NCBI GenBank assembly: GCA_017499595.2
Contig: CM039002.1
Coordinates: forward strand, 2,294,001-2,358,000
Direction of reading: 5' to 3'
DNA: 64,000 bases
DNA from: Psilocybe cubensis
Taxonomy: Eukaryota
A model generated the notes under the pieces. The model saw only the letters and a program-made list of their open reading frames with translations, did no database searches and was not told the DNA's origin. Below are positions 1 through 64,000 of the stretch, in pieces. Made by a program: the position numbers and the translations under genes. Each line of letters starts with the position of its first letter. Position 1 is the first letter of the stretch.

Positions 1-2000
1 GGAAGTGTCGTGTCGAGGCTGCGCCTGCGTCGACCAAGGGATGTTGGTGGTGGGGTGGTAGGTCGGCCCCGCTTACAACTCCCCTTGGATTCATCTGGGG
101 TTATTGGCGACATGTGGGTCGAGGTAGCAACTGGCGGACCGTGGAGAGATGAAGGGCCTGAGCAAGACACAGAGGATGACAGTGGCATTACCAACATTGT
201 GTCAACTGTGATACTCGTCAAACCACCCGAGTCGGTTGTCGTTCCTACTGTCATCGGGGTGGGGTCCGGTTCAATAGTGTCGTACCATGGCGTATCTTCC
301 CGATCGTACGGGGCCGGCTGAGGGCTGGGGTCACGTCTGATTATTTTTGCGGGACGTGATAGTCTGCCGCGCCCAGGCTGGCGTGTCTCGTAACGCCCTC
401 TGTGCGGTTCATGGTGGCCCTTCTGCACAAATGCACCAGCCAACTCCGAGGGTGGAAGCAAATGCTTACAAAAGTCCCATTCATTCTTGACTCCGTTATA
501 GACCTTTTGGTGAGCTCCAAGCGCGGTCTCCTCCCGTTCATGTGCCGACTTGGCTATGTGTTGGCGCAGGTAAACACTGGACCCCTCGGTGGATACTAGA
601 GTTTTCCAAACAAACACCTTAGTTTGATTGATGGGCGGGTCTGTCTCACGGTTCAACCGTATTATCCTCTCTTCTTCAGTCTCTGTGGCCAAAATTTTCT
701 GCCGCTCCCTGACCCGCGCAGCCCAGTATGCATCCCAGTCATCATGTACTGACGAGAGCAGCCTTAGGTTTCCATGTGGCAATTCAATCATGTGCAGCGT
801 AGGCAGGTTAGCACTATCAATGGCGAGTTTGCGCTGTTCCTCGTCTTTCTGTTGTAGTGCAGCCTCCATTTCTTCGAATGGTCTGGACATGTATCTATCC
901 AGTGCCTTGGGGTCATGGGCAAAATGGTTGCTCAGGATAGAGTACACCAAAGTTCGCGAATACTTGTCTCCAAGGACCTTCATGGTTAGCCCTTCGGTCG
1001 GATGAACATGGCTGAAGAATTTACGAGCAAAAGCGGCTGCGAAAGAGACGTCCATGGACTCAAATAACTCAGTCAACAGCTGAGCCAACAGGTCATGCGG
1101 GGGCTGAAGGTGTGGATTCACATTGAGATGAGTAACAATGAACTCCTCTTCCTGTATGCGCCATGGATAATATACTGGAATGGAGTGCTCCAGAAACCAG
1201 TCGACAGGGGGGCGTGTCGGGTGGGTGCTAGTCCAATCATAGACAATACCAGCTCGCGGTGTTTTGGCATCGTATGAATAGACATTGGAGTTGTAAAATC
1301 CATCCAGCCATGCTTCTGTAATTTCTGGGTGTTCGGAGCGCAGCCTGTGATGCCATGCTGGGACGGGACTTCGAGGATCATGTTTGATATGTCTTGAATG
1401 AACCTCTCGACGACTTTGGGCGCAGAGATACGACAGGTACCCCATCCATAGTATGAAAGCATTCCGGCTGGCATTGATACTGCGGTAGGCGGCTTCCTCA
1501 GTGCGATGTTTAAGCATGTACCCCAAGCTTTGCGGGACTGGTGGTGGCGTCCCCGGTATGCGACACCACAGGCGCACTTTTTCAGCCACCAGGATTAAAT
1601 TGACCTCGCAGTCGTACCATTTTCGTTGTTCCAGCGTGTCCATGGCCCAGGTAGGCGGTTGCTTTGGCACCCGTGGGTTCATCTGGCCATCCCTATGGCA
1701 AAATAACTTTGGACTCCAGCACAGAAATTCGAACGGCAAGGACACAAAAGAGGGCGACAGTGGAAAGAAAGCCATCCATCCATATGAATCATGCCACCGA
1801 ATGGGTTGCTTGAATCCCTCCAGTTCTAGGTCGTGCAGGGACGCATCTGTCGATGTGAATTTGCGTGCAAAGACCTCTTTAAAGTCCTGGTTGGGAGGGG
1901 GGATGAGGACCACTCACTTGGAGTTGGGTGACGCATAGATTGTGCCCTTCTGAATGAATGCCGACCCTTCCGACCAATTGATGGGTGCTTGGTTTGGCAT
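1..2000 (-). pseudogene. Long intronless hypothetical gene ('gene X', Agaricales transposon-associated family); runs off the left edge; early nonsense codon
   Basis: ATG at 2000 (MPNQAPINWSEG...). TGA at 1914-1916 corresponds to CGA (Arg) in the copy at 51178+. After that the frame stays open for >600 codons to position 1 (...RNAFILWMGYLSYL...WDAYWAARVRERQKILATETEEERIIRLNRETDPP...NEWDFC). Absent from the ORF track because it has no stop inside the window. Confidence 0.7.
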
Positions 2001-2501
2001 AAAGAACAATCTAAGAGCCGCCCATATTAGTTATCTGACAGACCGGGGAGGAATAGCATCTAAACTTACACAAATGCACTGCGTGTCAGAGTGGTTTTGG
2101 TGTTGGAGCACGCAGACAAAGAGTTGTTATCGCGAGCTGGAACAGAACAAGGCTGCAGAAGAGCTTCTGTAGTCTTGAACGTTATGGCCAGCGAAGAAAG
2201 CTACAGAAGAGCTTCTGTAGTGTTCAATGGAGTCTACGACGCGTCTGGCTATGGAAGAGCTTCCGTAGTCAGTTGGCGTGCAAACGCGGGTGGTCGCCCA
2301 ATGCAATACCCAGAATTGATACAGAAGACCTTCTGTATCAAGCGGGATTGGGGGGTGTCCAAGGCAAGGACTACAGAAGAGCTTCTGTAGTCGTGGGCGT
2401 GCGTTGATGATGCGGATAACAAGAGGTACTGCTGTAAGTCAGGCGGAGTATCAGGCGGAGTACTAGATTTACAAGTGATGCCCGCCTATATTTGTTGATT
2501 G
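1469..2501. repeat. Inverted duplication arm A (partner 50680-51709)
   Basis: Reverse complement matches 50680-51709 (coordinate sum ~53178) with scattered substitutions and small indels; matching ORFs 1954..2172(+) and 51006..51224(-). Confidence 0.92.
2148..2392 (+). repeat. Array of five palindromic hairpin repeats (core CTACAGAA-GAGC-TTCTGTAG) with unique spacers
   Basis: Loops at 2161, 2209, 2257, 2327 and 2379 (periods 48, 48, 70, 52 nt). Stems of ~10-14 bp with G:T wobbles and compensatory changes. Confidence 0.85.
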
Positions 2502-3275
2502 CAATTATAACATCCTAATATAACCAGAAGCAGGTGCCAAACTATATTCATGGTTTGGAGGCTTTTTTACAAGGTTTCTACTGAAATTGTTGTGATATAT
2601 AACGATGCATGCGATAATTATCAAAATCTGGGGTACAACAGCGCGCGCAGCATCAACGTTAGTCAAACAACCAGCCACCTCCATTTCTACAATTAACTCG
2701 TGAACCATAAGCTAGTTCTCCCGACCTGCCATTAAACTCTCGTCAAGTTATTCCAAGTTCTTCGACATTTGTTCAAGAAGATGCCTAGGTCAGGAAGTTA
2801 ACAGCGATGCTGTTCTGAATGCTTAGCGTGCTAGGAGACGTCCATAACACAACTGCACGATGTGTAGAAAAGCCGTTAAAGTTTCTGGTTTATAAATAAT
2901 CATCTTCCTACCTTGCGTATTTCATTTTCTATTATTTCTATCTGTTCAAGTTTGCTAGTAGTTTGTCTGTTTCTCATTCATATCTTGTATCGTAAAATAT
3001 TTCCGCAGAGTGGCGTTGCTGATAACTTTCCATGGGCGGTGGGGAACTAAGAATTAGTGTCACTGCAAAATACCCTCCCATGCTAGGTAAGCACGCCATC
3101 TAACCTTACAAATCATACATACCATGTGATGAATAGTCTTACAGTTTGGTGCATTAGCTAGATTGGATGGTAAAAGGTCTATTCAGCGTATAGTAAATGT
3201 ATAGCAACTTGTCACCGACATGAGCGTGGAACCTGCGCATGTTTACTAATCCAGCTATGTAGGACCAGTACAACC

Positions 3276-4418
3276 TTATGACTGCTCCGGATCCGTATGA
3301 TACGATGGCAAGGCTGAATGAGTAAGGGATGAGTGGCTGCTTGTCGATGCAACAAATGAAGGATCTCTTGAATCGTTGCAAGATGATATGACGGTCAAAG
3401 TCGACAATTCTGTGAGGGATGTCATTGTGCGTTGATCAACCCCTTCCTGCGAACGAAAATAATAAAGGAGCTTTTCGATGATGACCGGGATATTCAACAG
3501 CAAGGTTGATATGACGACCTGAAAAAAGTTGAAATTGCGAAATGGTAGGAGTAAGTGGTAACTTACTGGTGCATGGAGCAAGTATGCCATTACATGTCTG
3601 TTATATCCAAATCGCGATGGATAGATTGACAGGAAGATGGCACTGCCCATGAGCCAGGTCAGAAAGCTAAGGACTAAACGTGATGCCAAAGGTTCTTCAA
3701 GTTGAACAGTCCATATATGGTGAAATAAAAATAAGCCCAGAATTGTTTCAGCTGTGTTTAATCAAGTATAAAGTGAGATCATATGCATGAGGACAGAGAA
3801 TGTTACAACTAACTTGTAAATGCAAAAATTAAAACAATGTGAAGAGGGTGACAGATGCAGGTGTTATCCGTGCATTGAGAAGGTAGACGACAAAGTGCAG
3901 AAGATAGCACCCCAAATGTCAGGCCACATACGACTATGAAACCTGCAATAAACCATGCCCGTCGAAAATGTGATCGGATTCTCGACCTTCTGCGGGTTAA
4001 TGACATGAATAGGCTGGCCCTGGAACACCTAAGAACCAATGTGAATAGATTAAGAAGCATGAGGATCTGTGAAATTTAAATTACCAGATACAAAGAATCG
4101 CGAATGCCCATTCCAAATGATATATTGATCGGAAGCGTGTCGTGACTGTGAAGCAACGGTCAGGTGGATACAGTAACAAATGTTTGAAGGCTGACAATCG
4201 AACACCAACAATACCAATTGAACGACTTCAACCACACCTGCAGCGACAGCTAGGCAGTCATCTGCGGAGAAAGAAGCATAACTCCAAACCGTTCGAAACA
4301 CCGCCGTCGCAATAGCGAGACAATGTACGGAAAGAAGCACGGCTTACAGAGGAGATACGTCAAAAATCAATTATAAGCTTGGAAGGCTTGCTGAAAACAT
4401 ACCATAGGTTAGGTTCAT
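3276..4418 (-). CDS. Multi-exon integral membrane protein, fungal rhodopsin-domain (PTH11-like) family, paralogue 1
   Basis: MNLTY|AVLLSVHCLAIATAVFRTVWSYASFSADDCLAV..., several hydrophobic segments, Cys-rich loop (CRLPSQCTDNTCIC), Ser/Thr-rich tail. Same layout as the genes at 34139 and 43652. Confidence 0.6.
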
Positions 4419-7079
4419 ACTGCGATGCAAGCAAAATTCAGCTGGTGGTAAGAGAATGAACACGTTGCGGTCGGTGACAAGGCTGCCAGCGCCGACAGCA
4501 ACATTGCTTCTGGGCTCCCACATTGCCCCGCTTCAACATGTGTTTGGTTTAACGTAACTACAGAAATGGTGAGCAGAAGATAAAAGAAAGATGATCTGAA
4601 TGGAAACCTACCACTAATTGGACCATAGATGCCAGTTCGTTATCTCATCGGTCCTCCAGACGAACTTGTTTGCCCTGCCTAACCCATTCTCATCTACGTA
4701 GCCCATCTAGTCAGCAGTTTCCAACGTCATTTAGCACATACATCGAAAAAACTCACAATGTCACAAGCGCCAAGCTACCAGGTACATCGAGCGTGTTACT
4801 ATGTTTTCCATGCGCTAACAACCTATAGAACGAGGTCAGCAGAGTCCGAGCAACACTTCACTTGAGGAGATGTACAAAGGCAAAAGAGAGAATTCGTTGC
4901 ATATGTTATGTACACTCTTGGGGATGGCATTCGTTAAAATCTGGGCGCAAAGGGCAAGCAAAATGTCCGAAATTGTGGGTCTATCATCCTGCGTTCGTTA
5001 TTTGAGACCGACTTCATTCGATGTGACATCTGCAAGAGAAAATAAAGTCAGGGCATTAGAATGCTTGCCGCTTGTACAGAGCATGTCATTAATATTGGAA
5101 TACTACTCGCCATTTATTCAAGTTGGCTTGGTTTCGGTTGGGTATGCCTTGTTTAAAACCTTCCAAAGATCGCCGCCTATCCTTAAATTTGAATCAAGGT
5201 GAGTGACTTTTTTGGCTGGCGTTTATTATAATGACTCACTGTATTCACATTCTACACAGCAACCTTGACGGGGATTTTATTCATTCTTGGTCGAATAAGG
5301 GGATTCCATAATGCAATTATTTGGACCAAGGCGTTGTATTTTTGCATATGCAGGTGGTCGGCTTCTGGATTTGAATGTATTGACCTTGGAAGAAAATGCG
5401 GCCCCCCCGTGTTTCGTACTGTCGACAGACTGCAGTCGCCCACTAAAACTCCAAGGGCATTCATCGAGCAAAGAGGGGTTGGGTAGCTGGTGCACGCCAC
5501 ACTGTCGAAAGATTCATTTGGTGAGATGTGCATGCCTATTACCGACAGCTTGACACTCACCAAATACGGTTTCTATTATTTCGCCGCACCAAAACTCCCT
5601 CGTTACACCAAGTGCCCCTTCATCAGCCTTTCAAATAACTATTGGAAGTGCGAACTCAAAGAACCTGGCTAATCGGTAGGTTAATCGTTGTATTTTGTTT
5701 AAGAAAGGATTGCTGGAAAAACGGTGGATAGATTGTCGGCTCCTTGCCAAGTCGTTTGCAAATTTAAAGGCGATGGGCGCTGGTAAAATAAATCTTTGCG
5801 GGGATCCGAAACGCTAATCGATGATCTCTGAAGCAGCAGTAGGACGGTTCGAAGCGAGGTAGAAATGAACTGGATAAGGGACTGAAGGAAGGATGCAACC
5901 ATGAACTGATCACATGCCGGGTTAGGTGATGATTCACAGGTCTCCCTTTCGCGTTCTATGTGCCACTTCCATGATACTGTGCTATTCTCTGTATATTATA
6001 TACGCCACGTATGGATCCATTTTATGACTATTAAAATAACCTTGTCCCTCTCAACGTCGACTACATATGTTTCTTGATTCCCAAGCTAAAATTTCGGTCT
6101 TCTCTTTCTACCTCAACAAGTTCCACCGTCCTCGGTATGTTTGGCTGCACATATCTAGAGTTTTTCCATGTAATTCTGGTCTACTCATTAGCCGCCTAGG
6201 ATCACTGACGCACAACCGCTAGTCACTGCTTACAAGCGTACCTCTTTCCACCCGCCTCCTCTTGTGCCCGAAATCAAAGTCACTCCTCCACTTCTCCACC
6301 GACCACTTCAGGCTTCAGCATAGACGGCAGAGTGAGTGGACTCAGTGTCTCTGCTGGGAATCGCTCTCCCGTTTTGGTTGGTTTTCTGACTCTTGGTTCT
6401 ATCTCTGTTGCTCTAGGCGCGCTACTTGCAATCAGCTACTTGCAGTCACAACCCCAGCACAGTTCCTCACAACCCACCCACTCCCAATTTATGGTGACAA
6501 ACCGGCGTAGGGTGGCTACTTGCAGGAAGAAATCCTGTCTAATCCCATTGTTCCATGATTACTTTTGAACCATGTTCCTCGACTACAACGAAACCCGCTA
6601 CATCGAATCTTCATTGACTTACCGCAAGTTATCATCAGGCTTTCCCCTCCTTATACTAGTTCTCCCGTAAACAGTGTCACCCATTCCATGCCCTTTTTCT
6701 CCCCGGGCGCATGTCATCATTCTTCCAGGATATCGTCTTAGAGCTCTCTGGGTGATTTGGGTTTGTTTAATGTAAGTCATTGGCTTTGATCTTTCATATA
6801 TAGTATCTAATTATCTATGGTTACCAGGCTCTGCCGTTCACTAAACCAGCCAGAAAGATTGTGTTTTGTTAGCCTCATCTCGCCAGAATCCAATGTTATA
6901 GTTAGTTACCATTCATATGGTGTAAATCCTGAACTTTCACATTTCCAGCGCTTATATGCGCCTTTTTCAGGGTCGTACGCCATGTCCAATATTCGGCCCG
7001 ATGCACACATGCAAAGATCGTCCATTATGCACATGTCGAGATCGTCTGGCATATCCTCGAACAAACGCTGGCCCTTGCG
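4214..7079. repeat. Near-identical inverted duplication arm B (partner 31055-33920)
   Basis: Position x pairs with 38134-x over 2866 bp with only a few SNPs; the ORF track lists almost identical translations on opposite strands. Confidence 0.97.
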
Positions 7080-7187
7080 TTCGGACAACACGTGCTGCCA
7101 GTTGGCTATTTGATTTTCTCAACTTTACGCAACTACCCATTCCTCGTTGAATGCAGACACCTTTGCACCCTATCGAGCTTTCCTCTC

Positions 7188-8037
7188 ATGCCGCAGCCAA
7201 CTGCCTACATCTGCCTCACGAGTAAGGAACGTAAAAAGTACAACGTCACCCTCCATGCCCCATTCTCCGACACTCTTGATTTGGAGGGACTGGACATATT
7301 TCTTCATCGCATCTCGAATTTTTTTCAAATGGGGCCCAGTTCCACCAAGAACGAATTCATTATGCCGATTCGTGATTGCCAGACTGCTACGTCTGGCCAA
7401 ACCGAGGGCGTCCAAACAGTGCGTTGGAAAGGAGAAGCGTTGGAGGGGTTTTTCGAACTCGTTGTTTATCAAGACAAGCAGGCCAAAGTTCCAAATATCG
7501 ACGTATTGTTTCCCATCCGATACATGGAGTCAAACCACGGCCCAATTCCAAATTCTCAGTGGGCATCAGGTTCTGTGTGTTTCAAATTCGATATCCACTT
7601 TCGCGTTGATCATCAATCAATGCTCTCTCTCGACGTCCTGAGGAGAGCCATTTACTATCTACGTCGAATTGATGCTCCACCATGTCCAGGATGTAAACGA
7701 ATGGGTATTCGGGTATGTATTTAGAGCCGCCCTTCTATATCTCACTCCTCATTCCTTGTACATTATACAGTGTGAACTCTTTGAAGGAAACATACTTTGC
7801 GAGTCATGCAAACAAAATGGACATCTGTGCTATCTGTTTAACCCGGGAGCACCAAGGCACATTTTGACTGCCCCTTGCACCAACTGCAGTGGAAAGTTTC
7901 ACAAAGTAAGTATATCTCCTAACATATGATTGCCTTGATAATGATGCTCCAAATTTCAGTGCATGCTTTTTGAGTGGCAGGACGCATGCCAAAGCTGCCA
8001 AAAATCCAGACAGCCTTGCATCTTTCTTGATCCGTGA
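7188..8037 (+). CDS. Protein with two tandem C-terminal Zn(II)2Cys6-type clusters
   Basis: Removing introns 7713-7770 and 7906-7959 (GT...AG) gives CPGCKRMGIRCELFEGNILCESCKQNGHLC and CTNCSGKFHKCMLFEWQDACQSCQKSRQPC, both Cx2Cx6Cx8Cx2Cx6C. Stop TGA at 8035-8037. Confidence 0.75.
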
Positions 8038-8622
8038 GCAGCCGTGTAGTGATGTCTGTCTATGTAACGATGACCTGCCTTTTGAATCGAGTATGTCAGT
8101 ATGCCAGTAGCCCTAATCAATCATTCGAATTTTCGAGTTCACTGCCTCGTTGAAATAAATAGACACGCGGCACGCCATATATCACGTGAGTCGTGGACTG
8201 GTCCTTTAATTATAACTACTTGTCTACTTTATAATTACCTGGACATAGCGTAAGTGTTCAAATTTAAACATCATGCCTAGTTATAACCAAGTCATCCATA
8301 CTTCAGAGCTATGTCGTCAGGTTGGTGTTTTGGTCTGGGGCAATGTCTTTGCTTTAGTACAATCAAAGTAGTCAGAGTTATATATGGCAGACCAATGCGC
8401 GTGGGTTGCCGAGGTAACGATTTTGAATTTTATAAACGCCCATTCAATTCAATTTTTCTAGTTTTCTAAACCTCCAGAAAATGATAAATTCGAAGTCAAA
8501 AAGTACATAGGGATGGGAAGAGATGTTGTCCTAGACGTTCCCTTTTCAGTCAGTGATTCTTGTCGCTCATGTCTGCTAACGCACCATATTAGCTAGGTTC
8601 CGGACAGCCACATCCTTTCCCT

Positions 8623-9849
8623 TCAGTCAGCCGCAAGGCTCTCAATGGCAGAAAGGGCTTCTGAAGCCAAGCGTTCAGATAAAAGGTGGACATTGTGGTC
8701 TTTGCGGTATTTATCCCATGTAGTCCTGGTGTTCCAAGTGGGTTTGCCTTCTTTTGAGCGTAGACAATGGTCTGCACACAGGGGATGCAGAATAGGAGTT
8801 TCCCAAAAACCATAAATGCCATCTTGATCTACCCATCCTTGTTCATTGTCAATGTAAAGCCATAACTGTGCATCTTCAAAGGATTGGGCGTTTGGAATCC
8901 TGTGGGTGATAACGTCACCAGGATTGGGGTTTGGCAGAAGAAAACTGGGTACATTCGAAAGCTTGTCAGGCGAATGACAAGTGATCAGTCGATACTGGAC
9001 GGTTTCCCCTTTGGATTTGAAGGTACCAATCGTGGAAGTCATGGTTTTGATCAAACGCAACCTTTCCTCTGTTGAATCTGAGCGAGACTACAGAAATGAT
9101 TCAAATTTGGTCAGATGGTCAAGAATGAACACCACTTACATGACCTGAAGGAGAGGCGGTTGACGAAGTTCGATGTGCGTTCGACCTCTACAACACTTTA
9201 TTAATGGCCGGGTTCACAAAGAGGTAAGGAACTTACAGAGGGTCCCGCCGAAGATGAACGTGGGTTCCTGCTAGAGATAGTAGATGACTTCTTTCGCCTT
9301 CGATTATCCAATGCAAGGGAAATAGAGGGACCTGCGGCGTCACTTTCACTTTCCGACTTTGGCTCGATATCTGTTTCCACGGTGTTGGGCGGACGTCGGA
9401 TCGATACCTCTTCACGGCTCTCTCTCTCTTTTTCTCCTGCCCTCCTTTCTTCTTCATCTGCTCTGGGTACCTGCGGCACCTCTACCTGCTCCTGTGGAGT
9501 ACTAGTTCCCTCCGGTCGTTGTCTCGTTTCCGGTTCGGTTTGATTGGCTCTTTCGGCGTCTTCACGGGACTGGGAGGGCTGGACGCTGGACTGATTTAGC
9601 ACTCTGCCATACAACAACAAACCGACGCACTGATTTTCTAGGTTGTTATGCTCTTCAGTATTGCGTAGCCAGTCTGCAAAGTCGTAAGTCAGGATCTAGA
9701 TGGATCGGTGGCATCTCAGTACGATTATTACATTGGTATCATTTCTGAAACCCATCGCTCACGTCAATTAATGGATATTGTGGCATTTGCCTGAAAGCAG
9801 GGCGCGAGGAGAGGGGAAGATTTTGAGGAGCTGGAGTATCTGGGTCCAT
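8623..9849 (-). CDS. Hypothetical multi-exon protein ('gene Y') with C-terminal PxPGDVITH...QLWLY...W...HP...G.P.W domain
   Basis: Start MDPDTPAPQNLPLSSRPAFRQMPQYPLID, charged low-complexity middle and conserved C-terminal exon; clear paralogue at 27808-29485. Confidence 0.7.
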
Positions 9850-10299
9850 CGTGTGGTGTGCTCCGGTCTCAGTTTCGATGATCGTAATCTATATATATAT
9901 ATATAGCATCGCTCTTTGAATATTCAAAGCTGAGTAGCAAATTAAATATCAAGACGGTTCCCGTAAACTTTTGATCCAATTTTAAAATTGATGGCAACAT
10001 TTGGGACAGCATCAATTGCAATGATAGTAATAATGTTTCCTTATAAGGTGCAAATCCAGGGTAAGGGCCTTTACGGCCAATAATATTACGGTAGGCCCCC
10101 ATTTCCACTCTTGATATAAGAATATTGGTGACTAAGTTTTATACTCGAAAAGGCGGCTTCGAATAATTATGCACCTGGCCGACAATACCTGCCCATGGCT
10201 TCCAGTAATATATCAAAGTCGGATAATTTGGTGGCTACGTCCGTCTTTGTATGTTAGCAAGTCCGGCCAGCGGCGTATCTATAAGTATAATATGTAGTA

Positions 10300-10845
10300 C
10301 CGTATTCATCATGAAGTAAGTGATCACATATTTATATTCACAGTGTAGGTTACATCATCTACAGGACGTGGATGGATTGGGCGACATAAGGTAAATCAAG
10401 ATAGTTAGAACATTCTTGATTGGCCACGTGTGCCTCTACAAAGGCCCCGATATAACTGCAATATTTTTTTAAATTATCATCAATGTCACCCATGGATCTA
10501 GACGCATCTAACTCACATTGAAATAGCCTTGTTAATAAGTGCTTTGGGTCCTGTTGGTCGCGATAACAATGCAACACGTCTTCCCAGAGAAAATACAACC
10601 AGCTCTCCATGCCATGAGAAGTAGGGAAATACCTCCCTCAGTTTAAGATTTGGAGGCATAGCAGGATCGAAGTATCCAACTAGGAGATAACGATGCTGGC
10701 CGACGGAGACCATGGCAGACTTGACAGCCACCTTGTTTGGGTTACTGAACTTCTCGGACACATTGATTTGCGGTATTCTATCAGGAAAGGCTGAATTTGT
10801 TGTCGCGATGAACGTGCGCATGACTGGGTTGCTGGAGAACGACAT
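10300..10845 (-). CDS. Small hypothetical protein
   Basis: ORF MSFSSNPVMRTFIATT...PPNLKLREVFPYFSWHGELVVFSLG... ending at a GTGAGT donor near 10517; 3' end uncertain. Confidence 0.4.
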
Positions 10846-11729
10846 GGTGTAGTAAGTGTATCCTAGCACCGGAAAACGCTATTGATTCAATGGTCAATTG
10901 TGAGTATGAATTCGATTTATTATAACTTCATCTTACATTACCGGTTTGGCGGCTCCGGCGGCTGGTTGTACTCTGGGATGAAAGTGCAAAAGTTACGATC
11001 TCGGTTTGTTGCCCAGCAGGAGTTTCGGTGGAGGCAGAAACAGTTAGAATCTCGGTTTCGTGTCGAGTGAGCTGGTCACGTAGAGTTAATTAATTAATTT
11101 GTGCTGAAAGACGAAACTTAACACACCATGAAGACTGTCGAAAGGTAGATGTTAGTTCTGCTAGAGTTTGGTTGGCTGGATGCTGTGGGCTGGTCAAGTC
11201 AGAGACCGGTTGACCGTGTTATATAGCAATGGCATGGATTGTACATACATGCATTTCCTCTGTCGGTCGCAGTTTAGAACCAGCCACCAGCGACTTCATT
11301 TCGGACGCGCGGCACGGTATCTGCCTTTCTCCCCGACATATCTTTATCTTGTTTTGAGATGTCGGTACTCGTCACCGGTCTATTTCATCAATGCTGGACT
11401 AAAATTGAGAAAAAATACAATGCACTTGGGTCCAGTCTTTTGCATTGATCGGGATAAAATTATCACAGTGGAAGAAATTGCAACCAACATGACTTACACA
11501 TGATGGTGGCCGATCAAGGCATTTACTCTGAGTCGCAGTGGTCGGCGGTCGCCCGACCTTTTTTTCAAATTTCTTCGCAAGTTATCCGTAACTTACTCCC
11601 TATCTGGCACTAACAAGTCGAAGTGTCGGCTCCTAGAAGGTGCCATACAAAATTAATCGTGTACGACAGCTTAAAAGCCTACTACCGATTATTTCTGTCA
11701 TCATCCCATTTTTCCACAATCGTTATTAC

Positions 11730-13580
11730 ATGGCTGAAAACTCGTCTTATTCATCAACTCGCAGTCATGTATTCCACGGCCAATCGCGCATCCGAAAGGT
11801 GGCTACTGTTAATGCTTATGGGATGAACTCAATTTTCAGTATGGAACTCTCACCCGATGGAAAATTCCTGGCTATTGGAAACGATGATGGTGCTTTAGAG
11901 GTAAACGTTGATTATAGCTTGTGATACTGGTGCCACGACTGACCACATCGTGGGATTATAGATTAAGGCCCTTGTTGGAAACAACTGGACACGTGCAAGC
12001 GTTTATCTGACTGGGGCGGCTGTTCGAACTATCGTTTGGCACCCTACAGAGCATGCTACCCTTTTTTCTGGGTCAGCCAATGGCAACATTTACAAAATCG
12101 CAGTTAAACCTAGCGAGGCATGTTGATGCAACTTTTTTATACAACATCCCAACTGATCATGAGTTCCCCAAGGTTGACGAAATTTCTCGCTCTGTGGTTC
12201 CGGGGTTCATACATTTGCTCCAACTATCCCCCAATGGACGAAAATTGGTCATTGCCTATGGACGCACGGTATCCGTTGTTGCAGACCCATTTCCCCGTAA
12301 GTGTTTCATCGTCTTTGTCTTGTATCGATGCTGATGGTGGATCCTTAGAGCGAGATGACATTGGGACCCTTATGGACCTTGAAATTAGCACGGTCGATAC
12401 TGTGTGCTCTTTCACTGATTATCATCTCCCTAGGGGCATTTTTTTTCTACCAGATGATACAATCATTATATCATTTTTTGGGAAGCGAGGAATGATGTGA
12501 GCCTTATTTTGGGCCCTCCGACCCTCGCGTTATGTTTCCGTTTGCTGATGCAGTAATTTATATCAGAGCGTTCTCCACCTCCCACTATAATGAAACTTGG
12601 CACATTCCAATTAAACCCGAAACTTGGTCGGTGACCCCAATATAACATCTCAGACTTATAACCATGGCTAATGTAACAGAAATTGGCAACAGGGTTGCCT
12701 CGGCGGCTATCTTACCTTCAGGGGAGCGTATTGCTGTTCTTAATTTGAACAATGAAGTCGATTTTTACTCCACATCGTACCGAAAACATATCTCTACAAC
12801 GCCTATCAACGTACCGGGACCTGTACCTCATCAGAGAAAGTTCATCGCTGATATAACTTTTATCGACGATGAAACTGTTGCCTTCGGACATTCCAACGGC
12901 TATGTCGGCTTTATCACGTATGGCATGACCGACAGTGTTAAAACCTTCACCATAGACGGTGACGGACCCAAAGGTGAAGTGTTTCGATGTCCGTGGATCT
13001 AGAAAACTATAGCTCAACTTCTCATAGGTCCAATACAGACGATAGCATATGGACTTATTGGCCATCAACCGCATATCCTAGCCGTTATCCCTTCTTCCTT
13101 GGCTGCGTCCGGTGTCAGACCCCACTATCATGCTGATGTTCATATTGGTCGCATCTCCAACTCGCCTGTTACTAGTACTCGAGACTCCTCGGAATTCGAT
13201 TCTGTGGTCAGTCTACATTTTTAAATGTGTCGATCGTTTTGGTATTGACCATGAGATAGGAACTCGGCCGACACACACAAGGAGGTATTGAGAGATTGTG
13301 GGCTCAATTACCTTTCTGCAAGGCATTGATCAAAATTGCAACTGGGAAGGCATCATCTTTTGTGGGCGCCATGGCGTTGGCTTGGACAGCTGCAATGCTA
13401 GCTATGCTTTTTATGTGGTTCTCAACACCGTCAACGATTATGCCAAAGCTGGAATCAACTACAATGCAAGATGGCGGAACACCGACCACGGCAGGAGTGT
13501 GTATCTGTACATTGTCTGGAACCATGGCCCAAGCAACTATGTCTCCGAGTCCCCTCCGCGGAGGGAAGTGGGGTCAATAA
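11730..13580 (+). CDS. WD40-repeat protein with C-terminal hydrophobic (TM) segment, multi-exon
   Basis: WD-like blades (IFSMELSPDGKFLAIGNDDGALE; VRTIVWHP; IHLLQLSPNGRKLVIAYG; IADITFIDDETVAFGHSNGYV) joined by GT-AG introns; terminal FVGAMALAWTAAMLAMLFMWF. Confidence 0.75.
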
Positions 13581-13729
13581 TACCAATCACAGTAGTTACA
13601 CCGCATCGTATGTAGGCAAATTTTCAAAATTTATCACCACGGAGTTCTTTGGGGTGTGTCTTTGACCTCCGAATCGTACATATATTGAAGGTATCTCACA
13701 AAATTCGAACAACACATTTTCTCATCTCA

Positions 13730-15995
13730 ATGGCCAATGTCGCTCAGGTGACCAGAGATTTCATCTCTGGTCTCACATCCCTCTCTTGGGATTCCCCTGG
13801 ACAAAGGGCTATAAATGCCTTGCTCGCTCCCGCCCTCGACGCTGAACTCGCTCTACGAACCCTTTTTGTGGTTCAACCTGATCATCCTGTGCTCAGAGAT
13901 CCATACGTTGGCCTCATTGATGCATTCGCTACACCGATTTCTGCCAGGAGGACATGGCCCAGGTCTACTGGAAGTATATCTCTTGGAAGCATGGTTGTCG
14001 GTCATCAGACTATAACACCTGAAGGTCGAACACGAACTTCCTTTTTCCCAAGGCATTATATGTTTCCTTTGCCTTTTCACCTGCGTCGCAGAAAGGGCGT
14101 TAGTTGCATCGTAAACGATTTAGATACCTTCAAGGCCAACTTTATTCTCTTTACGGGACACGCCTTTATGAAAATGCGCCATTGGAATAATGTCGTGGTC
14201 GCCGGGGGCTCTATCCTTGCTTGTCTTGGAGCCCAGCCTGATGACATGGATAATGTGGCTTTGAACACCTTGTTCAACTCCAACGCGTATAAAAGTTCCG
14301 ACGTCGACGTGTTTCTTTATGGACTCACTCCCTTGGCCGTAAGCATCTCTTTGTTTTGTTTTCTGTTTTTAGTAAAGGCTACGTTCAAATTGTCCCACAG
14401 GCGAAACGTCGAATGCTCGAAATTTACGACGACATCCGGGCTGCCATTCCTCATCGATCGATCTGCATACGAAAGGCTAACACCATCACGATCTATAGCA
14501 AGTAAAATAGCCTATCGTTTGCTGATTGTTACTAAATGGAAATCATATAGCTGCATGGCCTCACCGCCCAGTGCAAATCATCCTTAGACTTTACGCGTCT
14601 CCGGCTGAGATTTTGGCTGGATTTGACATTGACTCATCTTGCATGCTCTACAACGGTCAGTGACCTCATAAATTTGATGTAACTTGAACTAACTTGTTCT
14701 GCACCAGGCGACCGAGTCTGGCTTAATTGTCGAGCTCTTGCTTCCTTGATACGTCAATGCAATACCGTTGATTTGAGCAGAAGGTCACCGTCATACGAGA
14801 TACGGCTGGTGAAGTACTCTGAGAGAGGGATGGAGATATATATTCCTTTCCTGCGTCGTGATTTGATCGACCCATCTTTTGTAAGTTAGCGCTCTATGAA
14901 ACTAGATATCAGTTATACATCCCTTCATTTCAGGTATATAATAAGTCGCTGGACCGCATACCTCTAGGTCTCCCATGTCTCGTGGTGCTTGAAAAGCGCC
15001 GCGACGACCCTGACTACTACCATAAGATCTTCGTACGCAAAAACTGGGCATCAAAAAATTATCTCAGGAAGGAGCCTCATTTATGGCCTGAAGACTACGA
15101 CCCAGTGGACCGTTTATTGGCCAGTAACTACGATTTCTCGTGGGTCAAGATACCTTTTGGAAAGAATTGGAATGCCGACAGGGTGATTAAGTTGGTGCAT
15201 AGGATTGTACGTGAGCCTCACAATAGCAGATGGAAACAATTAATGTATATAATTTATTTATACAGGACATGAAGATGAACAATGTTTACAATACTCACAG
15301 GGATCCCAATCGTCGTCTACATCGTCATGGAGCATCTACTGGCCATATGTTGCACTGTCTTTTTAGCAGTTGTTGCTTTGTGGGTGTCCGCTTATCGCCT
15401 CATTTACGTTCCCCTAAATTATATAATCGTAGAATTGTCCGAAGCCAGAAACAGAAGATGAAGAACAGCTAATTGAGTCGGAAAAATTTGTTTTCATTCG
15501 AGGACATGTTTCGTGAGTGGAAATACCAGGAGATATTGACAATCTACTTAGTACCATCACATCTACTACAGCTTTATAACAAACAATCCTGGCCAGCAAT
15601 TATTGACAGGGAGCTTCCGCCCGGAGACCACGGCGGATTGGACTCACGGGCTCTATTTCACTGAGGATGAAGACCGCAATGAAATGGATGCCACCAGGGA
15701 CGATGAAGTTTACCACCGGTCGTTGCAACAGATATGGGAGAACTCCCGAACATTTGAAGAACATGAAGACGACTTTAGGCCGCTTACCGTCAAAGATATA
15801 GATGAGTTGGGATATTTCGATGAACCAAAACCTGATTCTTGGCTGAGAGCTTGGGAAGTTCAAGCAGTCAAGGTAGAATCTGACGACGAAGCCGAAGCCG
15901 AGTTAGGGGCTGAGGAAGTTGAAGAAGGTACTCATGGTGAAGCGAGGGTCGAGATTGTCCTTGAGGACTCCGAAGACGAGGTAGAGTGCCCCTGA
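13730..15995 (+). CDS. Pol-beta-superfamily nucleotidyltransferase-like protein with acidic C-tail, multi-exon
   Basis: VVVAGGSILACL...SSDVDVFLYGL (hG[GS]...DxD pattern), then RPVQIILRLYASPAEILAGFDID and DLSRRSPSYEIRLVKY across introns; D/E-rich end. Confidence 0.65.
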
Positions 15996-17360
15996 CGAAT
16001 AGAATCATTCTTATGCTTCGGTCCTCTAATTTCATAGACAAATCTCCCCAATTTTTGTCGAAGCATGCCGAATATAGTTCAATAAATTTACACGGAGAGC
16101 TTGTTTACTTCCAACTTTAGCATTGTCTGCAACTCAAAGATATTAGTATGGAGCCGTAAGTCAAATATATGAGCGATTTGTGAGCAGGACCGCAGTGTAT
16201 TCGGTGTAACCAGAAATCATCACTCATAACCCTATATGAGGTTTTTGATGTACTCTGATATGTTCAGAATTTTTGCTGAAACCGAAGCGGAGGCCGATGA
16301 TGAATGTGTGGAGAATGGAGAATGCCGTTCAGGCAAGAGAGGAGTAGTACAGAACCCGCAAAAAAGAATATCCATCAACTTATTGTTTCTAGGTCTGAAT
16401 TCTTTCTCGCCTCAAACGTTCGTTGAGGCCACCCATAGTTCCAATTTTTCATTTCCACCTTTTGAGGATATAATTAGTACCTGTAGTCAGACATCCAACA
16501 GTTTGATTCGAATTCTACGCAGTACCCACCGTGATATGAAATGGATGCGAATTTTGATCCATTCAATCTGCACACGCTTCAAGTTTCATTGGCTAATATC
16601 TTTTAGTTACTCGCGATCAATATTGTTACATATATATGGCTCCTTCAATGCAAGAACTTTTATCCATACCTGAAAGTAATTTTTGCGTTGCCAACGACAA
16701 CCAGTTAATTAATCTTATGTGTCCATGTACCCAGTGTACAAGTGCTCCGCATCAAAGGAGCAACAAGTTACGTATGTGTACTACTTCGTCCGAAGAAAAT
16801 CCACAAGGTACAACTGGAATATTAATATCAATATTATAGGCGCCCGAGCTATATATATATGTAGTACGTAAATTTGCGGAAATAATTGAAACTTATGCCA
16901 GCGCCATGCCGACAATGATGCGTTCAAGAAGTTCCAGCCAGACATCGATGCCCGCCCGACCCCACTATGCTAGCATGTCCATCGTCCATTTTTCTGACAA
17001 TGCCACTGATTAAATATTCTATACACCCAGACTCTATACCCTCAAACGCAACGCCGCCCCCACTTTCCACAACATGTACAGTGTCTGAGTTCTCGGACGA
17101 TGGGTACCTGTCTGCGGTTTTTTCGCCATCTTCCGGAGTTGGGAGTTTTGGACGGGAATTTCATTTTCCACATCAACGGAGCTACCCGGTTGACTATCAT
17201 CAGCGCGATCAAACCATGCTTCTGAGCACCCCCCCTCGACCAACAGTCTCATTGAATTCGAACAGCAGTACACAATCGTGGCTCAACAATCTCTATAACT
17301 ATGATGGAAATGCCGATTTTTCTGATATTTCTTCATCCAGATCCATCAGTTACGCACCTT

Positions 17361-17606
17361 CTATCGATGAACGTCGTCCTGAGGCCGATAATTCTTTCCA
17401 TCATTCGGACTATGCCGCCACCACATTCGAAGAAGAAGATTACGATGAGGGACCTGAAAACGAGGATGAGCCACTTCAAGGCGCTATCCATGAACGTCGT
17501 CTTGAGGCTGATCAATTTTTCCATCACTCGGACTATGCCGCCACCACATTCGAAGAAGAAGATTACGATGAGGGAGTCGAAACCGAGGATGAGCCACTTA
17601 AAGGCG
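17361..17606 (+). repeat. In-frame tandem duplication, 2 x 123 bp (41 aa)
   Basis: (S/A)I(D/H)ERR.EAD..FHHSDYAATTFEEEDYDEG.E.EDEPL.G occurs twice, starting at 17361 and 17484. Confidence 0.9.
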
Positions 17607-18421
17607 GATACGACACGGAGGACGAAGACGGGGAGAGAAACGATCATGGATACGAGGCCGATGATGAGGTAAGCCGAGCGCGTTCTAACTATCCTAGCAA
17701 TACTAATTCGAGCATTAGGAAATTTCAGATTTGAGGAATGATGTAGAAGAAATGAAACGGACAATCCAAGAAATGTCGGATACCTTAAAGACTATTGCTA
17801 GTGCAATCAAGGAGGGACAAGCGCAAAGAATTTCGGCACCAGAAGTACTCCGGAAACAACAGCACTCAACAGGGCCGAGGAGACGTTCTGCTCAGAAGAA
17901 CATGCTCGCCGTACGATCTCATTCAACTTTATGCTGTGCAGCCTGTACTAATACAGTTTACTAGCGTCAGATCAGAAAGGAGCTTGAAAAGCTCCTGGGC
18001 GACATGCCGTTCGCTCGCAGAAATGTTATGTCTCCCCTTGAGCTGAATGCATTTGTCGCCAGGTGGAATGCTTCATCGCCCCGCAGGCGGCCTGTTTGTT
18101 GCGACATTGCCCAATTTAAGGTGGATCTTGTAGGATCGCCCAAGAGTCCATGGAACCAATCTGCGTCAAGGGTCTTCACTGTGCATTTTATGCAAGTATT
18201 TGCTCATATGAAGTATAGTGCTACGGAAGTACAAGATGGATTCTTCGTACGCATTAAATCACTCAAAGCCAGTTTAAACTCGCTTGCGGCGGACGAAAAT
18301 CGCAAAGCCAAAAGAAGGCGGGACCAACGAAGACAAGGTGTACGTACTTGAATTGCATACTTGAAGACTATCTGCTCACCCATTATCATTTTCAGCAATT
18401 TCATAGACGATTGGACATAAT

Positions 18422-21191
18422 CACTAGTCCCTACCACTTTTTATGATAAAACAATAGCAAGTGTTAGCACACTCTTTTTATAACTGTTGATGGTTTTATC
18501 ACAAAGCAAAATAATGAGAAGACTGGTCTATTTCTCATAAGTTTACTTCGCTTTTTCAAAGCCTTTTTCATTAGATAATACCCTTCTTTCTCATTATCTT
18601 TAGGGCGCTTTTTCATTACCTTTTGATTAGATACTAGCCTGGTTATTTGATAAGATTGTTCTACATCAATATATCTTATCTTTGCTTGGTCATTTCTGAT
18701 GCCATGCCATCAAATCAGGAACACTGTGGGTACTTCTAGGCCATGTCTATCAATCCATCAAAGCTATTATTAAATAAACTTTTCTCTCCTCGGCCCCTTG
18801 GTCTATAAATAGTGCTCATCCTATGCTACTTTTGTGCATTGCTGGCAATGGATTGGGCGCTTTTGGGGGCATTTCTGGACCGTTTCCCTTGGTGTTTTTT
18901 GGTAGACCTATAGTTTTAAAGTGTCCCAATCCGAATATGAAATCAGAATTGCAATATCTTTACTCATTATTGTGCAATTAAGCGTACGATGTTTTGATCA
19001 AAAAGCGCACCTTGAATAGCACCATCCAGGGGCTGGTATGCACCATTTTTACTATGCAATTATTTTTTATTTATAATAGACGGAGTACATGCCAAGTTTC
19101 AGATCAATTGGAGCAGTGGAACCTATTGAACTAGGATGTGCACCCTACCCCTCCTCCTACCCCTTGTACAAATGCCTTCCTGATCAGATAAATTTTTGCC
19201 CAACCAGGGCTGGGTAGGCGTCCATTATACCAATTTTTAGAGCCCAAAATCTTGGTGCAATTCTAAGATTTAAGGGTACTACCCCCTACTCCCTCCAGAA
19301 CTTGTGTATTTTATTATGGGATAGGATGGGCTCTCAGACCATTGAAAGACATGTAGATCCACTACAAACAGTACATAGAGTCCAAAATTTACCCTTGAAA
19401 GCCCTCTTCAACAAGGGAACATACTGATTTAAGGGGGGGTATGAGGATAGGTATGGTAGGTTATTGATCAGGCCATATCTCTACAAATACATTGTCATAA
19501 ATCATATTCTTGACGTCTACAGATACCTATAGTTGCCCCCTAAATATCTTTCTTAGGCTGCAAAAAGATCCGTCCATTAGCGGAGATGCTGCAGAGGGAA
19601 TACCATTCTTCATCAAAATGCATAGTATTTTCGCATTTACCATATATAAATGATTATGATCAGGAAATATAAAAGCAGGATAGTATAGCCTCAAAATGCA
19701 GCTTTCCAGAACATCAAGGATGTTGCGCATCGGACCAGTGGTTGCTGAGATATGGAAAGAAAGGTGTTGAAGAACCCATTAGAGACCCGGATGGATATTG
19801 GCCTTTATTTATGCTTTGTTTGTGGTCACCTCTTTGGCCTTTCTCCGAGATACATTTTGACATATCTCAGCTCATACTCATCGGATTCCCATGAGTCTAT
19901 ATACCACAGATAGGTGTCATTTAGGGCTACACAGCCGTATAGTTTATGTATTTTATAAGTGTTATCTTTTACATCATATTTTGCTTTTCCTCCATTTTTG
20001 AACAACAATGCTTCTTCTTCTTGTACCATCTTGTTAAGCGTTCTGGTCATTTGGCAGTATGAATATAATATGTAGAGGACCTTAGTAGCTATCTGTGAAT
20101 GTAAGATATGTGCATTTTGGTGAAGTATAAGTGGTGATATGGTCATATTATGTTGTACATCCAATACCTTTTTATTAGCCTCATAACCAAGGTGTTCCCC
20201 TTCACTCTGAATGCTTCAAAGATATATATTGCGTCTGTGGTACTATATAGAGCAGATTTACATACCTATATGTGCTGGAAATGGCCATTCTACCCCATAA
20301 TAAAATATACAAATTCTGGAGAGGATGGGGGGTAGTACCCTTAAATCTTAGAATTGCACCAAGATTTTGGGCTCTAAAAATTGGTATAATGGACGCCTAC
20401 CCAGCCCTGGTTGGGCAAAAATTTATCTGATCAGGAAGGCATTTGTACAAGGGGTAGGAGGAGGGGTAGGGTGCACATCCTAGTTCAATAGGTTCCACTG
20501 CTCCAATTGATCTGAAACTTGGCATGTACTCCGTCTATTATAAATAAAAAATAATTGCATAGTAAAAATGGTGCATACCAGCCCCTGGATGGTGCTATTC
20601 AAGGTGCGCTTTTTGATCAAAACATCGTACGCTTAATTGCACAATAATGAGTAAAGATATTGCAATTCTGATTTCATATTCGGATTGGGACACTTTAAAA
20701 CTATAGGTCTACCAAAAAACACCAAGGGAAACGGTCCAGAAATGCCCCCAAAAGCGCCCAATCCATTGCCAGCAATGCACAAAAGTAGCATAGGATGAGC
20801 ACTATTTATAGACCAAGGGGCCGAGGAGAGAAAAGTTTATTTAATAATAGCTTTGATGGATTGATAGACATGGCCTAGAAGTACCCACAGTGTTCCTGAT
20901 TTGATGGCATGGCATCAGAAATGACCAAGCAAAGATAAGATATATTGATGTAGAACAATCTTATCAAATAACCAGGCTAGTATCTAATCAAAAGGTAATG
21001 AAAAAGCGCCCTAAAGATAATGAGAAAGAAGGGTATTATCTAATGAAAAAGGCTTTGAAAAAGCGAAGTAAACTTATGAGAAATAGACCAGTCTTCTCAT
21101 TATTTTGCTTTGTGATAAAACCATCAACAGTTATAAAAAGAGTGTGCTAACACTTGCTATTGTTTTATCAAAAAGATGGTAGGTACCACTC
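18422..21191. mobile_element. Non-autonomous foldback DNA element, 2770 bp, with ~0.85 kb inverted arms and 7-bp TSD ACATAAT
   Basis: ACATAAT at 18415-18421 and 21192-21198. 18444-19286 is the reverse complement of ~20328-21170. AT-rich, no convincing ORF. Confidence 0.92.
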
Positions 21192-22033
21192 ACATAATTA
21201 GGCTTCTTCCTAACCTCAGGCGACACATTGCAATGTTTTTGAGGATGGGATATAGGGGCATGTCGTCCGACGAATCTGACTCTGAAGGCAATAGGTTCAA
21301 AGTACATCTTTGCCCCTGGAGACACCCCAATGTAACTCAGTGGTTGCACGCCATCGATGCGTTGGGGCTGGCCATGCGTAAAAATGCGAACCTGAAGCAA
21401 GGATCTTCTCAACGCGAACGCGAGCCTAGCACTAAACCCGGTGATCCCACCCGTTTCGTTCGTGGCCTACCTAGGAACTCGTATGAGCCTACGTGGTTAG
21501 ATAATCCAGACCACATCCAATTCGACGTGAGACCCACCGATGAGGTCTACAACTTTGTGCACGACAGAGAGGTCTACAGGTGAGTTTCTCCAAAAAGATT
21601 GTATCCAATATAATCAACTAATCTTGGATGGTAGCTATTTACTTGCACATATGCAACGACAATAAAGTTTCGCTTGCTACCACTATGTATTTCTTGCACA
21701 AATTTGGCCACAATAGAGCTTTGCTTCTAATGCCCAAATACATAGAATTATTCATTTAAAACTATCGAGACTAATAAAATTTATTTATTTCTATTAAATG
21801 ATTTGCCTTGTCGGGGACAAACTTAAGCATGAATTATACAATGAATGATCAGTGTGAGTTATAGAAAAACATCAGCAAAGTCAGAGTAGTTAGAGGAAGT
21901 CGATTTTTAGTCTCGGTGTCAGGATAGCTCGATTTTGTAAGAGATGGGTTAACATTGGAACGCTTATCTACCAAAGATTGCATGGCTTGGACATAGATTG
22001 GTCTAAACACTACAATATTTTCTCGGAAGTTTG

Positions 22034-22874
22034 TTAATGACCATTGTTGGCCTCCCAAATGCGGAGATCATGGTTGAGAGGTGCTATGTAGTTCGAGATA
22101 GCCTGCTGAACTTTCGAAGGGTGTCTCTTCAAAGCCTTCCGAATCGAAGCAAGGGCTCCACGGGTTAATCGAATTGCCTCTGCCACTCCCAAACGCCGAT
22201 GATACATATAATTGGCCAAAGCCTGCACAGTGATCAACCTTATTGGGTGCACATCAGTCAAATCCGGGTCCTGGATGGTGGCCATGTAAGCCTTATCGTA
22301 AAGGCCTTTCACTTTATCATGGATGTCAATGTCCAGCCTCTTCGAAAACAGATTCAGGAAGTGAATGAGATCAGCTTCTCTATCGACCAAAAAGATAACG
22401 TCAAAACAGAGAATTCCAAAGGCTCAGAAACTTACAAGACCAACAAATAAGGCACCACGCCAGTTTCTAAGTGGGAAACCATGGCCAATTCTCTTACAAA
22501 ACTTAACGCTTCCAAACCAAAAGCTTGGAAACGAGATATTGCCCGGTGACGTAGGTGCCGCTCTTCGTTGAGAAGAATGTTATCGATATGGTATAAGGCG
22601 TGGTGGAGGACCGACGATCTCAATATATCTGCTTCTCTGAATGTCATACCCTTCGTCGTCGAGTGGTTAACCAGTATTTGCCTGATTTCACGATAAGCTA
22701 CTGGCAGCCCATAGTTAAGTGTGTTAGTTTGGCTTCACCATTCCAGACATCAAGGCATACCTGTAGGTTCCTGTATGGTTGGTGGAGTATCCGAAATCCG
22801 TAACACTCTCCACGGACTCTCCACACCATTAATCGGCCCATCGTTAGGTAGAATGGATGAGGGAATAGTGGCAT
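22034..22874 (-). CDS. Highly divergent 14-3-3-like protein (copy 1)
   Basis: TFREADILRSSV (cf. 14-3-3 LTVEERNLLSVAY) and LYDKAYMATIQDPDLTDVHPIRL...IAPLNHDLRIW (cf. AYKAA...LPPTHPIRL...MQLLRDNLTLW). Start and exon limits approximate. Confidence 0.55.
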
Positions 22875-24719
22875 TAGACATCTGGAAAATGAAAGGTTAG
22901 AACACCCGAAATAAGGAAAAAATGGCGAAAATTATGATATACCAGGTTATGAGTTGGTATTAGTGGGATTTTGGATAGGGAATTGTTTAAGAAGAGTCCT
23001 AGAACTTGAAAGGTGAACTTACCAGAACCGATGCTGAGGTCAACACTGTGATCACGTGGAACCAAACACAAGTGGGTCCCATGGACTATATGAGTACATG
23101 ATCCCGAAAGGCAAACAAGCGCAGAGAACGGCGTTTTTCAGGCGCTGTCCCGTTACAATTTCTTGGAGTATTTATTGCAGGATCGAAATACGACAAGACT
23201 CGGGCTTTTAGAATAACGGATCACCAATTCAGGATTAGCACTGCGTCCCAAAGATCTCAATATATAGCATCAATAAATCTAGATCTGTCTGAACCGGGGG
23301 CGGGCGGGCGGTTATCGCTGTATACGCAAGGAAAGTCATAAGAACATACCACTACAGGCCTGTATAGTCAGAAGCCAAAATACGGAAGCTCGACGATACG
23401 GACTTCAATCGTGGAGTTTGTGCCGAAAAGATGCACTGTTGATGATGTTGGTAAACGAAAGCGTTCAGCATGCGCATGCATACCAGTATTGAGCGTACCA
23501 GCGTTGAGCATACCAGCGTTGATTACGTTGAACGTATGTACCACAGATCCCTCGATAGCGTAGTGACAGTGGTTAGGCTTGGATTTATATTGGCTGCATT
23601 ATCGGGATAAATGCTAGAAAATGCGTTGTCCACGGGTTATTTAAGTCAACAACAGTTTTCCCGTCAGAAACCAGAAAATTAGACCAGTAGGAAGTTACAG
23701 GACAGTTGAACTAAGACAGGAGGATGGAAAGCAGGACCAAAGTTACGATTGGTACAACAAAAGAATGTGCCTCCCATTGCCCACCAACCATGTGATCTCG
23801 ATCTCTAATTCTTATGAACCTTCGATACCCTACTACATCATGGACTTGTCACGGACGGATACGATCTGCAAGGCCCCTGCAAGACCTCGACGTTTAACAT
23901 CAAGGTCAAGATCAGCTTACGAGTGGACTATAACTCCCAGAGGTCAAGCTTTTACTTCTTCCTCTTCACCCTTGCCAGTCGCCGCCCTTCGATGTTCATC
24001 TATTTTTCGTACATCGCCTCCGACTTCCCGGCTTCTACCACCAAGGCCTAGTCCTGAACATAATCTCTTATAAGCCTCTCGAAATATCCTCTCGGCTTCA
24101 AGCCTCTTCATGGTACTCACATCTCTCAGGGGAGAAGCCTTACCTGGCGTTTCCTAACCCTTCTTCAGTTGCGGGTGAAGGACAACTAATCGGGGATGTC
24201 CTTACAAAGGGGTTTTTAAGCAGAGAAGAGGAGAATTTGAAAAAGACTTTGTGGGATGTCGTGAATGGTACTATGGGTGGGTATCAAGTTTTATGATAAT
24301 TGGCCTTCTAATGAAAATGGTTTGTTAGACTCACCATCGCGAAGAGGTGCCTTAAGAAGGAGAGTTTGGCACGGAAAGCCAGAGCTCTGTTGGAGTTGAC
24401 TAGTTGTGGCCAGATGGAGACGGCTACGTCTGAAGCGCTCTGCAACGTGGACGGCGTAACTCGAAAAATACGAACCTGCAGATTTAACACGTTTCCCAAG
24501 TTCCCCGCTCCTATGGAGGGAATGGATTCTCATGGTCATGGAAAGTTTAAGAACGCAAACATGGTGAGTAATCACCCAGATTAACCTTTTGTCGGGATTA
24601 TGATTGAGATAAATTTGAATTAGTACATCGTTAAACAAGAGCAGCACTTTAAATCTACCTTCTTACAAGCGTTCTGAAGGTTCAAAATCTTCTTCGGTCA
24701 ATCATCATAGAGGAGGATT

Positions 24720-25480
24720 TATTTCTTTTACCTGTCTGTACGCCTCCACATGGGCGAAGTTGTGGTGTCGGGCGTGTTGTAGCTTCATCGAAATCCTACA
24801 TAGGATCTTTTGCTTTCGGGCCCATGAGAAGGGATTCAACCAACAAATGTCTTCCAAATTTGATCAGCAACACGTCTTGCGAATATGCACCGGCCTAGCT
24901 TCATCGCTTTCGGGCCCATGAGGATCAGGGATTCGACCAGCAAATGTCTTGCAAATTCGATCAGTAACACGTCTTGGGAATATGTGCCGGCCTAGCTTCA
25001 TGGAAATTCTACATAGGATCCTTGGCTTTCGGGCCCATGAGGAGGGATTCATCTGGCCAGCAAACGTCTTGCGAATATGCGCTGGCCTAGCTTCATCGAA
25101 ATCCTACATAGGAGTCGTTACTTTCACTTGTCTGTACGCTTCCACGTGGGCAAAGTTGTGGTGTCGGGCGTATGGGGAGAGATTCAACCAGCAATACGTT
25201 TGCCAGCATGCGCCGGCCTAGCTTCATCGAAATCCTACCTAGGATATATTGCTTTCGCCTGTCTGTACGCCTCCATGTGGGCGAAATTGGAGGGATTCAA
25301 CCAGCGACATATCGTGCCGGCCTAGCTTCATCGAAATCCTACATAGGATCTTTGCTTTCACCGTCTTCACGCCTCCACGTGGGCGAAGTTGTAGTGTCGG
25401 GCGTATGGAGGGATTCCCAGCAACATGTCTTGCGAATATGCGCTGGCATAACTTCATCAGAGGACAAACTGGCAAATACG
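24720..25480. repeat. Modular degenerate tandem repeat array (~6-7 units, ~95-130 bp)
   Basis: Recurring modules (CCT)AGCTTCATCGAAATCCTACATAGGA (near 24781, 24894, 24991, 25086, 25217, 25321), GGGATTCAACCAGCAA, CGTCTTGCGAATATG and GGGCGAAGTTGTGGTGTCGGGCGT. Confidence 0.85.
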
Positions 25481-27807
25481 TCTTGTGCCTGCCTATCGTT
25501 ATGGAAATCTTTCAAGAATTGTCACTATTTCCACTTACCTGCCAGCAGCCACTGTCTCGACAACGCAAACCCAAGGACTTCCGCCTGATCTAATGTGAGG
25601 GTCATGAGGTACTATGCCAATTTGTGGTTGAATGGGTTGAGGTGACCATTGCCTTCTTGACATGAAAAACTCGAAGCCTCAAATCTTGGACATAGCACGT
25701 TGCGATCACGATGCGTGAAAAGTTTGGGCTTGGTCATACTCAATAAATGTCCGTATTCGGTATCTGGCTCTCTACTCGTCAGACCTGACACCAAGGTCTT
25801 CTTGCTTGCTGTTAATTTTTGGGTGTTAACTCACAAGTTACTCCTTTTCCAGAGTTAAGTTACAACTAATGTCTATTCACCGTTTCATGGATTATCACAA
25901 AGTGGTCTGGTCGCAATAATATGACCGTTGACGCTACACATTAATTCTATCTGGATCGGTGAGCACAAAGCTTTGAATAAGCCACACTTTTCTCAAAGAT
26001 TCTTTGCTGTACCAGCTGGTGTATATATGTTTGTGACCATACTAGAATGGGTATGTCCTTGCATCTCCCTGCGCTTTGAGAAATACGGTCTTTTTTCCAC
26101 GGCTATGCTAATGGTTTTGGTTTCATTTCATTCTCTCCTCTGTTGGAAATATTTTGCGACCGCCTTGAAGCCATTTTTTTGAGTGGAAATATCAAATGCT
26201 CCCTGGTACCGCATTTATCGCTCGCGATTGACAGAGGCAACAGTCAGGCCCTGGGCAACTTGTCAGGTCGTCGGAGACGCGTTGAGTTTCGCTGCAGCGT
26301 TGGGCTATGTGTCAGTTCCAATCATCCTGCTCTCCGATCCGAGGTTAATCTCTTTACATTAGCCGCCAATCTCAGTTTTCCAGACGAGGATATGCTTTTC
26401 GACGCGGCACTCTACTCATCACTATGGCTCAGCAGGAACAGGTCCGTTGTATACACAAAGTCAATTTACTCTTTTCTCAATCTTCTCCCTAGCTTGATCC
26501 CGCCACAGAATTACCAGTGCGAGCTCACGCAGACACCCTTTGGGAAGTCGAGGTCAAGACAGCCGAACCTATTCGCAATACACAAGAAACTCCCTTGAAT
26601 AAAGCGATCGAAGCTGTCCTGCAAGTACAATTGTTGATGAAAGGCTTGTTGGACCTAATTATTTGCACATAGGGTGATGATGGATGCTTTCACGGCATAT
26701 CTTTGCCGTAGAAAGGAGACTTGAGTCGGATAAAACTCATAAGGCTCGCGTGTTTATCTTCGACTGTTTGAATTCACCGCCTGTCTGCTATCGTACAGCA
26801 TTGTTGCTAATGCGCGTCGGTGACTAATAGGAGGTTGGAAGATAGTCTTTTTTAATTGGCATAGCTTTGTTCAAGGATGTAGCACTAAAGTATATAGATA
26901 AATAGTAATAGTAACACTCTTTTGGGGATGGAATAAGGACGATCTGAGTGCTTGGCCAATTACTTGGCCACCAAAGTAGCTAAAATTAGTCCATTTTCGC
27001 TTCCGAGACGTCGTCGCGCATTTTGCCTCTCTTCCAGTGTTGTCGTGCGTGCGAACGGCTACCTCTGCCAGTTAATCGTTCTCAAAACGCTGTCTACGTA
27101 TCGATTTCCCTGCACGCGAAATTTGATTTTATGCCATTCCGAGAAGGCCAATGGGTCAACAGATCAAGTTTGGATCATTAAACAGACATCTCAAATTGAT
27201 ATGCTTTCGGACTCTGGGTTCTCCGAGCGACTATGGGGTTGACATTATTCACTTGTGGCTTGTTATATTTTTAGCTCCAGCGCGGGATTTTATTATCGAG
27301 GGTTGTTGAAGATACTCATCCTTCGGTTCCTACTCTGCTAGCATGACTTTTGCATAAAGAACTTCGGAGGCTTTAAACCTCATAGATCTACAAGCAACCA
27401 TGGAGCCAACCGCCGCTTCCGACCATTTCAATGGGCTTAGCGCAATGTTGAAGCCCAGATTCAGGACTCATAACTGTCAATTAACATCCATATTTGCAGT
27501 CATAAAATATGGCAGTGTTAGAGTCACAGATAGTCACAAATCACTGTAGGGGTACTGCCACACTCACCACTTCAACATTGAACGAGGCTTGTATAAGCCA
27601 TTCTTTTTCAACAATTCATATCAAGGATTAGACGGATGGACGTATATTCATCTATTCACCTGATCTTGTCCAAGATCCTTCGCACTTACTCTGGTCCCCG
27701 CAAAGGAATCTGTATCGAATATCTAGCGATGTGACCCCAGGTTCCCTCCAGATTATTATAAAGTCGTGGATCGAACCTCCTTCTGATAGATCTCCACACT
27801 ATACTTC

Positions 27808-29485
27808 ATGAAGCCTTACCCACAAGACTTACCTCTTTCCTCGCGCCCCGCGTTTTGACAAATCACGCAATACCCGGTTATAGACATATGTTAGAGTCTT
27901 TCAAGTAACGAACGGCCTCTGGACTTACTCAGAATTCTTTTCTCTAGATTTTAACTTATGACTTTGCAAACGTAGATGTCATTGAGAACTTCCGGCTCCA
28001 ATCAAACACAGACCAGTCAGTTGGTCTATATCTTTCGTAGATCCGCTTTGAAATCGTTTATGACAGTGCAATCCCCTCGGACTCCGTAATGGACGAAGTC
28101 GAAAGCATCTCTCCGGATTCCCATCATAACGATAAGCGTGAATTTAAGGACAACGAGCGTCATCATCCCCATGCCAGAAACCATGTGAAGTCGAAACAAC
28201 AGCCCCTTCTTCAGGGCCAGTCGGAAGAGCAGGGAAAGCAAGGAGGGGACAGTAGCGATGAAGAAAAACGTGATCAGTACCGCGACCTGGACCAAAGGAA
28301 CCTATACCAACAGGACCGCAGCCAGGATCAGGATAGAGGGGTGCTAGCTTCGACACAGAAGCTCCATGAAGAGGAATGGATGATACAACTCGAGCAAGAT
28401 GAAATCTATCCTGACCGCGAGGAAAGGATTTCGTCCGAGGAAATGTCAGGGTTGGATAACCTTCAGGTGGAGTTGGAAAGGGCTGAACGTAGCAGAGAAG
28501 AAGTCGAGGAATCATTGAAACACCGAGAAACATACGAAAGCTCTTGCCAACAATTTGGCCAATCCCAAGCATGGTCCATCGTCGCGGAGACGTTTGGCCT
28601 GGGTCGCAACATTCCCAATTTTGTTTTAAACTGGTACTCGACCGATCTCGACGAAAAGCGCGAAAGTATTATGAAATTGATGAAACACTATTGTTCCAGC
28701 ACTCCAGAGCCAACGGTTCTTCAAGCTTTTGTTCAGGGTGTAACTGGGGTGCCAGGTGCAGAAGATGATGATTACCACGCGTTGTTGCAAAGACTCCCTT
28801 TAGTCACAGACTACTGGTGCTCGGCCACCCAAATGTATGACTGCTTGAGATATCTCGTCTCAGGGAAAGTTACACGGTACATTGAACTTTTCTATCTTTG
28901 CAATACTGGCCGCCTAACAACCTTCCTAGAGATGGCCCTCTGTCGGATGCAGGAACGACCGAGTCATTACAGGTCTCTTTCGGGGTAAGTACTCTTTGCT
29001 TCCATGTCGAATCCGATAGGCTGATCCACTATGTACAGGATGTCCTACCGTTGAGCACGTCCACGCAACAACGCTTGTTAGCTCGTAGGCGCTTAGTCAC
29101 CGCCTCTTTCCAATCTAAACACAAGAAAATCGGGTATCGCGTTGTTTTCAGTCATGGACCGCATCATATTCCCATCGCCCCATGGTTTTTACTTTCGAAA
29201 CCTAAGGCGGGCGATATCATCACCCATCGGGTTCCAGACGGTAGTTCAATCCACAATGCTCAGTTATAGATATATATGGGATTTGAACATGCATGGGTAG
29301 ATCAGACTGCGATCTACAGATTAAACGACACCCCTGTACTACATCCTTTACATCCTTCCCATTGCTTGAGTATTTCCGAAAATGGGGTGCCTATCTGGAT
29401 GTCCACTCGCACATGGTTCAATCGCCATCCGGACCCAATGTCAGATAGTCCTATTGAGGTCGCACATAACCTAAGACAGCAATAG
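27808..29485 (+). pseudogene. Pseudogene paralogue of gene Y (8623-9849), inverted orientation
   Basis: MKPYPQDLPLSSRPAF*QITQYPVID (TGA at 27856-27858 where the paralogue has R); ILTYDFAN vs ILTYDFAD; C-terminal ...GDIITHRVPDG...AQL*IY (TAG at 29267-29269 where the paralogue has W). Confidence 0.8.
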
Positions 29486-29615
29486 TAACTAATGCGTATG
29501 CTATTTATTGGTTGTACTTTAGAATAGCATAGTTTAACAAATCAACACTACAGCTATGTGAAATAACCGTGAGCATTCAAAAGCTACTTGGAAAAGGCAC
29601 AAAATAGCCGTTGCA

Positions 29616-30444
29616 CTAGATCTCACTACCTCCATTCCAATAACAAAATAACAGAGCTTTGGTTACAAGGGCATTGATTGGATTAGAGGCGTCCAGAGCC
29701 AGTTCTTTGGTAGCCAGGTGGTAAGCCTTTTCATAAAGGCCATGAGCGCGCCCCATAAGCATTCGATGAGCGTTCGTGACCTGACAATCCTCAGCCACAA
29801 TCGCAAGGCATTGAACAACATCCGCTTGTCTAACACATGCGACTTCAGTAGCATAAGTATCAAATGAGGAAAACGGACGTACGCTTTGATAAAAAAAGGA
29901 CCCAGATCTGAATGAAGGCCACTGAGAGACGTCTCAACAATTTGAAAAAGGTTCAATGCCTCCCGACAGAAATCATGGAACTTCCACATGACTAAAAAAT
30001 GCGTGGAGGAAGATATGGACGCAATAAAAGACCGGATAATTTGCATCACAGACTGATAAAAAACCCATGCTTGTCGTGAGGTGATCCTTTTGGGTACGTA
30101 TTGTCTTAGTACTTCTTTCACCGCTTCGAAGGATTCTGAGGTACACGCCTCCTGTGAGGCGACAGTAGCAAAATCACAGGTAAGACTCACCTTTGGAGCG
30201 ACCTTTACTCAACTCGAGATCGGCGCAAAACCATAGCTGTTGCCAGCGATCGAGAGAAGCGACGCTTGGAACCCGCAAGATTGGTCGCAGGAGCTGGGAG
30301 GTGCAGGGGTATGTAATTAGTGAGGGAGTTGTCAAGGCCTACTTGAAGATGAATATTTTTACGAGTATGAAGTAGAAATAGACTCACTCTGCCGCCAGAG
30401 GTGTCGATGACCACGAGGTTCTCTTCCATGTCCTTGGCTGACAT
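29616..30444 (-). CDS. Highly divergent, C-terminally short 14-3-3-like protein (copy 2)
   Basis: FCREALNLFQIVETSL...PFFIKA and AHGLYEKAYHLATKELALDASNPI resemble 14-3-3 helices (ICEDIL...VFYHKM; AYKAA..IA..EL...HPI); multi-exon. Confidence 0.45.
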
Positions 30445-31054
30445 TCAAGACCGCCTGGAGAATTAAAAATTTGAATATATGAGATGGGCAATTCTGTATT
30501 ATGAAAAGCGAACTTCCAGCGAGATATGTTGTTGGTATAAACGAAAGGGTGCAAAATAAGTTGCAGTTCCGGCAGGTTCAACAATAAAAGATACGCCACG
30601 TGATTCAGCTCTGCACTGAGAACGGTATAAAAAACACACATGACATATACTACACCTTCTGTCAACGGAGACTCACTCACCCCTGGCTGGAAATAATACG
30701 TTGTTCGGCATGACGTTCTGTGTGCGGATGTGGAAACACTGAACATTCAGATTGGGTTAAATAAACGACGAAAACCAATGATTTGGGTGCTTTCATGCAA
30801 AATGGCATCAACCATGTGCTAAAATGAAAAGTGGAATCTGTGGAGAAAAACAGTGGAATCAATGGTGGAATAGACCAAATCAGTCAGGAAATACCGTGGG
30901 CGCAAGCTGACTTCAAGTACAAACACGAAAATGTGCGGATGTAATCGAATTGTTGATATAAGCAAGACTTTGATAACGGTCAAAAGCAATGTTCGATTGA
31001 AATACCTAACAAAGCCAGGCTGAAACGTGTGCATACCGAGAAGAGGAGCGCTAG

Positions 31055-33920
31055 CGCAAGGGCCAGCGTTTGTTCGAGGATATGCCAGACGATCTCGACA
31101 TGTGCATAATGGACGATCTTTGCATGTGTGCATCGGGCCGAATATTGGACATGGCGTACGACCCTGAAAAAGGCGCATATAAGCGCTGGAAATGTGAAAG
31201 TTCAGGATTTACACCATATGAACGGTAACTAACTATAACATTGGATTCTGGCGAGATGAGGCTAACAAAACACAATCTTTCTGGCTGGTTTAGTGAACGG
31301 CAGAGCCTGGTAACCATAGATAATTAGATACTATATATGAAAGATCAAAGCCAATGACTTACATTAAACAAACCCAAATCACCCAGAGAGCTCTAAGACG
31401 ATATCCTGGAAGAATGATGACATGCGCCCGGGGAGAAAAAGGGCATGGAATGGGTGACACTGTTTACGGGAGAACTAGTATAAGGAGGGGAAAGCCTGAT
31501 GATAACTTGCGGTAAGTCAATGAAGATTCGATGTAGCGGGTTTCGTTGTAGTCGAGGAACATGGTTCAAAAGTAATCATGGAACAATGGGATTAGACAGG
31601 ATTTCTTCCTGCAAGTAGCCACCCTACGCCGGTTTGTCACCATAAATTGGGAGTGGGTGGGTTGTGAGGAACTGTGCTGGGGTTGTGACTGCAAGTAGCT
31701 GATTGCAAGTAGCGCGCCTAGAGCAACAGAGATAGAACCAAGAGTCAGAAAACCAACCAAAATGGGAGAGCGATTCCCAGCAGAGACACTGAGTCCACTC
31801 ACTCTGCCGTCTATGCTGAAGCCTGAAGTGGTCGGTGGAGAAGTGGAGGAGTGACTTTGATTTCGGGCACAAGAAGAGGCGGGTGGAAAGAGGTACGCTT
31901 GTAAGCAGTGACTAGCGGTTGTGCGTCAGTGATCCTAGGCGGCTAATGAGTAGACCAGAATTACATGGAAAAACTCTAGATATGTGCAGCCAAACATACC
32001 GAGGACGGTGGAACTTGTTGAGGTAGAAAGAGAAGACCGAAATTTTAGCTTGGGAATCAAGAAACATATGTAGTCGACGTTGAGAGGGACAAGGTTATTT
32101 TAATAGTCATAAAATGGATCCATACGTGGCGTATATAATATACAGAGAATAGCACAGTATCATGGAAGTGGCACATAGAACGCGAAAGGGAGACCTGTGA
32201 ATCATCACCTAACCCGGCATGTGATCAGTTCATGGTTGCATCCTTCCTTCAGTCCCTTATCCAGTTCATTTCTACCTCGCTTCGAACCGTCCTACTGCTG
32301 CTTCAGAGATCATCGATTAGCGTTTCGGATCCCCGCAAAGATTTATTTTACCAGCGCCCATCGCCTTTAAATTTGCAAACGACTTGGCAAGGAGCCGACA
32401 ATCTATCCACCGTTTTTCCAGCAATCCTTTCTTAAACAAAATACAACGATTAACCTACCGATTAGCCAGGTTCTTTGAGTTCGCACTTCCAATAGTTATT
32501 TGAAAGGCTGATGAAGGGGCACTTGGTGTAACGAGGGAGTTTTGGTGCGGCGAAATAATAGAAACCGTATTTGGTGAGTGTCAAGCTGTCGGTAATAGGC
32601 ATGCACATCTCACCAAATGAATCTTTCGACAGTGTGGCGTGCACCAGCTACCCAACCCCTCTTTGCTCGATGAATGCCCTTGGAGTTTTAGTGGGCGACT
32701 GCAGTCTGTCGACAGTACGAAACACGGGGGGGCCGCATTTTCTTCCAAGGTCAATACATTCAAATCCAGAAGCCGACCACCTGCATATGCAAAAATACAA
32801 CGCCTTGGTCCAAATAATTGCATTATGGAATCCCCTTATTCGACCAAGAATGAATAAAATCCCCGTCAAGGTTGCTGTGTAGAATGTGAATACAATGAGT
32901 CATTATAATAAACGCCAGCCAAAAAAGTCACTCACCTTGATTCAAATTTAAGGATAGGCGGCGATCTTTGGAAGGTTTTAAACAAGGCATACCCAACCGA
33001 AACCAAGCCAACTTGAATAAATGGCGAGTAGTATTCCAATATTAATGACATGCTCTGTACAAGCGGCAAGCATTCTAATGCCCTGACTTTATTTTCTCTT
33101 GCAGATGTCACATCGAATGAAGTCGGTCTCAAATAACGAACGCAGGATGATGGACCCACAATTTCGGACATTTTGCTTGCCCTTTGCGCCCAGATTTTAA
33201 CGAATGCCATCCCCAAGAGTGTATATAACATATGCAACGAATTCTCTCTTTTGCCTTTGTACATCTCCTCAAGTGAAGTGTTGCTCGGACTCTGCTGACC
33301 TCGTTCTATAGGTTGTTAGCGCATGGAAAACATAATAACACGCTCGATGTACCTGGTAGCTTGGCGCTTGTGACATTGTGAGTTTTTTCGATGTATGTGC
33401 TAAATGACATTGGAAACTGCTGACTAGATGGGCTACGTAGATGAGAATGGGTTAGGCGGGGCAAACAAGTTCGTCTGGAGGACCGATGAGATAACGAACT
33501 GGCATCTATGGTCCAATTAGTGGTAGGTTTCCATTCAGATCATCTTTCTTTTATCTTCTGCTCACCATTTCTGTAGTTACGTTAAACCAAACACATGTTG
33601 AAGCGGGGCAATGTGGGAGCCCAGAAGCAATGTTGCTGTCGGCGCTGGCAGCCTTGTCACCGACCGCAACGTGTTCATTCTCTTACCACCAGCTGAATTT
33701 TGCTTGCATCGCAGTATGAACCTAACCTATGGTATGTTTTCAGCAAGCCTTCCAAGCTTATAATTGATTTTTGACGTATCTCCTCTGTAAGCCGTGCTTC
33801 TTTCCGTACATTGTCTCGCTATTGCGACGGCGGTGTTTCGAACGGTTTGGAGTTATGCTTCTTTCTCCGCAGATGACTGCCTAGCTGTCGCTGCAGGTGT
33901 GGTTGAAGTCGTTCAATTGG
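31055..33920. repeat. Near-identical inverted duplication arm B' (partner 4214-7079); includes a 5' fragment of rhodopsin-domain gene 1 (ATG 33716) cut at 33920
   Basis: Reverse complement of 4214-7079; identity stops abruptly at both ends. Confidence 0.97.
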
Positions 33921-34138
33921 CGTAGTTGTTCTTAGTTTGTTAGTTTGTTCATTCAATGTCGCCAATCGCCACGCCCAGATCACGAAGCCTAAAGTTTGTC
34001 ACATCTGTTTGGTTTTCTCTTTTTACCATCATCTACTATCTGCCACGTCAATCTCATTTTTGTCGAATTGCTCAGCCATCCTCATCTCCATCCCTTGCTT
34101 CCTCCTCAATATTACTGTATATATATTTATACCGCGAC

Positions 34139-37100
34139 ATGATCAACCATGGTGTGTTGTATTTTTACTTCGAGTTATGTAATGCATTCGTTTCGTGTTC
34201 CAACGTTTTTTTTCTCAGCTGCGCTTTTTAGCCTCGTCCTACTTCATGTTTTTCTCGTCCTGGCCACTGTGGAAAGGCTTGTAGACCGACGCCTTCATAT
34301 CTGGGTCTGGTGGGATGACTTCCTGGCCCTTATTGTTGTGTTCTTGGGCCTGCCACTCGTCATACGGTCAACAATGTTTGGTGAGTAAATTATCAGTTTG
34401 TTCATCCCTTGCACACGGTCATCATGGCTAATTCTCATCTATGAATAGTGATCTACCAACGCCCTCCAGTTCCTTTGCAGTATCGTTTAGAATGGGGGTT
34501 GGCCTTCTTGATTATCTGGTCTGCAACTTGCATTGTCTACCCTTCGCCTGAGGAAGTCTAACCACCAAATTTATAGGTTCTCACAGGCCAGTCTCGTTAT
34601 GTCAGCCACCAGAGTTCAAAGGGACAATCGATATCGGGTCATCGGTGCATGGATCATGGTTGGCATCCTCGTGTTCTTGGGAATTCTTTTCGGCCTACTT
34701 GTAGGCGTGTACTGTGTGGTTCAAACAGCCTGTCCTACCAATACTACAGTTTGTCTTTGTGGTCCCCACCGCTTTGTTTTGATACCTGCTTTCCTTGGTG
34801 AGTTACGCCTACATCAGATTTCGGGGTCGTCCATTTCTCACATGACCGTTGATTTACAGCCGAAGTTCTTGTCAATGTTCTTTCATGGCACAGGAACTGG
34901 ACACTTATGGTGGAAGAAACAGGGCGTCCTTTTGCAAGCTTGTCCCTTCGCCTGCGCATTGCTGTGCTAGGACTTAATGGCAACATGCTCATCTTATTGT
35001 TTGATCTGACTTGGCTTTGTATTTATCTGACTGGGGTAGTCTCTCAGGACCCCATGCTAGCAGCGTATTTTACAAGTGGAATAGTGAGCCATTCTTTGCC
35101 TATTGCTATTGTTCCATAACCATCTCTCTGACCCTTTTCATAACCCTTCAGGCTATTGTATCCATATTTGCGATAAATGTGTCTCCTGTCATTGGGATTA
35201 TTAGTCGCCTTACTCGCGGTGCTACTAGAGTCAGAGATCCACCGGCAGAAGCTGTCAGGGCAACACTATAATCAGTGTGACAAGGCCACCAACAAAGATT
35301 AAGCAAGAGAGAGAGAGAGAGAGCAGAGAGAGAGTAAGAGAGCAAAGAGAGAATAAGAGAGTGAGAGAGATTCAATGGTTCTAAGAGATCACACCAATGA
35401 TAGTGGATATCCTAAGAGATTGAAGCTGAAGCTACAGCTACCTACAAGTCCAGTATTTATACTCTACAGCTATTCTAGAATATTCCCTACATTACATCAT
35501 AAAGGAAGGTTAAAGAATAAAAGTGACATCATATAGAAAAAGAATGAGTAAGACTAGGAATCATATAGAATTTACTAGAAAGAAGTGGAACAAGAAGGCT
35601 GTGATGAAAGAAATAAACTATCTAATCAGATAATTGATAAGATAATGAAAGGATAAGATAATTCTGTGAAGATAAAGAGGGGAAACTGGAGAAACCCTGA
35701 CATCACCCCCTCTCTAAGGCACATTTTCCACAATGTGCACATGGATGGGTTAGTTTAGAGGGTTTAAGAAGAGGAGGAGGTTCAGTAAAGTTAATAATAG
35801 GAGTGAAAGAAAGTCTATCAAAGGTCACAGCAGAAATCCTTCTAGGTGCTGAAGGATGTTTGGCATGGAAGTCCTTGATAGCCTTAGAAGCGTTTTTCAA
35901 ATGCTCTGCAGGCTCCCAAGTGCATTCTTCATTAGGATAGTTCTTCCACTTGACCAAATATTGAAGTTTGTTTCTAAAAAGTCTACTGTCCTTGATAAAT
36001 TCAACTTCCCACTCAGGATTTTCTCCTTGAATGACAGGAGGTGGTCTAGAAGGAGGCTTTCTTCCTACAATATCTGGATGATAAGGTAGAAGTTTAACCA
36101 CATTGAACACTGGATGGATTTTCATGGTAGATGGCAGCTTAAGCTCATAGGCATTAGGGCTAATAACTTTGGTAATTTTGTAAGGCCCATATCTTTTATC
36201 ATTCAATTTCTTGGAGGGCCTATCAGTTTTGAGGTCCTTGCCATCCAACCATACCAAATCCCCAACTTTGTACTGAGTTGGAGTACCTCTGTGTCTATTA
36301 TAGAATTTAGCCATATCATCAGCAGCTTTTCTAAGTGCAGACTCTGCTTCTTTCCTGGCTTCTTCCATATTTTTCACAAAGGTATCCACAGTGTCCATTT
36401 TACTATCTCTAAGGGGTTCAGTGCCCATTCTGGGATGTCTGCCATTATTGAGCATGAATGGTGTCTGCCTGGTTGAAGCCTGAACTCTATTGTTATAAGA
36501 GAATTCAGCTAGAGCTAACCATTCAACCCAATCATCTTGTCTATGGTTTATAAAGAGTCTAAGATACTGCTCAATTTCTTGGTTAACTCTTTCAGTCTGA
36601 CCATCAGTTTGGGGATGGTAGGCTGTAGATGAGGCTGTCTGGATACCAAGTATTGAGTTGAGTTCTTTCATAAACCTTGAGACAAACTGTGGACCTCTAT
36701 CACACAGAATTTTAATGGGTAAGCCATGGTGTTTCCAGACATAATCTCTGTATAGTCTGGCTGTCCCTTCAGAAGTGACTTCATCTGTAGTAGGGATAAT
36801 GTGGATCATTTTACTAAGTCTATCCACAACCACCATAATGGCATTATACCCTTGACATTCTGGTAACCCCATAATAAAGTCCACAGAGATGCATTGCCAG
36901 ACATCAGAGGGAATCTCAGTAGGAATTAAAAGACCAAGAGGTTTGGCTGGAAAGGTTTTGGTTCTGTTGCATCTATCACAACCTCTGGTATAGGCTGCAA
37001 TAAAATGTGACATTCCTGGCCACCAATAATTCCTAGAGACTAGCTCAATTGTCTTCCATTTCCCTGGATGTCCAGCAATGAAGGCATCATGGTGCAGTTC

Positions 37101-40100
37101 CACAATCTTTCTTCTAAGATCTTTGTCCTTGGGAACATACACCTTCCCCCTATAGAGAATAAGACCTTGTTCTTCTGACCATTCCTGTCCTTCAATCTTC
37201 TTGGTTGAAGATTTCTTGAGCTCCTGAACTGCCTTGACCACCTTTTCATCCATCTCCTTAGCTTCTCTAATCTTCTTAAGAAGATCATTTTCTGCACCAG
37301 TAATGGTAGCATGACCCTGCTTGAGAGCCTGGATTTTAAAGTAGGAAGGTTTGAGGAGAACTACATTTTGGTTATCATTCTCCCCCTTTTTATGATCTGG
37401 TCTCCTAGACAAAGCATCTGGCTTAAGAGATCTTTTACCAGGCCTATGATGAAGAGTAAAATCAAATCTGGACAGGAAGAGTGACCATCTGGCTTGCCTT
37501 CTACTAAGCTTTTGGGCAACCATAAAGTACTCTAAGTTTTTGTGGTCTGTCCAAATCTCAAAGGAATGTTGGGTTCCTTCAAGATAATGTCTCCATTCAT
37601 CTAGTGCTCTGATAATAGCCAGCATCTCTTTGTCATGGATCTCATAATTCCTTTCTACTTCAGATAGACTCTTAGACATAAAGGCTACAGGATGCCATTT
37701 CCCATCTGATCCTTCCTGAGATAAAACAGCCCCAGTAGCATAATCTGAACTGTCTGCTTCAACTTTATATGGCTTGTTATCATCAGGGAAAATCAAGACA
37801 GGTGAAGAAGTGACTTTCTTCTTTAATTGGTCAAAGGCTTCCTGCTGTCTAAGACTCCATCTCCAGACTGTTCCTTTCTTTATCAATTCATGAAGGGGCT
37901 TAGCAATGTCTGCAAAATCCTCTATGAACCTTCTATAAAAATTAACAAATCCCAAGAATGATTGGACATCCTTGACATTTTCAGGTTCAGGCCATTTAGA
38001 AACTCCCTCTACCTTGACAGGATCCATCTCAATCCTGCCTTGTGAAATGATTAGTCCAAGATATTCAATCTTTTCCTTTTCAAATTCACATTTCTCTGCT
38101 TTAAGGTAGAGTTTGTTCTGTTCTAGGATTTGAAGAACTTGCTTGACTACCTCTCTATGATGATCAAGAGTCTCAGTGAAAATTAAAATGTCATCCATGT
38201 AGACAATGACAACATTTCCATCAATGAGCTCAATAAAGATATCATTCATCATAGTTTGGAAGGTAGCAGGACTATTGGTTAAACCAAAGAACATGACCAA
38301 TGGTTCAAACAGCCCTCTATTGGTTCTAAAGGCTGCTTTCCATTCATCTCCCTTTTTGATTCTGACATTGTTAAATCCCCACCTAACATCAAGTTTGGTG
38401 AAGTATTTGGCTTTGCTGAGTTTGGTGATGATGTCAGAAATCAATGGAAGGGGGTAGGAGTTCTTGATGGTCATTTCATTCAGTTTCCTATAGTCCTGGA
38501 CAAGCCTAAGAGATCCATCCTTCTTCTTGACAAAGAATACAGGGGAGGCCATAGGTGACTTGGAGGGTCTAATCCTGCCAGACTTCAGATTTTCCTCTAA
38601 AAAGGCATCAAGTTCCTTTTGTTCATTGGGAGAAAGAGGATAAATCTTGGATCTGTAAGGTTCAGAACCAGGTTTCAGCTCAATAGCATGATCCCAAGGC
38701 TTTCTGTCTGGTAGCCTATCAAAAGATTCCTTTGAAAAAACACCTTTAAACTGATGATAGTGCTTAGGAACAGTTTCTTCAAAGGTTTTCTTAGGGGAAT
38801 CAGCTTGCTGATGAGACTCTTCTGCTAATCTTTGTGACATAGTAGAAGTAGCATTAATAGACTGCTTCTGAGGATGAAGGTATGAGATAAAAATTCTATC
38901 CTCAGGCTCAATCTCAGAATTAGAAGAATCTTCAATAGAATCATCTTCTTCTTCATCAAATTGAGGGAGTTTCCTCCTTTTGACTGCAGCTATTCTCTGC
39001 CTCTTTCTTCTGGCTCTTTTGGCTTCCATTTGGCAGTCAGAGGGACATCTAATAAACTGGACATCCCCTGTCTTCCAATCAACATCTGGATTATGGTGCC
39101 AAAGCCAAGTATGTCCAATGATAGCAGATTTGTCTCCCAAGTCACAAACAGCAAAGGTGGCCCTTTCTGTATGGTTTTTGTGTACCATAATTAAGTCTAC
39201 TTCCTCATGGATAGAGCCACTCTTGTTGAGAGTACCATCAACATTATAGACTGGAATGGCTCTAGGAAGTTTCCTTGTGTTGAGATTATGATACTTCACA
39301 AAACCAGAATGCAGAAAGAGGCCAGTAGCTCCAGAATCAAGCAAAGCATCAACAGATAACCTTTTCTCTGTGTCCATTGTCTTTAAGATGACAGACAAAT
39401 GGGTAGAGGTTTTAGGATTATGGTTGAGGATGTAGATCTTTTCAGGGAAGGTAGAAAGAGAGGAAGAAGAAGACATGATTTCTGCACCAGAATCTGAAGA
39501 CTGAGGATCAAGTCTGTCAATTTCATTTTCTAGTACATTAAATCTATTCCATTGGGACATGTCTTTCACCAATGGTGCTTCTAAAAATTTTTCTTTTCCT
39601 CATCTTTCTGCTCCTTGCCTTCCAAGATTAATTTCCCAAAGTAGTCAGCCAGTTCTTCATGGGTCATAGCATTGATGTTAACTGATGACCTGCAGTTTAC
39701 AGCCTTATGACCAGGCTTTCTGCACTTGAAGCAAACAATTGGCCTAATTGACTTCCATCCAGAGTCAACCTCCATGGGAACTACATCTGGTTGCTTTGCC
39801 TGAGCACCAAAGGTCCTTGAGCTGCTGTTGGAAAAGACTGGAGGATTTGGAGTAGGCTTAGGAACAGCCTTGGGAGTTGGGGCTTTAAGGAAGGGAGAAG
39901 AAGAGGAGGAGGAAAGAGACTTGGTAAAGGCCTCACTCTGTCTCCACTGCCTATCTAGCCTAGTACTCCATTTAATCCATCCATCCAAGGTTTTGGGCAT
40001 GTCAGGAACATAGTAGACTGCATTCCTGAGATTTTCATTAAGCCCAGCCTTGAATTGGTCTACCAAAGCAGCATCATTATACCCAGTATCTGAGATCAGA

Positions 40101-41690
40101 GCCCTGAAGCTAGCAACATACTCATCAGCAGTCTGTCTGCCTTGCTTGAGCATGTGCATTTTATGCTTAGCTGTGTTGGAGGGGTCTGGATCTGCAAACA
40201 CTTCCCTAAATTCATAAACAAAGTCAGCCCAAAGACCTTCTTGGGACTGAGCATTGTCTATTACTTTAGTCTTCTCATATGCCCACTTCCCAGCAGTACC
40301 TCCTTTCATATGAGATAGAGCACAAATAACTTTCTGAAAGTCATCTGTAATCCCTTTCCCATAGAAATATAATTTAAGCTGACTGAGGAAGTTTTCTGCC
40401 TTCTCCATAGAACCATCAAATGGATCTGGAGGTGAGACTTTAATGGCAGAGTGTGAACAGGAAGGGGCAACATGAGGGGTAGGGAAAGAGTGAATATCTA
40501 GAGCAGCAGGTGGTGGTGGTGGTGGTGGTGATGGTGACTGACTGACTGGTTGCTGAGGGTGTGGTGGAGTGGATAATGACTGCTGCTGCTGTCTAAGAAA
40601 ATTCAACTCTTGGGTAAGGAGCTGGACCTGATGCATGAGCTCTTCCACAGAAGGAGTGGTGGGAGGCAATTGGGAGGGGTCCATGTCCATGGGTAGGGGT
40701 AGGTAGGCTCTCTGATGTGTGTGTGGGAGAAGCTATCTACTGAAAGTGCCCTTGAAACTATACTAAGTATTCTAAAAAAAATATCTATCTACTGGATACC
40801 CAGTTGTCACACCACTCAGGGCTCTAAACCTAGGATCACAGGGTTACTGGATATTTCCTAGACCACCAAAAACAGAACACTAGTAGGACTGTGTCTGCCC
40901 CAACAGTTGGTATCCCTATCTACTAAGTTCACACACAGCACACAACAGAGAGTAGGAAAGATGATGAGCCAAAGGTCTTGAGGAAAGGTCTTGAGGAAAG
41001 GTTTTGAGGAGGATGTTGAAGATTGGTGGAGATGTAGAGATTGGTAAGAAGGTTGGTGAAGAGGTTGATGAAGAGGTTGGTGGGTTGGAAGTGGAGGAAG
41101 AAGGTTGAGGTAATGGTGTTGAAGAGGTTGAAGAGGTGAAGAGTTTGGTGTTGAAAGAGAGATGGTGGAGTTGTCTTGAGAGAGCTTCAATCTTCTGTCA
41201 GGGCAACACTATAATCAGTGTGACAAGGCCACCAACAAAGATTAAGCAAGAGAGAGAGAGAGAGAGCAGAGAGAGAGTAAGAGAGCAAAGAGAGAATAAG
41301 AGAGTGAGAGAGATTCAATGGTTCTAAGAGATCACACCAATGATAGTGGATATCCTAAGAGATTGAAGCTGAAGCTACAGCTACCTACAAGTCCAGTATT
41401 TATACTCTACAGCTATTCTAGAATATTCCCTACATTACATCATAAAGGAAGGTTAAAGAATAAAAGTGACATCATATAGAAAAAGAATGAGTAAGACTAG
41501 GAATCATATAGAATTTACTAGAAAGAAGTGGAACAAGAAGGCTGTGATGAAAGAAATAAACTATCTAATCAGATAATTGATAAGATAATGAAAGGATAAG
41601 ATAATTCTGTGAAGATAAAGAGGGGAAACTGGAGAAACCCTGACAGAAGCAGAGTGGGGTCGCCTCGCCTCAATACTCAGCAATTTGTAA
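34139..41690 (+). CDS. Rhodopsin-domain (PTH11-like) membrane protein, paralogue 2; last exon split by the LTR retrotransposon
   Basis: MINHG|LVLLHVFLVLATVERLVDRRLHIWVWWDDFLALIVV..., Cys-rich loop CVVQTACPTNTTVCLC. Without the insertion the C-terminus reads DPPAEAEWGRLASILSNL* (TAA 41688-41690). Confidence 0.65.
35253..35702 (-). repeat. 3' LTR
   Basis: 450 bp, 8-bp terminal inverted repeat, apparently identical to 41196-41645. Confidence 0.97.
35703..35716 (-). other. Polypurine tract overlapping the pol stop codon
   Basis: Minus strand TAGAGAGGGGGTGA lies immediately before the 3' LTR and encodes ERG*. Confidence 0.8.
35703..39590 (-). CDS. pol: Pol polyprotein: protease, RT, RNase H, integrase, chromodomain
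   Basis: LLDSGAT protease; YMDDILI RT; ADSSDYATGAVL RNase H; HH...GH...C..C zinc finger plus DDE integrase and GPY motif; WEVEFI...YLVKWKNY...TWEP chromodomain. Confidence 0.98.
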   Translation of the reverse strand, partial: KFLEAPLVKDMSQWNRFNVLENEIDRLDPQSSDSGAEIMSSSSSLSTFPEKIYILNHNPKTSTHLSVILKTMDTEKRLSVDALLDSGATGLFLHSGFVKYHNLNTRKLPRAIPVYNVDGTLNKSGSIHEEVDLIMVHKNHTERATFAVCDLGDKSAIIGHTWLWHHNPDVDWKTGDVQFIRCPSDCQMEAKRARRKRQRIAAVKRRKLPQFDEEEDDSIEDSSNSEIEPEDRIFISYLHPQKQSINATSTMSQRLAEESHQQADSPKKTFEETVPKHYHQFKGVFSKESFDRLPDRKPWDHAIELKPGSEPYRSKIYPLSPNEQKELDAFLEENLKSGRIRPSKSPMASPVFFVKKKDGSLRLVQDYRKLNEMTIKNSYPLPLISDIITKLSKAKYFTKLDVRWGFNNVRIKKGDEWKAAFRTNRGLFEPLVMFFGLTNSPATFQTMMNDIFIELIDGNVVIVYMDDILIFTETLDHHREVVKQVLQILEQNKLYLKAEKCEFEKEKIEYLGLIISQGRIEMDPVKVEGVSKWPEPENVKDVQSFLGFVNFYRRFIEDFADIAKPLHELIKKGTVWRWSLRQQEAFDQLKKKVTSSPVLIFPDDNKPYKVEADSSDYATGAVLSQEGSDGKWHPVAFMSKSLSEVERNYEIHDKEMLAIIRALDEWRHYLEGTQHSFEIWTDHKNLEYFMVAQKLSRRQARWSLFLSRFDFTLHHRPGKRSLKPDALSRRPDHKKGENDNQNVVLLKPSYFKIQALKQGHATITGAENDLLKKIREAKEMDEKVVKAVQELKKSSTKKIEGQEWSEEQGLILYRGKVYVPKDKDLRRKIVELHHDAFIAGHPGKWKTIELVSRNYWWPGMSHFIAAYTRGCDRCNRTKTFPAKPLGLLIPTEIPSDVWQCISVDFIMGLPECQGYNAIMVVVDRLSKMIHIIPTTDEVTSEGTARLYRDYVWKHHGLPIKILCDRGPQFVSRFMKELNSILGIQTASSTAYHPQTDGQTERVNQEIEQYLRLFINHRQDDWVEWLALAEFSYNNRVQASTRQTPFMLNNGRHPRMGTEPLRDSKMDTVDTFVKNMEEARKEAESALRKAADDMAKFYNRHRGTPTQYKVGDLVWLDGKDLKTDRPSKKLNDKRYGPYKITKVISPNAYELKLPSTMKIHPVFNVVKLLPYHPDIVGRKPPSRPPPVIQGENPEWEVEFIKDSRLFRNKLQYLVKWKNYPNEECTWEPAEHLKNASKAIKDFHAKHPSAPRRISAVTFDRLSFTPIINFTEPPPLLKPSKLTHPCAHCGKCALERG
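39581..40690 (-). CDS. gag: Gag with CCHC zinc knuckle
   Basis: PDPFDG, LKQGRQTADEY, PMEVD and CFKCRKPGHKAVNC motifs. Confidence 0.95.
   Translation of the reverse strand: MDMDPSQLPPTTPSVEELMHQVQLLTQELNFLRQQQQSLSTPPHPQQPVSQSPSPPPPPPPAALDIHSFPTPHVAPSCSHSAIKVSPPDPFDGSMEKAENFLSQLKLYFYGKGITDDFQKVICALSHMKGGTAGKWAYEKTKVIDNAQSQEGLWADFVYEFREVFADPDPSNTAKHKMHMLKQGRQTADEYVASFRALISDTGYNDAALVDQFKAGLNENLRNAVYYVPDMPKTLDGWIKWSTRLDRQWRQSEAFTKSLSSSSSSPFLKAPTPKAVPKPTPNPPVFSNSSSRTFGAQAKQPDVVPMEVDSGWKSIRPIVCFKCRKPGHKAVNCRSSVNINAMTHEELADYFGKLILEGKEQKDEEKKNF
39584..39590 (-). other. Putative -1 ribosomal frameshift heptamer A AAU UUU
   Basis: Gag ends AAA AAT TTT TAG; a -1 slip gives TTT TTA GAA GCA CCA TTG GTG AAA, which is the pol frame. 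Confidence 0.75.
41183..41193 (-). other. Self-priming-type primer binding site
   Basis: Minus-strand AGATTGAAGCT lies 2 nt after the 5' LTR and is complementary to the LTR's own AGCTTCAATCT (41360-41370), ~26 nt downstream of a TATAAATA box. Confidence 0.75.
41196..41645 (-). repeat. 5' LTR with TATAAATA at 41397-41404
   Basis: 450 bp direct repeat of 35253-35702. Confidence 0.97.
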
Positions 41691-43651
41691 ATGTTGATTT
41701 AGATCCATCAGGTAAATCTCCTCGGATCTTTTCTCTATAATATCCTTTTGGTATTCTTTATTATTCTTGTTTCTTTCTGTTCTTTAGATGTACATATGTT
41801 TTTCTTGCTAGCACCAATAATTGAAATGTTTGCCTGGTATTGGCCATGGAATGACGTGTGACATCACATCGTGACATTTTTTTCTCTGGTGACTTTATTA
41901 TATATATTTTTAGGACAGAAAATTTCGACTCGATGGTTCATGGTTTCATGATCATTCAGTAACCCTACGGGTTGCAACCATCTATCTTTGAGGAAAAGGT
42001 GTGGCATCTCGACTGTGACTATGAGGCGCAACACTGAACACGAAGACACTGTCAACGTACTGTTTGAACTTTGATGGCGCAACATGTGATCCACCTTCAA
42101 GAATCCAAACGGTTTTTCTTCCAACATTCCGCTTAGGATCTGCCTATCTAGGTGAATATACACACTATACTTTAGCCCGCTTCGATTTTCAAGATCTCAA
42201 ACTCCCGAATTTCATTCTCGAATTGGGAAGACTTCTGGCCTGCCTTGACCAGGTATGTTTTTAAATGAGACGCCATGAAAAGGTGACTTGAGCGTCAAAA
42301 GCTTTTTAGCTATGCTTGTTACCACCAATTGTGAACATTCGGCCCCAACATGCACGTAATTTCACGATTCTACGATTTATTTCAGAAAGCACATGTACAT
42401 TTGCCTTTCTGGTGCGCAGCGTTTGCTGTCAGATTTCTTTACCGCCTATGCCTGACTATCCTTAGGTTTCACGTCAAGAATAAGGCTGCAGAGGGGCTTC
42501 GATGGATGGAATCTGGGGGCATCTAGAGTGATGACTGAGAGAGGTTTATATCCTTGTTGCATAAACTGAGTTCTACATTTGCATTGAAGTGCGGATTAAT
42601 TCTTCATCTTGAAGCTTTAGCGCCTGAACTGACCAGCGCGAATTTATATCAAACAGCCGAAAGCGCCATGAGAAACATCTCAAGCTTATAATTTGATTAA
42701 ATATCGCATCGACCCGGACCATCCAGGCAAAGATCGCATGAATTCGGCCCTCAACAGGTCCATTCAGTCGACTTTACCAGAACCTCGTGCATACCACTTG
42801 ACTGCATACCCACTTCCAGGTTTGTAACCGTCCCCTTGAGCGAATCCGCCCTTGACTCAGTCCGGTACCAGAACCCGAGCACACCAGTTAATCTGTGTTT
42901 TTAATCGACCAAAACTATCCCAGCACTTCTACCGCACAAGTTAACTAATATCGAATCAACTAGCCAAGAGCCGTTCTGCTCCTCGATTGGTGCCATAAAT
43001 GTTTTCGAAGTTCCTGTGCTATTGGCCTGGGAAATACAACATATCACAGAAACGGTGCAGTTGTAGCGAGTCATCCACATTATCCACACCCTCTGTAGAA
43101 GGACCTCCAAGAAATGCGCTCAAGCCCCAGCCAGCAATGTCGCCTTTTTTTACAAACACAATGCACTGCAAAGCCTCTCAATCAGCCGTGGGCAGGAGCT
43201 CTGAAGAAATATGGCCAAGCGCCAGCTGAAAATAGCACGACTTAGAGACACAGGTTTTGAGAGCAGTCACTTCCGTCGCTGCAAAAAGCCTCCCATGATT
43301 CTTGGATTTATGCCCGATAGGCCCTCTAGGACTCACTCTGAACAATCCTTACCAATGTGCACTCAAGGTCATGTCGGCGGGAAATAGGTTAGTTCTGTTG
43401 TGCTCTGCAGACCCCTTCAGCTGACCTATTTTATGTCAGTTTTACTCGGTAAAGTGTAATGAAGAATCCCACCTATTAGACGAAGATGATTTGTAGCGCT
43501 TCGGTGATGAAAATCATGGACGCATGCGGATGTGAACGCATGTCACAAAGCAAAGAACGCGGCGTCAACGTGAAAAGCGACTTTACATGTTCCTGACATA
43601 CTCTCACGACGTTGATACACATTCAACAGCGACACACTCTTCTTGTCCACG

Positions 43652-44696
43652 ATGGCCTTACTCTTCGGTACGAGGATTCTGTCTCGTTCATAAGCCACTC
43701 ACACCTCATCACCTTAACAAGCGACTTATGCCTTGTTTTTGTCGGGACATCTTTTGATGATGCTCGTCACTTACACCCGACTGTCCTTCCGGTTCCAGCA
43801 TTCCTTCCTATGGTGGGATGACTTCTTTTCTGTCGTGACTACAGGAGTCAACGCCTACTTTTTTGTACGGACCTATATAACAGGTTGGCCCATTTCTTAT
43901 TTATATGGTTTATCAATCTGCTTATCATACTCATAGTCGTATTCCATCGGACGATTTCTCATAACTATGGCGTTGAACTGGCTCTGGCCTTTGGTTCTGT
44001 CTTGTGAGTTGGGTTCCTCCTTCTTGAGCTATTCACCCAAACACATATCTGTACAGTTTATCGAGGACATGTCTTCTCATGTCTCCTACACGCCTTGAAA
44101 AGGAGCGGCCATTAGCAATAGACAGGGCCAGGGTACTCGCTGCAGCCTTTATAATAGTGGGTGGTGTGATTGCGTTACTTTCCGCCTTTCTCTGTGCTGC
44201 GCAAAACCCATGTGAAGACGTTATATGTGCATGCTTGCCCCCCAAACCCCTTCTAGTCATCGCAATTTCAAGTCAGGAATTCGTGATCTCCTCTGTACAT
44301 ATTACTGATGTACTCTTCTCGACAGTGGAAATCATTTTCGATATATTATTGCTGCACCATAGCTGGGTCTACCTAGGTCATTGGGACACTTTCAAGAAAC
44401 TCAAGCATACCCGTCAGAAAGCAGCATTGATCAGCTCCTGCAGCAATTTGTTGCTGCTTCTGTACAGTGCGATTGCTTTGACTATATACCTGCTTCAAGG
44501 CTTGCAACATCCTCATATCGTTGTATATCTGATTCACCTTTCTGTAAGTCAACATTACCTTTCAGTTGTCCTTGTCTGAAGTTTTGTCATGATAGGCCAT
44601 CTTTTCATCCTTGGTTGCCAACGCTACCGTAGCTGCGGTAATCCCTGGTCTTTTTTCTGGAAGAGCCTTAAGGCCACTGGCGTCTCAGTCAGGTGA
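43652..44696 (+). CDS. Rhodopsin-domain (PTH11-like) membrane protein, paralogue 3
   Basis: LSGHLLMMLVTYTRLSFRFQHSFLWWDDFFSVV..., hydrophobic segments and Cys-rich loop CAAQNPCEDVICAC; 3' end approximate. Confidence 0.6.
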
Positions 44697-44869
44697 TACG
44701 TATGCATAACCTCAGATCAGCTTCCACAGAATCCAGTAACAATAATTCACACCATTTCATCCCACAAAAACGTATATTTTTATTCATGTAAAAGCAGACT
44801 TGGATTGGATCATCAATTTCTCGAGTGCATACAGCTTTATATATGTCGCCCATTATTTTCCACCCCCTT

Positions 44870-46161
44870 CTAATCCGAATTCATTAGCGTCCAAATATAT
44901 GCTGCCTCCATATAAGATCGCTTATGCTTTTTCATAAGAAATGAAACAAAAGAATTTTCGGAATTCCTATTAGCCTGATAGATCTGCGCCAGTACTTGCC
45001 GCGCTGAAGATGTATAGCCGTGCGCATTGAAGTACTGGACGATGGCTTTGCTCAATGGATCAAGAGAAGGGTCTCCTAAGATGGGACTCGAACTTGAGGC
45101 TATGATAACACCGTCTACATCTCGAATATGAGAAAAAATGACTATGACAAACGGACAATGAGTTTAGAACAACGGTCAAAGTAAAATTCGCACATTGGTT
45201 CGGCAAGTTTCCGCTGTCGAGCTGCTCATTGCCTAAAGCTTGCTGGTCTTGGGAAACTAAAGTATGGTTTGATGCTGAAGAGCGGTTGCGTGTAGGCGTG
45301 CTAGGGTGCGATGGCCCAGCTAAAGTCAAAAATATAAGTGGGTCCTGGAAACAGTGCGACGAAGAGATACTTACGATTACTATGGTTTGACGCCGAGGAC
45401 CGGTTACGGGTAGGTGTGCTGGTATTTAGTTGAGGCGCTAAGGTAGAAATAAATGCGCTAGTCTAGATTCCAGAGTCAAGGTAACTTACAACTCAAAGGC
45501 TCCCTATCCCGACTAAATTCGAATCCAGATGGAACTTGAGAACGCAGTAACATGTATATCAAGGCCTCGTGTAGATGCTCTGTGCGTCGGAGAACTGGCG
45601 TAAGACATGTGGACGTGACTGGGTAAACGTCTTCTCTAGAGCAAAATATCAACACTTGACATGGAAAAGTGGCTTGCACTGACCGAAAGTTTCGATAAAT
45701 CAAAGCATGAGAGTTCTCTCCCGCCCAAAGTAAGGGGTAATAAGGCCCTGCCAGTTCTGGTCGTTGGTCTGCATAAGATTTGAAATTCTTGTCGTAGTAT
45801 ATGATTGAAGCAATGATGTTGGGCTCGATATCAAACCCAGCAGCCGCGCCAATTTGAATGTCATCGATAATGTTGTTGAATCCTAAAATCAGGTCTGCCA
45901 TCTTCTCGCTGTCGCAGAGGAAGGCCACAGGCCATTGAGGTTGCTTGAATTTACAGGCTCTATATAGGGACTGAAGGATCCAACCTCTAGTTTCAATAAA
46001 GATTCGGTGTTCAATGAAAGATAAGCTTACTTGCTGGTACGTTTTCCTCTATCCTGATGAGGACCAATAACAGCATACCACTTCTGAGTGACGGGGGGTG
46101 CAGAATGATGACGAGACTTATTTGGAGACGCGGAGGTGTTGAAACTTCCTTTGGATTTCAT
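44870..46161 (-). CDS. Hypothetical protein with RNase H1 N-terminal/viroplasmin-like motifs, directly downstream of the transposase
   Basis: First exon ...QKWYAVIGPHQDRG; later GPYYPLLWAG...LIYRNF...EALIYMLLR; last exon AIVQYFNAHGY...FVSFL...EAAYIWTLM. Confidence 0.5.
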
Positions 46162-46435
46162 CGTCAAGTGAAGATCGGGAAGATCAATCAAACGTCTGGA
46201 CTGTCGCCTTGCATATTATATATTGAGGACAACATTGGACTTCCAGCTGAATTGATAATATAAACCCATTAATCGAAGCATCGCTCTTACCAATTGCAAG
46301 TGGATCATCACTCATCACAGAATACAAAAGGAAGAGGACTTGGCATGGGGAATTAACGAGAAAATTACATGGAAAAACACCAAATGCAGATCTTCGTCCA
46401 GAATCTTCGTCACGATGATTCATCTGAGATTCTAA

Positions 46436-49400
46436 TCAGTCTAGGCTATGTAAATTCGAATCATTTTCATCCCCGAATGAAGAGAACTTCAGCAGCAACT
46501 GTACAATGAAGTGAAAAGTAAGTCTGCGCTCTGGAGATTGACGAAATAGAGTTTGTACGAACTCGGTCAACGGGTAGCACATGCAGGAGACCTTTGAATC
46601 GACCTTCATTAAACCTAGTGAGTGCAAAATGCGATTTAACCTGGGATGCAAGTATTAAGGATTCACGATTTGTGCTGTTGCACAAAAATCCCCCGAAGAT
46701 GTGCTCCCTATACGGATCGGGATCCGAGATAGGCGAAAGTTCTTGCACAATAAAGAAAAAGTTATCACAATCTCTACCATCAGAGTTGAGATAACGGTAG
46801 TGTAAGATGTGCATTACAATGCCAGCCGAATCTTTCGAAGAATCAAGACCCTGATATATGATAGGGCTGTCCCTGAAAGTGGAAGATGATGAAGTCCCGT
46901 AACACAGGCCATTGCGAGAGATTTCGTTGAGAAAAATGGCTTCTCTCGGCATCATTTCACTGTTGGAGCTTCTGCCGAGTAGGGTGCAAATCTTTGTATG
47001 GTTATTGGGGTCTAAAGTTCCAATTTGAGGTTTAGAACGAGGTGTGTATTCGGGGCATTCGGGTTCCAGAAGCGTGAGGAGCCTGAAGCCGCGAGCGTCT
47101 TCGCAATCAATCTTGTCCATGACGGAAATGAGCTCTTTCAACGAGGATTTCAGGCCAGCGTCACTATTCAAAACAGAACGTATGTTTGCGCTGCGTGCGG
47201 CTGTGCGTAACATGGTAGCTTCGAGCTCTCCTGCAGTTTGCATGGATTTATTCATTAATTAGAAGTGCTGAACAAAAAATGGTTGTAGGAAAACGTACCA
47301 GTCTTTGAATTGGTGTTGACTTGATGAAGAAAATTAATATATCTCTCGTAGTGCGGACTACTATGCGAATGATTTGGTCCAAATAAGCCTAACATGTCTC
47401 CGATATGGAGGCAAGCATGGTGATGTGGCTTTAACTTTTGATCGGGGTATAGTGTCCGAATGTTTTGGATGTATCGATGAATGAAGAAATTATAAGAGTC
47501 GATCTGGTTAGCGGATGTGACACGCATGTTGGCTATACAAACAGCCGAGACAAGATCCATGAAATGATTGAGGAGATTTCTTTGACGTTCCGAACCATTG
47601 CTCCAAAGTCGAATAAGAGTAATAGGTAGATGTATGGTGGATACAACTCTCCAATTATTAGCCGTTAGCTTGCCTCTCTGGGTCGTCCCCCAATTCGGTG
47701 GAGCGCGGGTAATCCAAGACGGTGTCTGGGTACAGTGCATGTCATTCCAAACATTAGTCATGACGTCGCGTCCCAGGACTGGACGAGAACGTTCAATTAG
47801 CTGGCGGGAGCTCTGAGGAATGAAAGCCTCCAATTCTTCAATGGATTCTGGGGAGTTCTCGATCTAAATTGGGGTCAATGTTTATAAGAGTCAAAGGCTC
47901 ACAGCGGGTGTAGAATCATACCCGATCAATAATTTTCTCGTATAACTCTCGCTTGGGGAATCCTCTGGCCAGACGCCTTACGTCAGTACGATTTATCTGC
48001 ATCAAGTCACATATGTATGCCAGGGTGGTCCCATTGGATTGATGAAACGCCATGGCACGGGAGGCGTCATCGTTTTTAACGAGATTCCGCAAAATTCGAA
48101 TCACTTGCGCTCGATCTATTCCACCTTGTGGAGGCAGCACTACTGGTACAGAAGGCTCAGCTTGTGGCTGATCGACCACTACCGGCGGCAACCTCGTCCG
48201 AGTCAATCCATGATAATTGGCACTTTGCCTCTAATTTCCAAATCCAAAGCTGAGAAATTCAATCACAAAGGTGTAAACCAAATTACGCACCCAAGCATGG
48301 ATATTTTTTGCCAATACCCACTTTGTTCCAACTACTAATTGATGTCCTTCTCCTCTAATATCTTCATCCACACAAATTTTGTACAGGACTGAGCGTGGAT
48401 GCAGCAGGAGATCAGTCACCATGGTGTCTGCGTTTGCGCGTATTATGCTAACGCATTGGTTAAAGGAGGTACGTTGCTCCTTCGTGAAAATCGGCTCTGC
48501 ATGCGCAGCAGGAGGGGCTCTTGTCAACCCATCACCACCATCATGGCTGAGATCTATTTGAAAAATTGAACGACAATGGTTTTGGAGAAGGTTGAGGTCG
48601 AGCGCATGCATGGGATCAACAACAGTGTGACGAACGATATCCCAATACGGAAGACGATGGAAAGGCGACCATTTGATTCCAAAGGATGCAAAAATAGATT
48701 GTTGATCCTTCTCTGTGCGAGCGTCTTTCCATTGATGGGCGATGTTTCGAATGTCTTGAATATTCTTGGAAGGCCACTCAGACCGATCGAGTATGTCGAT
48801 GTCGTCAATATCAATGTCGCAAAAGGTGCAGAAGTGGTGTGAGGTGGCTGAACTATAGCCAATGATCTGCCGGACCCCCAGCATATCACAAATCAAGGGA
48901 ACAAGCATGGCTCTAAAAAGTCTTCCTAAAGGGCATTTCTCCGTACGTGAGAACCAAACTCCAGTCATCCAAAATTCTAAAAGGTCGTCCATAACAAGGT
49001 CGATATATGGGAAAATGCCTTCTTTTGGCGGTTTGTCGGGTCCTGAAATGACACCAGCAAGGTACATATTTTCGTGCAAATATCGGAGATGCTCCGGAAG
49101 GTTCATCAATACCATCCAAATGCCTGTCGACAACGCAGTCTGCTTCGCAGTTTTCATATGAAAGGGATTGAAACTATCGACGGAAAGGCTAAACACTAAC
49201 CGACCCTCTCCATCCTTTCCAGGAAAGAAAGCGTTACCGAATCGGTCTTTGAGGTTTTTGAACATATCTGTGTTCCATATATCCTCTACAGGGGAAGAGG
49301 AAGGTATTCCAGAAGCACGGTCGGTGTCGATTATTGCCTCCATGCCATTCCGCGACAATAAACGCCCCACCCAAGTCTTCAGATCCTGATGAATATACTT

Positions 49401-50487
49401 CCGGAGAGGTTGCATACGTGATTCCCCATTCCCTCCTATTGGAATTTTTTTCCAAAGTGGCGCCCCACATGGAAGCGACTCGGGGGTGTTGAGGTGTTCG
49501 CAGTGAGTTATGAAGGGTTCATGTTCGTTATCCGGACTGTCGCCGGGTTGGAAGGGATACAAACTATGACATGAAGGGCAAACAATGAATTGACGAGTCG
49601 TTGGTTCAAGACGGGCACGAGAGGCGCCTGCTCAAGGGTCCTTTGGCATTGACTTCATAAGAAGTTGGGGTGCATCGATTCCTCGAAGCAGGCTTTTGTG
49701 ACCAGCCAAAAGAATACGTAATGCCCGACGACTTACGAAAAACATGTTTTCCATAACGAGTGAGAGAGATGTGGCCACTTTTAAAACCGGGTTCAAGGGG
49801 CCAAAGGGTTGAAAATGTACATCTGAGTGAAAATGTTCACGTCAGTCTCACACCATACCAGGCAGATCAATAGCTGAGCGAACCTGTATTGACGAAAGGG
49901 ATCCCAATGCCATGGTCCCCCCGTTGCTGTGACCATTCAATTTCTTTCAGTCGAGTCAGGTTGCCCATTTTATTTTCGATGAGTTCCAGAAAATCTTCGG
50001 TTTCTTCAGGTGGTTGCAATTGTGATGCCAGACGGTAGAGTTCTTTCAACCGTGTTGCAATGGAAATAAATGTCCGGTTGCATTGGTCACTGGTGAGCGC
50101 ATAAAGGCTTTGATGTTCGGGTCTGAATATTTCTTCGGAGGAGGGCCATGCAAATTCGCCATTGTCTTCTGGAGGGTTCACAAAGATGAGTGGCCTTGAG
50201 GGGTTGATGATTGGCAAAGACATCAGAACATTGACTTCAAGGGTTGCCAGTTCAACCCAACTTGGAGGGGGGTTAGACAAATTAGTCGAATTATTTTGGA
50301 CAATGAGGGCCATGGAGGTAGCACTGGCATGGTCATCTCTGACATGGTTGTCTCGAGTTGATCTCGACACAAGTTGACCGCCTTCGTAACAACCTGTCAC
50401 CGGGTTGAAGATGGAGCAGTAAGATTGGCAAGTGCAGAGGATTAAGTTAGACCGTTGCTGACGACCTCCACTTCTGCCCCTTATCAT
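46436..50487 (-). mobile_element. En/Spm (CACTA/CMC) Tnp2-type transposase gene, multi-exon, with one in-frame stop
   Basis: LVFSLSVDSFNPF...MNLPEHLRYLHENMYLAGVISGP, ICDMLGVRQIIG...HHFCTFC, WSPFHRLPYWD...VDPMH, GKLTANNWR, PHHHACLH...FGP...YERY. TGA at 49632-49634 in PKDP(R). 3' end approximate. Confidence 0.88.
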
Positions 50488-50679
50488 GGCTGCTAGATGG
50501 ACGTTGAGGAAGAGCTAACCCAGGTAAGTTGTTGAAAAACCCGAGGTGCGACCTTCAATTTCGGTAATTATATAACTGATGTTCATCGTCAAGCATAGTC
50601 ATAGAAGTAATTTTCCTGTGATCCACGACCAAAGAGCTTTGGAGGTGGATGATCAGAGGAAATTAAATTAAAGTGCTTA

Positions 50680-51709
50680 CAATCAACAAAGATAGGGGGG
50701 GCATCACGTGTAAATTTAGTACTCCGCCTGACGTACAGCCAGTACCTCTTGTTTATAACCACATCATCAACGCACGCCCACGACTACAGAAGCTCTTCTG
50801 TAGTCCTTGCCTTGGACACCCCTCAATCCCGCTTGATACAGAAGGTCTTCTGTATCAATCCTGGGTATTGCATTGGGCGACCACCCGCGTTTGCACGCCA
50901 ACTGACTACGGAAGCTCTTCCATATATAGCCAGACGCGTCGTAGACTCCATTGAACACTACAGAAGCTCTTCTGTAGCTTTCTTCGCTGGCCATAACGTT
51001 CAAGACTACAGAAGCTCTTCTGCAGCCTTGCTCTGTTCCAGCTCGCGATAACGACTCTGTGTCTGCGTGCTCCAACACCGAAACCACTCTGACACGCAGT
51101 GCATTTGTGTAAGTTTAGATGCTATTCCTCCCCGGTCTGTCAGATAACTAATATGGGCGGCTCTTAGATTGTTCTTTATGCCAAACCAAGCACCCATCAA
51201 TTGGTCGGAAGGGTCGGCATTCATTCAGAAGGGCACAATCTATGCGTCTCCCAACTCCAAGCGAGTGGTCCTCATCCCCCCTCCCAACCAGGACTTTAAA
51301 GAGGTCTTTGCACGCAAATTCACATCGACAGACGCGTCCCTGCACGACCTAGAACTGGAGGGATTCAAGCAACCCATTCGGTGGCATGATTCATATGGAT
51401 GGATGGCTTTCTTTCCACTGTCGCCCTCTTTTGTGTCCTTGCCGTTCAAATTTCTGTGCTGGAGTCCAAAGTTATTTTACCATAGGGATGGCCAGATAAA
51501 CCCACGGGTGCCAAAGCAACTGCCTACCTGGGCCATGGACACGCTGGAACAACGAAAATGGCACGACTGCAAGGTCAATTTAATCCTGGTGGCTGAAAAA
51601 GTGCGCCTGTGGTGTCGCATACCGGGGACGCCACCACCAGTCCCGCAAAGCTTGGGGTATATGCTTAAACATCGCACTGAGGAAGCCGCCTACCACAGTA
51701 TCAATGCCA
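50680..51709. repeat. Inverted duplication arm A' (partner 1469-2501)
   Basis: See arm A; begins ~190 bp upstream of the transposase start codon. Confidence 0.92.
50782..51030 (-). repeat. Second copy of the five-hairpin array, between the divergent transposase and gene X'
   Basis: Same five palindromes and essentially the same spacers as 2148-2392; one unit has a TATA insertion near 50921-50927. Confidence 0.85.
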
Positions 51710-52186
51710 CCGGACTCCACCCCGATGACAGTAGGAAAGACAACCAACTCTGGTTCGACGAGTATCACAGTTGACGGGCACTGTCATCCTATGTGTCTTC
51801 CTCAGGCGCGTAACTGCACTTTCTCATTTTTTGGATCTCTCCCAAATACACCAACCGCACCCAAACTTTTATGTTTTTGAAGAACCTCGAGCAGAAAATC
51901 TTCACTGGACGCCTCAAGTCCAGCCAACTTGTGGAAGGTACCTGTCACACAGAACGGATCGCAGTGGGTAGAATGGACCCCTACCAACGAAGCCTGGTAT
52001 CTGGAATGTGTGGAGGCTATCCTCACTCGCCAGGCCCAGCCCTTGACAAGAGGACAATGGAAAACAATGTTGCGCGGGACCCCTCCTAGTCGCAAGCTAC
52101 AGGCTTCGGCATCTCAACGCGCTCAGGCCTTCGTCGACGCGCATGTTTCTGTGGTAGCCTCATTTAATGGTGCCCCAGGTTTGTAG
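51178..52186 (+). pseudogene. Internally deleted copy of gene X
   Basis: Matches left gene 2000->1469, then jumps at CCGGA microhomology (~51710) to left ~270->160 (a ~1.2 kb deletion), then continues into an apparent C-terminal part (WTPTNEAWYLECVEAIL...QWKTMLRG). Confidence 0.75.
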
Positions 52187-52624
52187 TTACAAATGTATTT
52201 GTGAGTCTTTTGTAACCTGGAACTGACCGCTTTCTGACCGATATTCTTAGACGTACACGTTTTTTTTTCTTGCCCCATATGTCAAATATATATCTGTTTT
52301 TGGTGTCTAGGATATCGATCGCACGCGTGATATTTATAAATTAGGGCAGGCAAGTAGTCCAAAATATTATAACGAAATTACATATAAAAAAAAGAACAGC
52401 AAGCAAGGCAGTGGAGATATATACTCAAAGGGAATGCAGTGCCAGGTATAACGACAAAATGGATGCGAACTATTTACATGGGTAAGGCGAGTAGACCAAG
52501 ATGAAAACAACAAGACAGCAACAATATAAAATGAAGTCAGCCAAGATATAAGAGCGAGCAGTGCAAGATCAGAAAAATGAAAAGAGAGGGGAGGGTGCAA
52601 TAAGAAATACGTCGATGAAGTGAA

Positions 52625-53199
52625 CTAGACGCGCTTGGGAGTGACACTGTAGCGACGGCAATATTCCTCGTATTGGTTGTGGGGTACATATCGGCGAAAA
52701 ACGCTCTCGAGTTCCATTTCAGCTGCAAAGGCCTTGTCGTCGAGCAGACATGACTTGGTGTGGAGGTCGACGTCCAACTGCGACCCCGGGATAGCACGAG
52801 CCAGGCGACGGTGCACTTTCTCCAAGCGCCTAGCCAATTTGATGTGCTTGTCCACCAAGGGTTGAGCCCTCTGCTCCACTACAAGAACTGTCAAGAAGGA
52901 TGTCACAACAAGAACACAATTAACTCACCTGAGACCGTCCAGAAGCGCCTCCAGGCCATGATCCTATCTTCTATACCACCCCATAGACCATGCCAAATCA
53001 AAACAATGGGCGAAGGCAGAATGCAACGAAGGAGTTTGGCCAAAATATTGGTGCCGTGGTATGGGATGGCCAGGGCAAAATGGAGAAGAAGGAGGACCAA
53101 TTCCACACCATAGAAAATTGTGCAGATGAGGAGAAACAGGACAGTGATGATGAGAAGAAGGAATGAAGCTACAGCTCCAAGGAATGCCAGGAATGCCAT
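52625..53199 (-). CDS. Small two-exon membrane protein, hypothetical
   Basis: MAFLAFLGAVASFLLLIITVLFLLICTIFYGVELVLLLLHF...; GTGAGT donor near 52928; second exon to stop at 52625. Confidence 0.5.
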
Positions 53200-53499
53200 G
53201 TTGTGGTGGTAGTTGAAGTACCCAATGTGTTGAGAGAGGGCAAGAGGGTAGCTGAGGCAGAAGAGATTTTTTGTAGTGGATGGTGGTGGTTGAAAAGCAA
53301 AAGAAGCGCGTGAAAGATGGGGTCCAATTTTTATACCCAGCATGGCAAACGATGGCAAACGAAGTTACAGTTCAGAGGTTTTGGTTTGGCTGTCTGGCAA
53401 GTATGTATATTCGCCCACAATCTAAAGCAAACATTCTATGTACTAACTATCCTTCACCACCCTGACTTTCCAGAGGCAATCCGCACCTTACGTATACAT

Positions 53500-54240
53500 C
53501 GCCTTCCTAGCCCGCCCCTGCCTGTCTCTGCTCTCCACCACCCTCCTCCACCCTTCCTAGACCGCCACTACCTCTCTGTGCTTTCCTGAACCTTCTCTTG
53601 GCCCACCCCTTCCTGTCTCTGTCCTCCTGCGCATGCCCCCTCCCTGGCCTTACAAGCCTCTCTGTCCCTTCCTGCAACCTTCCTAGGCCGCCTATCCCCT
53701 CCTGCACCCTTCCTAGGCCACCTCTACCTCTCTCAACCCTCCTGCACCCTCCTGCACCCTCCCTGGACTTCCCAGCCTCTCTCTGACCTCCTCAACCCTC
53801 CTGTACCGGGGGACTAGACCCTTCCTAGGCCGCCTCTGCCTCTCTCAACCCTCCCCATCCCCTCATGTACCCTCCTGCACCCTCTTGTACCCTCCTGCAC
53901 CCTCCTGTACCTCCTGTACCCTCCTACACCCTCCTACACCCTCCTGCACCCTCCTGCACGCTTCCTGGACTTCCCAGCATTTCTCAGACCTCCTCAACCC
54001 TCCTGTACCCTTCCTAGGCCGCCTCTGCCTCTCTAAACCCTCCTCATCCCCTCCTGTACCCTCTTGCACCCTCCCTGGACTTCCCAGCCTCTCTATGACC
54101 TCCTCAACCCTCCTGGACCCTCCCTGGACCCATCCTAGGCCCCCTCTGCCTCTCTCAACCCTCCTCATCCCCTCCTGCGCCCTTCCTAGGCCACCTCTAC
54201 CTTTCTCAACCTTCCTGCACCCTCCTGCACCCTCCTAGCA
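53500..54240. repeat. Pyrimidine-rich (C/T strand) degenerate modular repeat
   Basis: Recurring CCCTCCTG(C/T)A, CTTCCTAGGCC(G/A)CCTCT(G/A)CCTCTCTCAACCCTCC and CCTGGACTTCCCAGC modules. Confidence 0.9.
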
Positions 54241-54636
54241 TCGTCCTCGTCACGATCCAGCTAAGTCGACACGCTTTTCGGCGTCGTCGACGCGCGGTCT
54301 CGGTGCGTCGGGTTCGGTCGTCGTCGTTGCTTGACTTCGCGTCGTTCGCGTCGATGGGGCGCGGTCTCGCTGCATCGCGTTGGCCGTCGCGTTGTTGTCG
54401 TTGGCGTCGACCTGGTCGTCTAGTGGGGCGCGGACTCTCACCTTCCGACGTCGTCGTCCGACCCCGAATTGTTTGACTCCGCGTAGATGGCGTCGATGGC
54501 GTCGTGTTGGGTGGCGTCGACCTCGTTGTGCTGGGTGGCGTCGACCTTGTCTTCTGGGATGGCTGCTATGTCATCGCCGTTGTTGCTCAACGTCGTCGTT
54601 GGAACAGTCGGACGGACGACTGTTCCAACGACGACA
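54241..54636. repeat. CpG-dense patch of CGTCG/GTCGAC motifs
   Basis: Many CGTCGT, CGTCGA and GTCGAC words in ~400 bp, starting abruptly after the C/T repeat. Confidence 0.7.
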
Positions 54637-54696
54637 TTTTTAGAACTCTGCTGGGCGTCTTAGGGACTTGAACCATCTGAAATACGAATACCTGTA

Positions 54697-54784
54697 ACCT
54701 GTATGGTGCAGTGGTAAAGTCATTCGTTTCATTCCCTTTTGTTTGTAAGATCGTGCGTTCGATCCCGCACGAGCGTCGTTTTTT
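54697..54784 (+). pseudogene. tRNA-like relic (A box, B box, T-run)
   Basis: TGGTGCAGTGGTA (A box), hairpin TCGTGCG-TTCGATCC-CGCACGA with GTTCGATCC (B box), then TTTTTT. No proper anticodon arm or acceptor stem. Confidence 0.45.
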
Positions 54785-55405
54785 AGGACTTGATAGAAAT
54801 ATAATAACGTTATACATACACTTGTAAAGTACGAAGTGACTAAACTAATCAAATCTCCCACCTCTTGGTGTATGTATGTCTTAACCTTCATTCAGTTAAG
54901 CGCCTCCTCACTTGGGGTATGAATTCTTGGCACTATATGTCACTCGTCACAAACTGAATATATTACTGGATTATATAATATAATTATATTGTTTAACATA
55001 ATATTTTTAACCCATCAAGTTTGATTTTTATTATTCATTTATTTAAATATCAAACGGGACCCGAGTAAGATATGTCTCATTTCGTTTGTCATTTCTTCCT
55101 CATTTAAACTGACTGAAATCGTGGATAAAATCTGCGATTTAAACATTGGAAGAAACACGACTAAATTGCAGATTAAATTTCAAATTTAATTACAATGAAA
55201 TCGATGATCAAATATGGAAGAAATTATTGATTTTTTTGACATTTATTCAACGATTAATAGACAGAATAAATAGGCCAATGCCCGTAGTGATAGATACCAG
55301 ATATATAGCAGTACTATGAGCCGAAAAACGATTAAAATAATCGTGCATGGAGGAAGCTCTCAGAGTCCTCAATATACATAAAACGAAGTGAATAAAGATA
55401 TGCCG

Positions 55406-57645
55406 CTATGATTTGCGCGAAATAGCTTCTCTCAAATCAGGAGAGCTGCCACGGGAGAGCAGAAGTGGTCGTTGCCCCCTCACTTGAGATGTGGCCTGGA
55501 CTGAGATGCTGCGCTCGATTGTCGCCGACGCCGAGGGTTGATCATATCCCTGTGCACTAAGGAATGCGCCATTCCCAACTGCGCTGAGCATAGGTTGGCC
55601 ATACCCTTGCGGTGGGGTCACTGTCGACCATTCTGAAAACCCGCCATCCGAGAAAACTGAAGGCGAAGTAAGGGCGGCAGAATTCCTCTGGCCAAAGGTC
55701 TGTGTTGATTGCTGACGGGAAAGCCATCTGGTATCATGGGAGTATACGCTTGTCGGAGATTCAGGGGAAGAAGGGATGAGAGGTATGGCTTTGCTCGCAT
55801 TGTAAGCCGGTACAGGTTTTCGAGGAGGCGCAGGCAGGCCACGGGACGTGAAAGAATCATTGCGAACATGTGTAGCAACATCCCGGCTGGACGACCGGGA
55901 GGGAGAAACAACGATGGGAGGGGGCGTGGCAATGTCAGAATCCCGCCCGAAACTTGGAGAGATGTTCCGACCGATGGTCGCTGCCTGAGCTGATCCGCGG
56001 TAATCTTCATGGTTCAGATACAAAGGTAATAAAGGTCTCGCCGATCCTGAACTAAGAGTAGACGGGGCAGTGGAATTTTCACTTTGCGTGCGGTAATGAT
56101 GAATCTTCTCTTCTAGCGCAGCACGTTCAAAAGGAGAAGGGGAAACACCGTACTTCTCAAGATTCGATGACGATGAAAGAGACTGTGACTTTCGGGAAGA
56201 AGCTGCAGATCGTGCTTCGAAGGCTGGGCCCAGAACTCGGAAAGTATTGTAAAGAAGCAGAACATCCACAAAGCCTAGACAAACTATCAGCTCATCTGGG
56301 TAATTTTATAACGGAGGATGAAATCGCTCACTCAAAGTAAACCAGCAGATAGATGCAAAGACTACAGCTTCATATGGTACGACAAACCCAGAGAGCATAA
56401 AAAGGCGAGTGACAGCGTATGGAATCAGGAAGGCGACGTAGGCTGTAAATAGGAGTCAGATATACACGCATACACACAACAAACATGGACTCATCAATAC
56501 AGACCAACTGGGTACCTTGAAAGGAGAGATTGATAAATGTCAACACCAAAATAATTGGATGATCATTTATTTCTTGACGTACCATAGCATGCTTCTGGCA
56601 ATACGTGCGACAAAACGATGATAATTTTCGCCTAACCCCTCCTTATTATTCCAGCGTTTGTTCGGGTTTAAGGTAATCTTTATGCCACTATTGAACTTCA
56701 GAGTACCACGAAGGACGAGGAAAATGAGCGAGTATAGAATGGCACCCAAGATCGAAGCGAGGAGAATCTAATTTGCAAAAGCATCAGATATGTAATGTCA
56801 AAGGTCATTTTCATACGTCAAGAGTCAGCGTACCGGCAAGATGTGAAAAATAAACAAGGCTTTTGGGAATATTGCTCGCACACCACACATTAAGCCAGCA
56901 GCACCATAAACATACCCTTCTTCAGGATGAACGAAGAAGGGTCCGACCGCTGAAAAGATTGTGAGACATTATGAACATCTCGTCACACAGCACGAATGTG
57001 GGGTAAAAGACGTACCAACGAGCAGTGAGAAAACCCAACCCACCGTAATGGCTGTACGGCAAACAAGGACAGACTGGCGCATCTTCAATACCAAGCAATT
57101 GAAAGTATGAACTGCTATAGCAATAGTGAAATAACCAGTCGAGAAGTTGCCAATTTGCATCAAAGTAGCTAATAAATTGGGGTCAATTAGAGAACAGGCG
57201 AATTCAGTAAGAACGCGATAATACGTACCTTGCATTCTGCACATCCAGCCTTGAGATGGGCATTAGGTTATTGAAGCATTGTCCAACGATGGCTTGGGCG
57301 CACCTTCTGTGATTCCCTGTTCCATAACCCAACTTAGCCCAATAACTCCAGCAATGGCGTCAAACACCATCCCTATGATCAAACAAGCAGCATATTGACC
57401 AAGCTGGGTGTTGAAAAAGACACATTCGTGACACTCAATTGGTGAATTTTGACGTCGGATGGCCAACCAGAATACCCTGAGAATAACGGAAACGAGAGCA
57501 ATAGTCGAAAGTACTGCAAAAACATTGACAGCCTGGAAGAAGGATATATCATCAGGGTCCATATGCTGCAGAACAGGGATTGGACACGTACAATCGCGCC
57601 CCCAATTTGACTCGAAGGAATAGGCGTAAATGTACTATTAGACAT
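55406..57645 (-). CDS. Git3/cAMP-receptor-like G-protein-coupled receptor, multi-exon
   Basis: About seven hydrophobic segments (AVNVFAVLSTIALVSVILRV; CRMQ|ATLMQIG...FTIAIAVHTF; ARSMLW|YPV; DVLLLYNT) and a long Ser/Pro-rich C-tail. Confidence 0.75.
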
Positions 57646-58117
57646 ATCTTCGGAGAAACGAAAATGAAAGATCGTAAAGAGTTGTAGTGTTCAAAGACAC
57701 TATCGAAAGTGGAGTTAAAAGAACGAAGATATAATGGTGACCTGCGCCAACGTCGTAATCCGGTAATGTCTCTCCTGAGGACACGTTAATGGAACCAGTC
57801 CGAAGGAACGAACGAAAGGGAACTGGGAGGCGGGAAATGGAAACCTCGACGAACGTCAAGAGAAAGCCTAACCAAGCTTTGACGCCAGGCCTGAAACGAA
57901 TGTGTACATGTGTTTACATACAGCGATTTATTTATTCCCAATTTGATGACATAGTACGACCATGAATGAGCAGGATGTCATGGAGGTAAACCTCACAACC
58001 ATCAACGATACGCACCGCACTGCACAGGAAAACCATAACCCGGGTACTATAATTGTACCTGGACGAGTGATGGCAAAAAACACTTGCTTTTTTCGCGTGC
58101 TCACTGCGGAATTGTTG

Positions 58118-60764
58118 TCACTTGCGAAAGAACTTTTCGATGCCGGAGGGGCCAGCTGCTGTCTTTCGCTTTTTGTTAGAACTGGATGGTTTCTTCTCGG
58201 TTTTCTTCTCGGTTACTGTGATGACTGAACGAGGTGTGCTTTCGTCCGCCAAGTCTTGGGCGAAGTGAAAATCATCGTGTTCCATTTTTAGTCGTGACAT
58301 TTGTTCATCAATTGAACTCGACTGATTTGCACCGGTAACTTGGAATGCCTTTCCACACCTGACACAAGTGTACGATGCAGAAGGCACATGGGGTGATTCG
58401 TCGTTAAGGTTGTCGACATCGCTGGCCGATAGCCTAGCCGGCTGAGGCAATTCCTCCTCATCTTGGACGTCAGTGATGGCGGCTGAATCGCGCGGCCGCT
58501 TCTTTGTACTTGAAATTGGCTTTAAAAATCCTTCGATGCTTCGTTGGCCACCCTCTGCCACGTCAATCCCAGTGAATGCCAATTGGACGCTGGATACCTT
58601 CAAATTCGAGCTATTCCCGACCAATTCTTTCCACAGTTTATCTCCAGCAGCTGCGATAACGTCTACTGTCACTTCCCGATGAAATGGGAAAGGTGACTGT
58701 TTTGATCTCCCTGCCTCGTAACCTGAGTTTCCCGAAGCCTCAGTTACATGGTTCAACAAAATGTTTATAATTAAATACCCAACCTTTCCGAGCATGCAGG
58801 ACCAACGTTTTCGGCCATAGATTGGGAGATATTTTGCGTGCATCGTTCAACCTTAGCGCCAGCTCGGCGGCAAGGACACGGATCCAATGCTGTCCTTCTG
58901 ATGCTTTCGTGATTGGCTTGGGTAAATTCTTCGAAGCCAGCATGCTCTTGTTCAAAGTAGACCCTTTGTCTTTGACTACAGCGCTTCTCGTCAATTGAAT
59001 AGATCAACGTGAAATCCAAGCTTAAATATACCTTCGGTTCTGTCAATACCTCTGCGAAAAAGAAACTTTTATTAGTGATGTTCCCCATCAGCATGACGAC
59101 CCTCTTCTCACCTCAGCACCTCGTAAATCCAAAGAGAGCTTTCTCCAAATTTATCCTGCATCTCATCTGGGTGTTGTTATCAGCTCCATAAAGTACAAGG
59201 TTCGTGTGATATGTGCAAGGGCATACCAAGGCTGATTGTTCTATGTAGTAAAACTCGTTTAGATTTGACAAGAGAGGCTTAAAGATGCTTCACCCACAAC
59301 AAATCACCAACTGTGGAAACATCGTATTCCTTAGCCAAAGCATCGCCGAGCTTTCCGCCTAAGAATCTAATCTAGAGTATGAAGAATAAGCATGTTGCTT
59401 GGAACGACTTCTCAGATAGTACCTTCTGAAACTGCATTGGCCTAAGATATTTGGGTATGGCACTGTTTCTGAGGATACTCTGTTTAGATTATAATGATGA
59501 GCTTCAAAACAGGATCTCAATTCTATGACGACAAACCTGGTTGTTAAGTTTCTTGTAAGAGGCCGTGAGCTATAATGAAATCGTCATCAACCTCTATCCG
59601 ATAGTAAAGCAACTAACCCACCTTGGCAAGAAACTTGTTCCTCGCGATCCCCTTTAGCACTATTAGACACTTTTGAATATTAAATTGAAAATAAAATAAC
59701 TAACCGCAGAAGTAGAGTAACCCAACTTGACTCGCACCTCCTCCCTCGCCTTCCCCATAAGCTCTGCCGCAATTGATAACGCGACATCGTGCCAAGTGTG
59801 AGGTGGTTCCTCGACATCTTTTCCTCTGGGATCCGTTGACTGATGCTCCTTGTTCTCAGTCACTTCCACCTGTTTTTGTTCCGGTTCAATGCCATTTTGC
59901 GCTGACTCTGCACTTTCATGGGCAACTGGCTGTCCGTCCCCGGGTTTCTGGTCGACAGTTGGCGAGGGGTTGACAGGTATCAAGTTCCCTAATCCTTCCC
60001 ACATGATGGGGGGAGGCGGGGGCAACGGGGTGTCGGCACCCTCGGGAGGCACTTGTGCAAGATGTGGGTATCGCTGTAACATGATTTCTCGCACGGGTTT
60101 CGTGAAATCGATAAAAGCTTCGTCTATGGAGGCCTTCTCTTGATTATTGAAACAGTGAAGATGTGATTTCATTGCTAAATAACAGGTCTGACATACCGAG
60201 TTCACATCCAGGCAGCTGTTCTTTGAACATGGCAGCGATCTTCAAGCTCTCTCTCCGGTAATAATCCAATGACACCTGAAGTGCGCCCATATGTATCAGT
60301 TACATCATCAATATTTCTCCGGAAGTGACATAGAGGCGCACCTTGTGTGTATTGGTATCCACATCGTCCCAATACCCAGGCTCTGGCTCGCCTTCCTTAT
60401 ACGTCGCGACATGGACAACCTTCAGATGCGGACACCGCTTCAGCGCTTCCTTCTTCTTATCCATTCGCGATATCCCATACTTCCGCGCCGGGTAGTTTAC
60501 AGCTATCAGTGAATCCCATTGAAGTACAACAAGCGGGGTCTCCGGGTCGACTCCGAGTCTGTTCATTTCACATGCCGCATAAAAGGCATCACTGTCGCAG
60601 AGCGCTATCACTCGAAGTGGATCCCGTACCCCCAGATTATTGGAAAGAAGATGTCGATACGTGATCACTGGGTTAAGATCGTCGTAGTCTTGAGGTGGTT
60701 CAGTAGCTTTCCCTTTGCCTTTCCAAACAAGCTTAGATTTCGTCGGTGAATTCGATGTCATCAT
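58118..60764 (-). CDS. RAD30: DNA polymerase eta (Y family), multi-exon
   Basis: RVIALCDSDAFYAACE, IAVNYPARKYGISR, KASIDEAFID, NKSMLASKN; UBZ-like CVRCG...EHDDFHFAQDL; C-terminal PIP-like GIEKFFRK. Confidence 0.95.
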
Positions 60765-61187
60765 TGTGACCGTAGGGCCAAAGTCGCGTTAAGTCGGTGT
60801 CTAGTATTTCATACGATGCTCCCAATCGTATAGATGTTGATGGTAAGGATATCAAAGTATATGCAGTGGAAGTCTAGAGAATGTTGATAATTTGTTGATC
60901 ATGTCAGGTAACGCGGGTGTGATGGCCATGTGACAACGCGTCAATAGAGGCACACAACGCGCTAATTAAGACACTTCCAACTACGTCATTATTGTGCTCT
61001 TACGGTACAACCACACTTAGAGCGCAGGGAGGTCATGATTTGTGTAAAGTACAAGATTCAATTATACAGAAGTGGATGATATTTATCATATCTTTATTTA
61101 AAAAGCCGACATCGTCTCGAAATCATTGTGAACAGTCACCGTTGCCAACTGGCTCATAGTGCACCAATCAACCGGGGATTTAGGGAA

Positions 61188-63636
61188 TTACGATGTTACT
61201 TTAGATTTGGTGCCGGCTGAACTTATATCAATGGAAAGCAGGTCCTAGTGCAAGATTAGTATGAATGCCAGGAAGAATGGAACATTGACCTACCTTGCCC
61301 GCTTTCACCTCCTCTGGAGAGGGCATCAAACCTAAACGCAGTAGCTCGGAAGCCTTGGAGACTACGGGATCATTCTGCATGCTACACAGCCGCGGTAGTC
61401 TGATTCAACGATGTGTACCTTTGACTTTTATGAACACTGACCTTGCTACAGCAACTATCTTTCCTCCTTTCACATAATAAGCAATAAACTTGAGGAGGCT
61501 TAGTTACTTTCCGCATCATTTAAACAAAAGAACATACCTTCATTTCAGATGGAACTCCTTTGACAATCACATCCTCGAACTTGGCACCAAATCCACAATA
61601 GCGGAGTTGCTGGCCCTCTGGCAGCGCAAGATTTAAAATCATGTTTCAACTTGAATAGCACACTAGTACTCACGGGCGCTCCAGAATACAGGTACTTTCA
61701 CGAATGGTTGCTCTTTGCCCGAGATGTTGCAACCAACGGCTCTTCCATGGTTTCCGGCCACCTAATGCAATGTCAGTACAGAGCCTTATAGTGGAATAGA
61801 ATACATACATTCCAATGTTCTATTCTTGCCTCTCCGCCACTAGGCTGGGGGTAGATGGCAATATCACCTGAAAAATCTTAATTCAATTTTCCCAGGCATA
61901 GATATCCAACTCACCGATGGCATAAACATCTTTGGTGTCTGGTCCACTTTTCACTCGCAAATGTTCGTCCACTTTGATACCACCATCCTTCTCGATCTCG
62001 ATGCCGCTTCCCTTGAGGAACTCAGTTGCCGGCGCTACGCCCACTCCCATAACGACAAAATCGCATGGGATAGTTGTTCCATTGACTATCACTCCAGCAG
62101 CAACATTGGGGTCATCCTTTTTTGCCACTATTTTGTCTACCTTGGTAGACATGTGGAATTTCACCCCCTTGCTTTCATGATACTGAAAAAACAGGTCAGC
62201 GTATGAAAAAACGATTGTAATGCTCCCGAATTCACCTTCATCAGCCCTTCACCGATAGCCTTGCCAAGCACGTTTTCGAACGGGAATTCTTCCATTCCAA
62301 TAACGTCGATCGAGGCCAATTTACGTTGGGAAACAGCAGCAACCAATTCCATGCTGATAAACGAGCTACCGATGACAACCATTTTCTTTCCTTCCTTCGC
62401 GGCTAAAAGGGAAGTGCCAGTAAGACTCAATAGTTGATATTTGAGATAACAAAGACCCATACCAGCATCAACCTTCTTGGAATCATCAATTCCTCGGAAC
62501 GTGAAAACATTCTGGAGCTTAGCTCCTTCAATCGGAAGACGTCTGGGTGTTCCTCCAGCAGCGAGAATTAGTTTATCATATGAGATGAAATCCTTTCCAG
62601 CGTCAAGCTCGACTTTCTTCTGTGCAAGATCTACAGAGGTCACTTCCTAAAAACTATCATGTTAGATTTATAGGTATCAAATACTGAGAGGAACTCACGA
62701 CTCCGAGACGAATGTTTGTGCCATATTTAATCTTTAAATCAGCAGGAGTCCTCCATTCGATCTTGGCAGGATCCGTGATCAAGGCCTTGCTCAATTTAGT
62801 TCTAATCAATCGATTAATAAGATATCGCACCAGATAAAGCAGAAATTATCACCTATCAATGGGGCTATAGGTCTCTTTGGATAAAATGGTGATAGGTCCT
62901 GAGTACCCATGCTAATAATAATATTAGCAAAAAGAATGATCAATAAGCAGATGGCCATACTTCTCTCAAGCTCTCAACCGCGTGGAATCCACCGGATCCC
63001 CCACCAACTATAACGACCCCATTTCCAGTGCTGTTTACCCCGCTAGCAAGAAGTTTCGCTTGTCGGGACATGTTGGCCTTCTGAGTGCTCTCAGGATTGG
63101 CTGTAACATATATTTTCCCATCCTTAATCTCGGTCTTGAATGAATGGAGTGCCATGGGAGCCGGAGCGTCCTCTGTATTCGAAACAGGTTGGTATCCGTA
63201 CGTTCATGCAAGATTGGACAACGCACCAATATCACCGGTGCAGACATTAAAGCAAGCTACGAGTACATGGTAAATATTGAAAATAGAAAAACCAAATACA
63301 GAGATTGGGGTCACCTCCGTGCCATGGACTGATAAAAAGAGGTAAATATGAGATAAATTCGCGCATATATTCACATTCAAACCCACCAAACAACGCGTCC
63401 GTCAGAGGTCAAGACGCCTTTTGCCAATGGAGCACCGTAGTGAGTGCAGAACGCGCTCGTTGCGTGCACTTTGTCGCCTAAGCGAGACAGTAGCACCTTT
63501 CCGCTTTCCTGGAAAGAAACCTCTTTCCTAGATATGCATTCAGACACAGTTTATTTCAGGCACCAAGACAAGCGATATACATTTGACCATCCTTCAGTTC
63601 GGATTCATCCAGCACTGCGATAGTTTTGATAGACAT
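61188..63636 (-). CDS. aif1: Rieske [2Fe-2S] + FAD/NAD oxidoreductase (AIF-like, AIFM3/Aif1 type), multi-exon
   Basis: FCTHYGAPL and [13 protein letters not shown] Rieske motifs, [46 protein letters not shown] at 63636, TAA at 61188. Confidence 0.9.
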
Positions 63637-64000
63637 TTTATGCCTGAAATGAAAAGCTTGAGATACAAAGAAAGGTTGTCGACGAGAGTGAGAGAGAAAA
63701 GATGTGAGAGTGAGCCGCAATGTCATTCAGCGATGAGCTAAATGGAGCCACAAAGGATCCAGATTCCAAGCTTGTGAATCGCCCTATTTAAAGCCTTTAC
63801 TGTTGCCGACTGGGACATGGACTACAAAAGGCAACTGTTCCGGTATTCAGGTGCGGTATATGGGGTCCTGGAGCACCGCTGGTCGTAGGTTCCCTATCTT
63901 TTTGTGTATCTAGTTCAGCTATGAGCATCCCTGGGAGGAAGTGGAAGTACATCGACGATGACGGGCTTGTGGCGGGCACGATGTTGAGCTTGTCGTCGTT

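What the first reader, a model, noticed from the sequence alone, without database searches (positions are those of the whole stretch)
1..54800. Candidate giant, gene-carrying En/Spm (CACTA) element or nest with mirror-image architecture
Seen: everything left of ~55 kb lacks housekeeping genes. It holds a Tnp2-type transposase and about 15 lineage-specific cargo-like genes arranged as nested inverted pairs: gene X + hairpin array (1-2.5 kb vs 50.7-52.2 kb), rhodopsin-domain genes (3.3-4.4 kb vs 34-44 kb), segment B/B', and gene Y/Y'. The transposase sits at the inner edge of the right arm. The right end has repeat fields like a subterminal region before conserved genes resume. Known: plant CACTA elements capture genes, and ascomycete Starships are giant cargo elements driven by tyrosine recombinases. 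Inference: this is either a >55 kb DDE-driven cargo element with multi-kb inverted ends or two head-to-head copies of one element family. I could not find the terminal TIR or TSD.
Basis: partly seen in the sequence, partly recalled or inferred. Interest (0 to 1): 0.82.

Follow-up and report, generated by a model that had tools for sequence, protein, structure and literature searches.

The report
Giant CACTA transposon in a mushroom
A block of at least 55 kb that some strains of a Psilocybe-type mushroom carry and one lacks ends in a genuine CACTA transposon terminus, so it is probably a giant gene-carrying DNA transposon, a kind not yet described in mushrooms.

Summary
The mirror-image architecture is real. 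Three young inverted pairs exist: A 1463-2504/50677-51714 at 95.5%, B 4191-7079/31055-33943 at 99.4%, and C 18427-19329/20285-21186 at 98.7%. Older protein-level pairs lie in the same mirrored order. A full-length Tnp2 transposase gene (46560-50454, minus strand) is present but carries one premature TGA.

I found the missing right end. The sequence ...GGCCAATGCCCGTAGTG stops at 55289. There, contigs of one strain (X9) begin to match, and contigs of X1 split from two-copy to one-copy. X9 lacks 41.7-55.3 kb and both copies of pair A but keeps the flank. The same 20-nt terminus heads 1.4-1.5 kb CACTA elements in four metagenome contigs. Two of these have 3-bp target duplications, and one has a matching empty site.

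No left terminus lies in the window, so it must lie further left. The terminal 888 nt is two-copy in carriers and absent in X9.

Best reading (about 0.5): one CACTA element of at least 55 kb, now non-autonomous, carrying about 15 lineage-specific genes. The left end, its target duplication and movement as a unit remain unproven.

The parts
1..55289 (.). The part inside the window of a strain-polymorphic block (candidate giant CACTA element). It continues beyond the window's left edge.
   Evidence: run X9 has zero depth over 41668-50338 and almost none up to 55289. It has no copy of pair A (bin 51006-51672 = 0), yet it holds 55290-61000. No left terminus lies in the window.
55170..55289 (-). 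Right terminal region. On the minus strand it reads 5'-CACTACGGGCATTGGCCTATTTATTC...; on the plus strand the element ends ...CCCGTAGTG at 55289.
   Evidence: sequence. (the X9 contig starts matching at 55290; X1 contigs split at 55260-55289). (homology to six termini in four metagenome contigs begins exactly at CACT).
54402..55289 (.). Terminal 888-nt arm. It is two-copy in carriers and absent in X9, so it is a candidate long TIR.
   Evidence: In X1 one contig of 888 nt has depth 30.4 against 16-16.8 for single-copy sequence. X5 shows 18.5 against 6-10. X11 shows about 87 against about 45. X9 has nothing over the last 530 nt.
55290..55292 (.). ATA, the predicted 3-bp target-site duplication. 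The copy at the left end has not been seen.
   Evidence: Inference from the 3-bp TSDs GGA (L001) and TAA (L003) in related elements.
46560..50454 (-). Tnp2 (En/Spm TnpD-type) transposase gene of about 1250 codons and about 5 exons, with an in-frame TGA at 49632-49634.
   Evidence: PF02992 at 34.0 bits against a cut-off of 28.6. There are 22 Agaricomycete relatives, the best at 57% identity. tblastn covers aa 15-1235 of P0003. The TGA aligns with an Arg and has no intron signals nearby. A second stop, at 48231, lies in a GTGCGT...TTAG intron.
35253..41645 (-). Nested intact Ty3/Gypsy chromovirus with 450-nt LTRs (35253-35702 and 41196-41645, 100% identical, TG..CA). The TSD is GAAGC at 35248-35252 and 41646-41650.
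   Evidence: It contains no CpG at all. LTR depth is about 60 times single-copy in X11.
1463..2504 (.). Inverted pair A, left copy: the 5' part and promoter of gene X.
   Evidence: 95.5% identity to 50677-51714. Differences are 18 transitions and 7 transversions.
50677..51714 (.). Inverted pair A, right copy.
3..2000 (-). Gene X, left copy. It covers residues 1-636 of a 1079-aa family. Codon 29 is TGA where the right copy has CGA. It runs off the window and is cut there by a second LTR retrotransposon.
   Evidence: Residues 613-629 of the annotated product P0025 are encoded by an LTR start.
51178..52186 (+). Gene X', the right copy. Only fragments remain: aa 1-171, 784-816 and 992-1079.
   Evidence: tblastn of P0026.
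2153..2390 (.). Array of five 20-nt palindromes, left copy.
50784..51025 (.). Array of five 20-nt palindromes, right copy. It lies between the divergently oriented Tnp2 and X' genes.
4191..7079 (.). Inverted pair B, left copy.
   Evidence: No TIR or TSD at its edges; the edge at 7079 falls inside an ORF.
31055..33943 (.). Inverted pair B, right copy.
18427..21186 (.). Central near-palindrome C, with arms 18427-19754 and 19861-21186. It is CpG-poor.
8623..9849 (-). Gene Y, left copy (my own crude model).
28089..29269 (+). Gene Y', the right-arm paralogue (crude model).
3276..4122 (-).
   Evidence: No Pfam hit above threshold.
34481..35252 (+). Membrane-like paralogue 2, cut at its 3' end by the LTR retrotransposon.
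44028..44579 (+). Membrane-like paralogue 3.
12053..14587 (+). Gene whose last exon is 92-99% identical to Psilocybe cubensis JR316_0006192 (590-624 aa).
   Evidence: The precomputed family PF26128 is not in the Pfam copy available here.
53500..54640 (.). Repeat fields: C-rich arrays with periods of 10, 49 and 110 nt, then GTCG-rich repeats and a 22-nt hairpin.
55406..56398 (-). First flanking gene. Its stop codon lies 116 nt from the terminus.
   Evidence: No Pfam hit.

Best explanation
Window positions 1-55289 are the right-hand 55 kb of a single large insertion that some strains carry and at least one lacks. Most likely it is a giant CACTA/En-Spm (Tnp2-type DDE) transposon, in what is most likely Psilocybe cubensis.

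It ends on the right in the terminus ...GGCCAATGCCCGTAGTG at 55289. By inference, its left end lies roughly 8-11 kb beyond the window, as an inverted copy of the terminal 0.9-kb arm preceded by ATA. Inside it carries its own Tnp2 gene, now inactivated by one nonsense codon. It also carries about 15 lineage-specific genes laid out as mirrored arms, and at least two later insertions of a high-copy Ty3/Gypsy element.

Mechanism (inferred): cut-and-paste by a Tnp2 transposase that recognises the conserved 20-27-nt termini and makes a 3-bp target duplication. This copy would now depend on a transposase supplied in trans.

The mirrored interior is best explained in one of two ways. Either the inverted arms spread inward by intramolecular repair or gene conversion, or a half-element dimerised head to head. 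Related small elements are also foldback-like, with 428-nt arms. Patchy later conversion would then give B 99.7%, A 95.5%, and the rest no longer alignable.
For: Shown:
1. The terminus CACTAC... lies at 55289.
2. In run X9 a 9050-nt contig matches only from 55290 onward, and its other 8426 nt match nothing in 41001-55289. X9 has zero depth over 41668-50338 and 51006-51672. The latter bin also means it has no copy of the left arm's pair A, which would have been laid at 95.5% identity. X9's flank 55290-61000 is present with 105 differences in 5717 nt.
3. In X1 the contig graph splits exactly at 55260-55289. The 888-nt contig 54402-55289 has depth 30.4, and the contig from 55260 on has depth 16.8. 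So the terminal arm exists twice and the copies diverge at base 55290.
4. All 3 of 3 laid carriers (X1, X5, X11) have about two copies of the arm. The 1 of 1 laid non-carrier has none. This fits the two ends of one element.
5. The exact 20-mer occurs in 4 metagenome contigs. L001 705-2082 and L003 2544-4060 are complete elements with TSDs GGA and TAA. L004 holds the empty site of L001 with a single GGA. Homology to the window begins exactly at CACT.
6. A full-length Tnp2 gene is the only DNA-transposase domain among the 44 ORFs scanned left of 55290.
7. No TIR+TSD pair above shuffled controls bounds a compact Tnp2 element.
8. The carrier interiors are almost identical to the window (X5: 2 differences in 8632 nt), while the flank differs by 50 in 4028 nt (table 8). 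The block is therefore much younger than the allelic divergence around it.
9. The mirrored order continues left of the window. X is followed by an LTR element and then by sequence matching 51810-52339.
Against: - The left terminus, and therefore the TSD of this copy, was not seen. No genome is held and the single read-laying run covered only 41-61 kb.
- Absence in X9 rests on Logan contigs at 90% identity or more. The tool warns that contigs show presence better than absence.
- What X9 has left of 55290 is unknown. It could be sequence from window 1-41 kb, which would make the event a smaller deletion.
- The second copy of the 888-nt arm has not been mapped.
- The Tnp2 gene has a premature stop in the window and in contigs of X1 and X5 (0 other letters across it). 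It is single-copy in X1, X5 and X11, so there is no sign of recent activity.
- Only one site is documented.
- The cargo has ordinary CpG content (observed/expected 0.83-0.84 against 0.88 in the flank). Gene X has paralogues elsewhere in the same species. The region could therefore be ordinary accessory DNA.
- The arms are unalignable between the islands, which a single recent palindrome does not explain.
- In X11 the flank alleles are X9-like from 55727 on, and depth is 45 over the block against 30 over the flank. Neither is explained.
Confidence: 0.5

Rival explanations
1. A multi-step island. The end at 55289 is only the right-hand remnant or edge of an ordinary, smaller CACTA element. The rest is a lineage-specific, duplication-prone gene cluster built by inverted segmental duplications and TE insertions. 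The difference in X9 is either a one-sided deletion anchored at the transposon end (aberrant transposition) or a second, unrelated indel.
For: There is no left terminus in the window. The pairs have very different ages (99.7%, 95.5%, 85-98.7%, and about 40% at the amino-acid level), with unalignable DNA between them. The edges of B fall inside ORFs and have no TIR or TSD. The cargo has gene-like CpG content. Gene X has paralogues elsewhere. The Tnp2 gene is single-copy and broken.
Against: It needs two or more events whose boundary happens to fall at the exact transposon end. It also needs the second copy of the arm, both copies of X and the Tnp2 block to be absent together in X9. The near-identity of the carrier interiors against a 1.2-1.8% flank difference suggests one young unit.
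Confidence: 0.3
2. A macrotransposon, or two head-to-head copies. Two members of one CACTA family, each with one good outer end, flank host DNA and are mobilised, or were at least created, together. The mirror image reflects two inverted copies of an X-hairpin-bearing element and not one element.
For: X, its hairpin array and the terminal arm occur as inverted copies. Only the right arm has the Tnp2 block (9026 nt extra). The left arm holds its own LTR insertion.
Against: The inner edges of pair A (2504 and 50677) carry no CACTA-type terminus. No internal copy of the terminal 14-20-mer exists in the window.
Confidence: 0.12
3. An assembly artefact or a divergent-haplotype effect. The mirrored structure is a mis-join of repeats, or X9 simply carries a haplotype more than 10% diverged.
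For: Palindromic repeats are hard to assemble. X1-X3 may be the sample the window came from (warns of this). Contigs were laid only at 90% identity or more.
Against: The repeat copies differ (95.5-99.7%, not 100%), so they are not collapsed duplicates. Runs X5 and X11 reproduce the local sequence, including the LTR junction at 41646 and the TGA. A jump from under 2% to over 10% divergence at one base next to TAGTG is not how haplotypes diverge. No mating-type genes were found by Pfam.
Confidence: 0.05

Closest known systems
CACTA / En-Spm DNA transposons, including fungal EnSpm as described by Kojima 2025 (PMC12730594; outline and searched passages read)
   Same: The terminus is 5'-CACTA...TAGTG-3'. 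Small relatives make 3-bp TSDs. The element carries a Tnp2/TnpD-type transposase (PF02992). The subterminal region is AT-rich with short repeats. Those passages give fungal EnSpm termini as CAC..GTG with 3-bp TSDs.
   Different: The size is at least 55 kb. From recall, plant CACTA elements are typically 5-30 kb. It carries about 15 apparently whole genes and not gene fragments. It has a mirrored interior and a roughly 0.9-kb terminal arm. Its left end is not yet seen.
Plavaka elements of Agaricomycetes (PMC12730594, passages)
   Same: They occur in Agaricales, have a related CMC-type transposase and can carry a passenger gene (TET/JBP).
   Different: The paper gives Plavaka termini as TGT..ACA (2-bp TSD) or CATCA..TGATG (2-3 bp). 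The end found here is CACTAC..GTAGTG. No TET/JBP domain was found in the 44 ORFs scanned.
Pack-CACTA elements of plants (PMC6379663; seen only as a search listing and the start of its abstract)
   Same: They are CACTA-ended elements that carry host-derived DNA.
   Different: Pack-type elements are non-autonomous and carry gene fragments. This block holds its own, now broken, transposase and whole multi-exon genes.
Starships of Pezizomycotina (PMC11162782, one passage read; other papers seen only in listings)
   Same: They are giant, strain-polymorphic fungal elements rich in cargo genes.
   Different: Starships use a tyrosine recombinase. No such domain was found here. The passage says Starship recombinases are generally lacking in Basidiomycota. 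The ends here are CACTA-type.
Foldback-like CACTA MITEs in metagenome contigs L001-L004
   Same: The first 20 nt of the terminus are identical, and about 71% of the first 128 nt match. They too have long inverted arms.
   Different: They are 1.4-1.5 kb with no coding capacity, and they come from another, unidentified fungus.

Membership tests
CACTA/En-Spm superfamily | Right terminus ...TAGTG (5'-CACTA on the other strand) at a real element boundary | tested here: met
   One search gives the sequence. The boundary is fixed to the base by the X9 contig start at 55290 and by the X1 contig split at 55260-55289.
CACTA/En-Spm superfamily | Matching left terminus in inverted orientation | not testable with these tools
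   It is absent from the window (only chance-level 12-mers with two mismatches). No genome is held. The two-copy depth of the terminal 888 nt is indirect support only.
CACTA/En-Spm superfamily | 3-bp target-site duplication | tested here: inconclusive
   It is met in 2 of 2 complete related elements (GGA in L001, TAA in L003), and an empty site is seen in L004. For the window copy only the right flank (ATA) is visible.
CACTA/En-Spm superfamily | Tnp2/TnpD-type DDE transposase encoded inside | tested here: met
   PF02992 scores above its cut-off. The gene is colinear over its full length with 1200-1300-aa relatives. It has one premature TGA. The catalytic residues were not checked.
CACTA/En-Spm superfamily | Subterminal arrays of short transposase-binding repeats | tested here: inconclusive
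   Only weak short repeats lie in the last 300 nt. The large arrays at 53.5-54.6 kb are 0.7-1.8 kb from the end.
CACTA/En-Spm superfamily | Empty site in another genome (mobility) | tested here: inconclusive
   Only the right junction is seen: X9 matches from 55290. The left junction was not seen.
Plavaka | Termini TGT..ACA or CATCA..TGATG (PMC12730594) | tested here: not met
   The end at 55289 is GTAGTG.
Starship | Tyrosine-recombinase 'captain' gene (DUF3435) | tested here: not met
   None of the 44 ORFs of 97 aa or more scanned left of 55290 has such a hit. The scan was by exon-sized ORFs and is not exhaustive.
Ty3/Gypsy chromovirus (nested element 35253-41645) | TG..CA LTRs, 5-bp TSD, and gag plus PR-RT-RNaseH-IN-chromodomain pol | tested here: met

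The most novel reading that the evidence does not exclude
A Starship-like, cargo-mobilising giant transposon in Basidiomycota that is driven by a DDE (Tnp2/CACTA) transposase and not a tyrosine recombinase. It would be an element of about 65 kb with roughly 0.9-kb perfect terminal arms and a mirrored interior. It would move about 15 lineage-specific genes as one unit and would be segregating among strains of a Psilocybe species.
Probability: 0.45. Interest if true: 0.85.

Novelty: new variant of a known kind. Interest (0 to 1): 0.72.

Why it matters
Giant cargo-carrying transposons in fungi are so far known as Starships, which are confined to Pezizomycotina and use tyrosine recombinases. My literature searches turned up no giant gene-carrying CACTA or other DDE element in mushrooms.

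If the left end is confirmed, this would show that an ordinary cut-and-paste superfamily can grow to more than 55 kb in a basidiomycete. It would carry whole genes between genomic sites, creating presence/absence variation of about 15 genes between strains. It would also give a concrete, testable locus: an exact terminus, a predicted TSD, and named carrier and non-carrier runs.

If the left end is not there, the result is still useful. The locus would then be a TE-bounded accessory island with unusual mirrored structure.

Tried and rejected
- Whole genome of the window: not held, so the 10 kb left of the window could not be read.
- Earlier notes of this scan: nothing by place, sequence or words.
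- A compact Tnp2 element. The candidate end ...AAAGTG at 50675 has no partner. No 16-mer with 14 or more matches exists for any end in 50500-50730 apart from pair A. TIR+TSD pairs between 41651-46560 and 50455-50800 numbered 94 pairs, 3 with a TSD and 4 at 12/14 or better. Five shuffled controls gave 43-99 pairs, 3-15 with a TSD and 3-14 at 12/14 or better.
- A left terminus inside the window. The 20-mer with up to 3 mismatches, the 12-mer with up to 2, the 14-mer with up to 2, and all CACTA/CACTG starts gave only chance-level hits at 12428 and 23350.
- Nucleotide homology of the arms between the pairs: not above shuffles.
- Pfam on 49 window ORFs. Six have hits above the cut-off: pol, gag, Tnp2 and three flank genes. 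The other 43 have none. Weak sub-threshold rows (Cytochrome_B, STE2, ARM_TBCD, Adeno_E3, LIN52, DUF3189) were ignored.
- Pfam on X relatives and on JR316_0006192: none. The precomputed families PF28437 and PF26128 are not in this Pfam copy.
- Protein atlas on 44028-44579 and on P0026: no hit scoring 0.9 or more.
- tRNA or ncRNA. ARAGORN found none. Rfam found none at gathering score, and only sub-threshold miRNA-hairpin rows at 54585-54647. The tRNA-like T-arm at 54755 is my reading only.
- My own crude gene finder gives 16 non-TE models left of 55.3 kb. They are rough guides only. Joined products were not sent to any tool.
- The metagenome loci share only the terminal 128 nt or so with the window and encode nothing similar to the session's proteins.
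- Supplementary files of PMC12730594 (terminal sequences of Plavaka and EnSpm families) were not opened; they may bear on classifying the terminus.

Full report
**1. What is in the sequence**

Self-comparison shows three young inverted pairs.
- A: 1463-2504 vs 50677-51714 (1051 nt, 95.5%).
- B: 4191-7079 vs 31055-33943 (2889 nt, 99.4%). From 4214 on there are only 9 differences, all transitions.
- C: a central near-palindrome. The outer 903 nt of 18427-19329 vs 20285-21186 are 98.7% identical. At 85% the arms extend to 18427-19754 and 19861-21186.

Translated self-comparison adds old pairs in the same mirrored order.
- 8749-9075(-) vs 29054-29380(+): 41% over 109 aa.
- 9760-9834 vs 27814-27888.
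- A three-member membrane-like family at 3549-4122(-), 34481-34918(+) and 44043-44561(+).

Between these islands the arms are not alignable above shuffled controls. The coordinate sums (A 53181, B 38134, Y 38128, C 39615) show that A is off-axis. It fits the axis only after removing a 6398-nt retrotransposon and the 9026-nt block 41651-50676.

**2. Two transposable elements inside**

The stretch 35253-41645 is an intact Ty3/Gypsy chromovirus.
- Its 450-nt LTRs are 100% identical and run TG..CA.
- Its TSD is GAAGC.
- It has a gag ORF and a 1289-aa pol ORF with protease, RT, RNase H, integrase and chromodomain.

It has cut the 3' end of the second membrane-like gene.

The Tnp2 gene spans 50454-46560 on the minus strand. 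tblastn of a 1247-aa Galerina relative covers its residues 15-1235 in four pieces at 40-61% identity. The apparent stop at 48231 lies in a 60-nt GTGCGT...TTAG intron. The TGA at 49632-49634 aligns with an arginine of the relative in a well-conserved stretch and has no intron signals. Contigs of X1 and X5 cross it with no differences, so it is not an error of this assembly. The transposase is therefore probably inactive. No TIR+TSD pair above shuffled controls bounds a compact element around it.

**3. Gene X and the hairpins**

Gene X belongs to a small family: 6 proteins were found, 1075-1085 aa when complete.
- The left copy (3-2000, minus strand) has TGA at codon 29 where the right copy has CGA. 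The last 17 residues of its annotated product are encoded by an LTR start. A second LTR element therefore cuts it just left of the window.
- The right copy keeps only fragments: aa 1-171, 784-816 and 992-1079.

Each copy is preceded by five copies of a 20-nt palindrome found nowhere else in the window.

**4. The right end**

The plus strand reads ...GACAGAATAAATAGGCCAATGCCCGTAGTG and stops at 55289. Laying contigs and reads of four runs on 41001-61000 (the one call allowed) gave the following.
- X9 has zero depth in all 13 bins from 41668 to 50338, and in 51006-51672 and 52340-53673.
- X9 does hold 55290-61000. A 9050-nt X9 contig matches only with its last 600 nt or so, starting at 55290.
- X1 contigs split at 55260-55289. 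An 888-nt contig (54402-55289) has depth 30.4, and a 19.3-kb contig from 55260 on has depth 16.8.

The terminal arm is therefore present twice, and the two copies part company at base 55290. X5 and X11 also show about two copies of the arm; X9 shows none. Pair A is 95.5% alike, so a left copy would have been laid on 50677-51714. Its absence means X9 also lacks window 1505-2170. If the missing stretch is contiguous, it is at least 53.8 kb.

**5. The terminus belongs to a proven CACTA family**

The 20-mer CACTACGGGCATTGGCCTAT occurs in four contigs of one metagenome.
- L001 705-2082 and L003 2544-4060 are complete 1.4-1.5 kb elements with 428-nt inverted arms.
- Their 3-bp duplications are GGA and TAA.
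- L004 carries the empty site of the L001 insertion with a single GGA.

In an alignment of seven ends, homology starts exactly at CACT. The three bases before it differ from end to end. Passages of Kojima 2025 (PMC12730594) give fungal EnSpm ends as CAC..GTG with 3-bp TSDs, and give different termini for Plavaka. No second terminus lies in the window.

**6. Age and identity**

In X5 the interior differs from the window at 2 of 8632 positions, and the flank at 50 of 4028. The X9 flank differs at 105 of 5717 (table 8). The block is thus much younger than the alleles around it.

The last exon of the gene at 12.05-14.59 kb is 92-99% identical to Psilocybe cubensis JR316_0006192. That protein sits on a contig of the same length as the window's own, so the window is most likely from that species.

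The cargo has gene-like CpG content (observed/expected 0.83-0.84 against 0.88 in the flank). The retrotransposon has no CpG at all.

**7. Reading**

The simplest account is one large CACTA-ended insertion whose left end lies beyond the window, now non-autonomous. I put this at about 0.5.

Against it:
- The left end and its TSD were not seen.
- Only one site is known.
- Absence in X9 rests on contigs.
- The arms are of very mixed age.
- The transposase is single-copy and broken.
- In X11 the flank alleles are X9-like from 55727 on, and depth is 45 over the block against 30 over the flank. Neither is explained.

Rivals:
- A multi-step island whose edge is a CACTA remnant, possibly with a one-sided deletion in X9 (0.3).
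- A macrotransposon or head-to-head pair (0.12).
- An assembly artefact or a divergent haplotype (0.05).

**8. Novelty**

Searches for giant CACTA or other DDE cargo elements in basidiomycetes found none. One passage of PMC11162782 states that Starship recombinases are largely lacking in Basidiomycota. If confirmed, this is a new, extreme variant of a known superfamily.

Noticed in passing
window 35253-41645: The intact Ty3/Gypsy chromovirus contains no CpG dinucleotide in about 6.4 kb (observed/expected 0.00). Yet it has open gag and pol frames, identical LTRs and about 60-fold LTR depth in raw reads of X11. It looks like an active family purged of methylation targets.
   Followed up: partly
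window 18427-21186: A near-perfect palindrome with 1.33-kb arms and a loop of about 106 nt. The outer 903 nt are 98.7% identical. It is CpG-poor (0.54-0.57) and sits at the centre of the mirrored region. CACT is present on both flanks.
   Followed up: partly
window 2153-2390 and 50784-51025: Five copies of the 20-nt palindrome CTACAGAAGCTCTTCTGTAG lie upstream of each copy of gene X. On the right they sit between X' and the divergently oriented Tnp2 gene. They could be a regulator- or transposase-binding array; this is unknown.
   Followed up: partly
window 50620-50650: A 31-nt word containing the palindrome CCAAAGAGCTTTGG is high-copy in all four runs, including X9, which lacks the block. It occurs once in the window and is probably a fragment of another repeat family.
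   Followed up: no
window 54755-54790: A tRNA T-arm-like GTGCGTTCGATCCCGCAC is followed by a T-run. A contig with a different 5' part enters at 54755 in X1, X5 and X9, so a paralogue exists outside the block. ARAGORN and Rfam call no tRNA here.
   Followed up: partly
window 49632-49634 and about 1914-1916: Both the transposase and the left copy of gene X are interrupted by TGA where relatives, or the other copy, have an arginine (CGA in the right copy of X). That is a C-to-T change at a CpG.
   Followed up: partly
L001 705-2082, L003 2544-4060, L004 1349-1352: Metagenome contigs hold foldback-like CACTA MITEs with 3-bp TSDs and a filled/empty site pair. L002 is a longer variant with other internal DNA.
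   Followed up: yes
window 55290-61000 (runs X5, X11): X5 shows two flank haplotypes, one like the window and one like X9. X11 carries the block almost unchanged but has X9-like flank alleles from 55727 on, and depth of 45 over the block against 30 over the flank. This could mean recombination close to the end or a second insertion site; it is not resolved.
   Followed up: no
window 53500-54300, 24714-25458, 17361-17606: There are C-rich arrays with periods of 10, 49 and 110 nt, a field of 100-130-nt repeats at 24.7-25.5 kb, and a 123-nt tandem duplication inside a long ORF.
   Followed up: no

Follow-up and report, generated by a model that had tools for sequence, protein, structure and literature searches.

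The window analysed here is a 64,000-nt stretch of Psilocybe cubensis DNA (contig CM039002.1, positions 2,294,001 to 2,358,000). It holds two copies of a gene, referred to as gene X, which encodes an uncharacterised Agaricomycete protein of ~1,080 amino acids with a disordered middle, and each copy is preceded by an array of five hairpin-forming palindromes (Table 1). The right array sits between an EnSpm/CACTA-type (tnp2) transposase gene (PF02992, E 2.3e-8 on 48234-49631) and a deleted gene X, and the left array lies before gene X only, without an adjoining tnp2. No pair of terminal inverted repeats was found around the right element. A Helitron-type end (CTAG near 2461) was considered and rejected because CTAG is absent from the right copy. 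The window gave zero matches to OTT_1508-like deaminases.

Table 1. Coordinates in the window of the gene X copies, their hairpin arrays and the adjoining features
Feature	Position	Strand	Remarks
Gene X, left copy	1..2000	-	N-terminal 636 aa; in-frame TGA at 1916; extends past window edge; 57% identical to P0006
Predicted 59-nt 5'-leader intron, left copy	2011..2069	-	In the interval from array to gene X start; donor, branch and acceptor motifs
Left five-unit hairpin array	2148..2392	-	Loop GCTC or GGTC on gene X sense strand; stems 9-13 bp
Palindromes of the left array	2148-2177, 2200-2221, 2245-2272, 2316-2341, 2369-2392		
Centre, left copy	2420..2504	.	Homology to right copy stops at ~2504; same junction in reads of other runs
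EnSpm/CACTA-type (tnp2) transposase gene	46467..50487	-	Several ORF pieces, divergent from gene X; extent from ORFs
Sixth, inverted unit	50621..50650	-	Core as in the arrays; ~135 nt upstream of tnp2 ATG
Centre, right copy	50651..50781	.	C/G skew changes sign at ~50700; putative divergent promoter
Right five-unit array	50782..51030	+	Unit 3 broken by a 4-nt insertion
Predicted 5'-leader intron, right copy	51109..51167	+	
Gene X, right copy	51178..52186	+	Internal deletion; P0006 residues 1-171, 784-816 and 992-1079 left

The window also contains several other repeats. A Ty3/gypsy chromodomain LTR retrotransposon at 35252-41645 carries 451-bp LTRs that are 100% identical, which points to a very recent insertion. 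Two inverted copies of a 2.9-kb sequence with no long ORF (4191-7079 and 31055-33943) are 99.4% identical, and a foldback-like structure at 18427-21186 has inverted repeat arms of ~900 bp (98.7%) around a centre of ~950 nt. Irregular tandem modules of ~95-130 nt, composed of shared sub-repeats, occupy 24714-25458. At 53491-54640, a tract of pyrimidine-rich 10-nt repeats is followed by a near-perfect 22-bp hairpin (54589-54638), and a tRNA-like stretch near 54700 gave no ARAGORN call.

An initial annotation of this DNA had described five palindromes in the left array with centre-to-centre distances of 48/48/70/52, and this description was confirmed in both copies. Unit 3, as also stated there, has a paired G-C where the other units have A-T, and unit 4 has an altered arm with a palindrome that is still perfect. 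The array far exceeded chance, with five hairpins in 351 nt compared with a maximum of two in 300 first-order Markov resamples; among the 182 tiles of the window, the array tile alone reached five hairpins. The z-score of its RNA fold was -7.4 for the plus strand and -5.6 for the minus strand, and Rfam gave no match at the gathering score across the whole 64-kb window. The two array copies are 95.5% identical over ~1,050 nt (1463-2504 vs 51714-50677), and in the left copy this homology stops ~110 nt past the array. The right array lies 295 nt from the tnp2 ATG (50487), close to the ~300 nt given initially, and the sixth, inverted unit in this interval had been overlooked. We conclude that the five hairpins are real in both copies.

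The stems of the window arrays are separated by spacers of 18-43 nt. Only point changes distinguish the spacers of the two copies, and no match to them elsewhere in the window or in 57 gene X loci (see below) exceeds 14 nt. In the best-supported reads and contigs of three other DNA runs, we found spacer substitutions and small indels but zero new spacers. The best-supported rows also pointed, by a depth peak, loose ends and joints, to a related family of higher copy number with tandem units that have the core of the sixth unit and other arms.

Among named proteins, the closest homologs of gene X come from Psilocybe cubensis. The family comprises 355 clusters at 50% identity, one species alone has a 14-member cluster, and the proteins across the array-bearing clades are ~25% identical. 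Gene X copies decay mostly via CGA-to-TGA changes, which indicates CpG methylation, as in methylated transposon genes. The 14-member cluster, the tnp2 and Plavaka neighbours and the CpG decay identify gene X as an accessory gene carried by a DNA transposon. No relatives were found in viral contigs, and no conserved editable or premature stop codon was found in gene X.

The Pfam copy searched provided no named family and no zinc-finger match for gene X; a precomputed family, PF28437, covers its C-terminal part, is unnamed in that copy and is without mention in the papers searched. For the full-length model of P0006 (pLDDT 80, pTM 0.79), Foldseek returned nothing at E 0.001 from PDB or BFVD, and VIA recovered only generic helical bundles (best Z 6.2, rmsd 3.0, 97 aligned). 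The predicted C-terminal domain (pLDDT 93, pTM 0.92) reached a best Z of 2.1 among 48,161 chains and had zero Foldseek matches. A profile search of PDB sequences returned nothing, and neither the VANC nor the TnpA (tandem helix-turn-helix) family was among the matches of the fold searches. These results do not prove a new fold, nor do they exclude a VANC/TnpA-type family. Two candidates from the ESM Atlas fell under the 0.9 bar and were dropped: an RNA-dependent RNA polymerase (0.83), whose DxDGD-type motif is missing from the alignment consensus, and MPN635_N (0.88).

To see the array in its family, we used 57 homologous loci from one metagenome scan baited with the gene X alignment; only 20 of the 57 are at least 8 kb long. 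A motif-free scan of 49 regions detected 98 hairpins in 38.6 kb upstream of gene X, 11 of which came from the two window copies, compared with 4 in 36.9 kb of coding control. We also scored a GG-N4-6-CC core, which was derived from the very loci scored, in the 42 loci with at least 450 nt upstream, among which are at least seven near-duplicate pairs. Two or more units were present upstream of gene X in 30 of the 42 loci and in none of the 42 coding controls; at least one unit was present in 36, and none was scored in the remaining 6. The array is real and conserved across Agaricomycete gene X loci, and it is apparently undescribed: our literature search, outside whose scope lay subscription journals, Repbase reports and supplements that may hold such elements, found no description of the array or of the gene X protein.

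Both halves of the gene X tree include loci with arrays, and the core types track gene X clades. This tracking does not imply co-evolution, because the core and gene X are inherited together. Gene X, named in the initial annotation as the nearest candidate partner, is supported in this role by co-occurrence, but its constant presence is not independent evidence because the loci were fished with it. The proposed tie to the transposase was not supported: tnp2 matched in only 1 of the 57 loci, where it lies downstream of gene X, and the left array of the window is without it. Plavaka transposases were found in 8 of the 57 loci, and OTT_1508-like deaminase genes neighbour gene X in 10 (PF14441, E 7.5e-6 and 2.9e-4, half-domain matches below the curated cut-off). 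Related units also precede other genes (L039, L005, L036), so that family-specific motif arrays lie in the non-coding regions of several element genes. Unit spacing in the homologs is irregular (<10 to >150 nt), spacers are duplicated together with units, and units occur in both orientations.

Some of these loci have further features. The large deaminase-like genes beside gene X (L001, L017, L021-L024, L028, L037, L039, L054) have HCE and SK-x-CP-x-C-type motifs with an intron between them, and match OTT_1508-like proteins weakly. In L039 (12889), a hairpin leader of the gene X type precedes an apparent deaminase-like gene. Gene X, Plavaka fragments and deaminase-like genes recur, tandem or nested, within 10-20 kb in L021-L024, L028, L031, L037 and L039. 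The centre-plus-leader module of L005 is duplicated in inverted form (1127-1726 and 9434-10010, 90%), ends at the start codon position and now fronts a different gene; the idea that it drives a tnp2-like gene was unsupported (E 0.3). A distal-type unit precedes fatty-acid synthase fragments in L020 (17433) and probably relatives of them in L047 (7210) and L022 (12015), which suggests capture of a host gene behind the array at L020 and its probable relatives.

To analyse the stems, 121 candidate units from 34 loci were oriented around hand-placed centres. Nine were dropped (no clade core, minimal score or mis-sided), and the remaining 112 represent 40 arm types. Each unit consists of a clade-specific loop and core followed by an 11-13-bp stem of free but paired sequence. 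Stem positions 4-10 pair in 230 of 280 cells (82%) for the 40 arm types, compared with 35% when arms are swapped, and 29-40 unrelated arm types stay 82-84% paired, with a common stem end at position 13-14. Each of the four Watson-Crick pair types is represented at positions 3-13, whereas only 17% still pair at position 14. Mismatches make up ~18% of stem positions, and one-base bulges are present in some units (L001, L017). Only the loop and 2-4 bp are fixed; the outer arms are entirely different from one unit or species to the next but remain complementary, and a single array, L014, has four different arm sequences.

Since the 112 units were chosen partly by pairing, the test was repeated with the bare cores. 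Of 8 outer positions, 5.7 paired in one clade (42 matches), compared with 3.0 after swapping, and 5.1 paired in another (88 matches), compared with 3.5; the same or shorter control cores in unrelated window DNA paired at ~2 of 8. These sequence comparisons support selection on pairing within one strand, as the initial annotation had supposed from fewer units. The units are not plain fixed-sequence palindromes, because the outer arms vary yet stay complementary. The stem is kept by covariation and the loop region by sequence, which is a feature of RNA operator hairpins.

Units on both sides of a centre point outward, and the loop reads identically on the outward strand. With the centres placed by hand, this strand has more C than G in all 22 proximal halves and in 21 of 22 distal ones. 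Such C-richness is also seen at fungal transcription starts. The start codons of Plavaka genes offer a test that needs no hand-placed centre: at eight of eight starts (one duplicate pair included), all 15 asymmetric units within 700 nt upstream were of the sense type and none was antisense. The last unit of these Plavaka leaders ends ~20 nt before the ATG. Between the centre and the gene X start, the sense strand of 17 of 22 loci, the window among them, has an intron-like motif, compared with 7 of 22 for the opposite strand; in L011 and L013, there are units downstream of such an intron. On the distal side, outward intron-like motifs were no commoner than inward ones (22 vs 22), and in four loci (L003, L005, L011, L036) the outward units point at the 3' end of a converging gene instead of a gene start.

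Two observations concern splicing. Some units in the Plavaka leaders of L026 (1260-1450) and L030 (6350-6420) start with GT, with a pyrimidine tract and AG 53-56 nt later, and these hairpins may cover a 5' splice site. The distal sides of L011 (860-1250), L012 and L014 have repeated modules of ~190-200 nt, each a hairpin, a spacer and an intron-like segment, which could be a spliced non-coding RNA.

The mismatches do not follow the orientation in the way first proposed. The initial annotation had noted five G.T pairs and no A.C on the same strand of the left array, and this count is correct for the plus strand. However, three of the five are a single change at one stem position in units 1-3, leaving ~3 independent events, and the two-sided p value is 0.06 even if all five are taken as independent. 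Moreover, the five units belong to the gene X side of the skew switch, so their mismatches are A.C on the gene X sense strand. In the window clade, the sense strand has 0 G.T and 4 A.C; outside it, the 40 arm types have 33 G.T and 26 A.C on this strand (p 0.44), with 26 pyrimidine-pyrimidine and 8 purine-purine mismatches besides. The largest clade has a near-invariant C.A mismatch on the sense strand. Conserved RNA stems usually favour G-U strongly. The one-strand G:U signature is thus absent from the family, and G-U is not clearly preferred on the sense strand; near-equality of the two mismatches was what the initial annotation had itself named as speaking against its proposal. As C-rich flanks would give 8% G.T and 21% A.C, a mild preference for G-U on the sense strand may lie behind the near-parity, although this null is arguable.

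Folding energies were likewise not in favour of the sense strand. Its hairpins have -8 to -13 kcal/mol; for window units 1 and 3, the sense strand gave -8.6 and -8.5 kcal/mol compared with -18.2 and -16.6 kcal/mol for the complement, and in a crude set of 20 types only 6 had the more stable RNA fold on the sense strand.

The explanation we favour, at somewhat less than even chances, is that the array consists of operator hairpins in the 5' leaders of element transcripts, which are read by the gene X protein. A leader operator is the simplest account because the stems covary at a fixed length, the loop is sequence-specific and the units are oriented along the next gene. Gene X is the candidate reader because it is the sole partner common to elements with differing transposases. 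The selection on pairing, the fixed stem length, the clade-specific cores, the orientation along the downstream gene, the position before the start codon and the linkage of the arrays to gene X and to transposases are shown by the sequences, and this account builds on them. Against it stand the 33:26 parity, the weaker sense-strand folds, the units facing convergent genes, the lack of an intron excess on the distal side and the 6 of 42 loci without units.

According to this explanation, EnSpm/Plavaka-group transposons of Agaricomycetes would carry gene X together with rows of ~30-nt hairpins in their own 5' leaders, often flanking a divergent promoter on both sides. The rows would be transcribed, and each hairpin would fold in the nascent or mature RNA. 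The gene X protein would bind there, recognising the sequence of the loop and of the first 2-4 bp but only the shape of the remaining ~13-bp stem. It may then switch the element genes as a group, whether by transactivation or anti-silencing, as in the Tat/TAR and lambda N/boxB systems, or by autoregulation. It is more doubtful, though conceivable, that DNA transposons of mushrooms have a regulon based on RNA operators, in which an undescribed ~1,080-aa RNA-binding family recognises clade-specific hairpins with programmable stems in the leaders of every element transcript and turns these transcripts on against host silencing; such a Tat/TAR-like circuit of a cut-and-paste transposon would exist as several orthogonal protein-hairpin pairs.

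The units may instead act as DNA hairpins or cruciforms in supercoiled or transiently single-stranded promoter DNA, bound by gene X protein or transposase and serving as a promoter switch, a recombination site or an end signal. We regard this as unlikely, although it would account for the similar numbers of G.T and A.C, which are expected when both strands fold. It is also in line with the mirror-symmetric layout around the centre, where homology between copies often breaks, and with the whole module of L005, present as a 600-bp inverted copy 8 kb away. The breaks do not fall at one sharp position, however, and the right element has no terminal inverted repeat. Cruciform extrusion tolerates mismatches poorly, and RNA hairpins of -8 to -13 kcal/mol fold readily, so that ~18% mismatched positions in arms of 11-13 bp disfavour extrusion. 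The sense-only units at the one-directional Plavaka starts, the last ending just before the ATG, also speak against DNA hairpins.

Alternatively, the hairpins could act in RNA leaders with a reader other than gene X, through self-damped translation, a host factor, the transposase or an OTT_1508-like deaminase. Units of the same kind are found before Plavaka transposases and other genes, deaminase-like genes adjoin gene X in 10 of the 57 loci, and fungal OLD deaminases favour hairpin loops (PMC12754623). We nevertheless hold such a reader to be rather improbable. The cores differ between gene X clades, which ill suits one conserved host reader, and the hairpin geometry stays constant across elements with different transposase partners (tnp2 here, Plavaka elsewhere). 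Several loop types, that of the window included, contain no A, and gene X has no conserved editable stop codon.

Still less probable, in our estimate, is that the units are ordinary double-stranded DNA sites for a dimeric VANC- or TnpA-like regulator, with the symmetric arms as a by-product of template switching at palindromic cores. Clade-specific cores before several transposon genes and the gain and loss of modules match the VANC target arrays (PMC5735166) and the clusters of TnpA motifs (bioRxiv 10.64898/2026.08.24.746577). Template switching can make whole hairpins in one step (PMC10710096), and the CGA-to-TGA decay of gene X means that there is CpG methylation to escape. Yet a neutral process would not hold 29-40 arm types at 82-84% pairing with an end at position 13-14, and recognition of double-stranded DNA by a dimer would not explain why unrelated outer arms remain complementary over a constant length. 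The four arm sequences within the L014 array, and the bulged units, which would shift one half-site, are further difficulties. Finally, the resemblance to guide arrays raised in the initial annotation, under which gene X would be the effector and the array the precursor of unit-length guide or small RNAs (CRISPR-, TIGR- or miRNA-like), is largely refuted and very improbable despite the repeat-spacer look and the large uncharacterised protein directly downstream: spacers are near-invariant between copies, unmatched in the window and the 57 loci and without turnover in the best-supported reads and contigs of other runs, spacing is irregular, spacers are duplicated with units, both orientations occur, and the stems are far below the ~35 bp of animal miRNA precursors (PMC10710096).

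The gene X family is widespread, and its obvious cognate cis element differs in specificity between clades. The reactivation route described in PMC12730594 uses a captured TET/JBP enzyme, and gene X with its array would be a second, directly testable candidate route for the reactivation of methylated fungal transposons. If the units are RNA operators, they would bring a viral type of regulatory logic to eukaryotic DNA transposons and supply orthogonal protein-RNA pairs. As DNA hairpins, they would amount to a fungal promoter element that is read by its structure. In both cases, the array can serve as a marker for these elements and their promoters.

Several known systems share parts of this arrangement. 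CRISPR and TIGR arrays also have hairpin-forming repeats, unique sequence between them and a large adjoining gene, but the arrays described here have no constant spacer length, no spacer turnover and no spacer matches in the window or the 57 loci, occur in two orientations and have covarying repeats. The fungal OLD-ZAO editing modules are comparable in that OTT_1508-like deaminases lie beside gene X and OLD favours hairpin loops (PMC12754623); unlike in those modules, gene X has no zinc-finger Pfam match and no conserved premature stop, and the window has no deaminase match. Subterminal repeats of CACTA and Plavaka elements lie just inside terminal inverted repeats; the right array lies between two element genes, and in the left copy the homology stops ~110 nt past the array.

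VANC of the Arabidopsis VANDAL elements is likewise encoded by a transposon accessory gene, with family-specific motif arrays of one orientation in the non-coding regions of several genes and rapid gain and loss of modules (PMC5735166). Its motifs, by the same source, are fixed non-palindromic 9-mers bound as double-stranded DNA, whereas here it is mostly the pairing that is conserved. TnpA of En/Spm (CACTA), according to bioRxiv 10.64898/2026.08.24.746577, is the product of an accessory gene beside an EnSpm-group transposase with clustered cognate motifs and possible gene activation; it differs in having tandem helix-turn-helix domains, in binding termini and in being reported there only from flowering plants. 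Compared with the TnpA motifs, the gene X array is internal, between or before genes, and its stems covary. The motif of the gene X array is not a fixed sequence read as double-stranded DNA, which is a feature of the VANC and TnpA systems.

HIV TAR with Tat and lambda nut (boxB) with N are short hairpins near the 5' end of a transcript with loop-proximal specificity and an element-encoded partner, and the boxB hairpins of lambda flank a divergent control region. Their partners are small arginine-rich peptides acting on single hairpins, whereas here there are 2-6 hairpins per leader and a putative reader of ~1,080 amino acids; the host element is a fungal DNA transposon, and the likeness is one of anatomy. 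Taken together, the array resembles VANC and TnpA in its logic and TAR and boxB in its anatomy.
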